In this document: in pieces, positions 1 to 64,000 of the stretch
How positions within the stretch are numbered: position 1 is the first letter of the stretch
How the letters are laid out: the number at the start of each line of letters is the position of its first letter
NCBI GenBank assembly: GCA_031286285.1
Contig: JAITUN010000298.1
Location: 1,799-65,798, forward strand
Direction: 5' to 3'
DNA from: Bacteroidales bacterium
GTDB taxonomy: Bacteria; Bacteroidota; Bacteroidia; Bacteroidales; WCHB1-69
Length of the DNA: 64,000 nt
Notes under the pieces: generated by a model
Seen by the model: the letters and a program-made list of their open reading frames with translations, nothing else
Database searches by the model: none
What the model was told of the DNA's origin: nothing
Translations under genes and position numbers: made by a program

Positions 1-336
1 CGAAGCGCCGCTGATGGCTGCCGGTCGGTACTCATTCTGCCCTACAGGGAAAATGAAAGCATCCGGACTGTGAGACCGTACAAAACCATTCACGAAAGAT
101 TGATTGGAAGAGTTCCAATCAGCGCTCTCTGCAAAAGACAACATCCCTCTAAGCGATAGATCGCTACTTCGGGTAGTAACGATATTGTTCTCAATATGCA
201 GTGTGTTGCCACCGGGGATGTAGAAATATCCTGCCGGCGCTATATACACTTTGCCAGTCGCAAGATGTACGGTTTGCCCTCGAAGTAAAAAAACTCCAAG
301 AAAAAGTACTATTATGATTAGTAATGTTTTTTTCAT
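1..336 (-). CDS. hypothetical secreted protein, N-terminal part only (ORF runs off the left edge)
   Basis: Absent from the ORF track because no stop is reached. Minus-strand ATG at 336..334 gives MKKTLLIIIVLFLGVFLLRGQT... (signal-peptide-like), with no in-frame stop down to base 1. It lies 42 bp downstream of the FISUMP gene on the same strand. Confidence 0.45.
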   Translation of the reverse strand, partial: MKKTLLIIIVLFLGVFLLRGQTVHLATGKVYIAPAGYFYIPGGNTLHIENNIVTTRSSDLSLRGMLSFAESADWNSSNQSFVNGFVRSHSPDAFIFPVGQNEYRPAAISGAS

Positions 337-344
337 AATAAAAT

Positions 345-379
345 TTAGTGGTTAGTGGTTAATACTCATTACTCATTAC
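345..379. repeat. short heptamer-register tandem repeats (TTAGTGG x2, TCATTAC x2)
   Basis: Read directly: ttagtgg ttagtgg ttaatac tcattac tcattac. It fills the 42-bp spacer between two minus-strand ORFs and touches the stop codon at 379..381. Confidence 0.6.
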
Positions 380-1311
380 TATTCTGCAATACAACGGATC
401 GAGTATCCGAATGTAGGGCTGTTGAAACCCATAATTCCATCTTCATCGTCAAAAGTCATGCTGTAGTTATACAAGGGACTGAATATTCTGGAACTCCTGT
501 AAGTGCCGTTCATACCGCGAAAAGTGAGTGAGCCATCATTAGGGTCTCGGCGACCGGCAGCAGGCAGAAATAGTGCATTACCAAACATATTTCCACTCCA
601 ACTATCATAATCCCAACTGCCTACATTGGTTATAGGGTTGTTATCGAGTACCCCCTGCCATTCGTTGTAACTTGGCACACGGTAACCCGGGGGACAAGGA
701 TCGAAAACACTTTTTACGATTACGTTTGCACCGTCAGTGTTATCACCGTACCAACCAAACGGAGTCTCAGTATTCCACACGCCGATAATCTCATCGAAAG
801 TAGCCGCAGGTATGGGAGAACCCCATTGGTAATAGTCACCGTTTAAACCCGGAGAAGGATAAAAAGGATGGGCATTGGGATCTGCGCCCAAATTACGGCA
901 CATAAATTTTTTCCAAACTCCCGGAGCAATGTAGGCGCCACATTCAATGTGTCCCCAAGGATCTGTATCACCACCTGTGCCTGGATCTGTACCACTACCT
1001 GTTCCGCTATCGCACAAAAATTTCCATGCAGTGCCGTTCCAGAACTCAATACATTTGGTAGTGGTGTTAAAGATCATCAGTCCTTCCGCTACAGAAGAGG
1101 CTAACCCTGCAATGGCATCGCGCTCGGTGGTGGAGAGTTGCGGCAAACGCAGTCCGCCATAAGTGCCGGTTTCATACTGCCCCATCAATTCTAATACCGA
1201 AAAAGGCTGTGGCGCTACATCGGCGCCAATAGTTACTTGCGCATCTATTTTTCCAACAGAGAAAAAGAGGATAAGCGTACTCAAAGTGGTTAAAAAAGTG
1301 ATTTTTTTCAT
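379..1311 (-). CDS. secreted FISUMP-domain protein (Fibrobacter succinogenes major paralogous domain family)
   Basis: N-terminal signal peptide MKKITFLTTLSTLILFFSVGKIDAQ. Gly/Thr/Asp/Pro linker (SGTGSGTDPGTGGDTDP). The C-terminal half carries family-typical motifs YYQWG, DPCPPGYRVPSYNEW, LFLPAAGRR and GTYRSS. Confidence 0.7.
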   Translation of the reverse strand: MKKITFLTTLSTLILFFSVGKIDAQVTIGADVAPQPFSVLELMGQYETGTYGGLRLPQLSTTERDAIAGLASSVAEGLMIFNTTTKCIEFWNGTAWKFLCDSGTGSGTDPGTGGDTDPWGHIECGAYIAPGVWKKFMCRNLGADPNAHPFYPSPGLNGDYYQWGSPIPAATFDEIIGVWNTETPFGWYGDNTDGANVIVKSVFDPCPPGYRVPSYNEWQGVLDNNPITNVGSWDYDSWSGNMFGNALFLPAAGRRDPNDGSLTFRGMNGTYRSSRIFSPLYNYSMTFDDEDGIMGFNSPTFGYSIRCIAE

Positions 1312-1467
1312 TGTTAATTTTTTTTGTTTATAATTAATTTAAGGTTAAGTACTTGCGTAATTATTTTATTACAATATTCTTTTAATTTATTAAATTATGA
1401 ATTTTATGTGAATTAACACGTTGCAAAATTATATTGAATAAATGAGATTGAACCCAGTAATTTTACT

Positions 1468-1509
1468 GGAAAAATACTGGTTTTTTGGATGGAAATACTG
1501 GTTTTTTTT
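1468..1509. repeat. direct repeat GGAAA(AA)ATACTGGTTTTTT x2 in a divergent promoter region
   Basis: ATACTGG cores at 1474..1480 and 1495..1501, 21 bp apart (two helical turns). A third ACTGG lies just upstream at 1465..1469. The site sits about 180 bp upstream of the RND gene start. Confidence 0.5.
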
Positions 1510-1683
1510 AGATATATGAGTATTTGTTTTTGTTGTTTATTTGCACCTACAGTACGCATTTGAAAAAAACAACATACCAAATATAATAATTATCCTAATT
1601 TTTTTTTTTTCAAATTATTTTTTTAACAAAAAAATCATTCATTTGCGCTGCAAAAAAAAATAGTCAAAAAATCAATAATTCTT

Positions 1684-4600
1684 ATGGCATCCATATCCTC
1701 CACTTCCATCAAAAGACCTGTTTTTACCATCGTTTTGAATCTGTTTTTCATTATTGTGGGCGTGATTGGGTTTATGTATCTCGGCGTGCGCGACTATCCC
1801 AGCGTTGACCCGCCAATTATCACAGTTCAAACTTCTTATGTAGGCGCCAATGCAGATGTAATTGAAACTCAGATAACAGAGCCGTTAGAATCAGCCATCA
1901 ACGGCATCCCCGGCATCCGCGCTATGTGGAGCAGCAGCCGAGACGGGCGCAGCAATATTACCATTGAGTTTGAGTTGGAAATTCCAATGGAAACCGCTGC
2001 CAACGACGTGCGCGACAAAGTCTCCGGCGCTATGCGGCTGCTCCCCAAAGAGATTGATCCGCCCGTAGTGGCAAAAGCAGACGCAGACGCACAGCCCATT
2101 TTTGGGTTAAGTTTAAGTAGTAACACCTTCTCCATTATCGAAGTGAGCGCTTATGCTGATGCCGATGTGAAAGAGCGGCTGCAAACCATTCCGGGAGTTA
2201 GCTCTGTGGAAATATGGGGCGAGAAAAAATTAGCGATCCGCCTTAAAATGGACCCGATGCTATTAGCCGCTTACCAACTTACTCCCAACGATGTAAGCAA
2301 CGCCATTTCCCGTGAAAATGTGGAACTCCCCTCCGGAAGAATTGAAGGCGCAAACACCGAGCTGACGGTGCGCACCATGGGACGCCTCCAAACGATTGAC
2401 GACTTCAACAACCTCGTCATCGCACAAACCAACGACCGCATTATCAGATTCAGCGATATCGGAACTGCCGTAATAGACGCAGAAAATGTGCGCTCTATTA
2501 TGAAACAGGGAGGTAAAATGATGGTCAACTGCATCATCATCCCGCAACCGGGCTCTAATTACATTGACATCGTGAACCGCGTGAAGGAAGTGCTACCCGA
2601 TATTGAACGCAACCTCCCCACCGGAATAGAAGCAAAAATCACGTTCGACGATACCATCTATATTCGAAATGCTATCAATGAAGTGAAAAGCACTATCGTA
2701 GAAGCATTTTGTTTGGTGGTACTCATTATTTTCCTCTTCCTGAGAAACTTCCGTACTACAATGATCCCCATTTTAGCGATCCCCATTTCGCTCATCGGCA
2801 CATTTTTTATCATGTATATTTTTGGGTTTTCCATAAATATTCTAACATTGTTAGCCATTGTTTTGTCCATCGGTATAGTGGTGGATGACGCGATTGTAGT
2901 GATGGAAAATGTGTACCAAAAAATTGAATTGGGATTAACACCGATTCAGGCGGCGTTTAAAGGCTCGAAAGAGATCTACTTTGCTATTATTGCAACCACT
3001 GTTGCCTTAGTTGCTGTATTTTTCCCGATTGTTTTCTTAAAAGGAACTACCGGAAGATTGTTTAGGGAATTTAGTATGGTAATTGCCGGAGCAATTGCCA
3101 TTTCTGCAGTGGTAGCCTTGACACTCTCGCCGATGTTATGCAGCCGCCTTTTAAAGAAACAAGAAAAAGAATCGTGGCTGTTTCGGGTTACGGAGCCTTT
3201 TTTTGTTTGGCTTATCCGTATTTATAAAAAAGGATTGCTCGGTTTTATGAAAGTGCGTTGGATTGCGCCCATTTTCTTAATCTTTTCGTTGTTTTACTCC
3301 ATCTATTTGTGGCAAAAACTCCCCTCTGAAATGGCGCCCATTGAAGACCGCTCATCACTGCGCGTCAGTTCTACTGCACCGGAAGGAACCTCATTTCAAT
3401 ATATGGACAACTATACCAACGAGTTGAATAATTATCTCAAAGAGGCGGTTCCCGAAGCAGACCTGATGTTTTCGTTGGTGGGACGTGGCGCTACAAACTC
3501 ATCATTTACTAATGTCATCTTAAAAAATCCTGATGAAAGAGAACGCTCACAGCAGGAAATTTTTGAGGAAATTGCGCCCACGCTCCGTAAATTCTCCGGT
3601 GCAAGAACCATTATGACACAACGACAAACATTTGGAAATAGTCGTGGTGGGATGCCTGTTGAGTATGTTATTCAGGCTAAAAATTTGGATGCCTTAAAGG
3701 CTGTTCTTCCAGATTTTATGGACAAGGTAGCGCAAAGCCCTGCTTTTTCAGCCTACGACTTAAATTTGAAATTTACCAAACCGGAGCTTACGCTTCGCAT
3801 CAATCGTGATAAAGCCGCTTTTCTAGGCGTTTCGGTGGAGGATATTTCCCGCACCTTGCAACTTACTATGAGCGACCAACGTATTGGTTATTACATTTAT
3901 AATGGCAAACAGTATCAGATTATCACCCAATTTGACACAGAAAATCGTGGAAAACCTACCGATTTGGAAAATGTGTATGTACGTAACACAAATGGGGAAC
4001 TTATTGGTTTGAACAACTTGGTTGAACTTACCGAGAACTCAACGCCTCCACAACTCTATCGTTACAACCGTTTTGTTTCGGCAACTGTTTACGCCAATCC
4101 GGCAAAAGGGCACACATTAGGAGAAGGGATTAAGGAGATGGACAAAATTGCCGAAGAAACATTAGACGACAACTACAAGACTACCCTTTCGGGGAGTTCT
4201 AAAGATTTTGTAGAGAGCTCCTCCAGTTTGATATTTACCTTCTTTTTGGCGTTAATATTCATCTATTTAGTACTTTCCGCCAACTTTGAAAGTTTCCGCG
4301 ACCCGTTTATCATTATGCTTACCGTTCCGTTAGCGTTAATGGGAGCTTTAATTTCACTCTTTATTTTTGAACAAACTATGAACATATTCAGTCAGATAGC
4401 CATGATTATGCTCATTGGATTGGTTACCAAAAACGGTATCTTGATAGTTGAGTTTGCCAACCAGAAAAAGAGGGTAGGTATTCCCTTTAGTGAAGCCATT
4501 ATAGAGGCATCCATTTCCCGTTTCCGTCCGATCTTGATGACCAGCCTTGCCACTGTTCTTGGGATTTTGCCCATGGCAATCGCTACCGGCGCCGGCAGCG

Positions 4601-4743
4601 AAAGTCGTGTAGCAATGGGAATCGCCGTCGTAGGCGGGATGATGTTCTCCACTCTGCTTACTTTATTTGTAATTCCGGCAATCTACACTTATCTGTCTTC
4701 TAAGAAAGTGGTAAAGATTGAGGAAGAGGGGGAACAGGAGTGA
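1684..4743 (+). CDS. RND efflux transporter permease (AcrB/HAE1-like)
   Basis: 1019 aa. The N-terminus IKRPVFTIVLNLFFIIVGVIGFMYLGVRDYPSVDPPIITVQTSYVGANADVIETQITEPLE is typical AcrB, and two 6-TM bundles with large loops are visible in the translation. Confidence 0.9.
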   Translation: MASISSTSIKRPVFTIVLNLFFIIVGVIGFMYLGVRDYPSVDPPIITVQTSYVGANADVIETQITEPLESAINGIPGIRAMWSSSRDGRSNITIEFELEIPMETAANDVRDKVSGAMRLLPKEIDPPVVAKADADAQPIFGLSLSSNTFSIIEVSAYADADVKERLQTIPGVSSVEIWGEKKLAIRLKMDPMLLAAYQLTPNDVSNAISRENVELPSGRIEGANTELTVRTMGRLQTIDDFNNLVIAQTNDRIIRFSDIGTAVIDAENVRSIMKQGGKMMVNCIIIPQPGSNYIDIVNRVKEVLPDIERNLPTGIEAKITFDDTIYIRNAINEVKSTIVEAFCLVVLIIFLFLRNFRTTMIPILAIPISLIGTFFIMYIFGFSINILTLLAIVLSIGIVVDDAIVVMENVYQKIELGLTPIQAAFKGSKEIYFAIIATTVALVAVFFPIVFLKGTTGRLFREFSMVIAGAIAISAVVALTLSPMLCSRLLKKQEKESWLFRVTEPFFVWLIRIYKKGLLGFMKVRWIAPIFLIFSLFYSIYLWQKLPSEMAPIEDRSSLRVSSTAPEGTSFQYMDNYTNELNNYLKEAVPEADLMFSLVGRGATNSSFTNVILKNPDERERSQQEIFEEIAPTLRKFSGARTIMTQRQTFGNSRGGMPVEYVIQAKNLDALKAVLPDFMDKVAQSPAFSAYDLNLKFTKPELTLRINRDKAAFLGVSVEDISRTLQLTMSDQRIGYYIYNGKQYQIITQFDTENRGKPTDLENVYVRNTNGELIGLNNLVELTENSTPPQLYRYNRFVSATVYANPAKGHTLGEGIKEMDKIAEETLDDNYKTTLSGSSKDFVESSSSLIFTFFLALIFIYLVLSANFESFRDPFIIMLTVPLALMGALISLFIFEQTMNIFSQIAMIMLIGLVTKNGILIVEFANQKKRVGIPFSEAIIEASISRFRPILMTSLATVLGILPMAIATGAGSESRVAMGIAVVGGMMFSTLLTLFVIPAIYTYLSSKKVVKIEEEGEQE

Positions 4744-4786
4744 AAGGGTATGGTAAATAGTCCGATATTTTTACAGATTATTCAAA

Positions 4787-5911
4787 CTAAATTTTGTTTT
4801 TTATAGGATTAGCATAGATACCCAAAAAAATAGAACTGATAATATCTTTATCTCCATCTATATGATTTAAAACATGATAATATCTTTGCAAAAATTGTTC
4901 TTTTTCTTCAGGAGTATAGTAAGCTACAAATTTGTTTGTTTTTGAACGTAAATCATGCGCAATATAGTTGGTACTCCATAATTTATAGTTTTGGTAAATC
5001 CTTTTATCAGTTAAACGAGCCAAATTGCTATAAAATTTATTTGAAGAATCTTCTACAAGATTAATATATTCCTCTTTTTCAAGAGGTTTACAAATACTAA
5101 AATGCACATTTCCTTTTTGCTGGGTAATTCCCGTTAAAATACTTGTCAAATCTTCATTTATCTGTTTCTCATATTTTACACCTTGATTAGACAAATACAA
5201 CTCTTTTGTTTTGAACAAATCGCAAGGTTCCCACTGATAAGAAACGGAAACAGGAACAATATTAAGCTCTTCCACCGACTTCACTAGGTCTTTCCTGTTG
5301 CTCATGCAAAACATAGTTATAATTCCTTGGTCGGTAACATCGTTTCCATCTTTAGTACGTCCGTTCCTTTGAGCAATCCAAATAGATTCTCCTTTTTGTG
5401 TTAATGTATAACGTATATATTCAGATAGGCGCAATGAATTATTATAAAACTCGCGATTATTTCCACCTCTAATAACTTTAAACATTTTATTCGACTTGCC
5501 AATGTCAACAACCAATTGTGAACTCATGAGATTACTTCCGAAAGTGATTTCAGTAGTACGAAACCCATTATCATGCAATGCAGATTGCAGTAAGGAGGAA
5601 TCTAAAACTATATCACGATGGTTGGAAAGAAAAAGATAATTTTTCTGTGGATTTAAATACTCAAATCCACTGCAGGTAAACTCACTAACAGTTTGCTTAA
5701 TTACCTGTTTATTGAATGGGTACATAACGCCATATTGAAAATCGAAAATATTATTAAACTCCAACAACATTTCTTTCACTTCGCTCAATTTTTTTTCAGG
5801 AAATACGAACTTAGAAATTGCAGGAAATAATTCACTCTCAACTATACGCTTCATTGCAGGCATAATTTCAGCATCATTATACGGACGTAGATCGTCAAAG
5901 GTATTAGTCAT
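4787..5911 (-). CDS. PlsC/LPLAT-superfamily acyltransferase (glycerolipid-type acyltransferase)
   Basis: 374 aa. LSNHRDIVLDS resembles the HX4D acyltransferase box with one extra residue. A 4-bp ATGA overlap with the upstream ligase gene indicates translational coupling. Confidence 0.65.
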   Translation of the reverse strand: MTNTFDDLRPYNDAEIMPAMKRIVESELFPAISKFVFPEKKLSEVKEMLLEFNNIFDFQYGVMYPFNKQVIKQTVSEFTCSGFEYLNPQKNYLFLSNHRDIVLDSSLLQSALHDNGFRTTEITFGSNLMSSQLVVDIGKSNKMFKVIRGGNNREFYNNSLRLSEYIRYTLTQKGESIWIAQRNGRTKDGNDVTDQGIITMFCMSNRKDLVKSVEELNIVPVSVSYQWEPCDLFKTKELYLSNQGVKYEKQINEDLTSILTGITQQKGNVHFSICKPLEKEEYINLVEDSSNKFYSNLARLTDKRIYQNYKLWSTNYIAHDLRSKTNKFVAYYTPEEKEQFLQRYYHVLNHIDGDKDIISSIFLGIYANPIKNKI

Positions 5912-7212
5912 AAAGATTTTTTTTGTCGTTTGTCAATAATTTTAATAGGTTTTCGGCAAATATCAGGAGTAGTGATATCTTTTATTTGGGCAATCGTACA
6001 AATTTCAATTTCCGGTGCTACACGAATACGCGCCCTAAAGCGGTCTTTCATATCTTTAATGACGTCATATTCAGGCTCTTCTCTTAAACCAATTTTAATT
6101 AATATGTCATCATTTCCACACTCATCATCAAAAACTTCAACGAGATAATTTTCAATTAAAGAAACGTTGTCAATAACATCAAAAATAGCAGGAGGATAAA
6201 TAGTTGTACCTTTATATTTTATCATTTGATTAAGACGTCCAACAATAGGGCTTATTCTCATTGTAGTTCTGCCGCATTGACAAGTTTCATAGTGAAACTT
6301 TGCCAAATCTCCTGTTCTAAATCTCAGTAGGGGCATTCCTTCCACTCCGAGTGTAGTAATTGTGAGTTCACCGGTATCGCCTTTTGGAACGATATTTCCA
6401 TTTTCGTCAATCAATTCACAAATAATAAGTTCGGGGTGGTGATGTCCACCACATCCATACTTGCACTCTGTAAAACTGCTTGCCATTTCTGTTGAGGCGT
6501 ATGTTGAGTAAAGTTCAACATTCCACTTTTCTATTATACTTTGCCCGAGCAGATTCAATTTAAAATCCTGTTCTCTCAAATTTTCTCCGATACACACCAA
6601 TTTTTTAATACTTGAGTTTTTGTAATCTATTCCATTCTCTTCAGCATATTTGACGAGTTTCAGAATGAAAGATGGGACTAGAACGGCAATATTTGGTTTT
6701 ATCCGCTGAATAGTATCCCATTGCAATTCTGCGATTCCGTTCCCCACACGAATAACACTTGCTCCTAACTTTCTAATTCCCAAAAAGTACGCCAATCCTG
6801 CCATAAATCGCTTATCCATAGTGGTCATCAACTGAAAAATATCTCCGCTCTTAGCACCTGCGCACTCAAAGGATAATTTCTCGTTGTATGCCAAACGTTC
6901 CAAATCTGCTTCGGTCATTGCGAAAGTAACGGGATCGCTGAGTGTACCTGAAGTTGTTATATAATCAATTATTTTTTCTTTATGTACACAAAAAAAATCT
7001 TCATTGTAATATTGTAGGTCTGTTTTTTCAGTGAACGGTATTTGCTGTAAATCTTCAATTTTGTTAATTTTTTCTATATCAATTTTATTTTGCAAAAACA
7101 TCCGTTTATAAAATGGTGAATATTCTTTCAAATATTTCAGTGCTATTTTCAGTTTTTCTTCCTGAAAATGTTTGATTTCAAAAAAGGAACTATATTCGAT
7201 AGTGTTGTACAT
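5908..7212 (-). CDS. PaaK-like adenylate-forming enzyme (phenylacetate-CoA ligase / F390 synthetase family)
   Basis: 434 aa. Motifs TTSGTLSDPV (P-loop-like TSGTTG), YASTE, RFRTGDL and GRLNQMIKYKGTTIYPPAIFDV match the PaaK family layout. Confidence 0.8.
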   Translation of the reverse strand: MYNTIEYSSFFEIKHFQEEKLKIALKYLKEYSPFYKRMFLQNKIDIEKINKIEDLQQIPFTEKTDLQYYNEDFFCVHKEKIIDYITTSGTLSDPVTFAMTEADLERLAYNEKLSFECAGAKSGDIFQLMTTMDKRFMAGLAYFLGIRKLGASVIRVGNGIAELQWDTIQRIKPNIAVLVPSFILKLVKYAEENGIDYKNSSIKKLVCIGENLREQDFKLNLLGQSIIEKWNVELYSTYASTEMASSFTECKYGCGGHHHPELIICELIDENGNIVPKGDTGELTITTLGVEGMPLLRFRTGDLAKFHYETCQCGRTTMRISPIVGRLNQMIKYKGTTIYPPAIFDVIDNVSLIENYLVEVFDDECGNDDILIKIGLREEPEYDVIKDMKDRFRARIRVAPEIEICTIAQIKDITTPDICRKPIKIIDKRQKKSL

Positions 7213-7339
7213 TTTTGTATTGTTATTTAGCGCTTTGATATAATAATTAGCCTGTTGTAATAAATAAAATTATCTGATTTGTAGTTACAATATTATTCAT
7301 TAATTCAGTAAAATATGACATTTTGCATCATCTAAGAAT

Positions 7340-8155
7340 CTATAAATTATTAATAAAGTTCAAAAAATCAAAGATCCAACCCGTTGCTTTTCCAACAGGT
7401 TTGATTCCGAATCCGTGTCCACCATTTCTTGATTCATCAATCAACAAAAATTTATATTTTACATTATGCTCAATTAAAGCATTTTCAAAAACCACACTAT
7501 TTCTATAATCTACAGTTTTATCTCCTATACAATGTAAAAGAAATATGGGAGGTAAATTTGCATGCACATTCTTTTCTAAACTCATCAAATACTTTAATTC
7601 ATCTGTATAATTATTTCCTAGTAAATTTTTTCGAGATTTTTTATGTACAATACTATCATCCATAGATACAACTGGATAAATCATTGCAGTAAAATAGGGT
7701 TTCAATTGTGCTGCTGAATAGATTGCCGCCATCCCTGCCAAATGCCCACCGGCAGAAAAACCCATAATACCAATTTTATTAGGATTTATTCCATATTTTT
7801 CATTGTTATCTTTCAAAAAATTCATAGCATTTTCTAAATCCCGATACATGTCGGGATAATGGCATCCTTGTTTTGCAGTTCTATATTTCAATACAAAAGC
7901 CGGAATACCTTGTTTGTTAAGTTCTTTTGCAACTACAAACCCTTCATTGTTCATATCCAACCAATAGTAGCTTCCGCCGGGACAAATAATTACAGAAATA
8001 CCTTTACTGTCTTTTTTTATCGGTAAAAAAACAAATAGTTCGCTCCATTTTTGTTTTCGTGTTCTCTTTATCCTTTCCCAAATTTTTATACTTATCAGAA
8101 TCGAAAGAGATAAAAGACTGGCAACAAGAATTACACAAATAATTGTTTTTTTCAT
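7340..8155 (-). CDS. membrane-anchored alpha/beta hydrolase (esterase)
   Basis: N-terminal TM helix. Nucleophile elbow GFSAGGHLA (GxSxG), upstream CPGGSYYW oxyanion-type motif, and later GDKTVD and GGHGF (Asp/His candidates). Confidence 0.75.
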   Translation of the reverse strand: MKKTIICVILVASLLSLSILISIKIWERIKRTRKQKWSELFVFLPIKKDSKGISVIICPGGSYYWLDMNNEGFVVAKELNKQGIPAFVLKYRTAKQGCHYPDMYRDLENAMNFLKDNNEKYGINPNKIGIMGFSAGGHLAGMAAIYSAAQLKPYFTAMIYPVVSMDDSIVHKKSRKNLLGNNYTDELKYLMSLEKNVHANLPPIFLLHCIGDKTVDYRNSVVFENALIEHNVKYKFLLIDESRNGGHGFGIKPVGKATGWIFDFLNFINNL

Positions 8156-8164
8156 TATAGATTC

Positions 8165-8749
8165 TTATTTAGTGCTTAAATTCAAAAGCGCTCCAAAAGA
8201 TTTTCCGGCTGTTGCAAAGACCATTTTCAAACGTATAAATTCGTCCACTTGATAATCTGAAAATGGGCTACAAATTTTGTCCCACGAAAACTGAGTCACT
8301 AATGTATTCATATCCTCAGTCTTATAAAATTTATACACCACACTTACGAGTGCATCCTTTGAATAAGGACCTGCAAAATAACCGGGGACAATATTAACAA
8401 TTTTTACACAAAGAGTGTATTTTGCGTTAGAATAACTTTGACTTACAGACTTGTTTTTCAATTCATCATTACAATACTTAATAAAATTATTCATAAATTG
8501 TTTTCTCCACTCTCCTTCCCAATTCTTTTTCCATTCTTCTGCTTCTTTTGGTGTTTTTTCTTTTTCCATTCTTTTTTTAACGAAAATTTCTTCCGCTTTT
8601 CCATCCACAGTTACTCCATTAAAGTCAAATACTAGGTTTATTTTACTTTCATTGTCAAGAAAAGTAAGAGATCCTTTTTTTAATTTTTGAGCCGAAACGC
8701 TCGTCGCTACTAATGCTAGCAATACTACAAATAAAGATCTTAGTTTCAT
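8165..8749 (-). CDS. hypothetical secreted protein
   Basis: 194 aa with signal peptide MKLRSLFVVLLALVATSVSAQ. I recognise no motif. It is tightly packed in the minus-strand gene string. Confidence 0.5.
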   Translation of the reverse strand: MKLRSLFVVLLALVATSVSAQKLKKGSLTFLDNESKINLVFDFNGVTVDGKAEEIFVKKRMEKEKTPKEAEEWKKNWEGEWRKQFMNNFIKYCNDELKNKSVSQSYSNAKYTLCVKIVNIVPGYFAGPYSKDALVSVVYKFYKTEDMNTLVTQFSWDKICSPFSDYQVDEFIRLKMVFATAGKSFGALLNLSTK

Positions 8750-8781
8750 AAAAAATATTTTTTGGGTTAATACTAATGTTA

Positions 8782-9141
8782 TTAAATAAATAAATGTTTA
8801 GTCTCTTCTTTTGATAATTTTCGATAGTTTGTTTTCGAATTTTGGTTAAATATTACTTCATAATATTGTTCATCGTAAAAAGAAAGCACAGAATTAGTGT
8901 CAGGTGTACACTCTATGTAAATAATCTCCCTTAGATTCAATCCTTTTTTTTCACAAATCTGCATTGCGAGTTTAATACCTGCGGCAGTTACAGATGTTCC
9001 TGGATTATCTTGATACAGTTCAGTAACCACAACAATTTTTTTGTCATTATAATCCACTATTTTCAAACCGCATGCTGATTTTTGCTCCCACTCTCCGGCG
9101 AAAGAGAATATTTCGTCATAGTATTTTTCGGGTACTTTCAT
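8782..9141 (-). CDS. hypothetical protein
   Basis: 119-aa ORF directly downstream of the radical SAM gene on the same strand. No recognisable motif. Confidence 0.4.
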   Translation of the reverse strand: MKVPEKYYDEIFSFAGEWEQKSACGLKIVDYNDKKIVVVTELYQDNPGTSVTAAGIKLAMQICEKKGLNLREIIYIECTPDTNSVLSFYDEQYYEVIFNQNSKTNYRKLSKEETKHLFI

Positions 9142-9176
9142 ATTTAACTCTTATAGCTCATTAACACTTTAGCTCC

Positions 9177-10442
9177 TCATCTAACCACTTCTTTACCAAA
9201 ACTTTTGTTGATTAATCGTCTATCGCGGGGGCGGTAAGTTCCTTCTTTCATTTCGCGCATCATTACTTTTGTAAAGAGGCGCATCATTTTCTCTTCTTGC
9301 GATTCATTAGCATAAAAGATTTTCCATGCATAGTAGTATAGGTCTTGCAATTTTTCAGCGCTCATTTGTTTAGGATGAAAGACTACCTGTCCGGCATTGT
9401 AGTTATCCCAATCATAGTCAAAAATCCTATTATCTCTCATCAGGTCATCATATCCTTTGGTATGCGGAAAAGGAGTCATTACTGTAAACTCTGCTAAATC
9501 TAAATCAATTTCAAGAAGAAAGTCAATAAGTTGTTTAATATAATCTTCGCTATGATTATCAAGGCCTAAGAGGATAGTTCCTTCTACTCCAATTCCGTAA
9601 TCGTGGTACCGTTTCACTCGTTCTTTGATATAATCGGATGTATCGTAAACGGCTTGATAAACATACCATGCACCTGCTTGAGCTGCCAAATCAAGAATTT
9701 TGGGATTGTCTTCAATGGTGTGGCTAATCCAATTTTTTCTCAAAGGGATCATCTCCTTAAAAAGTTCAATTTCCCACTCATCATTTTGCGCCAACGAGTT
9801 ATCAACAATGAAAAGGCGATTGTTATCTATTGTTGTCAACTCTTCAATTACCTTATCCATAGGACGTGGGCGAAAGACACGACCCCCTAAATAAGATACT
9901 GCACAGGGGTAACAACTAAATCGGCATCCTCTAGAAGCATGAAAAAGGTCAACCATCTGTACCCCTTTATGGTTGTATAGCTCCTGTTTGTACAATTCTC
10001 GGCGAGCAGGACCTACTAATTCTATAGGTGGATGATTTCCCATGAAATTATAGACTTTTTTAAGTTTATCTTTTTTCAAATCATTAAAGACCTCTTCCAT
10101 TCTTCCTTCTGCTTCTCCAAGAAAAACAGAATCTGCATGTTCCATAGTTTCTTCTGCATGCAGCATGGTAGAAATCCCGCCAAAAATTACTTTTTTGCCT
10201 CTACGGCGAAACTCATCAGCAATTGCCCAGCCTCTTTTTACTTGTGAGCTTAGCATCATGGATACACCAACAAAATCGCAGGCTTCATCAAAATTGATTT
10301 CTTCCACATTTTCATCAGTAAAGCACACGTGCACATCCTCAGGTAATGTAGCTGCAAAGACAACAGGTCCGTGCGGTGGCAAGTTAAATGTTGTTTGCCC
10401 CGGTAATTTGTTCCATTTTGGATAAATTAGTTTGAACTTCAT
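9177..10442 (-). CDS. B12-binding-domain radical SAM enzyme
   Basis: 421 aa. CX3CX2C cluster motif in SRGCRFSCYPC. The N-terminal VGVSMMLSSQVKRGWAIADEFRRRGKKVIFGG resembles a cobalamin-binding Rossmann domain. Confidence 0.85.
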   Translation of the reverse strand: MKFKLIYPKWNKLPGQTTFNLPPHGPVVFAATLPEDVHVCFTDENVEEINFDEACDFVGVSMMLSSQVKRGWAIADEFRRRGKKVIFGGISTMLHAEETMEHADSVFLGEAEGRMEEVFNDLKKDKLKKVYNFMGNHPPIELVGPARRELYKQELYNHKGVQMVDLFHASRGCRFSCYPCAVSYLGGRVFRPRPMDKVIEELTTIDNNRLFIVDNSLAQNDEWEIELFKEMIPLRKNWISHTIEDNPKILDLAAQAGAWYVYQAVYDTSDYIKERVKRYHDYGIGVEGTILLGLDNHSEDYIKQLIDFLLEIDLDLAEFTVMTPFPHTKGYDDLMRDNRIFDYDWDNYNAGQVVFHPKQMSAEKLQDLYYYAWKIFYANESQEEKMMRLFTKVMMREMKEGTYRPRDRRLINKSFGKEVVR

Positions 10443-10454
10443 TGGTCAAGATAG

Positions 10455-10826
10455 TTATTGGTTAATAAACTGAATAGATAACTTGGCAAAACGATGCACA
10501 CTATTATGTACTACAGCGTTAATAATATGTGTCCCCATCTCTTCTGATGAAATGGAAATAGAAAAAGTTACCTCTCTGTTTTCCAAAGGATTAATTATAT
10601 TCAAAAATTTAATATTATCTATTCTTTTTAAAAAAAGGTTGCATTGTAACTTTTCTATTAATAGTTCTTTAATAATTTGAATTATACAGACTCCCGGTGT
10701 AATTGGATTTGCAGGAAAATGCGCTTCATAAATAAAGTGTTCGGGATTCAATTCGAGAACATAATCAAATCCTTTTTCTGTTTGATGAAAATTTTTTACA
10801 TAAAAAAAACTATCTTTAAGTTTCAT
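10455..10826 (-). CDS. FabZ/FabA-like hotdog-fold dehydratase
   Basis: 123 aa. HFPANPITPGVCIIQIIKE matches the FabZ catalytic HFPxxPxxPGVL motif. Confidence 0.7.
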   Translation of the reverse strand: MKLKDSFFYVKNFHQTEKGFDYVLELNPEHFIYEAHFPANPITPGVCIIQIIKELLIEKLQCNLFLKRIDNIKFLNIINPLENREVTFSISISSEEMGTHIINAVVHNSVHRFAKLSIQFINQ

Positions 10827-10843
10827 TTTGGAGAGGGCAATAA

Positions 10844-11923
10844 TTACTTTGATAAAAGAATAAATGTATGATTTTTGTTTTCAATATGGTTGTAGCAGAG
10901 AATTTTTGATTGACTCTGTAAGAATTGAGAACTACGGTTTTCTTGTGAAGAGTCATGCACATTGGATATCTGCTTTCTCGAGTTGCACATCAAAAAGTCG
11001 GGAATAGTACCTCTCCTCAAACAAGTTGCTGCCGCATAAACCCCCAGCGCGGACGCTGTGTAACTTTCTCCGAAAATATTTTTATATTGCAGGAGGGGGA
11101 TTTTGGGGAATAATTTCGCACAATTTTCAAAATAGATCTTGTCGTTTTCTTCCACTCCATTTACACCGATCATGATGAAATCAATATTCTTAATTTCTCT
11201 AATCGCAGTTATATCCTCCAACTTCAAAACTGCTCCAACGCCTTTATAAATTTTCTGCACTGCTTCAATTTTGCACAATGTTTTATCTGTATTTTTATTA
11301 GACAACATCATAGCTACTGCTGTTTCTCCAGCAAAGGTTTGCTTTGGGTTTCCCAGATAAGAAGTTTTTTTTAGTAGATTATAGTATGCCGGAGTCATTT
11401 CGTCATGTGCTCCTACCAATAGATTTCGAGTAGTTTTACTATTCACAATACTCTTATGGTGTAATTGTAAAAAGGCATCCAGTAGAGCACATTCAAAAGA
11501 GATTCCTTTATGGGCATAAGTACAGTTGTACGAATTACATTTTGAATCAATAGCGATTAGTGAACCAATAGTGTTATGTGTTGACTGCATGAAATGCGTA
11601 GGGTTAAGAAATTCTTCGCCATCACGGGTAAGTTTATCGAGAAATATCTCAGTACTTTCAATACATCCCAATCCTGTGCCTGTAATAATAGCATCAGGTG
11701 AAAGGACTCCACTTTCTTTCATTGTTAGTCTTGAAACAAGCAATGCTCTTTTGAGAATTTTTCCGTATCTGCGTACTTCGTTTGGTGTAAAAAAAAGTTT
11801 GTAGTCAGGTTCAATCGCTCTGATGTATGGTTCGGAATAAAAAGAAGGATTTTCAAACCAGTCATCCCACAAGGGTTGTTGGGCTGAAATATGTTTAACA
11901 GAGTTTATATAGGCGTTATTCAT
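10844..11923 (-). CDS. KS-like protein without active-site Cys (chain-length-factor-like partner)
   Basis: 359 aa thiolase-fold-like (ITGTGLGCIESTE, PTHFMQSTHNTIGSLIAI). The position of the KS nucleophile reads YAHKGISFECAL rather than xACxS. A 4-bp overlap links it to the upstream KS. Confidence 0.65.
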   Translation of the reverse strand: MNNAYINSVKHISAQQPLWDDWFENPSFYSEPYIRAIEPDYKLFFTPNEVRRYGKILKRALLVSRLTMKESGVLSPDAIITGTGLGCIESTEIFLDKLTRDGEEFLNPTHFMQSTHNTIGSLIAIDSKCNSYNCTYAHKGISFECALLDAFLQLHHKSIVNSKTTRNLLVGAHDEMTPAYYNLLKKTSYLGNPKQTFAGETAVAMMLSNKNTDKTLCKIEAVQKIYKGVGAVLKLEDITAIREIKNIDFIMIGVNGVEENDKIYFENCAKLFPKIPLLQYKNIFGESYTASALGVYAAATCLRRGTIPDFLMCNSRKQISNVHDSSQENRSSQFLQSQSKILCYNHIENKNHTFILLSK

Positions 11924-13203
11924 TTCGCAGTTATCTTACTAAATATCAAGCTTGTGTCATTTCCTCCAAAACCAAAAGAATTATTTAATACATGGAGAAG
12001 AGGTTTAGTGGGTTTTTGGTTCATAGCAGGAGTAAACGACAATTCAGGTATTTTTTCTAAAAAATTAAGGTTAACGGGGATAAAATTATTCTGTAAAGCC
12101 AAAATAGAGATAACTGTTTCTACGCAACCGGCAGCGCTTGTTGTATGTCCGGTAAAAGATTTTGTAGAAGAAACGTGGGGGATTCTATCTCCAAAAAGTC
12201 TCATGATTGCCGTACCTTCACTCACATCGTTGTTTGTAGTACCTGTTCCATGTGCGTTTATATAATCAATATCCTTTGGTTTCAATTTTGCTTTTTCGAG
12301 TGCTTTTATCATTGCTAGATATGCCCCCTCGCCATCCGGAGATGAAGCTGTTTGATGATAAGCATCGCAAGTATTAGCATAGCCCGAAAGTACAATTTGG
12401 GGTTTAGGATTTTTACAATTCCGGGATTTTTTTTCTTTTGTCACGCAAATGTTATCATCGCGTTCCATCACTATATAAGCTGCTCCTTCACCAAGATTCA
12501 ATCCGGCTCTTGATGCATCAAAAGGCCGACAAGGCTCACGGTCAAGTATCATTAAAGTATTAAATCCATTCAAGTGAAATTTTGTAATACACTCACTACC
12601 ACCGGCAACGACCAAATCGGCACAACCACTCTTCAACAACTCAGCTCCTAAAACAATGGCATTTGCAGCAGAACTGCAAGCAGTTGATATGGTATCCACT
12701 TGTGAAAAAATGCCAAAATAATCTGCAATCATTTCTGTACAAGTGCCACAATCGTGGGTTGAGATATAGGCATTTCTAGTATCATTTTCTAGAAAATCGA
12801 TATAAAACTGTTCGCTCATGTCCATTCCTCCAACAGTCGTTCCTGAAATAAAAGCGATTTTTTTATTTTCAATTTTTGATTTTTCGATTTTTAGTTTGGA
12901 ATTTGTAAATTGGATCAAATTTGCGTTTTGTAATGCTTCTCTTACTGCCAACATTCCCATTAATGCAGTACGGATGGTTGGCTTATTTTCAATAATATTG
13001 AGTAAAGCAATCATCTCTTCGTTGCTCATTTTAACCTCACCAACAGGAAAGTTAGTATGGGAAGTTCGCAGGTAGCGCAAAGGAGCAATACCACTGCTAT
13101 TATTAATCAACGACTTTAAATTTTCATCAACATTATTACCTAATGCTGATATAATACCCATTCCTGTTACCAAAATATTAGCCATTATACTTACTTTTTT
13201 CAT
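11920..13203 (-). CDS. beta-ketoacyl-ACP synthase (FabF/KAS II-like)
   Basis: 427 aa. Cys box ISTACSSAANAI, His boxes NAHGTGTTNND and TGHTTSAAG, C-terminal NSFGFGGN. Lys-rich insertions (KLKIEKSKIENKK, TKEKKSRNCKNPKPQ) are not typical of housekeeping FabF. Confidence 0.9.
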   Translation of the reverse strand: MKKVSIMANILVTGMGIISALGNNVDENLKSLINNSSGIAPLRYLRTSHTNFPVGEVKMSNEEMIALLNIIENKPTIRTALMGMLAVREALQNANLIQFTNSKLKIEKSKIENKKIAFISGTTVGGMDMSEQFYIDFLENDTRNAYISTHDCGTCTEMIADYFGIFSQVDTISTACSSAANAIVLGAELLKSGCADLVVAGGSECITKFHLNGFNTLMILDREPCRPFDASRAGLNLGEGAAYIVMERDDNICVTKEKKSRNCKNPKPQIVLSGYANTCDAYHQTASSPDGEGAYLAMIKALEKAKLKPKDIDYINAHGTGTTNNDVSEGTAIMRLFGDRIPHVSSTKSFTGHTTSAAGCVETVISILALQNNFIPVNLNFLEKIPELSFTPAMNQKPTKPLLHVLNNSFGFGGNDTSLIFSKITAK

Positions 13204-13319
13204 TTAGTGGTAATAAAACTCTACCGTCACTTTTCATGAATAAAAACCTCTATTTTTTTTATTTATAGTTTCATATAATAATCGTCTTAAAAAAATTTCT
13301 TTTATTTTAAAACAGTTTG

Positions 13320-13327
13320 CAAAATTA
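13320..13327 (-). promoter_or_regulatory. possible Bacteroidota -7 promoter box (TAATTTTG on the minus strand)
   Basis: Plus-strand caaaatta equals minus-strand TAATTTTG, matching TAnnTTTG. It lies in the only sizeable gap (177 bp) inside the cluster, 117 bp upstream of the KS ATG. No clear -33 TTTG. Confidence 0.25.
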
Positions 13328-13380
13328 TTTTTTTTTTCGATATTCATTAAGGTTTTTTAAATATGTGTTTTCTTTCTTCT

Positions 13381-14631
13381 TTACATTTTCTTTTTTCTGT
13401 GATAAAATAGTGCAACAATTATACAAATACTAGAAAAACCTATAGAATATGCACATTCGGGTAGAATATCCATAAAAGTTCCATTGCGTATCAAAATGTT
13501 ATAAAAACCGTTCAGTCCCCAATTTAGTGGTGAAATTTGGCTAATCGTTTTCATAATCTCTGGCATAGTAAAAACAGGCACCCAAATTCCACCAATAGCG
13601 GCAAAAATAACTACTGAAAGTGCTGCAAGAATAGCTGCTTGTTGGTGGTCAGTTGTAATTTTTCCAATGAGAATACCATAGCCAATAGCTGCAAGAGACG
13701 CACACACACACATAGGCAACAACAACCAGGCGTTGTCACCAAGTATCAATTTTTGCAATCCAATATGTGGGAAAAGATATATACCTAAGGTAAAAAGTAA
13801 AGCAAACTGCAACAGACAAACGAATAAAAATACGATACCTTTACTTAACAAATATTGAAAATAGGAGGTAGGCATTGTTAGCAAACGTTTGAAACTACCT
13901 TCTTTCTTTTCATTAATTAGACTAACTGATAAAGAAAGCGTAATGAAAAATATGGCGAACAAAGTCCATGCAGGCACATTATGTTGTGTAGCATTGGGTA
14001 TCACTGCATTTTCGTCAATAAAAGCATATTGTACATCAAAATCCACTTGATTTCCATCCAGTTGTATATCTTCCAACATATTCGGAATACGTTGATTAAG
14101 TTCTGAAATAAGTTCTTTAATAAGAAAATCACGCTCTGTTTTAGCGGTATATTCTTTCATTGTACTAATAAGGGTATTGCGAAATGATATTTTGAGTGTA
14201 GGGTCAATATAAATTCTAATGGATACAGAATCAACTTTTTCATACACTTCGCCAGTAAAACCTCTCAAAACAGCACGATTTGCGTTTTGGCGTATTGAAT
14301 CTGAAATGCTCTGAGGAATCACAATTCCAATCATATAATCTCCTTTTGCTACTGCAACTCTCAAATCGTTCTCTCCACTTTCCGTTTTCATTAGAATAAA
14401 ACTTTCCGAATTTGCTATTTGTCTTTCAATAGAATTTCCCAAAGTATCGTTGTCCATATTGAGCATAATCACAGAAATTTCAGTTTCTGTAATTTTGCCA
14501 ATTAAATCGTTTTGCAAAAAAGTCATCAAAAACACAAGTACAACTGGCATCAGGAACATCAGGCAAAGGCCTGCTACATCTCTAATAAGCAACAGATAAT
14601 CCTTATATAAAAGTGTAATAAACTTTCTCAT
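13381..14631 (-). CDS. ABC-2 type exporter permease
   Basis: 416 aa. One N-terminal TM, a large extracytoplasmic loop, then a C-terminal bundle of TM helices. A 4-bp overlap links it to the ATPase gene. Confidence 0.8.
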   Translation of the reverse strand: MRKFITLLYKDYLLLIRDVAGLCLMFLMPVVLVFLMTFLQNDLIGKITETEISVIMLNMDNDTLGNSIERQIANSESFILMKTESGENDLRVAVAKGDYMIGIVIPQSISDSIRQNANRAVLRGFTGEVYEKVDSVSIRIYIDPTLKISFRNTLISTMKEYTAKTERDFLIKELISELNQRIPNMLEDIQLDGNQVDFDVQYAFIDENAVIPNATQHNVPAWTLFAIFFITLSLSVSLINEKKEGSFKRLLTMPTSYFQYLLSKGIVFLFVCLLQFALLFTLGIYLFPHIGLQKLILGDNAWLLLPMCVCASLAAIGYGILIGKITTDHQQAAILAALSVVIFAAIGGIWVPVFTMPEIMKTISQISPLNWGLNGFYNILIRNGTFMDILPECAYSIGFSSICIIVALFYHRKKKM

Positions 14632-15377
14632 GAGTCTCTTAGAGTTTTACCGGTTAGTTTTAAATACAGGTTTTCTAAATTATCGCATCCGGAATCTTGA
14701 ATCAAGTCTTTCGGTTTTCCAATACAAATCAATTTTCCTTCATCAATGAATGCTACACGAGAACAAATCATTTCTGCTTCTTCCATATAATGAGAAGTAT
14801 AAATAATGGTAGTTCCTTGTGCATTAATTTCTTTCAAATTATCTAATATCAGTGCTTTAGACTGTACATCTACGGATACGGTTGGTTCATCAAGGAACAA
14901 TATTTTCGGGAGATGCAATAGTCCTGCAATAAGATTCATACGGCGTTTCATTCCTCCTGAATATGTTTTAATCTGTCTATTTTTGCTTTGTTCCAAACAA
15001 AAATAATCAAGTAACATTTCAATCCGTTGTTTCAATTCTTTTTTTCTAAGTCCGTAAATTCCGCCAAACACTTTAAGATTTTCAACTGCTGTCAGTGATG
15101 GATATAGGGCTAATTCTTGGGGTACTACTCCAATTAGAGGCTTAATTTCTCTAATTTGTTGAGGTAAATTGTGCCCGCAAATATTTATTTTACCTGTGTC
15201 AAATGCAACAAGTCCACTCAACATATTTAGCAAAGTCGATTTTCCTGCACCGTTAGGTCCTAGCAAGCCAAAAATTTCTCCTTGAACAACTTCAATAGAA
15301 AAATTACTCACTGCAGGATTTGTATTTCCTTTATAGGTTTTACTTACATTGTTAATTTTAATTACTATTTCTTGCAT
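14628..15377 (-). CDS. ABC transporter ATP-binding protein
   Basis: Walker A GPNGAGKST, signature SGGMKRR, Walker B ILFLDEP, H-loop TSHYM. Confidence 0.9.
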   Translation of the reverse strand: MQEIVIKINNVSKTYKGNTNPAVSNFSIEVVQGEIFGLLGPNGAGKSTLLNMLSGLVAFDTGKINICGHNLPQQIREIKPLIGVVPQELALYPSLTAVENLKVFGGIYGLRKKELKQRIEMLLDYFCLEQSKNRQIKTYSGGMKRRMNLIAGLLHLPKILFLDEPTVSVDVQSKALILDNLKEINAQGTTIIYTSHYMEEAEMICSRVAFIDEGKLICIGKPKDLIQDSGCDNLENLYLKLTGKTLRDS

Positions 15378-16378
15378 TCTGTATTAATAAATTTTCTTAA
15401 AGAAACGAAAAACCTCTTTTCTTTCTCTGCAATCACAAGTAGTCTATCTGCCAATTCATTGCAAGATTCATTACTTCTATTTTTAAATTTACGTCCACAT
15501 TCAAGAGCAAAAGCACGCCAAAGGTCTCCAATAATTGACATCTCCTCGGCAAGAACCTTCAGTTTCATTTTTTGTAACACTTCTGCTGCTTCGTACAAAA
15601 ATGCGCTATATAGGAATCGGAATCCTGCTCCTCCTGTTCCAAATTCTTCCATTGCTTGCAACAAAGTTGCTAAAAAAAACAATGCATCCTGTTCTCCGTA
15701 TTTTTTTTCTATATTTCGTATTTGTTTTGAAAGAGAAGTAATACCATTAACACCAATCGGCAATATTGGGATATCAAGCATATTATAGCAAGTAGTTTTG
15801 ATTCCTTTAATAATTGCGGATTTCAGATCTAACGACTCATTTGGTTTCTCTTTTATCCAGTACATTTTTCCTTGTGGTCTGAGCATTCCTCTACTAAAGC
15901 GGACTTTTTTCAAAACATCAGATGAAAGATTTTGTATTGAAGCCACTGTTGGGTCGCTTACTGTATATATATCACCTTCTTTGCCTATTACGCACAGGTG
16001 GTGTGCATTAAAATGGATTCGCAAAGGAGTATGGGGTAAAAAATAGAGACCCACTACATTTCCCACAGGAATTCCTTGAGCAAGAAGATCATCTACTTTT
16101 TTCATTGCTTTTTCTTTGTTGAAAAACCTATTTTTTCTTCCCACTTTGATTTTCAAGTTTTTCATGGAATGCTTAAAGACTGCTCCAGGTAATGTACGAA
16201 AACTAAACTTCATCATATTTCCTTTAAAAGGCACAAAAGGCATACACACAAAAAAAAGGCCTGCTCCAATTCCAAAAGCCATAGGCTCGCTCAGTTTTAT
16301 TCCATAGAAATTCATTAGATTAGAAATTACACCTGTTTCACAATGTGCAGTGCTACGATGCTCAAAATTTAGATTCAT
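15365..16378 (-). CDS. BtrH-N-domain protein (papain-like acyltransferase/peptidase fold), copy 1
   Basis: 337 aa. The N-terminus FEHRSTAHCETGVISNLMNFYG matches the BtrH_N pattern with a candidate nucleophile Cys in HCETG. The C-terminal helical half ends GDLWRAFALECGRKFKNR. Confidence 0.7.
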   Translation of the reverse strand: MNLNFEHRSTAHCETGVISNLMNFYGIKLSEPMAFGIGAGLFFVCMPFVPFKGNMMKFSFRTLPGAVFKHSMKNLKIKVGRKNRFFNKEKAMKKVDDLLAQGIPVGNVVGLYFLPHTPLRIHFNAHHLCVIGKEGDIYTVSDPTVASIQNLSSDVLKKVRFSRGMLRPQGKMYWIKEKPNESLDLKSAIIKGIKTTCYNMLDIPILPIGVNGITSLSKQIRNIEKKYGEQDALFFLATLLQAMEEFGTGGAGFRFLYSAFLYEAAEVLQKMKLKVLAEEMSIIGDLWRAFALECGRKFKNRSNESCNELADRLLVIAEKEKRFFVSLRKFINTECKK

Positions 16379-16752
16379 AGAGGTATTATTTTTAGTTCTT
16401 CTACAGTTATTTCAAATATTGCGGCATATAGCTTTAGAGTTTTTTCATCTAATTGCATAAAATGATCAGATTTCAAATGTTTTCTTATACGTCGTTTAGA
16501 AATTCCTGTATAGGAAGACAATAAATTCAGATTGAATAAATTGGTTTGAAGGTGATAAGCGAGTGGGCTCAACTTTCCTTCAAGCACTTGTTGGCGAATA
16601 GTTTCAAGTTCTTGAGACTGTCTTGACATAATCATTGCACATGCATCAAATTTTTTTTCCCACTTTTGACGCCATTCTTTGCCATCAAAAAAATACTGGA
16701 CCATTTGTTCTCCGGCAGCTTCAACTAATTTTTCATTTACTCTTGCTTTCAC
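16375..16752 (-). CDS. small protein with XRE-type HTH-like C-terminal half, copy 1
   Basis: 125 aa. LLSSYTGISKRRIRKHLKSDHFMQLDEKTLKLYAAIFEITVEEL resembles an XRE helix-turn-helix. A 4-bp ATGA overlap links it to the downstream BtrH-like gene. Confidence 0.5.
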   Translation of the reverse strand: MKARVNEKLVEAAGEQMVQYFFDGKEWRQKWEKKFDACAMIMSRQSQELETIRQQVLEGKLSPLAYHLQTNLFNLNLLSSYTGISKRRIRKHLKSDHFMQLDEKTLKLYAAIFEITVEELKIIPL

Positions 16753-16763
16753 TTTTAGAAAAA

Positions 16764-17774
16764 TTAGTTGTTATTATTCAATTTTTCTTTTTTCAGAGCA
16801 ACAAAAAATTTTTTTTCTGTTTCAGCAATTTCGAGCACTTTATCTGCCAAGTCGTTGTAAGAAGCATTTGTTCTATTTTTAAATTTTCGACCACATTCGA
16901 GGGCAAGTTCTCGCCACAGGTCTCCAATACAGTTCATTTCTAAAGAATATTTTATTAATTTTGGTTCATTTAACAATTCTGCTGCTTCATACAAAAATAG
17001 GCCATACATATAACGATACCCTGCTCCTCCTGTTCCAATCTCCTCTATGGCTTGTGTTAAAGAAGCCAAAAACTGCAAAGCATCTTTTTTCCCATATTTT
17101 GCCTCAAGTTTTCTTATTTGTTTTGACATAGTAACTATACCTCGTACTCCGTAGAAAGAAACAAACGGAGCTCCTATCATTCTTTTGCAAGTATTTTTTA
17201 TACTTTTTTCTATTAAGCAACTAACGTTAACTATAACCGGTTTTTCTTTTATCCAATACATTTTTCCACGTGGTTTGAACGCACCTTGAGAAAATCTTAC
17301 TCTAAGTAAATCGTTGTATGAAATATTGAGCAATGTAGAATGCCAACAAGGGTCGCTTATAATGTATTCATCTCCTTCTTTGCCTACAACACAGAGGTTA
17401 TGGGCATTAAAATGAACTCTAACAGGAGAATAAGGGAGATGAAATAGACCTACCACATTTCCTACAGGTATTCCAAGTGCAAGTAATTTGTCCATCTCTT
17501 TCATCGCTTCTTCTTTGTTAACAAATCGTTTCATCCCAATTTTTACATTTAATTTTTTCAATGCACGCGCAAAAATTGAACCAGGAAAAGAACGAAAACT
17601 AAATTTAAGTGAATTTCCTTTAAAGGGTATAAAAGGTAAATAGATAAAAATGAGTCCTTCTCCTATTCCAAATATCATTGCTTCACTCAGTTGGTATCCA
17701 TAGAAGTTCATCATATTTGAAGTTACACCTGTTTCACAATGCGCTGCAACACGATGTTCAAAATTTATTGTCAT
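16764..17774 (-). CDS. BtrH-N-domain protein, copy 2 (paralog of 15365..16378)
   Basis: 336 aa. FEHRVAAHCETGVTSNMMNFYG, GKMYWIKEKP and GDLWRELALECGRKFKNR are collinear with copy 1. By eye, more than half the positions are identical. Confidence 0.7.
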   Translation of the reverse strand: MTINFEHRVAAHCETGVTSNMMNFYGYQLSEAMIFGIGEGLIFIYLPFIPFKGNSLKFSFRSFPGSIFARALKKLNVKIGMKRFVNKEEAMKEMDKLLALGIPVGNVVGLFHLPYSPVRVHFNAHNLCVVGKEGDEYIISDPCWHSTLLNISYNDLLRVRFSQGAFKPRGKMYWIKEKPVIVNVSCLIEKSIKNTCKRMIGAPFVSFYGVRGIVTMSKQIRKLEAKYGKKDALQFLASLTQAIEEIGTGGAGYRYMYGLFLYEAAELLNEPKLIKYSLEMNCIGDLWRELALECGRKFKNRTNASYNDLADKVLEIAETEKKFFVALKKEKLNNNN

Positions 17775-17793
17775 AATTAAAATTAATTTACCT

Positions 17794-18159
17794 TTATATT
17801 TTTTTAAGATCTTCTACTGAAATTCCAAAAGCAGTAGCATATTTTTTCAATGTTTCTTCATCTAATTGATTAAAAAATTTGGGTTTAAGGTGTCTTTTAA
17901 TGTGTCTTTTGGGTATTTCTGTATAAGAAGATAAAAGACCTGTACTCAGCAAGTTTTTACAAGCATAGAAAGCTATGTTGCTTAATTCTCCATTCATAAC
18001 TTTTTGACGAATCTCTTCGAGTTCATGAGACTGCTCGTTCATAGTCATTCTACAAGCATCAAACTTATCTTCCCATGCTTGACACCATTTTTCACCATCA
18101 TAATAATAATACAATTGTCCTTGATTTGCAGAAGAATTTTCTTTTACAATTACATTCAT
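17794..18159 (-). CDS. small HTH-like protein, copy 2 (paralog of 16375..16752)
   Basis: 121 aa. Shares DGxKWxQxWExKFDAC, ELExIRQ and LSSYTxIxKRxIxKHLK...QLDExTLKxYA with copy 1. Confidence 0.5.
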   Translation of the reverse strand: MNVIVKENSSANQGQLYYYYDGEKWCQAWEDKFDACRMTMNEQSHELEEIRQKVMNGELSNIAFYACKNLLSTGLLSSYTEIPKRHIKRHLKPKFFNQLDEETLKKYATAFGISVEDLKKI

Positions 18160-18175
18160 AATATAAAAATTATAT

Positions 18176-18610
18176 TCATATTTCCTTATCAGTGATCGAT
18201 ATTTTCATTTCGCAAGTTGTAATAATTTCATCTTTAATACTTACAGTTGCATTTATCAAAGAGATTTGGAATACTTCTTCAATCAAATTAACCTGTGTAA
18301 CAATAGTTTCTCCTTCTTTTGGCAAGCGATTGATTTCCAAATTTCGAATCATTCCAATAAAACCAATTTTCACACTGTTAATACCCGCTTCATTTTCAAC
18401 GGTACCAATAAATGTAGCGCAAGTTTGGGCAATATTTTCAATCAAACCTGCTTCAGCCAACACTCCATTGTCAACAAAAATATTATCTTCCCGTACCGTT
18501 AAATTTGTTTTTGTTGTTTTCGGATTTCGAAAAAGCAACGTATCCACCATAACGAAAGGCGGTCTTTGTGGAATGATTTGTAATATGCTAATTTCAGATG
18601 TTTCAGGCAT
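18176..18610 (-). CDS. hotdog-fold dehydratase/thioesterase-like protein (aryl-polyene-cluster type)
   Basis: 144 aa. IPQRPPFVMVDTLL and IENIAQTCA resemble the FabZ-like hotdog proteins found in aryl-polyene clusters. It abuts the ACP gene. Confidence 0.65.
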   Translation of the reverse strand: MPETSEISILQIIPQRPPFVMVDTLLFRNPKTTKTNLTVREDNIFVDNGVLAEAGLIENIAQTCATFIGTVENEAGINSVKIGFIGMIRNLEINRLPKEGETIVTQVNLIEEVFQISLINATVSIKDEIITTCEMKISITDKEI

Positions 18611-18859
18611 TTACTTTGTATAAACTTTCGATTCAATATAATCAACAAAATGAGATAAAGTCCTAACATCAGCCATCTCTTCGGGTTTAATTTTAAATCC
18701 GAAGTTACGTTCTACAATAACTACAATGTCAACAAAGTCAAGGCTATCTATCCCCAAGTCATCTTTCAATAATGCTTCATCAGCAATTTTATTTTCTTCA
18801 ATTTCCAGTTCTTCTACTAGAAAATTAGTTACAATTTCCTTAATTTCTTCTTTTGTCAT
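18611..18859 (-). CDS. acyl carrier protein
   Basis: 82 aa, acidic, with the phosphopantetheine attachment motif LGIDSLDFVDIV. Confidence 0.85.
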   Translation of the reverse strand: MTKEEIKEIVTNFLVEELEIEENKIADEALLKDDLGIDSLDFVDIVVIVERNFGFKIKPEEMADVRTLSHFVDYIESKVYTK

Positions 18860-20091
18860 AATACTTTATTATTTATTTTTTTTACGATAAGCACGCTGTT
18901 TGTTCCTCCAAATCCAAAAGAATTTGAAAGGAAAATATCAATATTCTTGTTTACACATTTAGGGGGGATATTCAATTTAGCAGAATATTCGTCAGGGGTA
19001 TCAAAGTTAATATTTGGAGCAATGAATGAATTTTTCATCATCAGCAGAGAGTAAAGTAATTCACTGGCTCCAGCCATCCAACACTCATGTCCTGTCATTG
19101 ATTTTGTTGAACTTACAAAAGGGCGATGGGATCCAAAAGCTTTATCAAGGGCAATAGCCTCGTAGACATCGCCTTGCGGAGTTGAAGTTGCATGTGCGTT
19201 AATATAGTCAACATCTTTTGCTTTGATATTAGCGTCAATCAGAGCTCTATTTATGGCTATTAGGCTTCCTTGGTCGCTTGGTTGCGAAATATTTGCACCA
19301 TTTGAAGAGACACCATAGCCAATAATTTCGGCCAAAATTGGCGCTCCTCTTTTAACAGCATGTTGATATTCTTCAAGAATCAGACTTGCAGCACCACCGC
19401 TTGGGATCAATCCATCTCTATCCGCGTCAAAAGGCCGAGATGCTTTTTCAGGCTCGTCAATACGCATAGAAAAGGCGCTTAATGCATCGAAACTTGCCAT
19501 TGAGAAGAGGTTTGTTTCTTGTGCTCCACCGCATAAAACCATACTTTGGATTCCATTTTTAATAAAGAGATAGCCTAATCCAATAGCATGTGATCCACTT
19601 GCACAGGCTGCGCTAATGGTCATATTGACTCCTTTCAATTTAAAGATTGTGGAAAGGTTCATCGTAACAGTTGAGTTCATTGATTGAAATACAGCTCCTG
19701 ACCCAAGCAAAGAAGTATCTCTCTTAACTCGCATAATTTCATGAGATTCTATTACAGATTTTGCGGAAGAATCATTTCCGTAGAAAATACCCATTTCATT
19801 ATTTTCCAGGTATTCCAAGTCAATACCAGCATTTTTCAATGCTTCCACAGTAGCCATGTAGGCATATTCTCCTTCTTCAGCCATTCCAATTCTTAACCTT
19901 CTATCTAAAATTCCTTTTAATACAGGGATAGGCACAATTCCTGTAAGAGGAGAACGATAGCCATATTCTTTACGCTCTTCATCAACCCCAATACCTGATT
20001 TTCCAAAAAACAAAGATTGGGTAACTTCTTCTATATTTTTTCCGATACAAGACCATATACCAAGACCTGTAATAACAACACGTTTCATCAT
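18856..20091 (-). CDS. beta-ketoacyl-ACP synthase (FabB/FabF-like)
   Basis: 411 aa. Cys box ISAACASGSHAIG, His boxes NAHATSTPQGD and TGHECWMAGA, NSFGFGGTN. Confidence 0.9.
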   Translation of the reverse strand: MMKRVVITGLGIWSCIGKNIEEVTQSLFFGKSGIGVDEERKEYGYRSPLTGIVPIPVLKGILDRRLRIGMAEEGEYAYMATVEALKNAGIDLEYLENNEMGIFYGNDSSAKSVIESHEIMRVKRDTSLLGSGAVFQSMNSTVTMNLSTIFKLKGVNMTISAACASGSHAIGLGYLFIKNGIQSMVLCGGAQETNLFSMASFDALSAFSMRIDEPEKASRPFDADRDGLIPSGGAASLILEEYQHAVKRGAPILAEIIGYGVSSNGANISQPSDQGSLIAINRALIDANIKAKDVDYINAHATSTPQGDVYEAIALDKAFGSHRPFVSSTKSMTGHECWMAGASELLYSLLMMKNSFIAPNINFDTPDEYSAKLNIPPKCVNKNIDIFLSNSFGFGGTNSVLIVKKINNKVL

Positions 20092-20117
20092 AAATTATCA
20101 AGCATATAGTTTTTCAT

Positions 20118-21644
20118 TTATTTTAAAAAAGTTGGCAAAGATAGATTTTTTTCTTTAATATTTTTCAACAGTTTATCAAGCCCAATTAATTCACCACAAG
20201 TTAAAATTGCAGTAAGTGGAACCCCCAAAATACCATGTAAATTAATATTTTGGCCTGTGAGAAGAAAATTATCAATCTTAGTTCGAATAGGAATTTGTGA
20301 AACAGGCATATTGTTGCAATCACTAATAGTTCCATAAATTGCACCTTCTTTTACATTATAATAATCCCTAATCGTTAGTGGAGAAGCGCTAAATACAGTA
20401 TTTATCTTTGAGCGAAAATCAGGGAAAATTTTTTCCATCATATCCAGCACTTTGTTTTCATAATTCGTTTTAAAATTTTCATATTCAGGACCACGTTTCC
20501 CGATGGTTGTATTCTCCCATTTCTTAACACTGTCAAATTTCATAATTGTGCTTATAATCATTTTTTTTGCAAAAGTGTCATGATAAGTCATCGGTGGTGT
20601 TAAATACATACATCCCCGAGGCCAACTTTCTGATGTATATTCGGCACAATTCCATACATCATCGTAGTCATGCGCATAAAAATTTGAATAGTTTTGATAT
20701 GGAAAACTTTGAGGTTTAAATGTAACAAAAGTAATAAAGGCTGAATTTGAATTTTGTATATTGTCAATTCGTTGATAATACGCCTTTTTAAAATTACACG
20801 TATCCACAATCTTAAACATTGAGGAAGGATGAATGGAAGAGATATACCAATCTGCCATATATTCTTTTCCATTTTCGGCTACTACTTTTAGTATGTGTTG
20901 TTCTTTAATATCGATGAAACTTGCACTTGTATTTGTCAGCACTTCTCCACCGTTTTCTTCGATGATCTGCACTAAAGCATCAGCAAGATGTTGGCTACCT
21001 CCAACAAAACGACTAGCTCCTTCAATATAAAAATGCGTTATAAGTGCTCCTACATAAGCCGGTGTTTTGTTTTTCCTGCCTCCATACATTGCATTGTTCC
21101 ATGCCAGAACAGTTTGCAGTTTTGGATTATCAGTATAGGAAGCAATGAGGTCTGAAATACTTGTTTCCATAACCTCAATATTAGAGTAAATATCTGCGGA
21201 AGGCATACGCAGATTATAAATGGGGATATTTTCGCAAATTTGATATATCTTTTTGATATAGTCTCTTATATTCTCTTTTTCTTCAGGAAAGTATGTGCTG
21301 AGTGTTTTCACGAAATTGTCTTGTCCTCGTGCCATTTTGTATGTTACTCCATCAGCAGCCACATGAAAATGATCAAATCCGTCTTCGTCTGCAGGTTTAA
21401 TGTGCAACTTGTCTACTATACCAATGTATGAAAATAGTTTATTTAAAGTGCCATTATGTTGAAATCCGCTGATTAGATGCATCCCTGTTTCAAACTCAAT
21501 ATCATTTCGTTTAAATGTGTGCAACCCGCCGCCTGCAACCTTGTGTTTTTCTAATACACGAACACTATACCCTTCAATGGAAAGAATTGCTCCGCAAACT
21601 AATCCTCCAATTCCACCTCCAATAATTAAAATGTTTTTTTTCAT
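20118..21644 (-). CDS. CrtI/phytoene-desaturase-family FAD-dependent oxidoreductase, copy A
   Basis: 508 aa. Dinucleotide-binding N-terminus ILIIGGGIGGLVCGAILSIEGYSVRVLEKHKVAGGG. C-terminal LLTGQNINLHGILG is shared with copy B. Confidence 0.8.
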   Translation of the reverse strand: MKKNILIIGGGIGGLVCGAILSIEGYSVRVLEKHKVAGGGLHTFKRNDIEFETGMHLISGFQHNGTLNKLFSYIGIVDKLHIKPADEDGFDHFHVAADGVTYKMARGQDNFVKTLSTYFPEEKENIRDYIKKIYQICENIPIYNLRMPSADIYSNIEVMETSISDLIASYTDNPKLQTVLAWNNAMYGGRKNKTPAYVGALITHFYIEGASRFVGGSQHLADALVQIIEENGGEVLTNTSASFIDIKEQHILKVVAENGKEYMADWYISSIHPSSMFKIVDTCNFKKAYYQRIDNIQNSNSAFITFVTFKPQSFPYQNYSNFYAHDYDDVWNCAEYTSESWPRGCMYLTPPMTYHDTFAKKMIISTIMKFDSVKKWENTTIGKRGPEYENFKTNYENKVLDMMEKIFPDFRSKINTVFSASPLTIRDYYNVKEGAIYGTISDCNNMPVSQIPIRTKIDNFLLTGQNINLHGILGVPLTAILTCGELIGLDKLLKNIKEKNLSLPTFLK

Positions 21645-23134
21645 AACCTACAATTTTTAATTTGCTCCCAAAGAAATTCTCGCCCGATAAGTTCAGAACA
21701 AGTGATGACTGAACCAATAATAACACCCATAATCCCATGAGAGTTCGTATTTTGCCCTGTAAAAAACAGATTAGGAATTCTTGTACGATGAACAATACGC
21801 GGAGTATTGACATTTCTTAACACACCATAAGCCGAACCTTTTATTGTTCCTGTATAATTCAAGTAAGTGAGGGGTGTTGATGTGTAATAATCCTCCACTT
21901 GGGCAAGTGTTCCGGGAAATTGAGCTTCTATTTGTAAAAGTAATTTCTCTGCCCTACGTTTTTTAAACTCTTTATAGGCCTCACCTCTTTGTTCAACCTT
22001 AGTACCAGCCCATTGAGCCACTTCTTCAAAATTCATAATTGTGATAATCTCTCCTGTTTGTGCATATCTGGAAAATTGTTCAGGACAAAGGTGCATATAA
22101 AGATAGCCCCTTGGCCAATCATCTGTCGTGTAGTTTTCACAATTCCACACTTCGTCTCCTGAATAATGATAAAAATTATGATTCATATAAGGCACCTTAT
22201 TTTCTTTAAATTTCAGATAAACTGTAAAATATGCAACTGTTTGTTCCATCTGATATATTCGATTTCGAAATATGGGACGGATTAAATGAGAATCAATCAT
22301 ATTAACAGTAATCTCAGGATGAGTATTAGAGATAAAATAATTAGCTTCCACGTGAGTGCCGTTTTCTAATACTATGCATTTTGCTTCAACACTGTTGCAA
22401 ACAATTTCACGTACTTTACTCGATAAAAAGATTTCACCACCAAATGAACGAATCGAATTTACCAATGAATTGGCAATTTTGTCACTCCCTCCCATAATCC
22501 GATACGCTCCTGAAATATTAGAATCTTTAATAAAAGCATGGACATATAAAGGCGTTTTTTCTTTTATTCCTGAATAAAGTGGAACTAATCCCACAAGTAC
22601 GTTTTGTAATATTTTATCTGAAGTAATTTGAGCTACAAAATCGCTAACCTTTGTAGTAGCATAGTTAGAATTGAATTGAAAAGATTCATCAGAATTGTTG
22701 ATAGAATGAAAAGGAGAACTGAGTACTATTTCTCTAATTTTTCTCGTATATAGTTTAATATTATTATACTCACTGGGAAATTTTTGTGACAATGTTTCAA
22801 TAAAGTTTTCATATCCAGTTGCATATTTATACTGCTCATTATTATATGAAATTATATCGAATCCTTCAGGGTCTAACGGATATAGTTTAATGTTTTGAAA
22901 AAGAGACAAGTACTTAAAGAATAGATGAAGAGTTTGCCCCTCATTCATACTACCAATATAATGCACTCCTGTTTCAAATTTAACACCTTTTCTTGTAAAT
23001 GTTTGCAAGCACCCTCCAGGTTGACTCCCTTGTTCAAAAACAGCAACTTTATATCCGTTTTTTGACAATATGTAACCACAAACAAGTCCACCCAAACCAC
23101 TTCCAATAATTACAACATCGTATTTATTATGCAT
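21641..23134 (-). CDS. CrtI/phytoene-desaturase-family FAD-dependent oxidoreductase, copy B
   Basis: 497 aa. VVIIGSGLGGLVCGYILSKNGYKVAVFEQGSQPGG. Collinear with copy A (WNCxxYTxxxWPRG, FFTGQNTNSHGIMG). A 4-bp overlap links it to copy A. Confidence 0.8.
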   Translation of the reverse strand: MHNKYDVVIIGSGLGGLVCGYILSKNGYKVAVFEQGSQPGGCLQTFTRKGVKFETGVHYIGSMNEGQTLHLFFKYLSLFQNIKLYPLDPEGFDIISYNNEQYKYATGYENFIETLSQKFPSEYNNIKLYTRKIREIVLSSPFHSINNSDESFQFNSNYATTKVSDFVAQITSDKILQNVLVGLVPLYSGIKEKTPLYVHAFIKDSNISGAYRIMGGSDKIANSLVNSIRSFGGEIFLSSKVREIVCNSVEAKCIVLENGTHVEANYFISNTHPEITVNMIDSHLIRPIFRNRIYQMEQTVAYFTVYLKFKENKVPYMNHNFYHYSGDEVWNCENYTTDDWPRGYLYMHLCPEQFSRYAQTGEIITIMNFEEVAQWAGTKVEQRGEAYKEFKKRRAEKLLLQIEAQFPGTLAQVEDYYTSTPLTYLNYTGTIKGSAYGVLRNVNTPRIVHRTRIPNLFFTGQNTNSHGIMGVIIGSVITCSELIGREFLWEQIKNCRL

Positions 23135-23161
23135 TTTTTTAAATTCAAAAGCAAAAATATA

Positions 23162-26100
23162 TTATTTTCCAAACAGTCGTAAATTATTTTCAATCTTCAA
23201 ATTCACTACAGCATCAAAACTTTCAATCTCTTTGTCTTCAATTGTTAAGGCATAGTGCAAATAAGAAGGCACAGAAGTGCAGTTAGCTGCTAATTCCAAC
23301 TTATCAGGGTCACTTTCAACAGCCATTATCTCAATATTTTTATTTACTAGAGAAAGTAGCAACGGTAATTCTCCATATCCGCAATTTAAAATGAGAACCC
23401 TTTTTAAATGGGATAATTTGTAGATTAACTCACAATAATTATGGTATTTTTTTAGATTTCGACGTACAATACGCTCCACCGATATTCCTTTGTAAATATA
23501 GTTATGAATCACTAAATCAGAGTAATAATTAGGAGTTTCGACTTTTGCCACCAATTTTGCGTACTCCTCTTTATAGAACTTTCTCATATTTTTTGAACAC
23601 TCCACATAATTCTCTCCCAAAGCATTGTATGCTACTCTTGGCAAAACATTGATTCGCATTTCGCCTTTACGTAACATAAACTCTTTTTTGGGCAAGAGAT
23701 GCCCTACGCCATGAATGAGTACGGGTATAATATCTAATTTTAGATGCTCTGCTAATAAAAACGCTCCACGATGAAAACGTTGTATAGAGCAATCTTCGGA
23801 GCGTGTGCCTTCTGGAAAAATCATTATCGAATACCCTTTTTCCACAATAGCTTGCAACTTGTCTATTGCATTTTCAATACCATTTGAGACAGGGTAAAAA
23901 TCTGCATATTTAATGAGTTTACCATAAAACGGCGAATTCCAAACCCAATCGTTAGTTAGAATAATTAATTTCGGTGAAAGACTCATGATGCACATTAAAT
24001 CAATATGTGACTGATGATTACAAATTATCACAGCAGGTTTATCAAATATGGTCTTGTCAAAATTGTTGTAAATTGTTTTTACACGAGGAATTCGCATCAC
24101 AACATAATGGGCTACTTTATAAATTAAGCGATGAAACCGCATTTTCTTTTTATCTGTAGTTTTTCCAAAAGTAAATACGAAAAAACCAGCTAAGGTAAGA
24201 AAAAAAGTTCCCAAAAGAAATACCACAAATGCATAGATTGAATAAGATAGATTGAGCAAAGTAATGGGCATTAATCTCTGTTTACCATTATGTTTCGTAA
24301 GCCATTTGAAAATAACCTGGGGTAACAAGAATGCCATAAGTACAACAGACCCCATTCCAATAATAGTAACTTCTGCCAACGAACGCAACGCTGGATGTTT
24401 AGCCAAAATAAGAGTACCAATTCCCACAAACATAACAAGTGACGACAAGGTAATAGTGTTTTTATATGAAACAAGCAATTTTCTTTTGTAAGCATATTCG
24501 TATATCAAGCCTTCAGTAATAAAAATGGTATAGTCATCCCCTTGTCCAAAAATAAAAGTTGCTAGAATAATGTTTACAATGTTAAAACGAATATCTAAAA
24601 TATCCATGATTCCAAGTATCCAAAACCACCCGACAGTAAGGGGGAGAAAAGCAAGCAGTGTCAATTCTATTCTTCCAAATGTGAAAAGAAGAAAAAGAAA
24701 AACAATTGTACTACATATAAAGAGTACTCTGTCAAAATCATTTGAAAGTGTACTAACCATATTTCGTCCTATGGTTCCGACGTCAAAAGCAAAAGATTTT
24801 TTGTGTATGGCATTTAAAGCATCTTCCAACTCATCCAATTCATTAGAATTTGTATGCAGAACTGCCATTACCATATAATTACCTTTTTTGTTCACAATGT
24901 AATTATGGGCTAACGTGGCTATAAGCGGTTCAAAAAAATCGATATCATGCAATTCGAAATTTTTGCTAAGGATATTGTTGAATCTTGAAAATGCACCCGA
25001 TATAAAGCCTGCTTCCACTCCAATTTCATCAATTTGAGCAAGAATATCCTTCTTTTTTTCGCAAAACTGTTTCCAACATTCAACTCTTTTCTTTTGCATT
25101 GTTTTCGAAGGCAAGTAAGCTCCTACCCCACTCACTTTCGTGACTATTCCCACATTTTGCATACTATCTAACGTTATCTTTGCATTCTCGAAAACTTCCA
25201 AAGCCTCATCCATGTTTTCACCATTAGAAACAAAATAGATTGTTTTTTGCCCCTGCTCTAAAGTAGAAATCATTTTCTTAAAATCTTTTTGCTGGGTTTC
25301 AGTCATATAGTTTATGTTTTGCATATTTGTATCAAACTTTGTATTGAAACTAAGTAAGCAAAACAGTATGGTTAACGCAAGAAAAACCCATAAGAACCAT
25401 TTTCTGCGTTTGGGCTTCCAAGAAAGAAGTTTACCAAAGGTAAGTTTATGTTCATCAAGAGTTGAATTTGTATTGATACTTTTTCCTAACAGGTGAGGAA
25501 GAAACAAAAGCACAAAAAAGATTGTTCCTGCAAGCAACAAGGCTGCAAAAAGTCCTAAATCGTGCATAGCTTCGCTGCTGATAAACAGGAGGCTCAAAAA
25601 AGCGCCAACAGTAGTAATATTTCCAATCGTTAGCGGGGTAACAATATTTTTAATGACATTAGGGATATGCGATTCATGTTTCCTGTTCATGATGAAATGT
25701 AAAGGATAATTCACTGCCACTCCAATAATTATCGAACTGATACCCACTGCAATAATTGAAATTTCATTTTTAAAGAGAGAGAGAATTCCAATAGCAAATA
25801 GCCAGCCGAACAGTAGCGAAATGAACATCAAAAGCAAATTTTTCGAACTTCTGAAAGCAAAAATCAAAATACTTAAAATAAGTATAATAGCAATAATACA
25901 AGAGATCAAACTGTCTTTTTTTATTCTTTTTGAATTAGTAACTGCAATATCCACAGACCCAAAGTAATGTACTTTGATTTTATAATCAAAATTTGAATGT
26001 GTTTGAGCTGCTACCTTGTCTATTAATCTCAACAGCAATTCATTTTGGCGTGTTTCACTGGGCGGAAACTGCGATTCAATTGTAATAATTGCCTCTTTTC

Positions 26101-26731
26101 TATCTTTAGAAAAAATAAAATCGTTGCACATTTGAAACTGATCACTTACTTGAAAATCTCTCAAGCCCATCAAAACTGACGACGACAAGTGTAGTGGGTC
26201 ATTCATTATGTTTTGCTTCATTACCATTCCGATTGGCAACATGAGCATCTGCTTATTGTTATGCATCTGCTGCCTGACATACTCTATTGTCAGCAAAGTG
26301 TCCATACGGTTATAATCTTGTTCTGTAAAAAAGTAGGGCATATTCTCCACCAAAAAATTTGATACAGAAAGAATTTGTTGCTGGTCAATCCGAAATTCAA
26401 TTTTTTTATAATAGATATTTGCCGAATCTTCTTTTTGCATTAGTTCAGCAAAAAAACAAACAGCTTCTATAATCAGTTCTTCATCGGGGCAAGCGAGAGT
26501 ATCCGACATACTTACAGTAACTAACAGTTTGTTTGCCGAGCCTATATGCTGGTACACATAGTTTATTCGTTCTGTATCATGTTCTTTTGATAAGAATGCC
26601 GAAATATCTTCTTTAAAACTGATACGGGAAGCCGAAAAAATGAGCAATAGAATCAATAAAATCAACAAACAGAACATCATCACTTTGTGTTTAGTGAAGA
26701 AGTTGTAGAGAGAAAGGATAAAATTGTCCAT
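23162..26731 (-). CDS. three-part fusion: MMPL/RND-like exporter + PlsC-type acyltransferase + short SAM-methyltransferase-like tail
   Basis: 1189 aa. About 850 aa hold two TM bundles typical of MMPL exporters. A canonical HX4D box follows (ICNHQSHIDLM, near residue 905; FPEGTRS further on). The C-terminus carries motif-I-like VLILNCGYGE and MAVESD (near residue 1110). Confidence 0.8.
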   Translation of the reverse strand: MDNFILSLYNFFTKHKVMMFCLLILLILLLIFSASRISFKEDISAFLSKEHDTERINYVYQHIGSANKLLVTVSMSDTLACPDEELIIEAVCFFAELMQKEDSANIYYKKIEFRIDQQQILSVSNFLVENMPYFFTEQDYNRMDTLLTIEYVRQQMHNNKQMLMLPIGMVMKQNIMNDPLHLSSSVLMGLRDFQVSDQFQMCNDFIFSKDRKEAIITIESQFPPSETRQNELLLRLIDKVAAQTHSNFDYKIKVHYFGSVDIAVTNSKRIKKDSLISCIIAIILILSILIFAFRSSKNLLLMFISLLFGWLFAIGILSLFKNEISIIAVGISSIIIGVAVNYPLHFIMNRKHESHIPNVIKNIVTPLTIGNITTVGAFLSLLFISSEAMHDLGLFAALLLAGTIFFVLLFLPHLLGKSINTNSTLDEHKLTFGKLLSWKPKRRKWFLWVFLALTILFCLLSFNTKFDTNMQNINYMTETQQKDFKKMISTLEQGQKTIYFVSNGENMDEALEVFENAKITLDSMQNVGIVTKVSGVGAYLPSKTMQKKRVECWKQFCEKKKDILAQIDEIGVEAGFISGAFSRFNNILSKNFELHDIDFFEPLIATLAHNYIVNKKGNYMVMAVLHTNSNELDELEDALNAIHKKSFAFDVGTIGRNMVSTLSNDFDRVLFICSTIVFLFLLFTFGRIELTLLAFLPLTVGWFWILGIMDILDIRFNIVNIILATFIFGQGDDYTIFITEGLIYEYAYKRKLLVSYKNTITLSSLVMFVGIGTLILAKHPALRSLAEVTIIGMGSVVLMAFLLPQVIFKWLTKHNGKQRLMPITLLNLSYSIYAFVVFLLGTFFLTLAGFFVFTFGKTTDKKKMRFHRLIYKVAHYVVMRIPRVKTIYNNFDKTIFDKPAVIICNHQSHIDLMCIMSLSPKLIILTNDWVWNSPFYGKLIKYADFYPVSNGIENAIDKLQAIVEKGYSIMIFPEGTRSEDCSIQRFHRGAFLLAEHLKLDIIPVLIHGVGHLLPKKEFMLRKGEMRINVLPRVAYNALGENYVECSKNMRKFYKEEYAKLVAKVETPNYYSDLVIHNYIYKGISVERIVRRNLKKYHNYCELIYKLSHLKRVLILNCGYGELPLLLSLVNKNIEIMAVESDPDKLELAANCTSVPSYLHYALTIEDKEIESFDAVVNLKIENNLRLFGK

Positions 26732-26761
26732 TGAAAAAATAACTAATTCTAAAATAGGTTT

Positions 26762-27523
26762 TTACTTAAAAATGGATTTGCTCTTGTTAACCAAGTATCT
26801 TATAAACTTCGTCGGATATCCATAAACCACTGCCAAAAAAGTAAACAGTGTATTGAGCAAACTGATACGTAAAAAATCAACGCCCGGGCGGAAATGGCTT
26901 ACTCTCTTCTCATCGGAGGCATAATAAACCCGAATAGGCACTGAAATCACTTTGATACCGCTCCATGCACAGCGCACAAGCATCTCTAATTCAGCTTCAT
27001 AACGTGATGTTATTGGACGAAGTCTCCTCATCTTTTCTAAAGGATACAAACGAAATCCGCTTTGAGTATCGGGCAGTTTTTGCCCTGTTTGTAAAGCAAA
27101 CCAAAAATTGGAAAATTTGTTTGCAAAACTGTTTTTCTTCGGCATATTATCCTGTGTCAGGTTTCTATTGCCCACCACCATCGTATCCGGTTCATTTTGT
27201 GCTACTTTCACAAATAAAGGAATATCATCGGCAAAATGTTGCCCATCCGAGTCGAGGGTTAAAGCATATTTGAAGCCTCTCTCTTGTGCGTAATCAAATC
27301 CACATTTCAGCGCAAACCCTTTTCCTCTGTTAATAGTGTATGAGATTATTCTAATTTTCTCACGAAATAGATCAAGTATTTCGTTTGTATTATCAGTTGA
27401 CCCGTCGTTAACTACTACTATTTCAAAATCATATTCCAACACAGAATCAATTACTGCGGCCACTGTTTTTGCATTATTAAAAGTAGGAATTACGACACAA
27501 ATGCCTAAATTACTCATAGTCAA
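26762..27523 (-). CDS. family 2 glycosyltransferase
   Basis: 253 aa. CVVIPTFNNAKT, VVVNDGSTDNT and LDSDGQH (the DxD region) are typical of GT2. Confidence 0.85.
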   Translation of the reverse strand: MTMSNLGICVVIPTFNNAKTVAAVIDSVLEYDFEIVVVNDGSTDNTNEILDLFREKIRIISYTINRGKGFALKCGFDYAQERGFKYALTLDSDGQHFADDIPLFVKVAQNEPDTMVVGNRNLTQDNMPKKNSFANKFSNFWFALQTGQKLPDTQSGFRLYPLEKMRRLRPITSRYEAELEMLVRCAWSGIKVISVPIRVYYASDEKRVSHFRPGVDFLRISLLNTLFTFLAVVYGYPTKFIRYLVNKSKSIFK

Positions 27524-28052
27524 TTCTAATTAATGTATAGTTGATGGCTCTCTTTTTATTTTTATAGATAATTTTTCCATCGGGTAGCCTTTTAAGTTCT
27601 TTTCGGTTTTTATAGATAACCGATAAAGTATCTTGAGCAGATACTCTCACACTTTTTATACCTTCTTCATACTTAGGGTTATCAATCTCCATAATAAACT
27701 GAATATCTGATGCAATTACTCTTTTCACATACCATTTATCAAGAAAGGAGATTACGTTCATCAATTCACATTTTTGTGGCGTAGAAACAAAGTCGAAAAC
27801 CTTAACTCCGAACTCATTGATTATGGTTCCTTTCCACAATCCATTGCTTTGTTTAACAATACAGATGCTTGAAATATTGGTTTTTGGAGTTGAGAATATG
27901 AGTCGATACTCGTTTTTTTGTATAGTATCTCTAATTTCCGTTCTCCAAAACGAAATAAGGTTTGTTTTCGGACCAATTACCATATTATTGGAAGAGGTAC
28001 AAGCAAAAAAAAGAGCTATGAAAAGACTACTGAATAGCAAATACCTCATCAC
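27510..28052 (-). CDS. hypothetical lipoprotein
   Basis: 180 aa. Lipobox-like LFFAC at the end of the signal peptide. It overlaps both neighbours (14 and 26 bp), so the exact start is uncertain. Confidence 0.5.
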   Translation of the reverse strand: MMRYLLFSSLFIALFFACTSSNNMVIGPKTNLISFWRTEIRDTIQKNEYRLIFSTPKTNISSICIVKQSNGLWKGTIINEFGVKVFDFVSTPQKCELMNVISFLDKWYVKRVIASDIQFIMEIDNPKYEEGIKSVRVSAQDTLSVIYKNRKELKRLPDGKIIYKNKKRAINYTLIRIDYE

Positions 28053-28671
28053 TCAATTCTTTATTTATCTGTTTGTTTTTCATCTCAATAAGTGTAATAT
28101 CTCCGTTAGGTTCTTCAATTTCTACTGAATTTACGGTATAATCGGTTTTGTTAAAACGCAAACGAATTTCATTGAACATCAATGCGAGCTCTTTCTGTTT
28201 AGGTTTCAAAATCACCATATTATCTTTCGTACCTGTTTTAAATTGAAATAGAAACTTTGAGGTGTCAAAAATTCCGGAACCATTAATACCTGCGACAATA
28301 ATATTGCTTATCTCTTTGAACAGTTTATTTGAGTTGATATTAATCACATTTTTGGTTGTTCCTGAATTGAGCATCACTTTGTCTCCATTTATGATAAACT
28401 CATATTGATAGGGTTTTATATATTCCCATTTAAGTTTATCATTTTGCTTAAAAAACAGTCTTCCTTCTGAAACCATTTCGTCTGCAAGAATTGAAATTGT
28501 TTTCTTTTGGACAAAATCGCAACGCAATGTATGCAAATTCACAGACGATTCATTAATATTCTGTATCATCTCTTTTTGTTGCTGTTCTGAAGCAGGTTTA
28601 TAGTCAGATTGTGCCTTAGCAGAAGAAATAATTGTTAATATGCATAGGAAGAGAGTGATGAGTTTTTTCAT
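28027..28671 (-). CDS. LolA-like outer-membrane lipoprotein carrier family protein
   Basis: 214 aa with a signal peptide. FVQKKTISILADEMVSEGRLFFKQNDKLKWEYIKPYQYEFIINGDKV follows the LolA-family pattern seen in aryl-polyene/flexirubin clusters. Confidence 0.7.
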   Translation of the reverse strand: MKKLITLFLCILTIISSAKAQSDYKPASEQQQKEMIQNINESSVNLHTLRCDFVQKKTISILADEMVSEGRLFFKQNDKLKWEYIKPYQYEFIINGDKVMLNSGTTKNVININSNKLFKEISNIIVAGINGSGIFDTSKFLFQFKTGTKDNMVILKPKQKELALMFNEIRLRFNKTDYTVNSVEIEEPNGDITLIEMKNKQINKELSDEVFAIQ

Positions 28672-28675
28672 GTTT

Positions 28676-29029
28676 TTATTTTACAACAAAAACCACGCCG
28701 GCAATAATCAGACCTACACCAATCCATCTTGTAAGTGGTACTGTTTCGTGAAAGATAAATATTGCTGCTAACATTCCAAAAACGTATGCAAATGCTGTAA
28801 TAGGATATGCAACAGAAAACTCAAAGTGTTTCATGATGAACCCCCACAAAAGTGTTGCTGCAATTAGGCAAATGCCACTAACAAGCAACCACCAGTTTGT
28901 AAACAAGTTAGCAAAATCGTTCCACGTCCATTGAAAACTATTTATTTTCTCTACAGCAAGTTTAAAACAAACCAACCCGCTTGCTAATAAAAAACATTGA
29001 AACAGGGTTAGAAAAATTACTCTTAACAT
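28676..29029 (-). CDS. small 4-TM DMT/EamA-like membrane protein
   Basis: 117 aa, four hydrophobic helices. Size and pattern resemble ArnE/F- or SMR-like half transporters. Confidence 0.5.
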   Translation of the reverse strand: MLRVIFLTLFQCFLLASGLVCFKLAVEKINSFQWTWNDFANLFTNWWLLVSGICLIAATLLWGFIMKHFEFSVAYPITAFAYVFGMLAAIFIFHETVPLTRWIGVGLIIAGVVFVVK

Positions 29030-29071
29030 CAGAACTGTGAATTATGAAATTGAATTGTAAGATCTACAGCA

Positions 29072-29329
29072 TTATTTTGTTCTGTTTGCCACAATATACT
29101 CGGCCATCACCCTTATTGATTTAAAAACCTCTTTACCTTGGTTAGGATCTTGGAGTTTGATTCCATAATTTTTTTCCATAAGCACAATGAGTTCTAAAGC
29201 ATCAATTGAGTCCAAGCCTAATCCTTCTCCAAAAAGCGGCGCATTCTCATCTATTTCTTCCGGTTTAATATCCTCTAAATTAAGGACTTCAATAATTTCT
29301 TCTTTCAATTTTAAGATTAGTTCTTCCAT
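29072..29329 (-). CDS. acyl carrier protein
   Basis: 85 aa, acidic, with the attachment motif LGLDSIDALELIV. Confidence 0.85.
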   Translation of the reverse strand: MEELILKLKEEIIEVLNLEDIKPEEIDENAPLFGEGLGLDSIDALELIVLMEKNYGIKLQDPNQGKEVFKSIRVMAEYIVANRTK

Positions 29330-29358
29330 ATAATAAAAATTAGATATTTAAAATTACT

Positions 29359-29919
29359 TTAATTGTTATACAGTTTCAATATTTTCTCTTCTGCAAACTC
29401 AAAACTTCCTGCACTATTATCAACCAACATCATCAATACCTCACGTTTGTCTTCAAAGTATTCAATCCAAGCTGCCAAAACAGCATTTACACTTTTGTTA
29501 TTAAAACTGTTATTAATTGTTCGTAGTATTAGTTTAGTATCAAAATTTTTGCAAATATAGAAAAATGACTCACCGAAAAATCTATTTCTGATAGCAATTT
29601 CACCATTAACTATATTTGGCAGGGTGTAAACGAAGTGCGACGGGGATGGAAAATAGTTATCATTATTATTTATTGTTGCTTGATACTGAGCATCTGTGTC
29701 GAGAGAAGAGGAGCTATTAAAACAAATGACCGCAATATTTTCATTGGGTTCAAAACGGTTCTCATCATCTTTTAATATCATTTCTGAAGCCAAAAATCCA
29801 AGTTTGGATAGTCCATCCATCTTGTAGAATTTTGGGTAATCAATTTTAAGAGAACGGTATAATTCCATTATTTCTTGTGAAGTTTGGAAAGAGAGTTTTA
29901 TTTGTTTTTTTATAATCAT
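29359..29919 (-). CDS. small KS-N-terminal-like protein (no catalytic Cys evident); first gene of the cluster
   Basis: 186 aa. SPSHFVYTLPNIVNGEIAIRN resembles the PxxFxxSxxN...GxIxI motif of CLF-like thiolase-fold fragments. A 260-bp ORF-free region lies upstream. Confidence 0.45.
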   Translation of the reverse strand: MIIKKQIKLSFQTSQEIMELYRSLKIDYPKFYKMDGLSKLGFLASEMILKDDENRFEPNENIAVICFNSSSSLDTDAQYQATINNNDNYFPSPSHFVYTLPNIVNGEIAIRNRFFGESFFYICKNFDTKLILRTINNSFNNKSVNAVLAAWIEYFEDKREVLMMLVDNSAGSFEFAEEKILKLYNN

Positions 29920-30180
29920 TTAATGGAAATCATTTCAATTATTTTTTCTTTTCTTTCTAATATTCTGAATTTAGCACATCTAAAGTTTGATATTTATTCT
30001 TGTTTATATCATCATAATAGCTAAAATTTCTTTGAGTTCTATTAGTTAATAATATATTATTGAGCCATAAAAAATTTTAGGGTGCAAATAAACATAAAAA
30101 TATCAGAATTTCATTCAAGCAGGAAAAATTTAGAAAATAAGAAGTTAAATGTGTTTATTCGTTGAATTGTTAGAGAAAAA

Positions 30181-31431
30181 CTACATTACAACCTGTAACG
30201 TACTTCTGCTTTTTTGTTCAAGAATAACATGTTGTTTCCCTATTACATGCTTTATTGCTTCCGGCGTGTGATGGCGAATAGTGATTAACTTTTTGTTTGT
30301 GTTATATTTTACAAAAAATTCTTCCTGCAAATCTTTCAACAGGTTGGCAAAACGGTTAGGTTTGTTATCAATGCAAATTGTAAAACTTACCGCTGAATTT
30401 TGCATCAAATTGATTTTTAGTTTGTTTTTTGAAATATACGAGAATATTTTTGTCAGATTATCGGCAGCAATAAACGAAAAATCTTTTGGAAAAATAGAGA
30501 TTAGGATTTGTTCTGTTTTAAAAATATAGGAAGGTATTTTTTTTATTGAATCCACATCTGCAATGGTACTTCCTTCATTTTGTGGAGCTAAGAATGATTT
30601 TACAAGAAGTGGTATATTCTTGTTTTGGAGCGGTTTTATTGTTTTTGGATGGATGATAGTTGCGCCGTAAAACGCCAATTCAATGGCTTCTTGATAGGAA
30701 ATTGCATCCAATTTTACTGCATCAGGATAAAATTTCGGGTCAGCATTAAGCAATCCGGGTACATCTTTCCATATAGTAACATCTTTGGCATTCAAACAGT
30801 TTGCGAAAATAGCTGCCGAGAAATCGGATCCTTCGCGCCCCAGCGTAGTTACTTCTCCCTTGAGTGTTCCTCCAATAAAGCCCTGTGTGATAATCGTTTT
30901 GTTAGGGTGTTCTGCTACAAAACTTTGAATAGCTTTTTCTGTTTTTTCCCAAATTACCTTTCCTTCGCGGAAAGAGTCATCGGTGATTACTAAATGAATT
31001 GCACAGGCAAATACATTTTCATAGTTATTCAAATTCAAGTAGGTAGAAATTAATTGTGTAGAAAGATATTCTCCAAAACTCACTATATTATCATAATCTT
31101 TGTCATAATTATTCGAATTTTCGCCTGATACTATTTCCCAAAGACGATCTAAAATGGGAAGCAAGACAGAAGTAATCTCTCCCTGAACTTTTTCCAACTG
31201 TTTTGCAATATCAAGATGAAAGTTTTTTACAATTTCGAAGTTAGTTTCCAAAGAATCAGACTGGTAATACCAGGAATCAAGTACTTTTTCCAATTGATTG
31301 GTCATTTTTTCCATAGCAGAAATGACCACTATCAATTTTTCATCTTTATACAAATCTAATATCTGTTTCAGATTTCTAACTCCTTCTGCATCTTTTACCG
31401 ATGCACCTCCAAATTTGAAAATCTTATACAC
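30181..31431 (-). CDS. lysC: aspartate kinase
   Basis: 416 aa. N-terminal KFGGASVKDAEGVRN, followed by LGREGSDFSAAIFA and C-terminal ACT-like repeats. Confidence 0.9.
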   Translation of the reverse strand: MYKIFKFGGASVKDAEGVRNLKQILDLYKDEKLIVVISAMEKMTNQLEKVLDSWYYQSDSLETNFEIVKNFHLDIAKQLEKVQGEITSVLLPILDRLWEIVSGENSNNYDKDYDNIVSFGEYLSTQLISTYLNLNNYENVFACAIHLVITDDSFREGKVIWEKTEKAIQSFVAEHPNKTIITQGFIGGTLKGEVTTLGREGSDFSAAIFANCLNAKDVTIWKDVPGLLNADPKFYPDAVKLDAISYQEAIELAFYGATIIHPKTIKPLQNKNIPLLVKSFLAPQNEGSTIADVDSIKKIPSYIFKTEQILISIFPKDFSFIAADNLTKIFSYISKNKLKINLMQNSAVSFTICIDNKPNRFANLLKDLQEEFFVKYNTNKKLITIRHHTPEAIKHVIGKQHVILEQKSRSTLQVVM

Positions 31432-31441
31432 GAATTGTTGT

Positions 31442-33781
31442 TTAATAAGTAACTACTTTTTGAACTTCTCCAAAATCTGTTCTCAAGAAATAGATTCCGA
31501 TTGGAAGTTTTGAAACGTTGATTTCATAATTCTTATTATTTACGATGAAACTATTCAGTAACTTCCCTTCCAAATCAAACAAAGAAAAAGGTACGGGTTT
31601 TTCCACATTGGTTATTACTATTTTCTTAGCAGCAGCATTAAAATAAGCTGTAAAACTATTATGGTTGTTTGTTTGAATTGAAATTGCAGTGGGCATAATA
31701 GCTTTTAGCACAATATCATCAAAATAGAAACCATCTTTGATAACCATTTCATCGCTTATTAATCTGAATCCAATTTTAATATCTTTTCCTTTAAAATGAC
31801 TCAAGTCAATTGTTTCTCTTACCCACGAAGATTGGTATCCATCATATAATGGATTATTGTAGTCTTGATAAATAGTTCCCAATTTTGTATATTTTCCAAA
31901 TTGAGGCATCCAGGTAGCTCCATTATTATCAGAAACAATAAATTGTGCGTAATCGTAATTTTCTTCAATATCCCATTGTGCTTCAAATTCAACAAAAGCG
32001 GCTATAGCATTCGTTAAGTCATAACTATTTTTTGAATAGATGGTTGTATTCGCATTATTCTGGTAATTTCCATAGGGAGAATCTGTAATAGAGTGTTTAG
32101 GAGATACATACTTTTCAGCAGTGATATTCCATTTATCAGAACTCCAATTATCCATAGTTTCACAAGGGTCAGTCAAGAGGTTTTCCATTATTCCAAATAT
32201 TTTAGAAAAGCGATATTTTTGCGTAAAATTTCCATTATTCACACAAACATCAAAAACCACCTCATCTCCAGATTCAATATCAGATTTTAAATCAATTGCC
32301 AACTCTCCTTGTAGTTTATCTAACAGATCTATATTTTCAAAAAGCAACGGGGTTGTTTGCACATTTTGAATATTGTTTGAGACAGGCTCAATAGTAACTT
32401 TAAAATTAACATTTTCCCCAAGTCCCAAAGAGAGGAGTTCAAATAAAAAAGTGTTATTTAGCTCTGAAAAATTAATAGGAGTTTTATCTTCAATTTCAGC
32501 ATAAGGTAATGCGAAGCGCATCAAATATTTATTCATGGTTACATGTCCGGCGCAAATTTCTTCAATACGATAAGAGGGGGGCCAAAATCCTTCGAATGGG
32601 TCTCCCGCTTCAGGAGTAAGTGAATAGACTATGTTTTTAGACTCCTGGTCTCCATTTAGCCAGTCGTCAATACTTCCGTTTGTATAGTAAGCTAATACTT
32701 CAAAGCAATTCCCATAAGCATAATTGTTTTCTGAAGTAAGTCGTTCAGCATAAGCTCTATAAATAGGAAATTCAGGAGGAGGGTCATTTGTGTATCCATA
32801 AGGATAAACTAAATAATTTCCAAAAGTGTGGTTGTTTAGGCAAAGTTTTATCTCTTTATTTTCAAAAAAGTCTCTGAGGACTTGTGTTTCTACTTCGCTG
32901 AAAGGTTCTTCGCCTCTGTAAGTTTCGTCCCAAGGAAAGGGGGAGGATCCAATATTATTGTATCCCCACATATATCCCCAGTTTCTATTAAGATCAATAC
33001 CCCAATCATTTCTATTTTTTCTCCAAAATCCTCCTCCGTATGGATCTGTTAATCTGTTATATTCGTATCCATCAGGATTGATACAGGGTACAAAATAGAG
33101 TTCCAAGTTATCAATATAGTAGGTAATTTCGGGATCAACGCCGTAATTTTCCAACAGATCCCACATTTGATAGATCATTTGGTGCATCCCTGCGGGTTCA
33201 CGAGCATGTGTCAAGGCATTATACATCACACGTTTTTTTTCTTGATCCACATCAGGATTATTTGAGATTCTTACCCAATAGATATTTCTTCCTTCTACTG
33301 TTTGCAAAGGGAAAGCCATTTTTTCCGATATTAAATCCGGATATTCAGCCCTCATTTCACCCAATTCGGTCATAATTTCATCCAAAGTAAAATAGCCGCC
33401 CAAGCTTCCCAAGTGAAAATGCTCCGGAGTTCTGTTTCCTTTGAATGTTTTAGGTTTTTTCCTCATCTCCTCATTCAATTTTTCAATGGAATAACCCACA
33501 TTTTGTCGAACATAATATTCCGACATGTTTTCAATAAGAATCTCGTAAGGGATCTTGGTTTCTATAATCTTTTCCAACTCTACATCAGAAAATTCGCCAA
33601 TAATATAGACTCCTTTTCTCATATCTAAATTATCCAAACAAATACCTTTCTGTAATAATGAGTTAAATTGTTCTTGATTAGAAACGTACACTTTAACACG
33701 TGAGTAGTTGGCTTGCTTTTCTTGTGCAAATAAAAAAATGGAAGCTAGTAGAAAACAAAAAAGCAGAGTGATTTTTTTCAT
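31442..33781 (-). CDS. secreted M14 zinc carboxypeptidase with T9SS C-terminal sorting domain
   Basis: Zinc/catalytic motifs THAREPAG, NPDGYEY and NNHTFGNYLVYPYGY. The tail ...LPIGIYFLRTDFGEVQKVVTY is typical of a Por/T9SS CTD. The start is placed at MKKITLLFCFLLASIFLFAQE (signal peptide) rather than the track start at 33865. Confidence 0.85.
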   Translation of the reverse strand: MKKITLLFCFLLASIFLFAQEKQANYSRVKVYVSNQEQFNSLLQKGICLDNLDMRKGVYIIGEFSDVELEKIIETKIPYEILIENMSEYYVRQNVGYSIEKLNEEMRKKPKTFKGNRTPEHFHLGSLGGYFTLDEIMTELGEMRAEYPDLISEKMAFPLQTVEGRNIYWVRISNNPDVDQEKKRVMYNALTHAREPAGMHQMIYQMWDLLENYGVDPEITYYIDNLELYFVPCINPDGYEYNRLTDPYGGGFWRKNRNDWGIDLNRNWGYMWGYNNIGSSPFPWDETYRGEEPFSEVETQVLRDFFENKEIKLCLNNHTFGNYLVYPYGYTNDPPPEFPIYRAYAERLTSENNYAYGNCFEVLAYYTNGSIDDWLNGDQESKNIVYSLTPEAGDPFEGFWPPSYRIEEICAGHVTMNKYLMRFALPYAEIEDKTPINFSELNNTFLFELLSLGLGENVNFKVTIEPVSNNIQNVQTTPLLFENIDLLDKLQGELAIDLKSDIESGDEVVFDVCVNNGNFTQKYRFSKIFGIMENLLTDPCETMDNWSSDKWNITAEKYVSPKHSITDSPYGNYQNNANTTIYSKNSYDLTNAIAAFVEFEAQWDIEENYDYAQFIVSDNNGATWMPQFGKYTKLGTIYQDYNNPLYDGYQSSWVRETIDLSHFKGKDIKIGFRLISDEMVIKDGFYFDDIVLKAIMPTAISIQTNNHNSFTAYFNAAAKKIVITNVEKPVPFSLFDLEGKLLNSFIVNNKNYEINVSKLPIGIYFLRTDFGEVQKVVTY

Positions 33782-33861
33782 ATATTTTTTATTAATTAAA
33801 CTTAGATGCCCATAAATCCTAATGGGAAGTGCAAATAAACAACAAATTTTATTTAGTATTA

Positions 33862-34578
33862 TCAAAGCAAATTATTTTCAAAAAAGCTATAGTAATCTTC
33901 TTTACAAATAATCACATGATCAAGCAATTGAATAGATAAAATTCGCGCAGCTTCTTTCATTTGCGTTGTTAATGCTAAATCTGTTTTGCTTGGGAACAGA
34001 TCACCCGAAGGGTGATTGTGGCACATAAAAACTCCAGTTGCTTTTAATTCTATTGCTTTCAATAATATGAGTCTAATATCTACTGAGGTAGAAGTAAGTC
34101 CTCCTCTCCCAAAATTTTCCACTCCAAGTAAAGTAGCACCTTGATTCACAAAGACTACCCAAAACTCTTCGTAGCCTAATCTTGCATTTTTGGTTTGCAT
34201 CAATTCTACCAAATCGAATGTTGTATTAATTTTTCGTTTTTGTTCAACAGTAGCCACTCGGCAACGTTTTCCCAATTCAAAGGCAACCAAAAGTGTTATT
34301 GCTTTAACTTTTCCTATTCCGTTGGTTTTTAATAGTTTATTCAGCGACATTTCAGACAAGATGTTCAGGTTATTTTGACATCCTGCCAAGAGATTTCGTG
34401 CAACATCTACAGCAGATTCGTTTTTTGTTCCGCTTCTTAATAAAATGGCAATCAATTCAGCATCTGAAAGGGAATGAGATCCTAATGACAAATATTTTTC
34501 ACGAGGTCTGTCCTGAATTGACCAATCGGGAATTGTTAGTTTTGCGTGAAGTATTTCGTTTTCTTTTTCATTGCTCAT
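33862..34578 (-). CDS. radC: RadC-family JAB-domain protein
   Basis: 238 aa. HhH-like N-terminal half, and a C-terminal JAMM motif HNHPSGD. Confidence 0.9.
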   Translation of the reverse strand: MSNEKENEILHAKLTIPDWSIQDRPREKYLSLGSHSLSDAELIAILLRSGTKNESAVDVARNLLAGCQNNLNILSEMSLNKLLKTNGIGKVKAITLLVAFELGKRCRVATVEQKRKINTTFDLVELMQTKNARLGYEEFWVVFVNQGATLLGVENFGRGGLTSTSVDIRLILLKAIELKATGVFMCHNHPSGDLFPSKTDLALTTQMKEAARILSIQLLDHVIICKEDYYSFFENNLL

Positions 34579-35504
34579 TGTTTTCGTTTTAACAAGTAGG
34601 GTATGAGTATTTGTTCGAGTCCGCGGTGGATATCTACGGGGATCAGGTCAATTTGATATTGACCGCATTTTAAATGGAGTTCTTGAAAATATTCTCCAAT
34701 AGCAGTTTGGTAATACTCTCTGATATGGTTTGAATGCAGTTTGACTTCGCCACCTGTTTCCATATCAATGAATCTATAGAGGCGATTATCGTAGGCAAAA
34801 TCAAATTCCAATTTTTTATCATAAGTATGAAAAAGCAAAACATCATGTTTATTATGTCTTAGATGTTGTAGCGCCAACATCAATTCATCTGTATTAGTTT
34901 GAGATTCAAACATATCGCTAAAAATAACGACCATAGATCTTTTGTGAATTTGTTCAGCAATTCGATGTAACGTATCTGTAACCATGGAGTTGCTTCGGGT
35001 TTCTTTCGAAATAGGTTGTAGAATTTTTTCGAGTTCGCGGTAGATCATTTTAAGGTGTGTTTCACCGCCTCGTGCTCTAGTATGCAGTTCCAAGGTATCT
35101 GAAAAAACGCTTAGCCCAACTGCATCACGCTGCCCTTTAAGTATTTGCATCAACACAGCCGCTGCATAGATAGCATAAAAGATTTTGTTTGGATTTTTCA
35201 AAGAGTATTCATCCTTTAGCGGAAAATACATTGAAGAGGAACGGTCAATCACAATTTGGCATCGCAAGTTTGTTTCCTCTTCAAATCGTTTTACAAACAA
35301 CTTATCTGTTTTTGCGTATAGTTTCCAATCAATATGTTTGGTGGGTTCGCCGGTATTGTATTGCCGATGTTCTGCAAATTCAACGGAGAAGCCGTGCATG
35401 GGGCTTTTGTGAATTCCTGTAATAAAACCTTCAACTACGTGTTTAGCAACCAATTCAAGGTTTACAAATTGCGTGAGTTGTGTAAAATCTATTGAATAAT
35501 TCAT
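34575..35504 (-). CDS. DUF58-domain protein (vWA-like, Bat/MoxR-associated family)
   Basis: 309 aa. MHGFSVEFAEHRQYNTGEPTKHIDWKLYAKTDKLFVKRFEEE and IDRSSSM match the DUF58 pattern. Confidence 0.85.
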   Translation of the reverse strand: MNYSIDFTQLTQFVNLELVAKHVVEGFITGIHKSPMHGFSVEFAEHRQYNTGEPTKHIDWKLYAKTDKLFVKRFEEETNLRCQIVIDRSSSMYFPLKDEYSLKNPNKIFYAIYAAAVLMQILKGQRDAVGLSVFSDTLELHTRARGGETHLKMIYRELEKILQPISKETRSNSMVTDTLHRIAEQIHKRSMVVIFSDMFESQTNTDELMLALQHLRHNKHDVLLFHTYDKKLEFDFAYDNRLYRFIDMETGGEVKLHSNHIREYYQTAIGEYFQELHLKCGQYQIDLIPVDIHRGLEQILIPYLLKRKQ

Positions 35505-35550
35505 ACGTCATATTTTCGGCAAAAATAAATTTTTTAATAGTTGTCAAAAA

Positions 35551-37209
35551 TTAGTTATTCACAAAATTGTTTATAGTTTGAATAAAAGCCGAATTTAGAT
35601 TTCCCATAATATCTCCAATAATATGTGTACCTGAGATAACCTCCATGTGTTGTAACCTTTTGTTGAATAAAAGTACAACAGGGTTTGTTTTTTGAGCAAG
35701 CATTAGTTTCATTGAAGAATTAAGTTCTTTTGTATCCAAAAAGAGAGGGGTGTAATCAGTTTTTAGGAAACTGTTGACTTCTTTGATATTGTCCTTTTTC
35801 AGAAGATAGGTTGAGCAATTTTGAGCTACATTATACACTTCAACATCAGGTAGAGTTTTATTAGAAAAATAGCTCCAAATTGATTTAATACAGGATGAAC
35901 ATTGCGGATATTGTGAAATAATAAAGATCGCTTTGTCTTTTTCTATATCACTAAGGGAAAAAACGTTATCGTCATAGTCGAAAAATTGGATTGAATCCAA
36001 AGGGATATAGTTTTTGATGAATTTAAAAGTTTCTATTTTTTCAAATGGGTCATTGTCTCTATGAAATAAATTCACTTCTTGTTTAAATTCATTTTGTGTT
36101 TTATTCTGCCACGACACTGTTGTAGAGCGATTTATTTGTGTGATATACTCATTTAATTGAGCAAATACCAAATTACCTTCTGCGTTTGCAGTTAAAAACG
36201 GAAACCATTTATCTCCAAATTTATCATTTTCATTCAACTTTACCGAATAGGGTTTAACAATAGTTGTATCTCCAATAATTTGAATAAAATAAGGGGTTAT
36301 AAAAGTTTTTGAATCTTCATTTTTATCTAATGCGATCATAAAAAACCGTTCATTGGGGAATACATAAAAAAGATGCATAAAATTGTACTCAAAAACAGAA
36401 AACTTAGAGAAAGCATAATTTCTTTCGGTAATATCTTCAATATCGTCTAACTGTTTTGCTATTTCATTGGGAATATTTTTCCATTTTTCAATATTGATAA
36501 CATAATTTGCTAAGAGTTCTCCTGTTAACGAATATTTTTCTATTGAAGGCTCATTTCGTTGGAGAAAATAGAGTGCATTATTTTTCACAGCAATCATTTG
36601 CACAGGAGCTATCTGAAGAAAGAAGCGATTTTTCAATTCTAATTGTCTAACCATTTCTTTTCCAAAGTTTGACAGATTTATTTTATACCAATCAAACCCA
36701 TCATCATTGTCAACGAATGCGTGTAGGTCATGATTTGTAATTTCGAGATGTGAAACTTTAGCTAAAGCAACAGTTTTATAAAACTCGTAATGATTAGAAT
36801 CATCAAGAAAATATATCCAAATTTCTTCATCTACTGCAAGGAAGAGCAGAGAGTCAGTGGAAGCGATTGCCCAAATCCAGATTCGACTTATAATTCCACC
36901 ATTTTCAATATATTCAGTAGATGGAGAGATTAAATAAGTATCTTCTATTCCGGTAATTATATTGATTTTAGAAACTTTGGCATACCCTTTATGAGTTTGA
37001 TCATTGAATCCTTTCCGATTAATAACAAATAAAGAGTTATTAGATATTGCAGAGATATTGTTATAGGCATTTGTTTCAATATTAGTTTGAATAGATTTTG
37101 AGGTAACAAAACTGAATATTTCTGAAATATATTTTTGTTTAGAACAGTTTTGGCAACTAAGGTTACCTATCAAAATCAGTGTAAAAAATAGAGTTAGATT
37201 TTTTTTCAT
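35551..37209 (-). CDS. hypothetical lipoprotein with C-terminal thioredoxin-fold-like CxxC region
   Basis: The start is placed at MKKNLTLFFTLILIGNLSC (lipobox-like), 12 codons inside the track ORF. The C-terminal AIFIISQYPQCSSCIKS has a beta-strand followed by CxxC, as in thioredoxin-like folds. The rest is unrecognised. Confidence 0.5.
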   Translation of the reverse strand: MKKNLTLFFTLILIGNLSCQNCSKQKYISEIFSFVTSKSIQTNIETNAYNNISAISNNSLFVINRKGFNDQTHKGYAKVSKINIITGIEDTYLISPSTEYIENGGIISRIWIWAIASTDSLLFLAVDEEIWIYFLDDSNHYEFYKTVALAKVSHLEITNHDLHAFVDNDDGFDWYKINLSNFGKEMVRQLELKNRFFLQIAPVQMIAVKNNALYFLQRNEPSIEKYSLTGELLANYVINIEKWKNIPNEIAKQLDDIEDITERNYAFSKFSVFEYNFMHLFYVFPNERFFMIALDKNEDSKTFITPYFIQIIGDTTIVKPYSVKLNENDKFGDKWFPFLTANAEGNLVFAQLNEYITQINRSTTVSWQNKTQNEFKQEVNLFHRDNDPFEKIETFKFIKNYIPLDSIQFFDYDDNVFSLSDIEKDKAIFIISQYPQCSSCIKSIWSYFSNKTLPDVEVYNVAQNCSTYLLKKDNIKEVNSFLKTDYTPLFLDTKELNSSMKLMLAQKTNPVVLLFNKRLQHMEVISGTHIIGDIMGNLNSAFIQTINNFVNN

Positions 37210-37231
37210 ACAAGACTTTTTTTTTGAAAAT

Positions 37232-37251
37232 GGAGGAGGGTGCACTCCTCC
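37232..37251. other. GC-rich hairpin (GGAGGAG-ggtgca-CTCCTCC) in an AT-rich spacer
   Basis: A 7-bp perfect stem read directly, located between the paralog gene stop (37355) and the lipoprotein gene start (37209). There is no U-run in the minus-strand direction, so a terminator role is uncertain. Confidence 0.3.
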
Positions 37252-37354
37252 CCCATTAATAAATTTTTGTTTTTTTAATAATATTTGATAATGTAATGAT
37301 TAATCATGGGAAGAGATAGGAATGTTTTAAGTTGTTTTGAGAAACCCATTTGGG

Positions 37355-37873
37355 TTATCTTATCTCGAAGTTGTTTACTTTTGAGATAATGATTTCTGCT
37401 TTACCGTTACGAGGGTTTTGAGGCTCATAATTCCAGTCCATTTGAAAAAGGATGTATGATACTCTATTGCCTGACAAGTCGCTTATCGCTATTTTTTTTG
37501 AAATAGATCCGCGATACTCTCCATTTGAAACGTGTTCCTCGCTTTCCAAATAAATATTTTCGAATGTATTTTCAACAATTCTTTGGTCCATCCCTCTGAA
37601 TAAGGAATTTATTTCTTTTTTTGGAGGAAGGCAAAAATTAGGTCCAAAACCGGAACATAATACAATATAAAGACCATCCGTATAGGGGATTGTTATTACG
37701 TTACCCCAAAAGAAAGGTAATAAATTGGGTTCGTTACTTGATACTTCATCATCTTCGTCTGCACTTCTGATAATACTGATTTTAGCAATAATTTCGGGAT
37801 TACCTATTATATTTTGGCAGAAAGAAGATAAAAAGAATGCACTTAAAAGTGTTAATAATAAGATTTTTTTCAT
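37355..37873 (-). CDS. small secreted protein, tandem paralog A
   Basis: 172 aa. Signal peptide MKKILLLTLLSAFFLSSFCQN. Conserved CSGFGPNFCLPP, GEYRGSISKKIA and RVSYILFQMDWNYEP are shared with paralog B. Confidence 0.55.
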   Translation of the reverse strand: MKKILLLTLLSAFFLSSFCQNIIGNPEIIAKISIIRSADEDDEVSSNEPNLLPFFWGNVITIPYTDGLYIVLCSGFGPNFCLPPKKEINSLFRGMDQRIVENTFENIYLESEEHVSNGEYRGSISKKIAISDLSGNRVSYILFQMDWNYEPQNPRNGKAEIIISKVNNFEIR

Positions 37874-37930
37874 AGCAATTACTAGTTATTTGAGTTAAAA
37901 TAGTACTTAATAAATACAAGTTCTTTTTGC

Positions 37931-38449
37931 TTATCTAATCCCGAAGTCACTTGTTTTTGAAATAATGATTTCTGCTGTTCCATTTCGAATGTTGCTAGGA
38001 TCGTAATTCCAATTCATTTGAAAGAGAATGTATGATACTCTATTAGGGGTATCCTTGTCTTCCAAAGCGATTTTCTTTGTAATAGACCCTCTATACTCTC
38101 CATCCAAAGCACGTTCATCGCTTTCTAAAACGACTGTTTCGCATGTCTTTTCCAATGCTTCTACAGATATTCCTCTACAATAACTATCTTCAAAATGATC
38201 TCTTATTGGAGGTAAGCAAAGTTTCCAACCCCATCCTGAACAAACAATAAAGACACCTCCTTCAGGAGTATGAATAGTGGCTACATTTTTCCAAAATAAA
38301 AACCACCATCCATTTTCAATATCTCCGTCATCCTCAGCACTTCTGATAATATTTATTTTTGTAATAATTTCGGTACTGCCAACTGAGTTTTGGCAATAAG
38401 CAGATAAAAAGAAAACACTTAAAAGTGTTAATAATAAGATTTTTTTCAT
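37931..38449 (-). CDS. small secreted protein, tandem paralog B
   Basis: 172 aa. MKKILLLTLLSVFFLSAYCQN, CSGWGWKLCLPP, GEYRGSITKKIA, RVSYILFQMNWNYDP. Confidence 0.55.
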   Translation of the reverse strand: MKKILLLTLLSVFFLSAYCQNSVGSTEIITKINIIRSAEDDGDIENGWWFLFWKNVATIHTPEGGVFIVCSGWGWKLCLPPIRDHFEDSYCRGISVEALEKTCETVVLESDERALDGEYRGSITKKIALEDKDTPNRVSYILFQMNWNYDPSNIRNGTAEIIISKTSDFGIR

Positions 38450-38879
38450 AACAATAAGTTTTTTGAGTTAATTTTAGTTTTTTTTTAGTATTTCACTGTC
38501 GCAGAATTACTTGTTGTAAAAACATCGCTTATTTATCACTACCTGGTAGGAATATTAAGATTAGGTGAAAGAGTGTTGGCGTTTTCTATGAGTTATTTTA
38601 GTAATGTTATAAGTTGTTGTTTTAAATAATTGGATTGCCAGCCCCTTTTATTCGTTTGTATCAACGCTGCAATAATACAATTTCAGCACCCCCTTTGTCA
38701 AGTCTTTTTACTTTTTTTTTTCTTTATGTATCAATATTCTATAAAAAAAAAAATTACATTTCGAAAATAATTGTAAAAAAGAGTCTTTTTTTGAGAGCAT
38801 TTTAAGAAAAAAACTCACATTCAGAGAAAATACGAAATCCAAACTACTTTCGTTATATTACAAGTTTACTATAAAGGAT

Positions 38880-39215
38880 ATGGACAGTACCCGTCAAAAT
38901 AAAATCGCCAAATTGATTCAGAAAGAACTTGCTGTAATTCTATTGGAAGATGGAATTCCTATATATGACTGTATGATAACCGTTACTCAAACAAAAGTTT
39001 CTCCGGATTTATCTTTAGCACGCTCCTATTTAAGCATTTTTAATGCTGAAAATAATGAAAAAGTAATGGAAACCCTAAAAAAAAACTTAAAAGATATTAG
39101 ATATCGTTTAGCACGTAAAGTGAAGAACCAATTGCGTATTATTCCGAAACTTGATTTTTTTATTGATGATTCTTTAGATTATGTTGAAAATATTGAAAAC
39201 TTGTTGAAATCTTAA
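38880..39215 (+). CDS. rbfA: ribosome-binding factor A
   Basis: 111 aa. RQNKIAKLIQKELAVIL... and VTQTKVSPDLSLARSYLS fit RbfA. Confidence 0.85.
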   Translation: MDSTRQNKIAKLIQKELAVILLEDGIPIYDCMITVTQTKVSPDLSLARSYLSIFNAENNEKVMETLKKNLKDIRYRLARKVKNQLRIIPKLDFFIDDSLDYVENIENLLKS

Positions 39216-39218
39216 TTT

Positions 39219-40457
39219 GTGACAAAATCATTCCCAACTGCTTTCTTTATTGCACTTCGATACATTTTTTCGAAAAAAAAACACAATATTATTAATATAA
39301 TATCAATAGTTTCTGTGCTAGGAATTATGGCAAGTACAGCTGCATTAATAATTGTTCTTTCTGTTGTAAACGGAATGCAAGATTTGGTGGTAAATAATTA
39401 TAATCGATTTAATCCTCCTTTAATAATTGAAGCCAAAGTAGGTAAAGTGTTTTCTCTTGAAAATAACCTGTTTTCTATTACTGACTTAGAAAATATTGAG
39501 GGAATTAAAACAGTCGAACCTGTTCTTTGTGATTTGGCATTAGCTACTTATTATGAAAAACAAACATTAGTAACTTTATACGGAGTTTCAGAGAACTATC
39601 CTCTATTGTCAGATTTAACAGAAATGATCGTTGATGGAAATTTTAATACTGATTCACAAAAAAGTATTGCTTTTGGAGTTGGAATTGCAGGACTGCTGGG
39701 GGTTGAACTCAACGATTTTACACCAGTAAAGCTATATTATCCTGTACGTAATAAGAAAAACATTACCAATCCAATGGATGCTTTTCGGGTGTGCTATGCT
39801 CCTCCAACATGCGTTTTTAGAAGTAATACTCAATACGACGGACAAAGCGCTTTTGTATCTTTATCTCTCGCAAAAGAATTATTTGATTATGAGAATGAAA
39901 TATCATTCTTAGCAATCTATCTCGATGAAAATACTTCTATTGAAAAAGTCCAAAAAAAAATTAACCAAATTGTGGGAGAAAAATTTAATGTTTTGAATCA
40001 AATTCAACAAGAAACGTTATTGTTTAAAACTATTCAAGCTGAAAATCTTATTATTTTTCTCATTTTGGGTTTTATTATTGTGATTGCAACATTCAACATA
40101 GTTGGTATTTTAGTAATGCTTATTATAGAAAAAAAACAGGATATTTCTATTTTACACACTTTGGGCGCTTCTAAGGCGTTACTAAAAAAAGTGTTTTTAA
40201 TGGTTGGCGCTATGATTGGTATTTTTGGAGGAACTTTTGGAGTATGTATTGGATTGATCTTCTGTCTATTGCAACAGCATTTTGGTATTATTTCTTTTGG
40301 AAATGAAAACTCATCTTTTATTATATCTACTTACCCTATCGTAGTTTCTTTTAAGGATTTAATGGCCACTTTCTTTTTGATTATTCTTATTAGTCTAATT
40401 ACTTCAAGCCTCTCCTTAAGAGGATTGAATAATCATTATTTGAAAAACAAATATTAA
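39219..40457 (+). CDS. FtsX-family ABC permease (LolC/LolE-like)
   Basis: 412 aa with a GTG start 3 nt after the rbfA stop. N-terminal FIALRYIFSKKKHN, a large periplasmic loop, and a C-terminal 3-TM FtsX domain. Confidence 0.8.
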   Translation: MTKSFPTAFFIALRYIFSKKKHNIINIISIVSVLGIMASTAALIIVLSVVNGMQDLVVNNYNRFNPPLIIEAKVGKVFSLENNLFSITDLENIEGIKTVEPVLCDLALATYYEKQTLVTLYGVSENYPLLSDLTEMIVDGNFNTDSQKSIAFGVGIAGLLGVELNDFTPVKLYYPVRNKKNITNPMDAFRVCYAPPTCVFRSNTQYDGQSAFVSLSLAKELFDYENEISFLAIYLDENTSIEKVQKKINQIVGEKFNVLNQIQQETLLFKTIQAENLIIFLILGFIIVIATFNIVGILVMLIIEKKQDISILHTLGASKALLKKVFLMVGAMIGIFGGTFGVCIGLIFCLLQQHFGIISFGNENSSFIISTYPIVVSFKDLMATFFLIILISLITSSLSLRGLNNHYLKNKY

Positions 40458-40463
40458 AAATTT

Positions 40464-42818
40464 ATGCTTAAAAAAATTTTTTCCATTCTTATCCTCTATA
40501 TGAGTTTTTTCGCCTGGGCTCAAGAACTCCCTATTGGTCAATTCAAAGAGTACTTACCTTACAATAAGTTTAATAGTGTTGCTCAAGATAGTGAAAATAT
40601 TTATGCCGCAACAAATCAAAGTATTTTAGTAGTAAACAAGGCTGATGCTTCATTCGAAAAATGGTCTAAACTTAATGGATTATCGGATATAGGTATTCAA
40701 ACTATTTACTCGGATGATAAAGGTAGATTATTTATTGCTTATTCAAACTCAAATATTGACATAATAATAGACTACAAAGTATATAATATTCGTGATATTA
40801 TGAACAAGCAAATGACAGGTTCTAAAATAATAAACAGTATTACTACTTTTGGTGAACTTGCTTACTTTTCTTGTGATTTTGGAATTACCATTGTTGATTT
40901 AAAAACAAGACTAGTTAAAGATTCCTGGTTTACTATCAAAGAAAATGAGTCATATAAGGTGTTTTCATTTGCAATCCATAATGAAAGATATTACTTGGCT
41001 ACTGATAAAGGAGTTTTTTCACTCCCGGTTTCTGCTTCTAATCCTGCTAATTTTTCATCATGGACTGAAGAAGAAATGACAAAGTCTCCTTTCAAGCTAT
41101 TATATAGTTTTCAGAACCGATTATTTGCGGTAAGAGATGGGGGGGTATCCGGTGATTCTTTGTTTGTTTATGAAAATGCCCAATGGAACCATGATAAGTC
41201 AATGGGTATCAGTTTCTTTAGAAGTTTTGACAGGAGAGGTGATAACCTCTTGATCTGTAGTTGGAATCATGTTTTCATTAAAGAACCCTATAATCCTGAT
41301 CAGCGTTTTTATTGGCAACCATCACCCCCTAATGAATGGCAAAGTGGAGTTAAGGCAATATTTGATGAAAAAATGAATATTTGGGTTGCTGACAACCGTT
41401 CAGGCTTAGTTCATATTGATATCAAGAATGATACATTCGAAATAATTACCGGTGAAGGACCCGCAAGTAGCGGGGCTTACGGGTTGTGCTTTTTTGAAAG
41501 TGAATTGGCAGTTGTTCCGGGAACCCGGAGTGGCCCAATTGTTCCAGATTGGAGTGCACCGGAAATTAGTATCTTGAAAGAAGATAGTTGGTGGTATAAT
41601 ACTGACTTTCGACAATTTAACAGAGCCGGAGGGTTTAATTCTGTGGTAATTAATCCTCTAAATAAAAACGAAATCTACGTCGCTTCATGGCTAGAAGGAC
41701 TATTTAAAATAAATCGAAAAACAAATGAAATGTTTTGTTATAATCATAGTAATTCTATATTGAAATCTTCAAGAATAAAAGAGATCAATAGTTTAGCAAA
41801 CGACTCAATAGTTTTTGTTTCGGGTTTAGTGATTGATAAACAAAACAATCTGTGGATGACTCAGACAGATGTTTTAGATTTTATTAAGGTTAAAGATCTT
41901 AATACTGAAGAAGAAAAATGGTATTCTTTTAATATGAGTCCTTTTCTAACAGCAACAAAAGGAATTCATTCTGAACATATCTTAATTGATTCGCGTAACT
42001 ATAAATGGTTTACAATCCCAATTATGCCTGAAAAACCTGCCCAAAGATTAGTGGTGTTTTTTGAAAATGGATCTTTGGATAATACATCTTTACATAAAAA
42101 AGCAGAAGTTGATCTTACTTCCCAAGTTAATGTTACAGGCTCACGTATTACTTGCATTACTGAAGATAGAGACGGCAACATTTGGACCGGAGCCGACCAA
42201 GGTGTGAAAGTTATTTTTGATGCAGCCTCTGTCTTTAACAGACAAGTATATGCAAAAAATATCCTTTTAGAACAAAACGGTTATGTGCAAAATCTTCTTG
42301 AATTTGAATATGTTACATGTATTACAGTGGATGCGGCAAATCGAAAATGGATTGGAACAAGATCAGCAGGTGTTTTTTTATTGTCTCCAAATGGGACTCA
42401 AGAACTTTTCCATTTTACTACGGATAATTCTCCGTTATTCTCGAATCAAATCAATGATATTAAGATAAACCCGGAAAACGGAGAAGTCTTTTTTGCAACC
42501 GCTAACGGGTTAATCTCTTATAAAGGAACAGCCACAGCAGGAAAAGAAAATTATAAAGAAGCCCTCGTTTATCCTAATCCTGTTAGGGAAGATTACTATG
42601 GTCCTGTTGCAGTAAAAGGATTGATGGAAGACTCTTTCTGCAAAATTACTAGTGCTGCCGGAAAATTAATATGGCAAGGCTATGCATACGGGGGACAACT
42701 TATTTGGAACGGAAAAGATTTCAATGGAAATCGTCCGATAACAGGTGTCTATTTTGTGATGGCTTCAAGCAAAACCGGAAAAGAGAAAAAAGTTGCCAAA
42801 TTTTTGTTTATACAATAA
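40464..42818 (+). CDS. PorZ-like double beta-propeller protein with T9SS C-terminal domain
   Basis: 784 aa with a signal peptide. Repeated propeller-type segments (two-component-regulator propeller style, e.g. DRDGNIWTGADQGV, AANRKWIGTRSAGVF). The tail VYPNPVREDY...GVYFVMASS...KFLFIQ resembles a T9SS CTD. Confidence 0.6.
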   Translation: MLKKIFSILILYMSFFAWAQELPIGQFKEYLPYNKFNSVAQDSENIYAATNQSILVVNKADASFEKWSKLNGLSDIGIQTIYSDDKGRLFIAYSNSNIDIIIDYKVYNIRDIMNKQMTGSKIINSITTFGELAYFSCDFGITIVDLKTRLVKDSWFTIKENESYKVFSFAIHNERYYLATDKGVFSLPVSASNPANFSSWTEEEMTKSPFKLLYSFQNRLFAVRDGGVSGDSLFVYENAQWNHDKSMGISFFRSFDRRGDNLLICSWNHVFIKEPYNPDQRFYWQPSPPNEWQSGVKAIFDEKMNIWVADNRSGLVHIDIKNDTFEIITGEGPASSGAYGLCFFESELAVVPGTRSGPIVPDWSAPEISILKEDSWWYNTDFRQFNRAGGFNSVVINPLNKNEIYVASWLEGLFKINRKTNEMFCYNHSNSILKSSRIKEINSLANDSIVFVSGLVIDKQNNLWMTQTDVLDFIKVKDLNTEEEKWYSFNMSPFLTATKGIHSEHILIDSRNYKWFTIPIMPEKPAQRLVVFFENGSLDNTSLHKKAEVDLTSQVNVTGSRITCITEDRDGNIWTGADQGVKVIFDAASVFNRQVYAKNILLEQNGYVQNLLEFEYVTCITVDAANRKWIGTRSAGVFLLSPNGTQELFHFTTDNSPLFSNQINDIKINPENGEVFFATANGLISYKGTATAGKENYKEALVYPNPVREDYYGPVAVKGLMEDSFCKITSAAGKLIWQGYAYGGQLIWNGKDFNGNRPITGVYFVMASSKTGKEKKVAKFLFIQ

Positions 42819-42863
42819 CAACAGTAGGGCGTTGTGTGAAGCGCCTCTACATAAAAAATATTC

Positions 42864-43580
42864 ATGTTTGTTTCAACCAAGGGGATCGTTTTACAAACCA
42901 TAAAATATTCTGATAATAGTTTGATTGTCAAAATTTTTACTCGAAACGCCGGGATTGTCTCTTTCATCATTAAAAATGCATTCTCCAAAAAAAGTAAACA
43001 ACCTGCATCCTATTTTGCTCCTTTAACGATTTTGGATATCATTTATAAAGAAACTTATACTGAAAAACTGTCTTTTCTCAAAGAGGTTTCCATCTCAAAT
43101 CCTTTTCATGCCATTCATTACGATTTAAAAAAAAGCAGTATCCTTCTTTTTTATCAAGAACTATTGATGAAACTGTTGGTTCAGGCAAATGCTTCCGATG
43201 AGCCTCTGTTTGATTTTATACAAGAACATTTGATAAAATTAGAATCCACACAAGAAGTTGCTCCCGATTTTCACATCATTTTTCTCATTCAACTCATTCA
43301 GCAATTGGGATATAAACCGGAACAGAACTTTACACTACAAACCCCCTATTTTTCCATTGAGGATTCCAATTTTGGGAGTAAATTTATAGACATACCCTAT
43401 TTTTTATCAAAAGAGGCAAGTTATTATCTTTTTACAATTCTTAAAAAACAGAACCACATCATTCCCGAAAAGAAAACGCGAATGGAATTATTGAACGGGA
43501 TGCTTCTATACTTAATGAAAAACAATAATCAAATCAAGGAGATTGAATCTGTGGTAATATTATCGGAAGTGCTAAGCTAA
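42864..43580 (+). CDS. recO: DNA repair protein RecO
   Basis: 238 aa. The N-terminal OB-fold pattern TKGIVLQTIKYSDNSLIVKIFT is typical of RecO. Confidence 0.85.
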   Translation: MFVSTKGIVLQTIKYSDNSLIVKIFTRNAGIVSFIIKNAFSKKSKQPASYFAPLTILDIIYKETYTEKLSFLKEVSISNPFHAIHYDLKKSSILLFYQELLMKLLVQANASDEPLFDFIQEHLIKLESTQEVAPDFHIIFLIQLIQQLGYKPEQNFTLQTPYFSIEDSNFGSKFIDIPYFLSKEASYYLFTILKKQNHIIPEKKTRMELLNGMLLYLMKNNNQIKEIESVVILSEVLS

Positions 43581-44780
43581 TTTTTTAATAATCATTGCGG
43601 TACCCATTCCGCCGCCGATGCACAGTGATGCTAAACCGTAGGTTTTGTTTTCGTTGATCAACTCATGTACTAACGTTACTAAAATGCGGTTTCCTGAAGC
43701 TCCGATGGGGTGTCCTAATGCAATTGCCCCGCCGTTAATATTGGTGCGCGCTTGCAACCACTCGTCGGTAACGCCATGTTCTCGGATTAGTTCATGGATA
43801 ACGCCCAACGATTGAGCAGCAAATGCCTCGTTCAACTCCAACAGTTCCATATCCGAAAGTTTCATGTTGGCTTTTCGAAGCGCATTTTTGATTGCCGGAA
43901 CAGGACCTAATCCCATCACTGCGGGATCTACTCCACCTTGACCGGTAGCAATAATCTCTGCCAGCGGTTTCAATCCCAGCTCTTTTACTTTTTCTTCGGA
44001 ACAAAGCAGCACGAAAGAAGCGCCATCATTAATTCCGGAAGCGTTTCCTGCGGTTACAGTACCCTCTTTTTTAAACGCAGGTTTTAGTGTGCCTAATTTT
44101 TCAAAAGAAGTTGCGCGATTGGGGTATTCATCTGTGTTGAAAACAATAGTCTCTTTTTTGGAAACAATTTCCACCGGAACGATCTCGTTCATAAATTTTC
44201 CGGCATCCACCGCTTTGATAGCTTTGGTTTGAGAGTTGATGGCAAATTGGTCTTGTGCTTCTCGTGAAATGCCAAACTTTTCTGCCACGTTTTCTGCGGT
44301 TATCCCCATGTGGTATCCTTCAAATGCGTCTGTCAATCCGTCGTTTACCATGTGATCAACGGCGGTAATGGCGCCCATTTTCACGCCGTTTCTGAGTGCG
44401 CCGCTCATCACAAATCCGGCATTTGACATCACTTCCGTGCCGCCCGCCAGCACAATATCGGCATCGCCCGTCAAAATATCGTTGTAACCATTCATAACGG
44501 CTTTTAATCCGCTGCCACACACCATATTAATTGCGTAGGCAGGTACTTCCACAGGAACACCTGCTTTTACAGCGGCTTGCCGGATTATTCCCTGCCCTTG
44601 ACCGGCGCTGAGAATATTTCCGCCAATCACTTCATCAATTTGATTGGGTTGCACTCCCGATTCTGCAATAATATTTTTGATAACAATTGCGGCTAACTCC
44701 GCAGGGCTGAAATTGGATAGCGTCCCAAACATTTTTCCAATTGGGGTGCGCTTTGCTGATACGATGTAAACTTTTTTCAT
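43572..44780 (-). CDS. acetyl-CoA C-acetyltransferase (thiolase II)
   Basis: 402 aa. VYIVSAKRTPIGKMFG, active-site region NMVCGSGLKA, NINGGAIALGHPIGASG and CIGGGMG. Confidence 0.9.
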   Translation of the reverse strand: MKKVYIVSAKRTPIGKMFGTLSNFSPAELAAIVIKNIIAESGVQPNQIDEVIGGNILSAGQGQGIIRQAAVKAGVPVEVPAYAINMVCGSGLKAVMNGYNDILTGDADIVLAGGTEVMSNAGFVMSGALRNGVKMGAITAVDHMVNDGLTDAFEGYHMGITAENVAEKFGISREAQDQFAINSQTKAIKAVDAGKFMNEIVPVEIVSKKETIVFNTDEYPNRATSFEKLGTLKPAFKKEGTVTAGNASGINDGASFVLLCSEEKVKELGLKPLAEIIATGQGGVDPAVMGLGPVPAIKNALRKANMKLSDMELLELNEAFAAQSLGVIHELIREHGVTDEWLQARTNINGGAIALGHPIGASGNRILVTLVHELINENKTYGLASLCIGGGMGTAMIIKKLA

Positions 44781-44880
44781 TTTTGTAAAATAATATTAAT
44801 TAGATATTTATGAACACTCGTTGAATCAAAATTGCGGCAAAGTTATACTATTTTTTAGAGGTAAGAAAAATACAACAACA

Positions 44881-45867
44881 TTAATTCTTTAATTTCTCCA
44901 TAATCTCCACTGCATTGGTTGCAGCTCCTTTGCGGAGGTTGTCAGCCACGCACCATAAATTGAGTGTTTTAGGTTGCGATTCGTCCCGACGGATTCGTCC
45001 TACAAAAACCTCATCTTTTTGATACGCGGTTAAAGGCATGGGGTACTCGTTTTGAGCAGGGTTATCAATTACTCTAATTCCGTCAAAATTATGGAGCAAT
45101 TTTACTATATCATCTAATTCAAATTCATTTTCGAACTCTGCATTTATAGCTTCGGAGTGTCCTCCTATCACAGGCACACGCACTACCGTAGCAGTGATTT
45201 GTATTTGTGGAGCGCGTAAAATTTTACGTGTTTCACTCACTAATTTCATCTCTTCTGTTGTGTATTTGTTAGGTTCAAAAGTTCCTCCATGAGGAAAAAG
45301 ATTCATGTCAATTTGATGGGGATATGCTTTTTCGCATGGATTTCCGGCACGTTCGCACATAAGTTGGTTAAGCGCCCGCACCCCTGTTCCTGTAACCGAC
45401 TGGTAAGTAGAGACTACCACTCGTTTTAATCCATATTTTTGATGTAGCGGCGCCAAAGCCATTACCATTTGAATAGTAGAACAGTTGGGGTTTGCAATAA
45501 TTTTGTCTGTGGGCTTTATCACATCTCCATTGATTTGCGGAACAACCAAGGGGATCTCATCAAAGTTGCGCCATGCCGAAGAGTTGTCAATAACTACCGT
45601 TCCTTTTTGAGCAAATAAAGGAGCATATTTCAGTGATGCCGCGCTTCCGGCAGAAAAAAGAGCAAAGTCCGGAGATGCTGCAATAGCATCTTCTACAGAA
45701 ATAATTGCTTGTTCTTTGCCACCGATCACAATCTTTTTTCCTACCGATTTTTCAGAAGCTGCAACGAGGATTTCGTTATCAGTTAAGTTTCTTTCTTCTA
45801 AAACTTTGAGCATTATTGAACCCACCAAGCCGGTAGCGCCAACAACTGCAATTTTTTTTTGTTTCAT
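44881..45867 (-). CDS. asd: aspartate-semialdehyde dehydrogenase
   Basis: 328 aa. IAVVGATGLVG Rossmann motif, active-site NPNCSTIQ and GHSEAIN. Confidence 0.9.
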   Translation of the reverse strand: MKQKKIAVVGATGLVGSIMLKVLEERNLTDNEILVAASEKSVGKKIVIGGKEQAIISVEDAIAASPDFALFSAGSAASLKYAPLFAQKGTVVIDNSSAWRNFDEIPLVVPQINGDVIKPTDKIIANPNCSTIQMVMALAPLHQKYGLKRVVVSTYQSVTGTGVRALNQLMCERAGNPCEKAYPHQIDMNLFPHGGTFEPNKYTTEEMKLVSETRKILRAPQIQITATVVRVPVIGGHSEAINAEFENEFELDDIVKLLHNFDGIRVIDNPAQNEYPMPLTAYQKDEVFVGRIRRDESQPKTLNLWCVADNLRKGAATNAVEIMEKLKN

Positions 45868-45978
45868 TTTCTAAGAATTTTAAGATTTTAAAAAAATAAA
45901 AATATAAGTTATTTTTCTTTTCCACTCCCATAATTCTCCGCCAATGGGGAGATATTTCTAACTTCAGGCTTCAAGTTT

Positions 45979-46662
45979 CTATTCAATTGCAAATCGCGCA
46001 TAAATTGAGCATTGAATCTTTATCTTTTTGAATCCCAGCACATATTCATTATCAATAATTTCAAAATTTCTTTCTGAATCAGTTGAAGTTTTATTCTTGT
46101 CTGCATAAATATTTTCTTTGATAATGAGTGGTTCGCCTAGTGTATTACCAATAGCGCTAAGGATGAATGTAGCTTGTTCTTTGGCATCAATAATTGCATT
46201 TCTTTTTACAACTAGTCTCAAACTATCCATTTTTGAGTGGGTAGCAGAAACAAATTTTGTATCCTTAATATTCAAATCATTAAGCACTTGAAAAATACTT
46301 GTTAGCATAGACACATTGGATAGTGTTACTATAAAAGTTTTGTTATTAGTGATTTCTTTTTCTTTTTTAGTAATTGTAACATTATCAGCATTTTCATTCA
46401 ATAAATTGAGTTTTGACAAATCAACTCCGACAATCCTAAGCATATTTTTCATTTTAGCTTCCTGCTCGTTAATTGTTACTTTAAAATTACCATCATAATA
46501 CTCATTTAAAACAATTTGCACATTAATGATATCGGGAATAATCTCTAATTGGGCATTTCCGGTAACTTCAATATAGGGGGTGTTTTCAATCTCGTTTTGT
46601 GCAAAGGAAAAAAAGGGAAAAACAAACAAGATGCAAAACCAAAAAGGGAGCGTGTTTTTCAT
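45979..46662 (-). CDS. SIMPL/DUF541-domain secreted protein
   Basis: 227 aa with a signal peptide. IEVTGNAQLEIIPDIINVQIVL is the typical SIMPL-domain opening. Confidence 0.65.
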   Translation of the reverse strand: MKNTLPFWFCILFVFPFFSFAQNEIENTPYIEVTGNAQLEIIPDIINVQIVLNEYYDGNFKVTINEQEAKMKNMLRIVGVDLSKLNLLNENADNVTITKKEKEITNNKTFIVTLSNVSMLTSIFQVLNDLNIKDTKFVSATHSKMDSLRLVVKRNAIIDAKEQATFILSAIGNTLGEPLIIKENIYADKNKTSTDSERNFEIIDNEYVLGFKKIKIQCSIYARFAIE

Positions 46663-46673
46663 AATTTAAAGAT

Positions 46674-46715
46674 ATTAAGATTAATGTTTAATGTTTAATG
46701 ATTAATGTTTAAAAC
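46674..46715. repeat. heptanucleotide microsatellite (TTAATGT)n, about 4 good units plus degenerate flanks
   Basis: Read directly: attaaga ttaatgt ttaatgt ttaatga ttaatgt ttaaaac. It sits in the 60-bp spacer between the lepA stop and the SIMPL gene start. Confidence 0.7.
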
Positions 46716-46722
46716 TTCATTA

Positions 46723-48510
46723 TCAATCCAGCTTCAACACTGCCAAAAACGCCGATTGCGGGACTTCCACGTTTCCAATTTGGCGCATTTTTTTCTTTCC
46801 TTTCTTTTGTTTTTCAAGGAGTTTTCGTTTACGGGTAATGTCGCCACCATAACATTTTGCAGTAACATCTTTTCGGAGCGCTTTAATCGTTTCACGAGCA
46901 ATAATTTTAGTACCTATGGCAGCCTGAATCGCGATGTCGAACTGTTGTCTCGGGATCAGTTCGCGGAGTTTTTCGCAAATTTTTCGTCCGAAAGGATAAG
47001 AATTATCTACGTGGGTTAGTGAAGAGAGTGCATCCACAGAATCTCCATTCAGGAGAATATCCAACTTTACCAATTTCGCAGGTTTGTATCCTGAAATGTG
47101 ATAATCGAAAGAGGCATATCCTTTAGAGATGCTTTTTAGTTTATCATAGAAGTCGAAAACAATCTCTCCCAAAGGCAAATCAAAAGTCAATTCCACTCTA
47201 TTTGATGCGATATATACTTGATTTAAAAAAGTTCCGCGTTTATCCAAGCAGAGTTTCATGATGGGACCGATGTAATCAGCTTTGCTTATAATTTGCGCTC
47301 TGATATAGGGTTCCTCCACATGGTCAATATTGCTGGGTGCGGGCATTCCCGAAGGATTATGCACTTCTACCAACTCATCTTTGGTAGTAATCACATTGTA
47401 AGAAACGTTTGGTACAGTAGCAATCACATCCATATCAAATTCGCGGTCTAATCTTTCCTGCACGATTTCCATGTGCAACAAGCCCAAGAATCCGCAGCGG
47501 AATCCGAAGCCGAGTGCTGCTGAAGATTCGGGAACAAAGGTGAGGGAGGCGTCGTTAAGTTGCAGTTTTTCCAACGAGGCACGCAACTCTTCGTAGTCAT
47601 CGGCATCGGTAGGATATATTCCGGCGAAGAGCATCGGTTTTACCTCTTCAAAGCCGGATATTGCTTTTTCGCAAGGGTTTTCCACATGGGTAATAGTGTC
47701 TCCCACACGTACTTCCAATGAAGTTTTAATGCCTGAGATGATGTAGCCCACCATTCCGGCGGTCATCATATCGGCGGGTTCCTGTTTCAGTTTCAAACAA
47801 CCGATCTCATCGGCATGATACTCTTTTTCGGTGGAGATAAATTTCACAAAGTCGTTTTTACGAATAGAGCCGTTAAAGATTCTGAAATAGGCTATAATTC
47901 CTCTGTATGAATTAAATACGGAGTCGAAGATAAGTGCTTGCAGGGGCGCTTCGGGGTCTCCTTTTGGAGGAGAAATTAGATTTACGATAGCTTCTAAAAT
48001 CTCTTCAACCCCTTCACCGGTTTTGCCACTGGCTTCAATAATCTCTTCTCTTTTGCATCCCAACAGATCCACAATTTGGTCTTTCACTTCTTCGGGCATG
48101 GCAGAAGGCATATCCATTTTATTGAGAACGGGAATAATCTCTAAGTTATGGTCAATTGCCAAATAGAGATTTGAGATGGTTTGTGCCTGAACCCCTTGCG
48201 TAGCATCTATCAATAGCAATGCTCCCTCACAAGCGGCAATGGAGCGTGAAACCTCATAAGAGAAGTCCACGTGTCCGGGGGTATCAATCAAATTGAAAAT
48301 ATAATCTTCTCCCTTATGGTTATAATCCATTCTTACGGCGTGGCTTTTAATGGTAATGCCTCGTTCGCGCTCTAAATCCATGCTATCTAACACCTGATCC
48401 TGAAAATCGCGCTCATTAATCGTATTAGTATATTGCAACAACCTGTCGGCTAAAGTACTCTTCCCGTGGTCAATATGGGCTATTATGCAGAAGTTTCGGA
48501 TATTTTTCAT
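46723..48510 (-). CDS. lepA: translation elongation factor 4
   Basis: [37 protein letters not shown]. The start is placed at MKNIRN, because the 22-codon track extension is not LepA-like. Confidence 0.95.
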
Positions 48511-48687
48511 AAGTGGGCGCGAAAATATAAAAAAGAGGACATGCCAAGAGGCAATAGAAATAGTTTGCAACGTCAAATTTTGAACAAGTATACGTTAAAA
48601 GTATATTTTTTTTTACACATTAAAGTGCTTATATTCAATTTTTTATTCATATACAAGCGACTTGTTTTTTTTTTCAATAAAAATCTC

Positions 48688-48695
48688 TAATTTTG
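48688..48695 (+). promoter_or_regulatory. candidate Bacteroidota -7 promoter box TAATTTTG
   Basis: Matches TAnnTTTG, 34 bp upstream of the ATG at 48729. It overlaps the alternative TTG start at 48693 and so argues against that start. Confidence 0.35.
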
Positions 48696-48728
48696 CAGCC
48701 AAATTTCGTAATTGCTATTTCGTTTTTA

Positions 48729-49967
48729 ATGAATACCTTTAAATGCATCTTTTTCGCTGTCTATACACTTTTGACACTCCACTGCTACGCACAAACAAGC
48801 GAACAACTTAAAGCAAACAAGAAAAAATTGGAATCAGAAATTGCAGATACAAAACGACTTTTACAAGAAACACAAAAGAAAGAAAACACTTCTTTGCAAC
48901 AAATTTCATTATTGAGGAAACAGATTAATAATCGCGAAAAGTTGATTACAGAGTTAAATAAGCAAATTTATGATTTTGAAATTGAGTTAGATTTGAATGT
49001 AAAACTATCTAAAAATCTAGATAAAAAACTAGAATATATGAAAGCCGACTATGAGCGGGTAGTCTACTTGGCTTTTAAAAACAGAAGGGTCATTGATAAA
49101 ATTACATTTCTGCTTTCGGCAGATAATTTTTCTCAAATGTATCGCAGACTGAAACTATATACCATTTTTTCAGAGAATGTTAAACATCAGGCTGCAGAAA
49201 TAAAAAGAATGCAGCAGGAAATTGCCAATAAAAATGCTGAGATATTAAGTTTAAAGGAAGTAAAATTACAATTATTAGAAAGTAAGGAAATAGAAATTAA
49301 GTCGTTGGAAAAAGACAAAACTGAAAAGGCAAAAACTTTAGACGAACTGAAGAAGAAAGAAAAACAATTAGCTAATGAGCTACTCGCCAAACAATCTAAA
49401 CAAAAAGAGATTGAAGCTGCCATAAAAAAAGCGATAGAGGAAGAGATTCTTGCTGCTAACAAAAGGAAAGCTGAACAGAACAAAGAAACAGCCGGCACGA
49501 AAAAGCCATCTTCCACAGTATTGGAATACACGCCCGAAGAAAGAATTACCGGTACTTCATTTGCCAATAATCAGAGCAAACTCCCCTGGCCCGTTGTAAA
49601 GGGAACAACAATAACTAATTTTGGAAAATATCGAAATCCTGATGTCCCATCCGTGATGATGGAAAGCAAAGGAATTGATATTTTAGTAGAGCCCAACACG
49701 CAGGTACGTTCAGTTTTTGATGGCGTTGTTTACGGTATCTTAGATATGGGAAGTGCGGGAAAAGTGGTCATTATAAGACATGGCGAATATATTACCGTTT
49801 ATCAAGGACTATCAACGGTTTCCGTAAAGAAAGATGACAAAGTTACGATAAAACAAAACATCGGGACAGTAGGAAAAACCATGGGCAGAAGTACTTACGA
49901 ACTACATTTTGAGATTTTGAAAGAGTTTACCCATCTTGATCCCCAAACATGGTTATCGCAGAAATAA
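48729..49967 (+). CDS. coiled-coil M23 peptidase-domain protein (EnvC-like murein hydrolase activator/endopeptidase)
   Basis: Signal peptide MNTFKCIFFAVYTLLTLHCYAQ, a long Lys/Glu/Gln coiled coil, and a C-terminal LytM-type domain (GIDILVEPNTQVRSVFDGVV, HFEI). Confidence 0.8.
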   Translation: MNTFKCIFFAVYTLLTLHCYAQTSEQLKANKKKLESEIADTKRLLQETQKKENTSLQQISLLRKQINNREKLITELNKQIYDFEIELDLNVKLSKNLDKKLEYMKADYERVVYLAFKNRRVIDKITFLLSADNFSQMYRRLKLYTIFSENVKHQAAEIKRMQQEIANKNAEILSLKEVKLQLLESKEIEIKSLEKDKTEKAKTLDELKKKEKQLANELLAKQSKQKEIEAAIKKAIEEEILAANKRKAEQNKETAGTKKPSSTVLEYTPEERITGTSFANNQSKLPWPVVKGTTITNFGKYRNPDVPSVMMESKGIDILVEPNTQVRSVFDGVVYGILDMGSAGKVVIIRHGEYITVYQGLSTVSVKKDDKVTIKQNIGTVGKTMGRSTYELHFEILKEFTHLDPQTWLSQK

Positions 49968-49974
49968 TACAAGC

Positions 49975-50802
49975 ATGAACGCTTTGCAAATTGATGTAAA
50001 ACAGGTTATTGCATCCAAAAACAAAAAATTGGAAAGATGGTTACCTCGTATTGTAATTCGTTGGATTGAAAAACTGATTCATAAGGAAGAAATCAACCGG
50101 TTTTTAGCAAAACATGAACACACCAACTCCCTTGACTTCGCTAAATATGGATTGGAAGAGTTTGTACAAGCCACAGTATCTGTTACTAATGAAGAAAAAG
50201 TTCCTGCTTCAGGACGATATATTGTGGTGTCCAACCACCCGCTTGGCGCTATTGACGGTTTGGCGCTAATTGCACTCATAGGAAAATACCGAACCGACAT
50301 TAAATTTCCTGTAAATGATTTACTTATGGAAATAAAACCGATGCGCGATATTTTTATTCCTATAAACAAACATGGAAAAAACAGTGTAGAAGCTGCCAAA
50401 GAACTTCATCAAACATTTGCTTCCAACGATTTGATACTCTATTTTCCTGCGGGCTTATGTTCTCGAAAAATAGCCGGAAAGATTCAAGACTTAGAATGGA
50501 AGAAAACCATTGTTCAAAAAGCCAAAGAGTATCAACGTGATATAATTCCTGTTTTTTTCGAGGGCAGAAACAGCGAGCGTTTTTATCGTATAGCTAACTG
50601 GCGAAAAAGACTGAGAATTAAACCCAACTTAGAGATGCTCCTTTTGCCGGATGAAATGGTTAAACAAAAAGGAAACAGATTCACGGTAACATTTGGAGAT
50701 CCCATTTCTTATACCACTTTCGATAGTTCTAAAACGCCCAAAGAGTGGGCTGCTTGGCTCAGAGAAAAAACATACAAGTTGTCTGGCATAGCTTTCCGGT
50801 AG
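49975..50802 (+). CDS. PlsC-superfamily acyltransferase (lyso-aminolipid/lysophospholipid O-acyltransferase-like)
   Basis: The start is placed at MNALQIDV. VVSNHPLGAIDG (NHx5D variant box) and FPAGLCSRK resemble the acyltransferases of Bacteroidota aminolipid pathways. The specific substrate is not inferable. Confidence 0.65.
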   Translation: MNALQIDVKQVIASKNKKLERWLPRIVIRWIEKLIHKEEINRFLAKHEHTNSLDFAKYGLEEFVQATVSVTNEEKVPASGRYIVVSNHPLGAIDGLALIALIGKYRTDIKFPVNDLLMEIKPMRDIFIPINKHGKNSVEAAKELHQTFASNDLILYFPAGLCSRKIAGKIQDLEWKKTIVQKAKEYQRDIIPVFFEGRNSERFYRIANWRKRLRIKPNLEMLLLPDEMVKQKGNRFTVTFGDPISYTTFDSSKTPKEWAAWLREKTYKLSGIAFR

Positions 50803-50820
50803 GTAATGAATACGAACAAA

Positions 50821-51501
50821 CTACCACTCAATCTCCTTTTTTCCTAATTTTCTCAGTATCTCGTTGGTTTTAGAGAAGTGTTTACACCCGAAGAATCCGG
50901 CGTGTGCCGATAATGGCGAGGGATGCACGGTTTCCAAGATATAGTGTTTTTGGCGGTCAATAAGCGCGGCTTTAGCACGGGCGTAGTTTCCCCATAATAA
51001 GAAAATTAACCCATCGCGTTTCTGTGAAAGTTGCCGAATCACGGCATCTGTAAACTGTTCCCAGCCTTTATTTTGGTGCGAGCCTGCCTGGTGCGCACGA
51101 ACTGTAAGGGTAGCATTGAGCAAAAACACACCCTGCGTTGCCCAGCGGGTCAAATTGCCACTCGCAGGAACCGAAATCTTAAGGTCGTCATTGAGTTCTT
51201 TAAAGATATTGATTAACGATTTAGGGTGTTGCATGCCATCCGGTACCGAAAAGCATAATCCATGCGCTTGCCCAAAATCATGGTACGGATCCTGTCCTAG
51301 AATCACCACCTTAACATCATCAAAGGGTGTCAAATTAAACGCATTAAAAATTAGGCTTCCGGGCGGAAAAACGGTATGTTGCTTCTTTTCTTCAACTAAA
51401 AACGCCTTTAACTGCGCAAAAGAGGGGGCGAAAAACGCCTCACCCAGCGCCGATTTCCATGAATTTTCTATTTGAGGAGCTATTGTCATTTTTTGGTGCA
51501 A
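50821..51501 (-). CDS. ung: uracil-DNA glycosylase (family 1)
   Basis: GQDPYH water-activating loop, GVFLLN and HPSPLSA His loop. The start could also be the Met five codons in. Confidence 0.9.
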   Translation of the reverse strand: MHQKMTIAPQIENSWKSALGEAFFAPSFAQLKAFLVEEKKQHTVFPPGSLIFNAFNLTPFDDVKVVILGQDPYHDFGQAHGLCFSVPDGMQHPKSLINIFKELNDDLKISVPASGNLTRWATQGVFLLNATLTVRAHQAGSHQNKGWEQFTDAVIRQLSQKRDGLIFLLWGNYARAKAALIDRQKHYILETVHPSPLSAHAGFFGCKHFSKTNEILRKLGKKEIEW

Positions 51502-51589
51502 AAAAAAGAAAAAAGCATAAACGAAATCAGAAAATGCTACTAAATAGTAAAGAAAAATGTTATTCTATTAAAAATATTGAAGAATAAGT

Positions 51590-51597
51590 TATTTTTG
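51590..51597 (+). promoter_or_regulatory. candidate -7 promoter box TATTTTTG
   Basis: Matches TAnnTTTG, 33 bp upstream of the MutS-family gene ATG (51630). Confidence 0.35.
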
Positions 51598-51629
51598 CTT
51601 CGCAAAATTCAACTTAATTACTTTCCATA

Positions 51630-53003
51630 ATGTTCACTTTTATAGATTCTCTCTCCAAAACACCGATTCTGAGATTTGTTTACGATAATTTAAACTTTAA
51701 TTCCTCCATAGGACGAACTGAGTTACTGCAATCCCAATTTATAATAGATGCCAAACAACTTAAGATCTGTTATAATGAAATAGAAAATATACTGACTTGG
51801 CAGAAAAACAACGAGCATTCTTTACAAAAAGTTAACCAACAACTATCTGAAACGCAAGATATTTTTACTACTCTTTCACGGCTAAAAAACAATGATGCAT
51901 TAGACGACATTGAGCTTTTCGAAATAAAAAAAAGTGCACTCATTATGCGCGATTTGCAGATAATTCTTAACAAAACATCTTTTACTCTTTTTGAGTTAAA
52001 TAATGTAAATACAGTGATTGATATTTTAGACCCAGAAAAAACTTTTATCCCACATTTTTACATCTATTCATCTTACAGCAAAGAGTTAGCAACTATGCGA
52101 AGTAAAAGTGAAAGAGCGACTTCTTCTGAAGAAAAAGAGGACTTATTGTGGCAAATTTCTAAATTTGAAAATAATATACGACAAAATTTAGTAAAAAAAT
52201 TAGTCGCTTTTGCTACTCCCTTAGAGCAGAATTTGCAATTAATTGCCAAATTAGACTTATTGCTTGCCAAAGCAGCTTTAGCCTTGGAATGGAACTGCTG
52301 TAAACCAGTAATCTCAGAAAACGAAATAAAATATGTTGGACTTTTCCACCCGATCGTGTCACATAGGCTAAAAAAAGAGAATACAGAATTCCAACCAATT
52401 GATATTGAACTCAAACAGGAACCTTGTTTAATTACAGGCGCCAATATGACCGGTAAATCAATTTTTCTAAGAGCTATTGCTTTTAGTCAGTGGATGTTTC
52501 AATTTGGGTTTTATGTTCCTGCACAAAAAGCATCTATAATTCCGGTAGAAAAAATTTATTTTGTTGATGGAGATAACGACACGGAAAATACAGGATTGTC
52601 CTCTTTTGTGAATGAGATTTTCCATATTCATCATATTCTTCAAGAGGTAAAAGAGGATAGAAGAATGTTAATTCTGGTTGATGAATTTGCTCGTACAACA
52701 AACCCCAAAGAGGGCAGCGCTTTGGTAACCGCTTTTCTTGAAATGGTAAGTTGTAGAAAATCAATATGTTTAGTAACCACTCACTATTCTAATGTAAAAG
52801 GTATTTTTCGCCGTTTGCGAGTAAGAGGAATACAATGGGATAAATTAGAACACATTAAAACAAACCCGCACAAGTTGAATAATTTTATTGATTATCAATT
52901 AGAAGATTGTAATGAAAAAACCGCTCCTCAAGAAGCGGTTAAAATCTCTGAAATATTATCCATTGATGAAACTTTTATTTCATTAGTTAAGAAATATTTA
53001 TAA
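51630..53003 (+). CDS. MutS-family ATPase lacking the mismatch-binding N-terminal domain
   Basis: 457 aa. Walker A ITGANMTGKS, Walker B LILVDEFARTTNPKEGSAL and TTHY correspond to MutS domain V. No MutS domain I or Smr is recognisable. Confidence 0.75.
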   Translation: MFTFIDSLSKTPILRFVYDNLNFNSSIGRTELLQSQFIIDAKQLKICYNEIENILTWQKNNEHSLQKVNQQLSETQDIFTTLSRLKNNDALDDIELFEIKKSALIMRDLQIILNKTSFTLFELNNVNTVIDILDPEKTFIPHFYIYSSYSKELATMRSKSERATSSEEKEDLLWQISKFENNIRQNLVKKLVAFATPLEQNLQLIAKLDLLLAKAALALEWNCCKPVISENEIKYVGLFHPIVSHRLKKENTEFQPIDIELKQEPCLITGANMTGKSIFLRAIAFSQWMFQFGFYVPAQKASIIPVEKIYFVDGDNDTENTGLSSFVNEIFHIHHILQEVKEDRRMLILVDEFARTTNPKEGSALVTAFLEMVSCRKSICLVTTHYSNVKGIFRRLRVRGIQWDKLEHIKTNPHKLNNFIDYQLEDCNEKTAPQEAVKISEILSIDETFISLVKKYL

Positions 53004-53006
53004 TTA

Positions 53007-53639
53007 TTATTTCTTACTTACAATAAAAGGAACGGGAATTTGATAATGGCATCGTACCAATTCTCCATTTAGTTTCCCCGGGGTAAAACCTTTCAAAGTA
53101 GAAACAACACGCAAGGCTTCAGCATCTAATAATGGATGAACAGGGGCAATCACTTCCGGATTGGTAATAGAACCATCTTTCTCAATAATAACTTGAACTA
53201 TAACAATGCCACTTGGCTTATCTTTTATTGCTGCATGAGGGTAGCGTGCAGTTTTAGCTATATATAATGGAAGTTCATTTTTTCCTTCAGCATAAGCAGG
53301 CATTTCCGAAACTGTATAATAGACATCCTTAATTTCCATCTCCTCTTTCAAATAAAAACAGTTCTCAACAATAGAAATTTCAACAGCTTGTACTAGTTTT
53401 TCATCAGGGTTTTCTTGTGTTGGTGAAACATTAGAATAACGAATGGTAACCGTAGGCGATTCTTTAGGCTCACTCGCCCATTGATATGTAACAGCATCAT
53501 CGCCTACAATTTTTACTTGAATAAGCTCATCTTTTTTTACCTTTATAGGTTCATTGTTTTGAGCAACTACTGTTGCAAAGAAGAGCATTGTAATGCTAAA
53601 CAATGCTACTGATTTTAAAGAAAATAGTTTTAAATTCAT
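53007..53639 (-). CDS. TonB C-terminal-domain protein
   Basis: 210 aa. The C-terminal PAYAEGKNELPLYIAKTARYPHAAIKDKPSGIVIVQVIIEKDGSITNPEVI follows the TonB_C pattern. Confidence 0.7.
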   Translation of the reverse strand: MNLKLFSLKSVALFSITMLFFATVVAQNNEPIKVKKDELIQVKIVGDDAVTYQWASEPKESPTVTIRYSNVSPTQENPDEKLVQAVEISIVENCFYLKEEMEIKDVYYTVSEMPAYAEGKNELPLYIAKTARYPHAAIKDKPSGIVIVQVIIEKDGSITNPEVIAPVHPLLDAEALRVVSTLKGFTPGKLNGELVRCHYQIPVPFIVSKK

Positions 53640-53710
53640 ATGGGTAATATTAATTAATAATTAAACATTTTAGGCGGCACAAAAGTAGTAAAAAAATAAT
53701 ATGCTCGTCA

Positions 53711-55390
53711 TTATTCATTTTTACAACCTCTAAACATTCTATTCCAACGAATTTTCCCATTCCCAAACGATTTGAATTTGTCTAATGATAGCCAAACAAA
53801 CCACACTCTTCCACTGACGTGGTCTTCGGGAACAAACCCCCAAAAACGCGAGTCTGCAGAATTATGTCTATTATCACCCATCATGAAGTAATAGTTTTGA
53901 GCAAATGTATATTCTGTTGCAAGAGCCCCATCAATAATAATTTGTCCATCTGATACTTGTAAAGTGTGAAGTTCATAATTACGAATAATATGTTCATAAA
54001 GCACAATTGTTGAATCATTTAGCGTTACTGTAGCACCTTTTTTGGGGATAGTAATCGGTCCAAAGAAATCTTTATTCCATTGATAACGTGGATCATGTGG
54101 AAAAATGCTCATATCCCTTTCTCCTTTTTCATCCACTATCTTTTCAACACTCATTCCCATTTTTGCAATCTTCTCAATTTGTTCTTTATGCAAATAAAAA
54201 GCTATTGGAATCTTATTTCTTTTAATAACATCATCTTCATTAATATTTAAATTTTTTTGTTTTATAGAGTTTAGCCCTATTCCTTTCGGATCAAAAACTC
54301 TATATAAGAATTGGATTTTACTTGGATTTTGCATTGGTTTGTCATCAATATATACTTGAGTATTTATAATTTCCAATTTTTCTCCTGGTAGTCCGATAGC
54401 TCGTTTCACGTAAAACTCACGTTTATCTAAAGGTCTTGCGGTTACATGGTACTCTTTCTTCACCACTTCTCTTCCTTTACCGGGGTAATAAGTACCCGGG
54501 TATCTACTTTGAATGACATGACTATAATAATAATTTTTTTTGGTCTTCTCGTCCTCATAAGTATATTTACTATTAACTTTTTCCAACTCCAATTTGGGAG
54601 CATTTGGATTTAGCATTATTTCAAATTCCCTGACAATCGTATAGTAACTTTCCGCTTGTCTCTCTAAAACCACAGTATCGCCATCAGGATAATTAAAAAC
54701 AACGGCGTTGCCTCTTTCTACGGGATGAATTTTGGGAGAACGTAAATAGGGAAGTTTAACCCATTCCACAAATGATTTCACATATGAATTTATAAATTCC
54801 GGTAAAGGAATAGAGTGATGGATAAAAGGAATTGCTAGAATTGTCATAGGAATTCGTGCTCCATAAGTAACTTTATCCACAGCCAAATAATCTCCAACCA
54901 TCAAAGAACTCTCCATTGAAGAAGTGGGTATTGCATATAATTCAAAAAGAAAGCACCGAAGGATATAGGCAGCAGCAACAGCAAAAATCAGCGCATCCAT
55001 CCAATCTCGCAGAGAGCTTTTTTTGAACTTTGGCAGATCTTCTAATCTTGTGTAATGTTCTTTGTTTGAAAATCCAAGATAAGGTAAATAGATGAAAAAG
55101 AAAAATGTTCCGGGGATCAAAGAGAGATAACTTGTTTTTCTAAACAAACGTATTGTTTTCCAAACCATTAAATAAAACATAAAAATACCGATGAAAGGGA
55201 AAAGTATGAGGAACATCCACCATTTTGGTCGAGACAATATTTTGAGCCATACCCAATAATTGTACACAGGAATTAAAGATTTCCATTGTTTTTCTCCAGC
55301 TTTCTTAAAAACAAACCATAAACCAATCTGAAAACCGATAATTGAAATGATTGTGAGAATCATTAATGAAACTGGGGTGAATGAAATCAT
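53711..55390 (-). CDS. lepB: signal peptidase I (long Bacteroidota form with N-terminal membrane extension)
   Basis: 559 aa. Catalytic Ser box IPTSSMESSLMVGDYL and GDNRHNSADSRFWGFV. An extra 4-TM N-terminal region is present. Confidence 0.85.
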   Translation of the reverse strand: MISFTPVSLMILTIISIIGFQIGLWFVFKKAGEKQWKSLIPVYNYWVWLKILSRPKWWMFLILFPFIGIFMFYLMVWKTIRLFRKTSYLSLIPGTFFFFIYLPYLGFSNKEHYTRLEDLPKFKKSSLRDWMDALIFAVAAAYILRCFLFELYAIPTSSMESSLMVGDYLAVDKVTYGARIPMTILAIPFIHHSIPLPEFINSYVKSFVEWVKLPYLRSPKIHPVERGNAVVFNYPDGDTVVLERQAESYYTIVREFEIMLNPNAPKLELEKVNSKYTYEDEKTKKNYYYSHVIQSRYPGTYYPGKGREVVKKEYHVTARPLDKREFYVKRAIGLPGEKLEIINTQVYIDDKPMQNPSKIQFLYRVFDPKGIGLNSIKQKNLNINEDDVIKRNKIPIAFYLHKEQIEKIAKMGMSVEKIVDEKGERDMSIFPHDPRYQWNKDFFGPITIPKKGATVTLNDSTIVLYEHIIRNYELHTLQVSDGQIIIDGALATEYTFAQNYYFMMGDNRHNSADSRFWGFVPEDHVSGRVWFVWLSLDKFKSFGNGKIRWNRMFRGCKNE

Positions 55391-55532
55391 ATTCGTCGCT
55401 TTAATTTATTAGAAAACGGAAGAATGATGGAAAAAGTATAAAAGATTGCTGTTTTAAGACCTATCCACAATGTTAACTTAAATGAATTTTAATAAAAATA
55501 ATATCAAAGCAGCACAGCCTTTAAACTTTTTG

Positions 55533-55540
55533 TACTTTTG
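55533..55540 (+). promoter_or_regulatory. candidate -7 promoter box TACTTTTG
   Basis: Matches TAnnTTTG, 20 bp upstream of the ATG at 55560. This supports the shorter tsaC start. Confidence 0.35.
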
Positions 55541-55559
55541 CCAACTTGAAATATTTCTT

Positions 55560-56123
55560 ATGGAATCGGAAATTATTAAATGCAAAGAACTTCTTTTACA
55601 GGGTAAAATTTTACTATATCCCACTGACACAGTATGGGGAATTGGTTGCGATGCCACAAATGAGGAAGCAGTAAAAAAGATATATGTCATCAAACAACGA
55701 CAAGAAAGCAAAAGTATGATTATTTTGTTAGACTCTTCGGATCGACTGCCTCTCTATGTTGCAAAAATACCGCTTATTGCTTGGGATTTGATTTCACATA
55801 CTTATCGTCCAACTACTTATATTTATTCTACTGCACAAAATTTACCCCAACAACTCATTCACCCCGACGGAACAATTGCCATTAGAATTACCAATAACCA
55901 TTTTTGTAAAAAACTTATTAAAGCATTAGAAAGGCCCATTGTTTCAACCTCTGCTAATCTTTCTGGAGAGAATACGCCTGTGTTGTTCTCTGAAATTACA
56001 CAGGAGATTATTGAACAAGTGGATTATGTTGTTCCGCAACATTTTGCAGAATCTATTGAGTACAAACCATCCCGTTTGGTAAAGTTTATTGATGATTATA
56101 ATTTTATGATTATTAGAGAATAA
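55560..56123 (+). CDS. tsaC: L-threonylcarbamoyladenylate synthase (YrdC/TsaC type)
   Basis: YPTDTVWGIGCDATNEEAV, KQRQESKSMIIL and STSANLSGE. The start is placed at MESEII, 26 codons inside the track ORF. Confidence 0.85.
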   Translation: MESEIIKCKELLLQGKILLYPTDTVWGIGCDATNEEAVKKIYVIKQRQESKSMIILLDSSDRLPLYVAKIPLIAWDLISHTYRPTTYIYSTAQNLPQQLIHPDGTIAIRITNNHFCKKLIKALERPIVSTSANLSGENTPVLFSEITQEIIEQVDYVVPQHFAESIEYKPSRLVKFIDDYNFMIIRE

Positions 56124-56302
56124 AGTGCATGGTCAAAAAAGGGATGACAAACAAGGCAAAACAAAGGCAAGAAAGAACAAATAAAAACTGATAGAGCACA
56201 CATAAACATCAAAGTTTTTCCACTTGAGACAAAACACAACACTATCTCGCCCATTTTGTTGAGATAATTTAATTGCTTTATCTAATAAATCTGTTTTCAA
56301 CC

Positions 56303-56578
56303 TTACTTATATTTTTTGTAGGTTTTTTCATTTCTCCTTAAATATTCCACTAACAAAATTTCTATACTACCACTTACATATTTAACGATTAACCTAAAAT
56401 CACCGGTTCTTATTCTAAAAATAGATGGATTGTTTGTAACCGGTTCTACATTTGAAATTTCATCTAAACTTTTTGCATTTTCCAACTTGCCGACTAATTC
56501 AAGTAAGCGTTTTATGGCTATTTTGTCAGTCAGTTTCTTTATTGACTTATTAAACTCGTCAGAATATTTAATAATCAT
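56303..56578 (-). CDS. RelE/ParE-family type II toxin
   Basis: 91 aa and basic. FRIRTGDFRLIVKY...IEILLVEYLRRNEKTY follows the RelE/ParE core pattern. A 4-bp overlap links it to the upstream small ORF. Confidence 0.8.
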   Translation of the reverse strand: MIIKYSDEFNKSIKKLTDKIAIKRLLELVGKLENAKSLDEISNVEPVTNNPSIFRIRTGDFRLIVKYVSGSIEILLVEYLRRNEKTYKKYK

Positions 56579-56817
56579 AACTGCGCCGTTAAATATTCTT
56601 TTAATGCAGAAATATCTGAACTAACACCTGAATTTATTGATTTTTCAATGCGCCTCATTTCTGCATCTGTAAGGGTAACAGGTGGTAACAAAGGATATTT
56701 TTTAGGTTCTAACTCTGAAATCTCAGAAATTTCATATTTCACATTCTCTTTTTGTGCATACTCAAGAATATAATTGAATTGTACAGCATTAGGATTTTGT
56801 AATATTATGGCAGGCAT
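56575..56817 (-). CDS. putative cognate antitoxin (family not recognised)
   Basis: 80 aa from MPAIILQNPNAV..., acidic and translationally coupled to the toxin. The 79-codon upstream extension in the track is hydrophobic, low-complexity sequence that overlaps promoter-like DNA. Confidence 0.5.
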   Translation of the reverse strand: MPAIILQNPNAVQFNYILEYAQKENVKYEISEISELEPKKYPLLPPVTLTDAEMRRIEKSINSGVSSDISALKEYLTAQL

Positions 56818-56833
56818 GATAATTTGTTTTAAC

Positions 56834-56922
56834 GCGGCAAAAATAAAAAAAAAGCAAACAACAATATAATTGAATGGGTAAAGAAATAAAAAAAACAATG
56901 AATAAAACGTTATTTTTGCCGC
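56834..56922. promoter_or_regulatory. 13-bp perfect inverted repeat GCGGCAAAAATAA / TTATTTTTGCCGC (63-bp spacer) in the divergent antitoxin/coaD control region
   Basis: The arms lie at 56834..56846 and 56910..56922, read directly. Each arm contains TATTTTTG (TAnnTTTG), one facing the antitoxin gene (21 bp from its ATG) and one facing coaD. Confidence 0.4.
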
Positions 56923-57089
56923 ACCATGAAAACAAAAACTTAATAGTGTATTTTTGCACTCAGGAAAGCACGTTAAAACACCTGAAAAGTTGTTAAAATT
57001 TGCTTGTTTGTTACCCGCTACTACAAATAACGTGCTTTTCTTTTTAAAAATCAATTAGTTATGAATGCTACTGTAGTTTATAGAGAATA

Positions 57090-57527
57090 ATGAAAATCGC
57101 CGTTTTCGCAGGAACTTTTGACCCATTTACTATTGGGCACCAAGATATTGTAAATAGAGCTATATCCATTTTTGATAAAATAATTATTGCTATCGGAGTA
57201 AATGAGAAAAAGAAAACGCTCTTTTCGCTACAAGAGAGAATTGACAATATTAAAAAAGCATTCATTAACAATGATAAAATTGTTGTAGAAACTTATACCG
57301 GACTTACTGGTGAGTTCTGCAAAAAAAAAGGCGCCCAATTTCTGATTAGAGGTATCAGAAATAGTGTTGATTTTCAGTATGAAAATGATTTAGCCCAAGC
57401 AAATAATGAACTTTTTTGTATTGAAACCGTTTTTTTTATTACCTCTTCTACACTATCCCATATATCTTCTTCGTTAGTAAGGGAACTTTTTAAAAATAAC
57501 GGGAACTATCAACAATATTTGCCATAA
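57090..57527 (+). CDS. coaD: phosphopantetheine adenylyltransferase
   Basis: 145 aa. IAVFAGTFDPFTIGHQDIV (T/HxGH nucleotidyltransferase motif) and the ISSSLVRE region. Confidence 0.9.
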   Translation: MKIAVFAGTFDPFTIGHQDIVNRAISIFDKIIIAIGVNEKKKTLFSLQERIDNIKKAFINNDKIVVETYTGLTGEFCKKKGAQFLIRGIRNSVDFQYENDLAQANNELFCIETVFFITSSTLSHISSSLVRELFKNNGNYQQYLP

Positions 57528-57533
57528 AGTATT

Positions 57534-58610
57534 ATGTTTAGATTTGAAAATAATATTTATTTATACGGATTACTCATAATTCCGTTTTTTGTTTTAGGGT
57601 TCATATTATTACATTATGCTGCTAACAAACGTTGGAAACAGTTTGGAGATGAAGCGTTAATAAAAAGGTTGATGCCCTTACGCTCTTATACTGCCCAAAC
57701 TGTTAAGTTTTCACTACTTATGGCTTCGTTGGCTTGCTTCCTTTTTGCATTAGCAAATCCTCAAGTGGGCAGCACTTTGGAAAAAGGGATGAGAAAAGGG
57801 GTGGATATTATGATTGCCATGGATATTTCTAATAGTATGCTTGCAGATGATATTCAACCCAACCGCTTGGAAGCCTCAAAAATAGCCCTCGCTAGGTTTA
57901 TTGACCAATTGAAAGGAGACAGAATCGGGTTGGTGGTTTTTGCCGGAAAATCGTTTGTGCAATTGCCTATTACCAATGATTATGCTGCTGCAAAGATGTT
58001 TGTGAATTATGTAAATCCTAAACTCATTGATGTTCAAGGCACTGATATTGCATCAGCTATTGACTTGGCTGCTGTTTCTATGCTACCGGAACTAAAAGAC
58101 GGGAATGCGGACTTGAATAAAATTTCTCAACTTAACTCCAAAGTAATCTTAGTGGTCTCTGATGGTGAAGACCATTTTCCACAAGCTGTTGATGTTGCTG
58201 CTCAGGTGCGAAAATTGGGGATAACAATCCACTCCATTGGTATTGGCGATGTACGAGGAGTGCCTATCCCAGATGGAAGAAACGGCTATAAAAAAGATTT
58301 GGAAGGAAATACGGTAATTACCCGCTTAAATGAAGATGTTTTAAAAGAGATTGCTTCAACAGGCGGCGGCGTATATGTGCATGCCTCTAATGCAAACATG
58401 GGATTTGAAACCATCTTAGAAAAAATTAATGCAATGGATAAAGTGGATTTACAGGAGATTACTTTCTCTAGGTATGAAAGCAAGTATCAGTATCCATTGG
58501 CTTTAGGTCTTTTCTTTTTGCTGGTTGAACTCATGTGGTTTTCTGTTAAACCTAAGTGGCGCGAACAGATATTGAGGCTTCAGTATTTTTTAAAAGCAAA
58601 AGGAGCATAA
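57534..58610 (+). CDS. BatA/BatB-like membrane-anchored von Willebrand factor A-domain protein
   Basis: 358 aa with an N-terminal TM. The MIDAS region VDIMIAMDISNSMLADDIQPNRLE, plus VLVVSDGEDH and a C-terminal TM. Confidence 0.8.
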   Translation: MFRFENNIYLYGLLIIPFFVLGFILLHYAANKRWKQFGDEALIKRLMPLRSYTAQTVKFSLLMASLACFLFALANPQVGSTLEKGMRKGVDIMIAMDISNSMLADDIQPNRLEASKIALARFIDQLKGDRIGLVVFAGKSFVQLPITNDYAAAKMFVNYVNPKLIDVQGTDIASAIDLAAVSMLPELKDGNADLNKISQLNSKVILVVSDGEDHFPQAVDVAAQVRKLGITIHSIGIGDVRGVPIPDGRNGYKKDLEGNTVITRLNEDVLKEIASTGGGVYVHASNANMGFETILEKINAMDKVDLQEITFSRYESKYQYPLALGLFFLLVELMWFSVKPKWREQILRLQYFLKAKGA

Positions 58611-58626
58611 TACTTTTTAGAATGTA

Positions 58627-58655
58627 AAAAAGGCTACCCTTTCAGGCAGCCTTTT
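58627..58655. terminator. bidirectional intrinsic terminator-like hairpin between convergent genes
   Basis: AAAAAGGCTACC-cttTCA-GGCAGCCTTTT forms an 11-bp stem with one A:C mismatch and a 6-nt loop. It is flanked by an A-run 5' and a T-run 3', 17 bp after the vWA gene stop and about 50 bp after the gdhA stop. Confidence 0.55.
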
Positions 58656-58706
58656 CACCATAATGAAAAAACTAAATGGACAAACATCCACAAAGTTAAT
58701 ATCTTA

Positions 58707-60044
58707 TTAAATTACGCCTTGGTCAATCATAGCATCGGCAACTTTGATGAAGCCGGCAATGTTTGCCCCTTTTACATAATTAATATAACCATCTTTTTCA
58801 GTACCGTATTTTACACAATTAGCATGGATATTGCTCATGATTGCTTTCAGTTTTTCGTCAACTTCTTCACGTGTCCATGCTAATTTCATAGAGTTTTGAG
58901 TCATTTCCAAACCGGAAGTAGCAACTCCTCCTGCATTGGCAGCTTTGCCGGGCGCATAAGATACTTTTTTAGACTGTAGGGTATGGATAGCGTCTGCGGT
59001 ACATCCCATGTTTGAAGCTTCAACTACATATTTACAACCATTGGCGGCTAATAGTTCGGCATCCTCTTTATTCAGTTCGTTTTGAATAGCACAAGGAATC
59101 GCCACATCCACTTTAGCTTCCCAAGGTTTTTTACCAGCGAAGAATTTTGCATTAGGATATTTGGTTGCGTAAGGAGCCACCACATTATTACGAGTAGCGA
59201 GCAGTTCCGTCATATAAACGATTCTGTCTCCTGCAATACCTTCTTCATCAAGAATATATCCGTCCGGACCGGAGATACAAACCACTTTTGCTCCCAATTC
59301 GGTTGCTTTAAGCGCTGCTCCCCATGCTACGTTCCCAAAACCTGAAACGGCTACTCTTTTACCTTTGATAGTGTCGCCTTTTGCAGCCAGCATACCTAAT
59401 AAAAAATAGATAGCTCCAAAGCCGGTAGCTTCAGGGCGGATAAGCGAGCCACCCCAATTCAAACCTTTTCCGGTAAGAACGCCCACGTGTTCGTCTCTAA
59501 TTCTTTTGTATTGTCCATACATCCAGCCCACTTCGCGTGCACCCACACCGATATCTCCTGCAGGAACGTCTCTTTCGGGTCCTAAATATTTTTGCAATTC
59601 GGTCATAAATGCTTGGCAGAAGCGCATCATTTCGCCTTCCGATTTTCCGGTCGGGTCGAAATCGGAACCACCTTTACCACCGCCCATAGGAAGTGTAGTG
59701 AGTGAGTTTTTGAATGTTTGTTCAAAAGCCAAGAATTTCATTGTGTCTTGGTTCACACTTTTGTGGAAGCGGCAACCTCCTTTGTAAGGCCCGATAGCCA
59801 TGTTGTGTTGTACTCGGAAACCCCGATTTACCTGTATTTTTCCGTTATCATCCACCCAGGTAACTTTGAATTGGATTATTCTTTCAGGTTCCAAAATTCT
59901 TTCTACGATAGAATACTTATCGTATTTTGGGTTTTCATTAACAAAGTCAACGATTGTTTCGAGTACTTCTTTCGCTGCTTGAATGTACAAAGGTTGAGCC
60001 GGATTCTTCACTTCCAACTCCGCAATTAATTTGTTTAAATCCAT
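58707..60044 (-). CDS. gdhA: NADP-specific glutamate dehydrogenase
   Basis: 445 aa. GPYKGGCRFH, LPMGGGKGGSDFDP and the Rossmann motif VSGFGNVAWGAA. Confidence 0.95.
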   Translation of the reverse strand: MDLNKLIAELEVKNPAQPLYIQAAKEVLETIVDFVNENPKYDKYSIVERILEPERIIQFKVTWVDDNGKIQVNRGFRVQHNMAIGPYKGGCRFHKSVNQDTMKFLAFEQTFKNSLTTLPMGGGKGGSDFDPTGKSEGEMMRFCQAFMTELQKYLGPERDVPAGDIGVGAREVGWMYGQYKRIRDEHVGVLTGKGLNWGGSLIRPEATGFGAIYFLLGMLAAKGDTIKGKRVAVSGFGNVAWGAALKATELGAKVVCISGPDGYILDEEGIAGDRIVYMTELLATRNNVVAPYATKYPNAKFFAGKKPWEAKVDVAIPCAIQNELNKEDAELLAANGCKYVVEASNMGCTADAIHTLQSKKVSYAPGKAANAGGVATSGLEMTQNSMKLAWTREEVDEKLKAIMSNIHANCVKYGTEKDGYINYVKGANIAGFIKVADAMIDQGVI

Positions 60045-60100
60045 AATGTAACTTTTTTTTAAGGTTTTATAAAAATATATTGGTTATAGAAAATATGCCG

Positions 60101-60108
60101 CAAAAGTA
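60101..60108 (-). promoter_or_regulatory. candidate -7 promoter box (TACTTTTG on the minus strand)
   Basis: Plus-strand caaaagta, 57 bp upstream of the gdhA ATG (60044). Confidence 0.3.
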
Positions 60109-60191
60109 TCATTTTAATTGTTCCGAAAACGCTTTTAAAACTTTATTATTGCAATGGGAAATTATTTAACTTTAACAAGTTTTTCAAAACA

Positions 60192-62957
60192 TTACATTTT
60201 CCCCACAACCACAGTAGTAAAAGTTTCAGGTACAAGATACAATTTTGCCAATGTTTGAATATTTTGTGAAGTAACTGCTCTAATTGAGTCAACCATCATT
60301 TGCATCTCTTTTTCATCCAAACCGAAGTCATTCCAAAGAGCATACCTCTTTTGGTAATCAACATAACCGTCCACACTACGAAGGAGTTCTCCAAGCATAT
60401 AAGATTTCACTAAAGAGAGTTCATTCTCATCCACTAATTCGTTTTGCAATAACAACATTTCTTTATAACAAGTTTCAATTGCCTCTTTTGTTTTTTCTAC
60501 AATAACATCTGCCTCAATGTAAAAAAGAGCTTTGTTTTCATAAAAGATGCTATTGCAAAACACGTTGTATGTATATCCTTTCTCTTCACGAAGGTTCTTC
60601 ATAAGGCGCGATCCGAAGTAACCTCCATATATCATGCTTAATACTTCAAAATTGCGTCTGTTCTCGTGCAAAAATCCTATATTATTTTTGCATAATATGA
60701 GAGAAGATTGAAGTGCTGATTCTCTGAGTTCAAACCTCACCTTACAATCTTTCCGAGAGACTAATTCATCTTTTCTGCTTTCTTTTTTTAAGCATTGAAT
60801 GATGTCAAAATCTTCTTTACTGCCAATCTCTTTTGGGCATTGAGCAAATTGGAAATATGAGTCGTATCCCTCCACATTTCCTGCAACAAACACTCTTATG
60901 TTGCTTTCAGTAAACGTTTGTTTGTGATAATCTTGTAGTAATTCGACAGTTAAAGCATTAATATGCTCTTTACTTAAAATATTTCCGATTGGCATATTGT
61001 CAGGAAACATTTCGGCAAACATAAGTTGGTACGCTCGATAATTAAATTTTGCAGAATTGTATTCCAAATCTTTGATACTATATTCCTTAAAACGTTGTAG
61101 GTCTTCAACCTTATACGTTGGTTTATAGATTGTTTCCCAAAGTAGAGGCAAGAGTATTTCCAAATTTTTTTTTGGAATAACCCATTGAATTGTAATGTAT
61201 TGTAATTGGAAATTTGTTTTCCATGAAGCACCATGAAAAGCTAAAAAATCGTCCATCTCTTTTGCGGAGAATCTTGCACTGCTGTCTTTTAACATGCCAT
61301 AAGTTCCCTTTGCCACTAATTTATCAGATTCATAAAGCGCACCCGCTTTCACTTTGATAAGGACGTGAATTAGTTCTAATTTTTCATTTTGGAATAAATA
61401 AAGCGGAGTTTTTTTTGATATTAAGTAGTATTGTGGCAACTTTAATGAACTTGTGCAAACCTCATTTATGGGAGGTTTTATTTTTCTATCAAGATTTTTT
61501 TTTTTTATTTTTTTTTGGTTCATGCCTTTAGAGATATCTTGCTTTACTACTTTCAGGTTAAGTTTTTTTCCTTCTTCCAACATCATTTCATAAGCATCCT
61601 CAAACTCATTAGAAATCTTTCCTTCTAAAATTGCCTCTTTTATAGCATCTTTAATAATTCCTACTTCACGGCAAGGGGATAATCCAAATGAACTCATAAT
61701 CATTTCACCGGCAATAGGTGGTTGCCAATTACGGATTCTATCTTTTTCTTCAATCTCTTTTAGTTTTTGTCTTACGTTAGCAAAGTTCTTCATACAACGT
61801 TTTATTTTTTCGGGAACAGAAGAAGTAACGTCTGCTTCGCACAGCAACATTAGGTCTTCAATATCATCGCCTGCGTCGAAGAGAAGTCGCCGTACAGCTG
61901 AGTCAGTAATTTCATCTTCAACTAAAGCTATTGGTCTCAGATGCAGGGCAACCATTTTTTGCACATATTTCATCTTTCCGTTTGCAGGCATTTTTAGTTG
62001 ATTGAAAATCCGCTTCACCATTTTCGAGCCTAAATATTCGTGTCCATGAAACGACCACCCCACTTTTTCATCATATTTTTTGGTTTTGGGTTTGGCAATA
62101 TCATGTAACAGTGCAGCCCACAACAACCACAAATTAGAGTTTACCAATGCTATTCTATCCACTACCTGCAAAGTATGCAAGTAATTGTCTTTGTGCCCTC
62201 TTCCGTTCATCATTTCAACGCCTTTCAAGGCATAAAGTTCTGGGAGAAACTGCACTAACATTCCTGTTTCTTGGCACAGCATAATCCCTGTGGATGGTTT
62301 TTTTGAGAGCAATATTTTGTTAAACTCACCCACAATTCTTTCTTTTGATATTATTTCAAGTCGGTGCGCATTTTTTTTAATTGCGGCAAAAGTTTTCTGG
62401 TCAATTTTAAATTCCAATTGCGATGCAAATCTCACAGCGCGCAACATACGCAATGGGTCATCAGAGAAAGTATTATCCGGATCTAATGGTGTTCTAAGAA
62501 TTTTGTCTTGAAGATCATCAAAACCGTTAAAAAGGTCTATCAATTCGCCGCTTCTTTCACCAGAGATACCAATTGCCATAGCATTAATGGTAAAATCACG
62601 CCGCGCCAAATCTTCTTCTAATGTTCCTTTTTCAACAGTAGGTTTTCGCGAATTGTACGTATAGGATTCTTTTCTTGCTCCCACAAATTCAATAGCAGCA
62701 TCTTTATAAACAATTTGAGCAGTTCCAAAATTTTTAAACACATTGACTTTTAATGATGGAGATATCTCTTTGGCTACTTCTTTCGCAAGTTCTATTCCGT
62801 TTCCTATGACCAAGATATCTATATCTGTTGAAAAACGATTCAGAAACAGGTCTCGCACCACGCCTCCAACAGCAAAAGACTCAATCTGTTTTCCCTCTGC
62901 TACTTTCTTAACTATTTTATATATAGGATGTTGTATATCAAGGATGTCATTTTTCAT
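60192..62957 (-). CDS. fusion ORF: CCA-adding/poly(A)-polymerase-family tRNA nucleotidyltransferase with HD domain (residues 1-478) + inactive M16 (insulinase)-like domains (residues 479-921)
   Basis: The N-terminal part has GGVVRDLFLNRFSTDIDILV, RRDFTINAMA and the HD region LLHDIAKP. The C-terminal part resembles an M16 fold but lacks HxxEH (AKGTYGMLKDSS at that position). The junction ...KGMNQKKIKKKNL is encoded by T12-A-T9 homopolymers at 61495..61516. Confidence 0.75.
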   Translation of the reverse strand: MKNDILDIQHPIYKIVKKVAEGKQIESFAVGGVVRDLFLNRFSTDIDILVIGNGIELAKEVAKEISPSLKVNVFKNFGTAQIVYKDAAIEFVGARKESYTYNSRKPTVEKGTLEEDLARRDFTINAMAIGISGERSGELIDLFNGFDDLQDKILRTPLDPDNTFSDDPLRMLRAVRFASQLEFKIDQKTFAAIKKNAHRLEIISKERIVGEFNKILLSKKPSTGIMLCQETGMLVQFLPELYALKGVEMMNGRGHKDNYLHTLQVVDRIALVNSNLWLLWAALLHDIAKPKTKKYDEKVGWSFHGHEYLGSKMVKRIFNQLKMPANGKMKYVQKMVALHLRPIALVEDEITDSAVRRLLFDAGDDIEDLMLLCEADVTSSVPEKIKRCMKNFANVRQKLKEIEEKDRIRNWQPPIAGEMIMSSFGLSPCREVGIIKDAIKEAILEGKISNEFEDAYEMMLEEGKKLNLKVVKQDISKGMNQKKIKKKNLDRKIKPPINEVCTSSLKLPQYYLISKKTPLYLFQNEKLELIHVLIKVKAGALYESDKLVAKGTYGMLKDSSARFSAKEMDDFLAFHGASWKTNFQLQYITIQWVIPKKNLEILLPLLWETIYKPTYKVEDLQRFKEYSIKDLEYNSAKFNYRAYQLMFAEMFPDNMPIGNILSKEHINALTVELLQDYHKQTFTESNIRVFVAGNVEGYDSYFQFAQCPKEIGSKEDFDIIQCLKKESRKDELVSRKDCKVRFELRESALQSSLILCKNNIGFLHENRRNFEVLSMIYGGYFGSRLMKNLREEKGYTYNVFCNSIFYENKALFYIEADVIVEKTKEAIETCYKEMLLLQNELVDENELSLVKSYMLGELLRSVDGYVDYQKRYALWNDFGLDEKEMQMMVDSIRAVTSQNIQTLAKLYLVPETFTTVVVGKM

Positions 62958-63011
62958 TATGAATTATTTGCAGAAACAATAAGGTATATATTGTTTTACT
63001 ATATTGGACGA

Positions 63012-63019
63012 CAAAAATA
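63012..63019 (-). promoter_or_regulatory. candidate -7 promoter box (TATTTTTG on the minus strand)
   Basis: Plus-strand caaaaata, 55 bp upstream of the fusion ORF ATG (62957). Confidence 0.3.
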
Positions 63020-63319
63020 ACAAAATAATTTTCAATTCTTGGAAAATGGGTTAAAATAAAATGTAGAAATAGATCAAAAAGATTTTTTTAATTATTTGTA
63101 TCAATATTTTATTATATTTGCCGACCCTAAAAAAAAGCATGTTTGCGCGTAGGTTTTGGAGCTATTGATGGATGTTAACATTCTTTTTTAAAATAGATTA
63201 AATTAATATTCGTATTTTTTGGATTATATTAGGTTTTGTAAAAGATGCTCTTTTTTCTTCCAAAATTTTTAAAAGACGAATACTTAGAATGAAAAATAAT
63301 AAAAAAAATAAGCTAAAAA

Positions 63320-63514
63320 ATGAAAAAAGTATTGAATTATTTTAAGGAAACTTACGAAGAGTTGGTTCACAAAGTAACGTGGCCCTCTATGAAAGATCTT
63401 CAAAATAGCGTTATCGTTGTATCCATTGCTTCCCTCATCATTACTTTTGTAGTGTTCCTGATGGATATAATTCTTAATGTTAGTGTTCATTTCTTATTCC
63501 CAAAAATTATTTAG
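63320..63514 (+). CDS. secE: preprotein translocase subunit SecE
   Basis: 64 aa. FKETYEELVHKVTWPSMKDL followed by a single TM helix, immediately upstream of nusG as in the conserved secE-nusG arrangement. Confidence 0.85.
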   Translation: MKKVLNYFKETYEELVHKVTWPSMKDLQNSVIVVSIASLIITFVVFLMDIILNVSVHFLFPKII

Positions 63515-63549
63515 CTTAGGTTGGTATTTATACCTAATACACTTTGAAT

Positions 63550-64000
63550 ATGGCAGAAATTGAAAAAAAGTGGTATGTAATTCGTGCCGTTACAGGAACT
63601 GAAAAAAAGGTTAAATTGAGCATTGAGAGTGAAGTTCAATCTTTACCTTATATCAAAGACTTGGTAACACGAATTCTTATCCCTACTGAAAAGATTTACC
63701 AAATTCGCAACGGCAAAAAAGTAAGCAAAGAGCGCAACTTTTTTCCCGGATACATTTTTGTTGAAGCAGTGATGGTTGGAGAAGTGCAACATACTTTGTT
63801 AAGCATTCCAGGAGTTCTCGGCTTTGTGGGTTGCAAACGCAAAATTGATACTCCAATCCCGCTTCGCCCTGTTGAAGTAACAAGAATGCTGGGAAAAGTA
63901 GATGAACTACTTGAACAGGATGACTCTTATGCAACTCCATTCATCGTAGGCGAAGAGATCAAAGTGATTGACGGACCATTCAACACTTTTACCGGTATCA
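63550..64000 (+). CDS. nusG: transcription termination/antitermination factor NusG (3' end outside the window)
   Basis: Absent from the ORF track because no stop falls inside the window. ATG at 63550 gives MAEIEKKWYVIRAVTGTEKKVKLSIESEV... then FPGYIFVEA, the classic NusG NGN domain. Confidence 0.9.
   Translation, partial: MAEIEKKWYVIRAVTGTEKKVKLSIESEVQSLPYIKDLVTRILIPTEKIYQIRNGKKVSKERNFFPGYIFVEAVMVGEVQHTLLSIPGVLGFVGCKRKIDTPIPLRPVEVTRMLGKVDELLEQDDSYATPFIVGEEIKVIDGPFNTFTGI

Follow-up and report, generated by a model that had tools for sequence, protein, structure and literature searches.

A 27-gene Bacteroidales block akin to flexirubin clusters, probably the main body of an aryl-polyene lipid pathway with the missing genes elsewhere

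Flexirubin clusters have been described in C. pinensis and F. johnsoniae, where they include a PaaK-like ligase, a CrtI-like flavoenzyme, the BtrH-like protein DarH and an ABC-2 exporter; the FlxY protein of C. pinensis has been characterised biochemically (PMC3992019). The aryl-polyene-lipid (APEL) systems of Xenorhabdus and E. coli are likewise characterised, and the APEL structure and gene roles serve as a template for two chains plus a sugar, a glycerolipid and export by LolA and MMPL proteins. A literature search found no product reported for clusters of this type from anaerobic Bacteroidales.

The locus studied here lies in a 64-kb stretch (the window) of an 87-kb contig from a Bacteroidales bacterium whose nearest relatives are termite-gut MAGs; it is itself most likely a Lentimicrobiaceae-like organism of the termite gut. 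The ORF list of the window reproduces the coordinates given by an earlier, sequence-only reading: exactly 27 minus-strand ORFs at 4787-29919, a block of 25 kb that runs in the order 29919 to 4787. The overlaps of 4-26 bp that it had described are seen at nine junctions, and the remaining gaps are 0-42 bp, bar two longer ones of 177 bp (13204-13380) and 127 bp (7213-7339). Inside the block, no terminator-like site was found between genes on the minus strand, and its terminator count is not above that of shuffled sequences. Pfam and NCBIfam scans also reproduce the domain inventory first proposed. The genes are as follows, with model scores set against their cut-offs.

g01, 29359..29919 (-): truncated CLF/KS-like protein of 186 aa, Cys absent; first gene of the block; no match in Pfam or NCBIfam
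g02, 29072..29329 (-): ACP1, aryl-polyene-type carrier protein; Pfam PP-binding; NF006617 PRK09184, 87.7 > 70
g03, 28676..29029 (-): small EamA/ArnE-like membrane protein, 117 aa, putative lipid-linked-sugar flippase subunit; EamA 31.9 bits; ArnE/ArnF models E = 2e-13 and 2e-8, both under cut-off
g04, 28027..28671 (-): LolA2, periplasmic carrier, N-terminus signal-peptide-like; Pfam LolA; NF053544 LolA2_flexi, 199.4 > 125
g05, 27510..28052 (-): LolB2-like lipoprotein, lipobox LFFAC; NF053540 LolB2_flexi, 35.6 < 60
g06, 26762..27523 (-): GT2 of polyprenyl-phosphate-sugar synthase type; Glycos_transf_2 E = 1e-29; top NCBIfam models AglJ, PpgS and ArnC-like, none reaching cut-off
g07, 23162..26731 (-): 1189-aa fusion of MMPL/RND exporter and PlsC-type acyltransferase, FlxU/ApeM-like; Pfam MMPL and Acyltransferase; NCBIfam HpnN-like
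g08, 21641..23134 (-): CrtI/CrtD-like FAD enzyme a; Amino_oxidase and NAD_binding_8; CrtD and carotenoid-isomerase models under cut-off
g09, 20118..21644 (-): CrtI/CrtD-like FAD enzyme b, 36% identity to g08
g10, 18856..20091 (-): KS1, FabB/FabF-like catalytic ketosynthase; Cys/His/His motifs AACASG / AHATST / TGHECW
g11, 18611..18859 (-): ACP2; Pfam PP-binding, NCBIfam ACP models
g12, 18176..18610 (-): DH1, FabZ-like hotdog dehydratase; FabZ models 35 bits, under cut-off; 35% identity to the PF22817 ApeP-like protein of locus L085
g13, 17794..18159 (-): DarG-family protein a; NF053536 DarG_fam, 81.7 > 70; flexirubin_DarG, 86.7 < 170
g14, 16764..17774 (-): DarH a, BtrH-related acyltransferase; BtrH_N and DUF4872 (Pfam); NF053550 DarH_acyl, 358.6 > 300
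g15, 16375..16752 (-): DarG-family protein b, 51% identity to g13; DarG_fam, 75.6 > 70
g16, 15365..16378 (-): DarH b, 60% identity to g14 and with the same domains; DarH_acyl, 356.5 > 300
g17, 14628..15377 (-): ABC ATPase in DarI position; ABC_tran, DrrA/NodI-like
g18, 13381..14631 (-): ABC-2 permease in DarJ position; ABC2_membrane_3
g19, 11920..13203 (-): KS2, catalytic ketosynthase of aryl-polyene type; top NCBIfam model NF006618 PRK09185, 312.6 < 407; Cys/His/His motifs TACSSA / AHGTGT / TGHTTS
g20, 10844..11923 (-): CLF-like partner, Cys absent; Ketoacyl-synt_2
g21, 10455..10826 (-): DH2, FabA/ApeI-like dehydratase; FabA 24.2 bits; ApeI-like model 14.1 bits, under threshold; homologs of L081, L085 and L087 match PF22818
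g22, 9177..10442 (-): B12-binding radical SAM enzyme (rSAM), motif CRFSCYPC
g23, 8782..9141 (-): 119-aa protein, constant partner of the rSAM; no Pfam/NCBIfam family match
g24, 8165..8749 (-): 194-aa predicted secreted protein, N-terminus signal-peptide-like; no Pfam/NCBIfam family match; homologs in 17 loci
g25, 7340..8155 (-): BD-FAE/acetyl-esterase-like serine hydrolase, membrane-anchored or exported; BD-FAE E = 5e-25; GFSAGG motif and hydrophobic N-terminal anchor; AxeA1 and PaeX models under cut-off
g26, 5908..7212 (-): FlxY, aryl-acid (4-coumarate)-CoA ligase (PaaK-like); NF053551 FlxY_rubin, 694.1 > 520, full-length alignment
g27, 4787..5911 (-): PlsC-like acyltransferase, last gene of the block; Acyltransferase 23.5 bits

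The aryl-polyene/flexirubin architecture that had been proposed for this block is borne out by six proteins that score above the curated NCBIfam thresholds of flexirubin or dialkylresorcinol families (FlxY, LolA2, both DarH and both DarG-family proteins), with the ligase, LolA and BtrH-like proteins reaching equivalog cut-offs for flexirubin-cluster families; under the LolB2 and flexirubin-specific DarG models, window proteins stay below the cut-offs. The ligase, CrtI-like, DarH and ABC-2 genes, which had been taken as substitutes for missing functions, are standard in C. pinensis and F. johnsoniae and are not substitutes. What does depart from the characterised flexirubin clusters is the B12-rSAM with its 119-aa partner, together with the esterase, as had been said of the rSAM and the esterase, though all three belong to a large Bacteroidales family and not just to this locus. 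The classical FlxW (C45) and FlxP (deacetylase) are without counterpart in the window in Pfam scans. No characterised cluster combines exactly these genes in exactly this order, and a product unlike the characterised pigments, as first suggested, is plausible.

The reported lack of a TAL, an SDR ketoreductase and DarA/DarB in the block extends to the whole window: none was found there, Pfam assigns its other large ORFs to housekeeping genes only, and tblastn of the window with relatives' FlxA, FlxB, 4HBT thioesterase, second rSAM, DarA-like protein and DarB stayed at chance level (E >= 0.28). At least 523 GTDB species were found to share the block's gene set; almost all are anaerobic Bacteroidales, and Lentimicrobiaceae, Tannerella forsythia and Prevotellaceae are among them. 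In several relatives the g01 homolog is directly preceded, on its upstream side, by FlxA (TAL) and FlxB (KR) together with a thioesterase and a further B12-rSAM. Locus L083 reads FlxA-FlxB-TE-KS and then unk186-ACP-CLF-EamA-LolA-LolB2-DH-GT2-MMPL_AT, with equivalog scores for FlxA (858 > 700) and FlxB (407 > 340); L090 reads FlxA-FlxB-KS1-ACP2-rSAM2-ApeP-TE-KS0-unk186-ACP1, and FlxA and/or FlxB also occur in L073, L026 and L012. The order in Tannerella is rSAM-[306 aa]-DarB-DarG-DarH-ABC-ABC2 (StlD/DarB 525 > 450). FlxA, FlxB, the 4HBT thioesterase and the second B12-rSAM are part of the family's gene complement, as are DarA/DarB in some lineages.

Pairs of genes are often kept together in the loci compared: g01 adjoins ACP1 in 20 of 21, the MMPL fusion adjoins GT2 in 28 of 28, KS2 adjoins its CLF in 19 of 19, and the two CrtI-like genes stand side by side in all nine loci that have both. 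Between genomes, the modules are shuffled or scattered, and Lentimicrobiaceae MAGs have the pathway genes dispersed over small operons. Among the loci compared, five junctions of the window were seen in this organism only, and the block is therefore a rearranged version of the cluster with a lineage-specific order. Because relatives place FlxA, FlxB or DarB beside the core genes or scatter the pathway genes, a gene's absence from the block is a weak indication that the pathway lacks it. With modules so shuffled, the missing FlxA, FlxB, 4HBT thioesterase, second B12-rSAM and DarA/DarB are therefore most likely encoded elsewhere in the genome, as a split cluster, and not replaced.

The five cluster-head genes of relatives that are missing here (FlxA, FlxB, rSAM2, TE and KS0) might also suggest a decaying, non-functional remainder of a cluster that has lost its initiation genes, but this is very unlikely, as all 27 ORFs have conserved homologs that they match at full length (coverage near 1.0) with no frameshifts or truncations, the catalytic motifs of the KSs, rSAM and esterase are whole, and translational coupling is still tight. 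The same intactness is consistent with a genome truly without TAL, a dedicated KR and DarA/DarB, in which the block would suffice by itself to make a different outer-membrane lipid. An aryl starter, e.g. p-coumarate or ferulate from termite-gut lignocellulose, would be scavenged and activated by FlxY, possibly after release by the exported esterase g25; housekeeping FabG would carry out the ketoreductions, and DarH or the acyltransferases would esterify the polyene to a non-resorcinol acceptor. The termite-gut kinship and the export anchor of g25, a member of the feruloyl/acetyl-xylan-esterase family, are in keeping with such a route, as is the failure to trace FlxA, FlxB, TE, rSAM2 or DarAB in 64 kb. 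The gene next upstream is aspartate kinase, and an independent contig from this organism shows the same neighbour. T. forsythia ATCC 43037 has an isolated rSAM-DarG-DarH-ABC unit, with neither DarAB nor polyene genes in the 10 kb to its left and right, and reduced gene sets therefore do exist. Against this, FlxA co-occurs with the same esterase in relatives such as L073, so that the esterase does not generally stand in for TAL; the nearest lineages scatter pathway genes, so the absences of one locus tell little; and a lineage-specific rearrangement could have moved the FlxA-FlxB block instead of deleting it. We regard a self-sufficient pathway as possible but rather unlikely.

The block is thus probably the bulk of a flexirubin-type pathway to an aryl-polyene lipid, in the version typical of anaerobic Bacteroidales, with the missing genes elsewhere. 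Beside the gene content, family assignments, synteny and conservation described above, we infer every chemical step of that pathway by homology to the C. pinensis flexirubin and Xenorhabdus/E. coli APEL systems. FlxY (g26) would convert 4-coumarate, or a close hydroxycinnamate, to its CoA thioester, and KS2/CLF (g19/g20), with ACP1 (g02), g01 and the dehydratases g21 and g12, would extend this starter with malonyl units to a 4-hydroxyphenyl-polyene carried on ACP1. The g01 protein aligns weakly (E = 9e-4) with the CLF active-site region and lacks the Cys there; its 4370 homologs carry the JGI label '3-oxoacyl-ACP synthase', and its AF2 model is poor (pLDDT 57.6). A second chain, acyl or conjugated, may come from KS1/ACP2/DH1 (g10-g12). 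DarH (g14, g16) and the PlsC-type acyltransferases (g27 and the g07 C-terminus) would then place the chains on an acceptor, presumably a lipid or sugar-lipid, with the GT2 and the ArnE-like protein (g06, g03) joining in the attachment, and the product would reach the outer membrane via the g07 MMPL domain, the ABC-2 pump (g17, g18), LolA2 (g04) and LolB2 (g05). The two CrtI-like flavoenzymes, the B12-rSAM and its 119-aa partner may modify the chain or ring; our guess is C-methylation without O2, or some other radical step.

These tailoring candidates also fit a product that is not an aryl polyene, namely a fatty acyl chain or hydrocarbon that is made anaerobically and is polyunsaturated or otherwise radical-modified. 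Here the CrtI-like pair would introduce double bonds into a saturated chain, and the B12-rSAM would modify it. FASII clusters of Kuenenia and Desulfotalea, which have FabF paralogs, two radical SAM enzymes and two phytoene-desaturase-like flavoenzymes (Rattray 2009, PMC2649909), offer a precedent as a proposal, and the block matches them with two CrtI-like enzymes, a B12-rSAM, divergent KS paralogs and ACPs. Relatives carry a TIGR04072 'lipid biosynthesis B12-binding/radical SAM' equivalog (408 > 360), but g22 itself scores only 44.6 bits on that model (cut-off 360), and the Kuenenia/Desulfotalea chemistry was itself never demonstrated. The FlxY equivalog in the block and the adjoining FlxA TAL equivalogs in relatives tie the cluster family to a tyrosine-derived aryl starter, and a non-aryl product is therefore improbable.

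The rSAM g22 is the most conserved protein of the cluster family, about 80% identical across families (mean 80.5%, against 51.2% for neighbouring proteins), with 6247 homologs at 80-88% identity, and it occurs in at least 523 GTDB species; a 53%-identical ortholog lies in a TAL-containing aryl-polyene-like cluster. It has no match among PDB sequences. Its partner g23 adjoins it in 54 of 57 loci and has an AF2 model (pLDDT 85) that matches no PDB fold (TM <= 0.34). The esterase adjoins FlxY in 35 of 36 loci, and g27 does so in 36 of 40, with unrelated genes coming next in relatives. The family-wide module rSAM-unk119-esterase-FlxY-acyltransferase is the truly uncharacterised part of the cluster, and the real oddity of the block is its very conserved, uncharacterised B12-rSAM, which is common to the whole Bacteroidales family.

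Exactly 27 genes, all on the minus strand, occupy 4787-29919, as the sequence-only reading had counted, and the gene inventory it proposed was confirmed by Pfam and NCBIfam searches. In the order in which they are read, the genes are:

g01, 29359-29919, minus: unk186, a 186-aa truncated CLF-like protein
g02, minus: carrier protein ACP1 (PRK09184-type, 87.7 > 70)
g03, 28676-29029, minus: small EamA/ArnE-like protein
g04, minus: LolA2, a LolA protein
g05, minus: LolB2-like protein with a lipobox
g06, 26762-27523, minus: GT2 (polyprenyl-phosphate-sugar synthase/ArnC-like)
g07, minus: MMPL-acyltransferase fusion
g08 and g09, minus: CrtI-like flavoenzymes CrtIa and CrtIb
g10, minus: KS1, a catalytic ketosynthase with Cys/His/His motifs
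g11, minus: carrier protein ACP2
g12, minus: hotdog dehydratase DH1
g13 and g15, minus: DarG-family proteins
g14 and g16, minus: DarH, two BtrH_N/DUF4872 proteins
g17 and g18, minus: ABC/ABC-2 pair
g19, minus: KS2, a catalytic ketosynthase with Cys/His/His motifs
g20, minus: CLF-like protein without the Cys
g21, minus: hotdog dehydratase DH2
g22, 9177-10442, minus: B12-binding radical SAM protein (rSAM)
g23, 8782-9141, minus: unk119, a 119-aa protein
g24, minus: unk194, a secreted 194-aa protein
g25, 7340-8155, minus: BD-FAE esterase
g26, minus: FlxY, a PaaK-like ligase
g27, 4787-5911, minus: PlsC-like acyltransferase (AT)

The 4-26 bp overlaps described earlier between neighbouring genes were seen at nine junctions, whilst the other gaps are mostly 0-42 bp; a 177-bp gap (13204-13380) and a 127-bp gap (7213-7339) are wider. 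A terminator scan found no terminator-like site in intergenic sequence on the coding strand inside the block. Counts from the sigma-70 promoter and terminator scans equalled those of shuffles, the consensus being that of sigma-70, from which Bacteroidota promoters differ, and these scans neither prove nor disprove a single operon. The 177-bp gap, which lies upstream of KS2, contains TAATTTTG at 13313-13320 (minus), a match to TAnnTTTG, which we take to be the Bacteroidetes-type -7 promoter box; only one other occurrence between 4700 and 30200 (at 23152) is not fully within a cluster ORF. The match upstream of KS2 may point to a promoter inside the block where two modules meet. Support for calling g01 KS/CLF-like comes from a weak BLASTP alignment and from JGI names, the AF2 model of g01 is poor (pLDDT 57.6), and a metagenome scan returned only 6 loci; an identical g01 protein with the same upstream spacing is found in a Logan contig. 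The contig from which the window comes is 87,251 bp long. The remaining ORFs of the window are housekeeping genes (aspartate kinase, RadC, PorZ, RecO, thiolase, ASD, LepA, GDH and others). Genes related to the T9SS lie near the cluster, one for a protein of 807 aa whose C-terminus carries a T9SS sorting domain (31442-33865) and one for a PorZ-like beta-propeller protein (40464-42818). An AcrB-type RND pump (ACR_tran, 993 bits) at 1684-4743 on the plus strand is convergent with the cluster end, and the G+C content around it is 0.41-0.44 vs ~0.33-0.35 in the cluster.

Six proteins of the block exceed the NCBIfam cut-offs for families defined on flexirubin or dialkylresorcinol clusters: FlxY (NF053551 FlxY_rubin equivalog, 694.1 vs a cut-off of 520, aligned over its full length), LolA2 (LolA2_flexi, 199.4 > 125), the two DarH proteins (DarH_acyl, 358.6 and 356.5 > 300) and the two DarG-family proteins (DarG_fam, 81.7 and 75.6 > 70). 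The narrow flexirubin_DarG model stayed below its cut-off (86.7 < 170). The ABC ATPase adjoins the ABC-2 permease, and the DarG/DarH/DarI-J accessory set is present. The export and localisation set of LolA2, LolB2, MMPL-acyltransferase fusion and GT2 is also present, although g05 scored below the cut-off of the LolB2_flexi model (35.6 < 60).

Among characterised systems, the flexirubin and the APE/APEL clusters come closest to the block. The flexirubin clusters are flxA-Y with darA-J in C. pinensis and Fjoh_1075-1110 in F. johnsoniae (Schoner 2014, PMC3992019; McBride 2009 as cited there), and FlxY has been shown biochemically to be a PaaK-like 4-coumarate-CoA ligase (PMC3992019). In these clusters FlxU is already an MMPL-acyltransferase fusion, FlxT a GT2 and FlxQ a LolA protein (PMC3992019 supplementary tables), alongside BtrH-like DarH, DarG, the ABC/ABC-2 pair DarI/J and a second KS/ACP set, DarC-E (PMC3992019). 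The window shares all of these with them, together with the FlxY-type ligase, the type II KS/CLF/ACP/DH polyene machinery, a LolB-like protein (their FlxR) and a CrtI-family flavoenzyme (their FlxV), the CrtI-like proteins of the window being putative FlxV counterparts by Pfam family membership only. Most of the genes that the earlier reading set in place of the hallmark genes, namely the ligase, CrtI-like, BtrH-like and ABC-2 genes, are therefore standard parts of the characterised clusters (PMC3992019 tables). Differences nevertheless exist: the window is without the flexirubin-cluster genes FlxA, FlxB, DarA/DarB, FlxW (C45), FlxP (deacetylase), FlxE, thioesterase and halogenase, and it has in addition the B12-rSAM, its 119-aa partner, the secreted 194-aa protein, the BD-FAE esterase, the ArnE-like protein and the PlsC-like acyltransferase. 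The CrtI-like and DarG/DarH genes are doubled, the gene order differs and the host is an anaerobe. As a separate observation, GT2, the ArnE/F-like protein and the exported acetyl-esterase-type hydrolase g25 recall the ArnC-ArnD-ArnE/F scheme, in which a lipid-linked sugar is made, deacylated and flipped, and the position of g25 is taken in classical flexirubin clusters by the polysaccharide deacetylase FlxP.

Within the 64-kb window, neither the tyrosine ammonia-lyase FlxA (no PF00221 protein, no tblastn match) nor the SDR ketoreductase FlxB (no adh_short protein, no tblastn match) was found, and Pfam and tblastn searches returned no KSIII/DarB or DarA-like ORF. A 4HBT thioesterase (TE) and a second rSAM were likewise absent from the 64 kb (Pfam; tblastn with the relatives' proteins). 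The block thus falls short of a flexirubin cluster within the window in FlxA, FlxB and DarA/DarB, and short of the strict aryl polyene (APE) core set in its KR; it works like the clusters of both classes and, on the evidence of the window, is a complete member of neither. Relatives carry the missing genes. One locus (L083) has FlxA (858 > 700), FlxB (406.6 > 340), a 4HBT thioesterase and a KS directly upstream of a 65%-identical g01 homolog; another (L090) reads FlxA-FlxB-KS1-ACP2-rSAM2-ApeP-like-TE-KS0-unk186-ACP1, with a g01 homolog 71% identical. FlxA and/or FlxB also occur in L073 (Odoribacter), L026 and L012, all three of which are counted in the comparison for FlxA. The absences asserted by the sequence-only reading stand, its interpretation is supported in part, and we consider it moderately probable that the absences are best explained by fragmentation and rearrangement of the cluster. 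The main rival, a truly reduced pathway in this genome that uses a scavenged starter, appears unlikely to us; a version in which the esterase frees coumarate and so replaces the ammonia-lyase is weakened by L073, which has both esterase and FlxA. For the initial finding the main value of the analysis is corrective: the absent hallmark genes are probably the mark of a fragmented, rearranged cluster and not of demonstrably new chemistry.

Homologs of g22 are numerous (6247 at 80-88% identity), with relatives in at least 523 GTDB species representatives. The 80 loci kept all belong to Bacteroidales or unclassified Bacteroidia, except for one Treponema-labelled contig, and include Lentimicrobiaceae, Tannerella (including T. 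forsythia ATCC 43037), Prevotellaceae, Bacteroidaceae, Rikenellaceae, Marinifilaceae, Odoribacteraceae, Paludibacter, Dysgonomonadaceae and Parabacteroides. Termite guts, the rumen and digesters supplied many of them, and the best g22 match (88%) is in a termite-gut Lentimicrobiaceae MAG. When the 27 proteins were compared by tblastn with the 97 loci retrieved, the usual order was found to be unk186-ACP1-KS2-CLF-EamA-LolA2-(LolB2)-DH2-GT2-MMPL_AT-CrtIa-(CrtIb)-rSAM-unk119-(unk194)-esterase-FlxY-AT, the acyltransferase being its consistent end. In many genomes the modules are shuffled or dispersed: Lentimicrobiaceae MAGs have unk186-ACP1-KS2 alone between GAPDH and Tex, with MMPL_AT-CrtI-rSAM-unk119-esterase-FlxY-AT on a separate contig, and L087 has a DarH-ABC module in inverted orientation after the core. 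In the cluster of one Lentimicrobiaceae MAG (L081), the EamA-like and LolA genes are separated by a small KilA-N domain ORF (414-686). Five junctions of the window (ACP1>EamA, CrtIb>KS1, DarHa>DarGb, ABC2>KS2 and DH2>rSAM) were found in no other organism's fetched locus, the sole ACP1>EamA match being a contig of the same organism. From these junctions and the shuffled modules it follows that the window is a lineage-specific re-assembly that fuses three usually separate modules, and a five-gene head block of FlxA, FlxB, rSAM2, TE and KS0 has been lost from this position.

The resorcinol genes have counterparts in Tannerella, where 7-8 loci carry a StlD/DarB-family ketosynthase (StlD/DarB 525 > 450; resorcinol_DarB 543 vs a cut-off of 550) preceded by a 306-332-aa ORF; both lie between the rSAM and DarG-DarH-ABC-ABC2, an arrangement that mirrors the darA-darB-darG-darH-darI-darJ order of C. 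pinensis. T. forsythia OH1426 has the 306-aa ORF and the DarB-family ketosynthase between rSAM and DarG (L017, 11294-13369), and the type strain ATCC 43037 has rSAM-DarG-DarH-ABC-ABC2 without both genes (L036, 11278-11349), so that the presence-absence difference lies within a culturable pathogen.

As defined in the Grammbitter 2020 preprint (10.1101/2020.12.19.423268), the APE core set comprises the KS ApeO/R, the ACP ApeE/F, the CLF ApeC, the DH ApeI/P, the KR ApeQ and the transporter ApeM. The block contains two KS (g10 and g19, both catalytic), a CLF (g20) and two ACPs (g02 and g11), as well as an RND/MMPL transporter (g07) with LolA-like (g04) and LolB-like (g05) partners; a KR of the ApeQ kind was sought as an SDR and none was present in the window. 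DH2 matched FabA with 24.2 bits and the ApeI-like model with 14.1 bits vs a cut-off of 28.5, its homologs matching PF22818, and DH1 had no Pfam match and was 35% identical to a PF22817 ApeP-like protein. Set against the E. coli CFT073 and Xenorhabdus doucetiae APE clusters as that text portrays them, the likeness covers two KS, a CLF, two ACPs, two hotdog DHs (in the window putatively of ApeI/ApeP type), an aryl-acid activating ligase, a GT, a glycerolipid-type acyltransferase, an RND/MMPL exporter and LolA- and LolB-like proteins, and, for the predicted lipid of the window as for the aryl-polyene lipid (APEL), two chains on two ACPs joined on a sugar-phospholipid scaffold (10.1101/2020.12.19.423268). 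Unlike the APE clusters as presented there, the window has no ApeQ-type KR, SAM methyltransferase (ApeB) or thioesterase, and its starter is probably 4-coumarate (through FlxY) vs 4-hydroxybenzoate; the ape genes which that text names do not include its DarG/DarH/ABC module, CrtI-like pair or rSAM. In Xenorhabdus, the second ACP bears a C26:5 acyl chain with conjugated double bonds; both chains are placed on a GalNAc-phosphate-glycerol scaffold by one acyltransferase and one glycosyl/acyltransferase, and an RND pump with LolA/LolB-like proteins exports the product (10.1101/2020.12.19.423268).

By homology with these systems, FlxY would activate 4-coumarate, which KS2/CLF, ACP1, g01 and the ApeI/ApeP-like dehydratases may extend to a hydroxyphenyl-polyene, whilst KS1, ACP2 and DH1 would make a second chain, matching the Xenorhabdus aryl-polyene lipids. 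Final assembly of the lipid could involve DarH (BtrH-related, ACP-dependent acyl transfer), two PlsC-type acyltransferase domains, GT2 and the ArnE-like protein, with delivery to the outer membrane by MMPL, ABC-2, LolA2 and LolB2. Ketoreduction and starter supply would fall to FlxB and FlxA encoded elsewhere; under the reduced-pathway alternative they would fall to FabG and a scavenged hydroxycinnamate.

The rSAM g22 sets the family apart. Its mean identity is 80.5% vs 51.2% for other cluster proteins in the same loci, it is under unusually strong constraint, and it is followed by unk119 in 54/57 loci. A sequence search of g22 against the PDB gave no match, and looking for the identical protein in public assemblies returned nothing. 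Clustering at 50% left a handful of representatives, the next proteins being generic B12-rSAM at 30-38% identity, with generic names only, from Aminicenantes and Planctomycetales MAGs. A 53%-identical ortholog is found in a different aryl-polyene-like cluster (L095, Logan SRR22746133 contig) that also encodes TAL, ApeI/ApeP-like dehydratases, a CrtI-like enzyme, a KS-CLF fusion of 723 aa, a PS-DH/ACPS fusion protein and two more radical SAM proteins. The rSAM is therefore dedicated to those polyene pathways of anaerobes that TAL initiates. For unk119 the AF2 model is confident (pLDDT 85), and Foldseek found no structural relative of it in the PDB (TM <= 0.34). The rSAM, unk119 and the CrtI-like pair may tailor the chain or ring; O2-independent C-methylation is one guess.

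The Kuenenia stuttgartiensis and Desulfotalea psychrophila FASII-like clusters, whose products are hypothetical and which have been considered as makers of ladderanes or, anaerobically, of polyunsaturated lipids, are likewise from anaerobes. They combine several ACPs and FabF paralogs whose active sites deviate with radical SAM enzymes and a pair of amine-oxidase/CrtI-like flavoenzymes (Rattray 2009, PMC2649909). Unlike them, the window has an aryl-acid ligase and its relatives carry TAL. What is echoed is the joint presence of FabF paralogs, a pair of rSAMs and a pair of CrtI-like enzymes, in which the TIGR04072 rSAM is the relatives' and not the window's. Identification of g22 itself as the ladderane-type TIGR04072 enzyme (rSAM_ladder_B12) was rejected (44.6 bits vs a cut-off of 360). 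The true TIGR04072 'lipid biosynthesis B12-binding/radical SAM' equivalog is the second rSAM of relatives (408.5 > 360), seen in L085 (1868-3217), L090 and L073, and tblastn did not find it in the window.

Aryl-polyene and flexirubin clusters are among the commonest biosynthetic gene clusters (BGCs) in gut and oral metagenomes. Genome mining with antiSMASH has reported abundant uncharacterised 'arylpolyene' clusters, as class counts only, for anaerobic communities of gut and mouth, in Prevotella and further Bacteroidales (e.g. PMC13455363, PMC9964075). These BGCs, of which the reports give class counts, probably belong to the same family as that of the window; rSAM homologs occur in Prevotellaceae, Tannerella, Bacteroidaceae, Rikenellaceae, Odoribacteraceae and other MAGs. 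No paper on gene-level features or the product of rSAM-containing clusters of Bacteroidales came up in literature searches. In its boldest form, which we hold to be improbable, the interpretation is that anaerobic Bacteroidales have brought O2-independent B12-rSAM chemistry into the flexirubin/aryl-polyene pathway to make an outer-membrane polyene lipid of unseen structure, here without TAL, KR or resorcinol genes of its own and from scavenged plant hydroxycinnamates. The lineages concerned would be Tannerella forsythia, Prevotellaceae and rumen and termite-gut groups, and the tools would be the ~80%-conserved g22, its fold-orphan 119-aa partner and the relatives' second, ladderane-type rSAM. 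The anaerobic Bacteroidales versions share a module of B12-rSAM, 119-aa orphan, esterase, FlxY and acyltransferase that is absent from every characterised system, and they represent an uncharacterised elaboration of the flexirubin/aryl-polyene pathway that is specific to anaerobes, extends across the family and is frequent among public genomes. Because species of medical relevance that can be cultured, Tannerella forsythia for example, carry this module, it is a concrete target for genetics and lipidomics.

Follow-up and report, generated by a model that had tools for sequence, protein, structure and literature searches.

The genes encoding DarG and DarH belong to the dar/flexirubin clusters, and their equivalents are darD and darE in Azoarcus, Fjoh_1098 and Fjoh_1097 in F. 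johnsoniae, and genes G and H in C. pinensis. DarG-DarH-ABC ATPase-permease is an already known conserved block of dialkylresorcinol/flexirubin clusters. A literature search turned up no experiment, biochemical or genetic, that examines DarG or DarH. Several described enzymes resemble DarH. CtaG, involved in closthioamide, is a ping-pong acyl-enzyme ligase with the triad Cys11-His128-Asp144, and BtrH and AsbE have been placed in its class, which the CtaG authors extend to BtrH, AsbE and MllDE (PMC12865890). CtaG forms amides from two PCP-bound substrates, and the description of it consulted here mentions no small HTH partner. The lincosamide condensation enzymes CcbD and LmbD are also Cys-dependent and act on carrier-protein-bound acyl groups; unlike DarH, they use an amino-sugar acceptor, belong to an actinomycete pathway and have no DarG-like partner. 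We know of no small HTH partner of BtrH. In AziU2-U3 (PDB 8gs1, 7wuw), the DarH-like protein forms a complex with a second protein of its own pathway, a precedent for a partner subunit of this fold; only one of the two subunits appears, from the chain letters, to show the fold. The complex forms an aziridine and is called functionally unrelated by the CtaG authors (PMC12865890).

Two DarG-DarH pairs in a flexirubin-like operon

The window analysed is a stretch of 64,000 nucleotides from a Bacteroidales bacterium (contig JAITUN010000298.1). It contains four minus-strand genes, confirmed as two genuine tandem DarG-DarH pairs, G1-H1 and G2-H2 (Table 1). The initial annotation could not tie the small partner protein to any described system; the pair corresponds to DarG/DarH (NCBIfam NF053536/NF053550) and to the Azoarcus, C. 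pinensis and F. johnsoniae genes named above. H1 shares 60% identity with H2 over 331 aa (E 3e-150), and G1 shares 54% with G2 over 112 aa (E 3e-43), a sequence similarity far beyond chance that indicates paralogy of both pairs, as had been proposed. The GTG start of G2 is backed by orthologues with M at the equivalent aligned position. The stop codon of G2 and the start codon of H2 overlap by ATGA (16375-16378), and a gap of 19 nt separates G1 and H1; the overlap had been assigned to pair 1, which is right only when counting by ascending coordinate and not in transcription order, where it lies in the second pair. The 13-nt overlap between H2 and the ABC ATPase gene (15365-15377) and the nearby ACP, KS and ABC-2 permease genes agree with the initial annotation.

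Genes between 13000 and 21000 overlap or abut, and no terminator-like sites were found between these positions. The locus shows the same protein families and gene order as the described DarG/DarH clusters, with the ABC ATPase and ABC-2 permease genes after the pair and KS-ACP-dehydratase neighbours. As in related loci, H is directly after DarG and before both transporter genes; the ABC ATPase gene comes after the last DarH in most of these loci, and DH1 homologues are located upstream of G in many. Among the components of a flexirubin cluster, FlxY, LolA2, KS/CLF, the MMPL-acyltransferase and the FAD oxidoreductases are present. LolA2 passes its profile (LolA2_flexi, 199 bits versus a cut-off of 125), and the LolB2-like protein fails its own (LolB2_flexi, 35.6 bits versus 60). 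The locus differs from the described clusters in that the pair is duplicated (triplicated in relatives) and in that DarA and DarB, the canonical acceptor source, were found neither by tblastn of the window nor by NCBIfam/Pfam among the scanned ORFs. The tyrosine ammonia-lyase FlxA was likewise not found among the scanned cluster ORFs or by tblastn of the window. DarA, DarB and FlxA could be encoded elsewhere in the genome.

Table 1. Genes of the two DarG-DarH pairs and of the surrounding cluster, by position in the window.
Feature	Position	Strand	Basis and remarks
LPLAT-type acyltransferase	4787-5911	-	Pfam Acyltransferase
FlxY aryl-CoA ligase	5908-7212	-	FlxY_rubin, 694 bits versus a cut-off of 520
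Esterase	7340-8155	-	Pfam BD-FAE; forms the downstream end of the operon with FlxY and the LPLAT-type acyltransferase
B12-binding radical SAM protein	9177-10442	-	Profile matches
Hotdog dehydratase	10455-10826	-	Profile matches
Chain-length-factor-like protein (CLF)	10844-11923	-	Profile matches
KS	11920-13203	-	Profile matches
ABC-2 type permease	13381-14631	-	NCBIfam ABC-2 permease families; equals DarJ; position conserved in related loci
ABC transporter ATP-binding protein, DrrA/NodI-like	14628-15377	-	NCBIfam drrA, E 4.9e-73; equals DarI in C. pinensis lettering
H2, second DarH	15365-16378	-	337 aa; shares the H1 motifs; Pfam, DarH_acyl
G2, second DarG-family protein	16375-16752	-	125 aa; GTG start; DarG_fam profile
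H1, DarH, predicted BtrH_N + DUF4872 papain-like transacylase	16764-17774	-	336 aa; Pfam, NCBIfam, Foldseek
G1, DarG-family small protein	17794-18159	-	121 aa; DarG_fam profile, AlphaFold2, Foldseek
DH1, FabZ/hotdog-like dehydratase, directly upstream of G1	18176-18610	-	Weak FabZ matches
Acyl carrier protein (ACP)	18611-18859	-	NCBIfam ACP models; sole ACP found in the cluster
KSb, FabB/F-type ketosynthase	18856-20091	-	NCBIfam profiles
Remaining flexirubin-like genes	20118-29029	-	Two CrtD-like FAD oxidoreductases, MMPL/RND-lysophospholipid acyltransferase fusion, GT2 glycosyltransferase, LolB2-like, LolA2, EamA-like membrane protein

Distribution of the DarG-DarH pair

The survey includes 97 loci, with 105 testable DarH genes and 103 G-H pairs whose spacing was compared. 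DarG is directly upstream of DarH in 96 of the 105 cases, so that the small ORFs are conserved and inherited together with their large partners, and both genes overlap or lie within 5 nt of each other in 87 of the 103 pairs. Most of the 97 sources have DarB, ABC, ACP and KS genes as neighbours. The canonical order is KSb-ACP-DarA-DarB-DH-G-H, as in L071 and L079, and DarB adjoins G in about 30 loci other than that of the window. Loci L097 and L098 contain a stand-alone G1-H1-G2-H2 cassette, away from any ABC, ACP or KS gene. Some H copies have no G: all four of L012, and the third of L002, L026 and L027; G is therefore not strictly required. None of 385 G-family representatives is a G-H fusion. 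The distance matrices of G and H correlate with r 0.70, and with 0.53 when the ABC ATPase is partialled out (the other two partials are 0.28 and 0.36), which is only suggestive of G-H coupling.

DarG: family and predicted fold

G1 and G2 score 81.7 and 75.6 bits with the NCBIfam subfamily model DarG_fam (NF053536), just above its cut-off of 70. Both fail the equivalog flexirubin_DarG (NF053545, cut-off 170), with 86.7 and 81.4 bits over model positions 36-129 only. Their match is limited to model positions 35-130, which indicates that their N-terminus has diverged. In contrast to the 76-82 bits found here, DarG of DarAB-linked loci reaches 163-170 bits; with the equivalog, the G proteins of L036 and L079 score about 169-170 bits over the whole model. 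The AlphaFold2 model of G1 (mean pLDDT 82, above 90 for residues 61-120) predicts that the N-terminus is disordered and is followed by a β-hairpin, a long helix and, at the C-terminus, a five-helix HTH of the XRE type. Foldseek superimposes 58 residues of this C-terminal domain on SinR, C.AhdI, ClgR and DdrO at 1.8-2.3 Å, with E-values of only about 0.1, and on HipB and P22 c2 at about 2 Å. The XRE-like C-terminal half described by the initial annotation is thus borne out at the level of predicted fold. The profile searches it had called for gave BtrH_N and DUF4872 in the large ORFs, but the Pfam HTH models stay under their gathering scores in the small ones (HTH_26, 13.8 bits versus 22; HTH_60, 14.7 versus 24.1). 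G shares with the XRE/Cro-C1 proteins (SinR, C.AhdI, HipB, DdrO) the five-helix domain, but has the N-terminal β-hairpin and long helix instead of a C-terminal dimerisation domain, and its gene context suggests an enzyme partner. The partner subunit of AziU2-U3 is absent among the Foldseek matches of G1.

DarG may be an adaptor or a regulator. It could be an ordinary XRE-family transcription factor of the cluster or of its own operon, paired with DarH only by gene order, a reading that deserves consideration but that we regard as fairly unlikely. Besides the HTH superpositions, the DarG alignment has the residue pattern of a classical HTH and a basic helix, KRxIKKHLKP, that is conserved, and a precomputed HTH_26 match is present in some family members; with such a pattern and basic recognition helix, DNA binding by G is entirely possible. 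However, G1 is in the middle of the operon, 16 nt past the preceding gene, with no space for a promoter or operator of its own, G and H overlap or abut in the great majority of pairs, and one G has been duplicated for each H, which a cluster regulator does not need. The Pfam HTH models also remain sub-threshold, and HTH-like domains are also known from non-DNA-binding enzymes (HEPD, HppE and MPnS). A non-systematic look upstream of the stand-alone cassette showed no obvious palindromic operator.

DarH: predicted fold and candidate active site

The two-domain architecture BtrH_N and DUF4872 is well above the Pfam threshold in both H1 (E 1.3e-38 and 8.4e-44, respectively) and H2, and the attribution of BtrH_N to the large ORFs stands. 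Both proteins pass the NCBIfam model DarH_acyl (NF053550, "BtrH-related acyltransferase DarH"), with 358.6 bits for H1 and 356.5 for H2 against a curated whole-protein cut-off of 300; DarAB-linked homologues reach 455-468 bits. A sequence-level search of H against PDB chains gave no match. The AlphaFold2 model of H1 (pLDDT 88, pTM 0.88) shows a papain-like N-domain and a helical C-domain, as in the carrier-protein-dependent ligases. Its top Foldseek match is a chain of AziU2-U3, over the full length (E 1.6e-11, TM 0.69). Full-length matches were also obtained with CtaG (E 1e-9, TM 0.66-0.73) and with CcbD/LmbD-type enzymes (CcbD, TM 0.55-0.65), including the entry of CcbD with a bound PCP domain.

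The motif AHCETG, whose cysteine had been put forward as the nucleophile, is present in H1 and H2. Cys13 and His125 are invariant among 45 DarH homologues, and position 141 holds Asp in 35 of these and Glu in the other 10. The spacing between His125 and the acidic residue is 16, equal to that of CtaG. By conservation and spacing, Cys13-His125-Asp/Glu141 is the candidate catalytic triad of DarH; His121 is likewise invariant and could be the alternative catalytic histidine. At about 13% sequence identity, H resembles CtaG in the predicted two-part fold, in these candidate Cys-His-acid residues and in the presence of a carrier-protein gene nearby. Because of the CtaG/CcbD-type predicted fold and the conserved candidate triad, ACP offloading or acyl transfer, as the initial annotation suggested, appears to be the best reading of H. 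The top structural match, AziU2-U3, is an aziridine synthase, and therefore the fold alone leaves the chemistry of H unfixed. Whereas CtaG uses PCP-bound substrates, the donor here is likely an ACP of the fatty-acid/polyketide type: gene context and complementary predicted charges (H1 +15, H2 +19, ACP -11) make the ACP of the cluster the likely acyl donor. The acceptor group is possibly a hydroxyl, giving an ester.

DarH might instead be a hydrolase, either a thioesterase freeing the ACP-bound product or a C39-like peptidase that cooperates with the neighbouring ABC exporter, which we consider improbable. The N-domain is papain/C39-like, with Foldseek matches to 3erv and to the peptidase domains of PCAT1 and ComA (E 1e-4 to 4e-3), Pfam gives a weak Peptidase_C39_2 match, the exporter gene follows directly and Azoarcus darE is annotated as a "BtrH-like peptidase". 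The peptidase reading is the weaker one because the C39 peptidases cover only the N-domain and at much lower scores (TM about 0.33, versus 0.66-0.73 over the full length for the transacylases); moreover, Peptidase_C39_2 reaches only 13 of the 24 bits that its cut-off requires, the exporter belongs to the ABC-2 (DrrAB/NodIJ) type and is not a PCAT, and no gene for a double-glycine precursor is present, G being folded and its alignment showing no such motif. The specific case of a bacteriocin-processing C39 peptidase with its exporter is argued against by the sub-threshold domain, the ABC-2/DrrAB exporter and the lack of the motif.

The protease partners in known repressor-protease switches are zinc metallopeptidases. 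A switch of this or of the antitoxin-toxin type (ImmR/ImmA, DdrO/IrrE, CapH/CapP, HipB/HipA), in which H would cleave G or be restrained by it, is suggested by the small upstream XRE-HTH gene overlapping a larger enzyme gene by ATGA, by fold matches that include HipB, DdrO and CapH, and by a cassette able to stand alone amid housekeeping genes, but it is very improbable given that H is papain-like, that PADLOC gave no defence matches, and that the family keeps to dar/flexirubin contexts, as the neighbouring genes in most of the 97 sources show, with no scatter of the kind seen in mobile toxin-antitoxin modules.

Amplification and divergence of the paralogues

In a Bacteroidales lineage, amplification has involved the G-H unit as a whole, giving two or three copies (L011, L016 and L021). 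Orthologues of the H1, H2 and H3 types are found in fixed order in more than 10 loci, and orthologues of G2, 68-82% identical, always have H2-type genes as neighbours. DarA and DarB were not found in any of the array loci surveyed. Between H1-type and H2-type orthologues, 18 residues are fixed differently. One of them, W144 in H1 and V144 in H2, is three residues past the candidate catalytic Asp and corresponds by spacing to the pocket residue Tyr147 of CtaG; another, N126 in H1 and H126 in H2, adjoins His125. These paralogue-specific residues near the putative active site favour the inference, drawn from sequence, that H1 and H2 catalyse two distinct acylation steps.

Proposed function of the locus

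Taken as a whole, the explanation that we favour, with somewhat more confidence than doubt, is that of DarH transacylases, each with a cognate DarG, in an operon for a flexirubin-like aryl-polyene lipid. H1 and H2 would both belong to the BtrH/CtaG/CcbD class of papain-like transacylases that depend on a carrier protein. The ACP, which is acidic and encoded three genes upstream, would dock on the strongly basic H, and its acyl chain would pass to Cys13 as a thioester and then, in a ping-pong reaction, to a hydroxyl or amine acceptor. The product would be handed to the ABC-2 exporter encoded directly after H2 and, once exported, to the LolA2, LolB2 and MMPL proteins for transfer to the outer membrane. 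H1 and H2 would be old, separately kept paralogues, probably differing in acyl donor or acceptor and serving two transfer steps. We infer that each DarG, produced immediately before the DarH of its pair, most likely works on or together with it as a cognate subunit with a role as adaptor, in docking or in control, rather than being a regulator of the whole cluster. For the DarG-DarH family, the 97 loci add the pairing statistics, the H1-H2-H3 amplification, the arrays without DarA and DarB, and the stand-alone cassette.

Organization of the two G-H pairs and the surrounding cluster

The window shows two consecutive gene pairs, each with a gene encoding a small DarG-family protein (G1, G2) followed by a gene encoding a large DarH-family protein (H1, H2). 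The four ORFs are present exactly as described in the initial annotation, and its observation of two paralogous pairs is confirmed as a whole: H1 and H2 show 60% identity over 331 residues (E 3e-150), and G1 and G2 show 54% identity over 112 residues (E 3e-43). G1 and H1 are separated by 19 nt, G2 overlaps H2 by the sequence ATGA, and H2 overlaps the downstream ABC ATPase gene by 13 nt. The GTG start of G2 is supported because its orthologues begin at the same aligned position. The genes abut and the promoter/terminator scan found no terminator-like site between 13000 and 21000, so that G1-H1-G2-H2 is the middle part of one long operon; promoter-like sites were not commoner than in shuffled sequence, the scanned consensus not being that of Bacteroidota.

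A flexirubin-like aryl-polyene lipid cluster makes up this operon, which runs from about 29029 to 4787. Genes encoding DarA and DarB (DarAB), the dialkylresorcinol-forming proteins of canonical dar/flexirubin clusters, or a tyrosine ammonia-lyase were not found within the window. An M14 carboxypeptidase gene is located 2.4 kb past the cluster edge, and this proximity may not be due to chance, since gene E of the Chitinophaga pinensis dar cluster encodes an "M14 family metallopeptidase".

Genes of the cluster in order of transcription, followed by other features of the window (bit scores are given against the model cut-off)
Feature	Position	Strand	Length	Remarks
EamA-like protein
LolA2				199 vs 125 bits
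LolB2-like protein
GT2 glycosyltransferase
MMPL-lysophospholipid acyltransferase fusion
Two CrtD-like FAD oxidoreductases
KS
ACP	18611-18859
Dehydratase
G1	17794-18159	minus	121 aa
H1	16764-17774	minus	336 aa
G2	16375-16752	minus	125 aa	GTG start
H2	15365-16378	minus	337 aa
ABC ATPase
ABC-2 permease
KS
Chain-length-factor-like protein
Second dehydratase
B12-binding radical SAM protein	9177-10442
Two family-less proteins	8165-9141		194 aa, 119 aa	194-aa protein with hydrophobic, signal-peptide-like N-terminus
Esterase
FlxY				694 vs 520 bits
LPLAT-type acyltransferase
M14 carboxypeptidase	31442-33865			MAM-like domain and type IX secretion C-terminal sorting domain
Two tandem paralogues	37355-38449		172 aa each	55% identity, no Pfam family, alike hydrophobic, signal-peptide-like N-termini
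Match to lyso-glycine lipid O-acyltransferase GlsA	49936-50802			360 vs 260 bits; GlsA is a glycine-lipid synthesis enzyme in Bacteroidota

Structural class and candidate active site of DarH

H1 and H2 contain both the BtrH_N and DUF4872 domains, far above the Pfam thresholds, in agreement with the BtrH-like assignment of the initial annotation, and pass the equivalog NF053550 "BtrH-related acyltransferase DarH" with 358.6 and 356.5 bits, respectively (cut-off 300). Searches of the PDB by sequence, with H1 alone or with the H profile, gave nothing meaningful, and only the fold comparison was successful. The AlphaFold2 model of H1, built from 45 homologues (pLDDT 88, pTM 0.88), shows full-length Foldseek matches to a chain of the AziU2-U3 complex (E 1.6e-11, TM 0.69), to CtaG (E about 1e-9, TM 0.66-0.73) and to CcbD, including its complex with a PCP domain, and the C39 peptidase domains (3erv, PCAT1, ComA) match only the N-terminal domain, with E 1e-4 or worse. 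The predicted fold clearly places DarH in the class of CtaG/BtrH/CcbD-type thiotemplated transacylases. CtaG is a papain-like ligase with a Cys11-His128-Asp144 triad, in which the carrier-protein acyl group passes to Cys11 and then onward by a ping-pong reaction, and its authors assigned BtrH and AsbE to the same structural class (PMC12865890). The alignment of 45 H-family sequences shows no variation at Cys13 (part of the HCETG motif), His121, Asn123 and His125; position 141 is occupied by Asp in 35 of them and by Glu in the other 10. The spacing between His125 and Asp141 (16) is the same as in CtaG, and a candidate Cys13-His125-Asp141 triad is supported by this spacing and by conservation. 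The charge at pH 7 is +15 for H1, +19 for H2 and -11 for the ACP, which is encoded three genes upstream of the H genes; basic H proteins and an acidic ACP fit ACP docking. The large proteins are best read as predicted ACP-dependent transacylases.

The helical C-terminal domain (DUF4872) of the proteins encoded within 15365-17774 shows an invariant motif, GTGG[AV]G[FY]R[FY] (residues 247-257 of H1), in a stretch of lower model confidence, which might be a putative phosphopantetheine-phosphate binder or lid.

Family and fold of DarG

Pfam shows no family above threshold for G1 or G2, with weak matches only to HTH_26 and HTH_60. With 81.7 bits for G1 and 75.6 for G2 (cut-off 70), both proteins narrowly pass NF053536 "DarG family dialkylresorcinol biosynthesis protein", and with 87 and 81 bits, respectively, they fall below the cut-off of 170 of the flexirubin DarG equivalog. 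They align only to positions 35-130 of the DarG model, and the G proteins of DarAB-linked loci reach 163-170 bits across the whole model; from this partial, low-scoring alignment, the G proteins of the window are therefore a diverged subgroup with a different N-terminus. The AlphaFold2 model of G1 (pLDDT 82) shows a disordered tip, a β-hairpin (14-31), a long helix (33-55) and a five-helix bundle (61-120, pLDDT above 90). Over 58 residues, this bundle can be superposed at about 2 Å on the XRE/Cro-C1 HTH of SinR, C.AhdI, HipB, ClgR, DdrO and P22 c2, and likewise on HTH-like domains found in the enzymes HEPD, HppE and MPnS, with Foldseek E values of only about 0.1.

The family is small, with 385 representatives (E below 0.001) among 1.84 billion proteins, nearly all of them stand-alone proteins of 85-170 aa. 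The sole long member is P0318, a 446-aa protein of the representative library with a radical SAM/SPASM-like N-terminal part and a C-terminal DarG domain, which is either a true fusion or a gene-calling artefact. Genes encoding B12-binding radical SAM proteins are found in the window cluster and also directly upstream of DarB in locus L010.

Distribution of the G-H pair and tandem arrays

One genome scan, one metagenome scan and look-ups gave 98 related loci. HMMs based on the G and H alignments were used to annotate 96 of these as well as the window. In this survey of co-occurrence, proposed in the initial annotation, the pair is co-inherited: G lies directly upstream of H on the same strand in 96 of the 105 H genes with sufficient upstream sequence, and among 103 G-H pairs, 50 overlap (24 by 4 nt) and 37 are separated by 1-5 nt. 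The usual block order is (DarA-DarB)-(dehydratase)-G-H-ABC ATPase-permease-(KS), with DarB adjoining G in about 30 loci (confirmed by NCBIfam in L036, L079 and L010). Among the MAGs that carry the block are those of Bacteroidales and Rikenellaceae, as well as some with the labels delta proteobacterium, Leptospirales and Spirochaetota.

Many contigs show tandem arrays of two or three units, including L011, L016, L017, L018, L021, L024, L026 and L056, and neither DarA nor DarB was seen in the sequence of any tandem-array contig. The H copies of the arrays are orthologous types in the fixed order H1-H2-H3: H1-type proteins show 72-77% identity to the window H1 (14 sequences), H2-type proteins 72-78% to the window H2 (eight sequences), and H3-type proteins 55-60% to both (seven sequences). 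G2-type proteins, with 68-82% identity, accompany H2, and divergence is faster among G1-type proteins (50-58%). It follows that the duplication seen in the window is old and was kept across a lineage; among named MAGs, "Prevotellaceae bacterium Cus372_bin5" and "Bacteroidales bacterium Fux382_bin47" are the closest relatives. A separate, younger duplication (77% identity) is present in locus L013, from the Leptospirales MAG. In the three-pair locus L016, an inserted ORF of 144 aa without family (4951-5385) separates the third DarH gene from that of the ABC ATPase. In L033 the DarB-G-H-ABC segment is present twice on one 8-kb contig (488-7561), inverted and 100% identical, to be explained either by a recent inverted duplication or by an artefact of assembly.

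A stand-alone G1-H1-G2-H2 cassette is found at L097:9629-12422 and L098:6136-8929, in contigs of 62 and 59 kb, flanked by an RNase Y gene and an ATP-synthase-A-like gene. No ABC, ACP or KS gene was found within 10 kb of it; an acyltransferase gene and a LuxE-like gene are located nearby.

The H1-type and H2-type orthologues are fixed differently at 18 positions. Among these are H112 vs F112, N126 vs H126, which adjoins His125, and W144 vs V144, three residues past the putative catalytic Asp. By spacing, position 144 is that of CtaG Tyr147, which lines the acyl pocket (PMC12865890). The fixed differences would fit different substrate preferences of H1 and H2.

Relationship between DarG and DarH

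A joint action of G and H is favoured by their near-obligate adjacency and translational coupling, by their amplification as one unit and by the persistence of the cassette away from the rest of the cluster. Over 48 G-H-ABC triples, the distance matrices of G and H correlate with r = 0.70; when the ABC ATPase is controlled for, the partial correlation is 0.53, vs 0.28 and 0.36 for the other two partials. As the pairs are not independent, this signal is no more than suggestive. Against a strict dependence, some H copies have no G: the third H of L002, L026 and L027, and the four tandem DarH-like genes of a Bacteroidetes MAG contig (L012:985-5201), which show 37-48% identity to each other and to the window copies and whose first product, with 279 bits, falls slightly under the DarH cut-off. 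A search for G-H fusions in the 385 representatives of the G family and in 122 surveyed H ORFs found none.

The main alternative is that DarG is an ordinary XRE transcription regulator. DNA binding by DarG is possible, since its sequence retains the HTH pattern in classical form and helix 3 is basic; a search for an operator in the 62 nt that precede the stand-alone cassette found no clear palindrome. A redundant or decaying duplicate was rejected, as every invariant residue is kept in both H copies and each copy has orthologues of 72-78% identity in many contigs. A RiPP/bacteriocin module was rejected given the ABC-2-type exporter, the lack of a double-glycine precursor and the C39 likeness confined to the N-domain, and membership of a defence system was rejected as PADLOC gave no real match.

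Discussion

DarG and DarH are already known as named families and as a conserved block of dar clusters. The cluster of Azoarcus sp. BH72 contains darA, darB, darD (conserved hypothetical), darE (BtrH-like peptidase), darF (ABC ATPase), an inserted toxin-antitoxin pair, darI (permease), darC (ACP) and darJ (KS) (PMC3949708). In a 2026 comparison, the C. pinensis letters are A, B, G (hypothetical; Fjoh_1098), H (BtrH N-terminal domain protein; Fjoh_1097), I and J (ABC transporter), C (ACP) and D (KS) (PMC12968099), and the NCBIfam naming follows these letters. The interpretation in the initial annotation is therefore partly right. Its statement that the small partner could not be linked to a described system is not borne out, the small proteins being of the named DarG family; an ACP-dependent transacylase stands as the best reading, and two distinct steps by H1 and H2 are plausible. 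New here are the amplified, orthologously fixed G-H units in a cluster where DarAB were not found, and the strength of the G-H coupling.

In the literature, only cluster tables were found, and no genetic or biochemical test of DarG/DarH, Fjoh_1097/1098 or a BtrH-like enzyme in flexirubin synthesis. Likewise, no enzyme was found that has been demonstrated to esterify the polyene acid with its acceptor, and a different protein, FlxW, has been proposed without evidence for the ester-forming step. DarH is a concrete, directly testable candidate for this bond because it lies beside an ACP and an exporter.

A joint reading, which we put forward tentatively and consider rather unlikely to hold in full, is that DarG is an XRE-type HTH working off DNA as the cognate specificity or ACP-docking subunit, and that G-H is a portable acyl-transfer module from which H1, H2 and H3 arose by tandem amplification. 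The array would carry out several ester-forming steps of a non-dialkylresorcinol aryl-polyene lipid in anaerobic gut Bacteroidales, and the single pair would join polyene to resorcinol in flexirubin. The arrays, with no DarAB seen in the available sequence, suggest that the product of these Bacteroidales, which are known here from metagenomes and MAGs, is a different one that is acylated more than once. If DarG proves to bind DarH, this transacylase class would gain an accessory protein of a new kind, and, if the joint reading is true, the single DarG-DarH pair would be the long-missing polyene-resorcinol joining enzyme of flexirubin.
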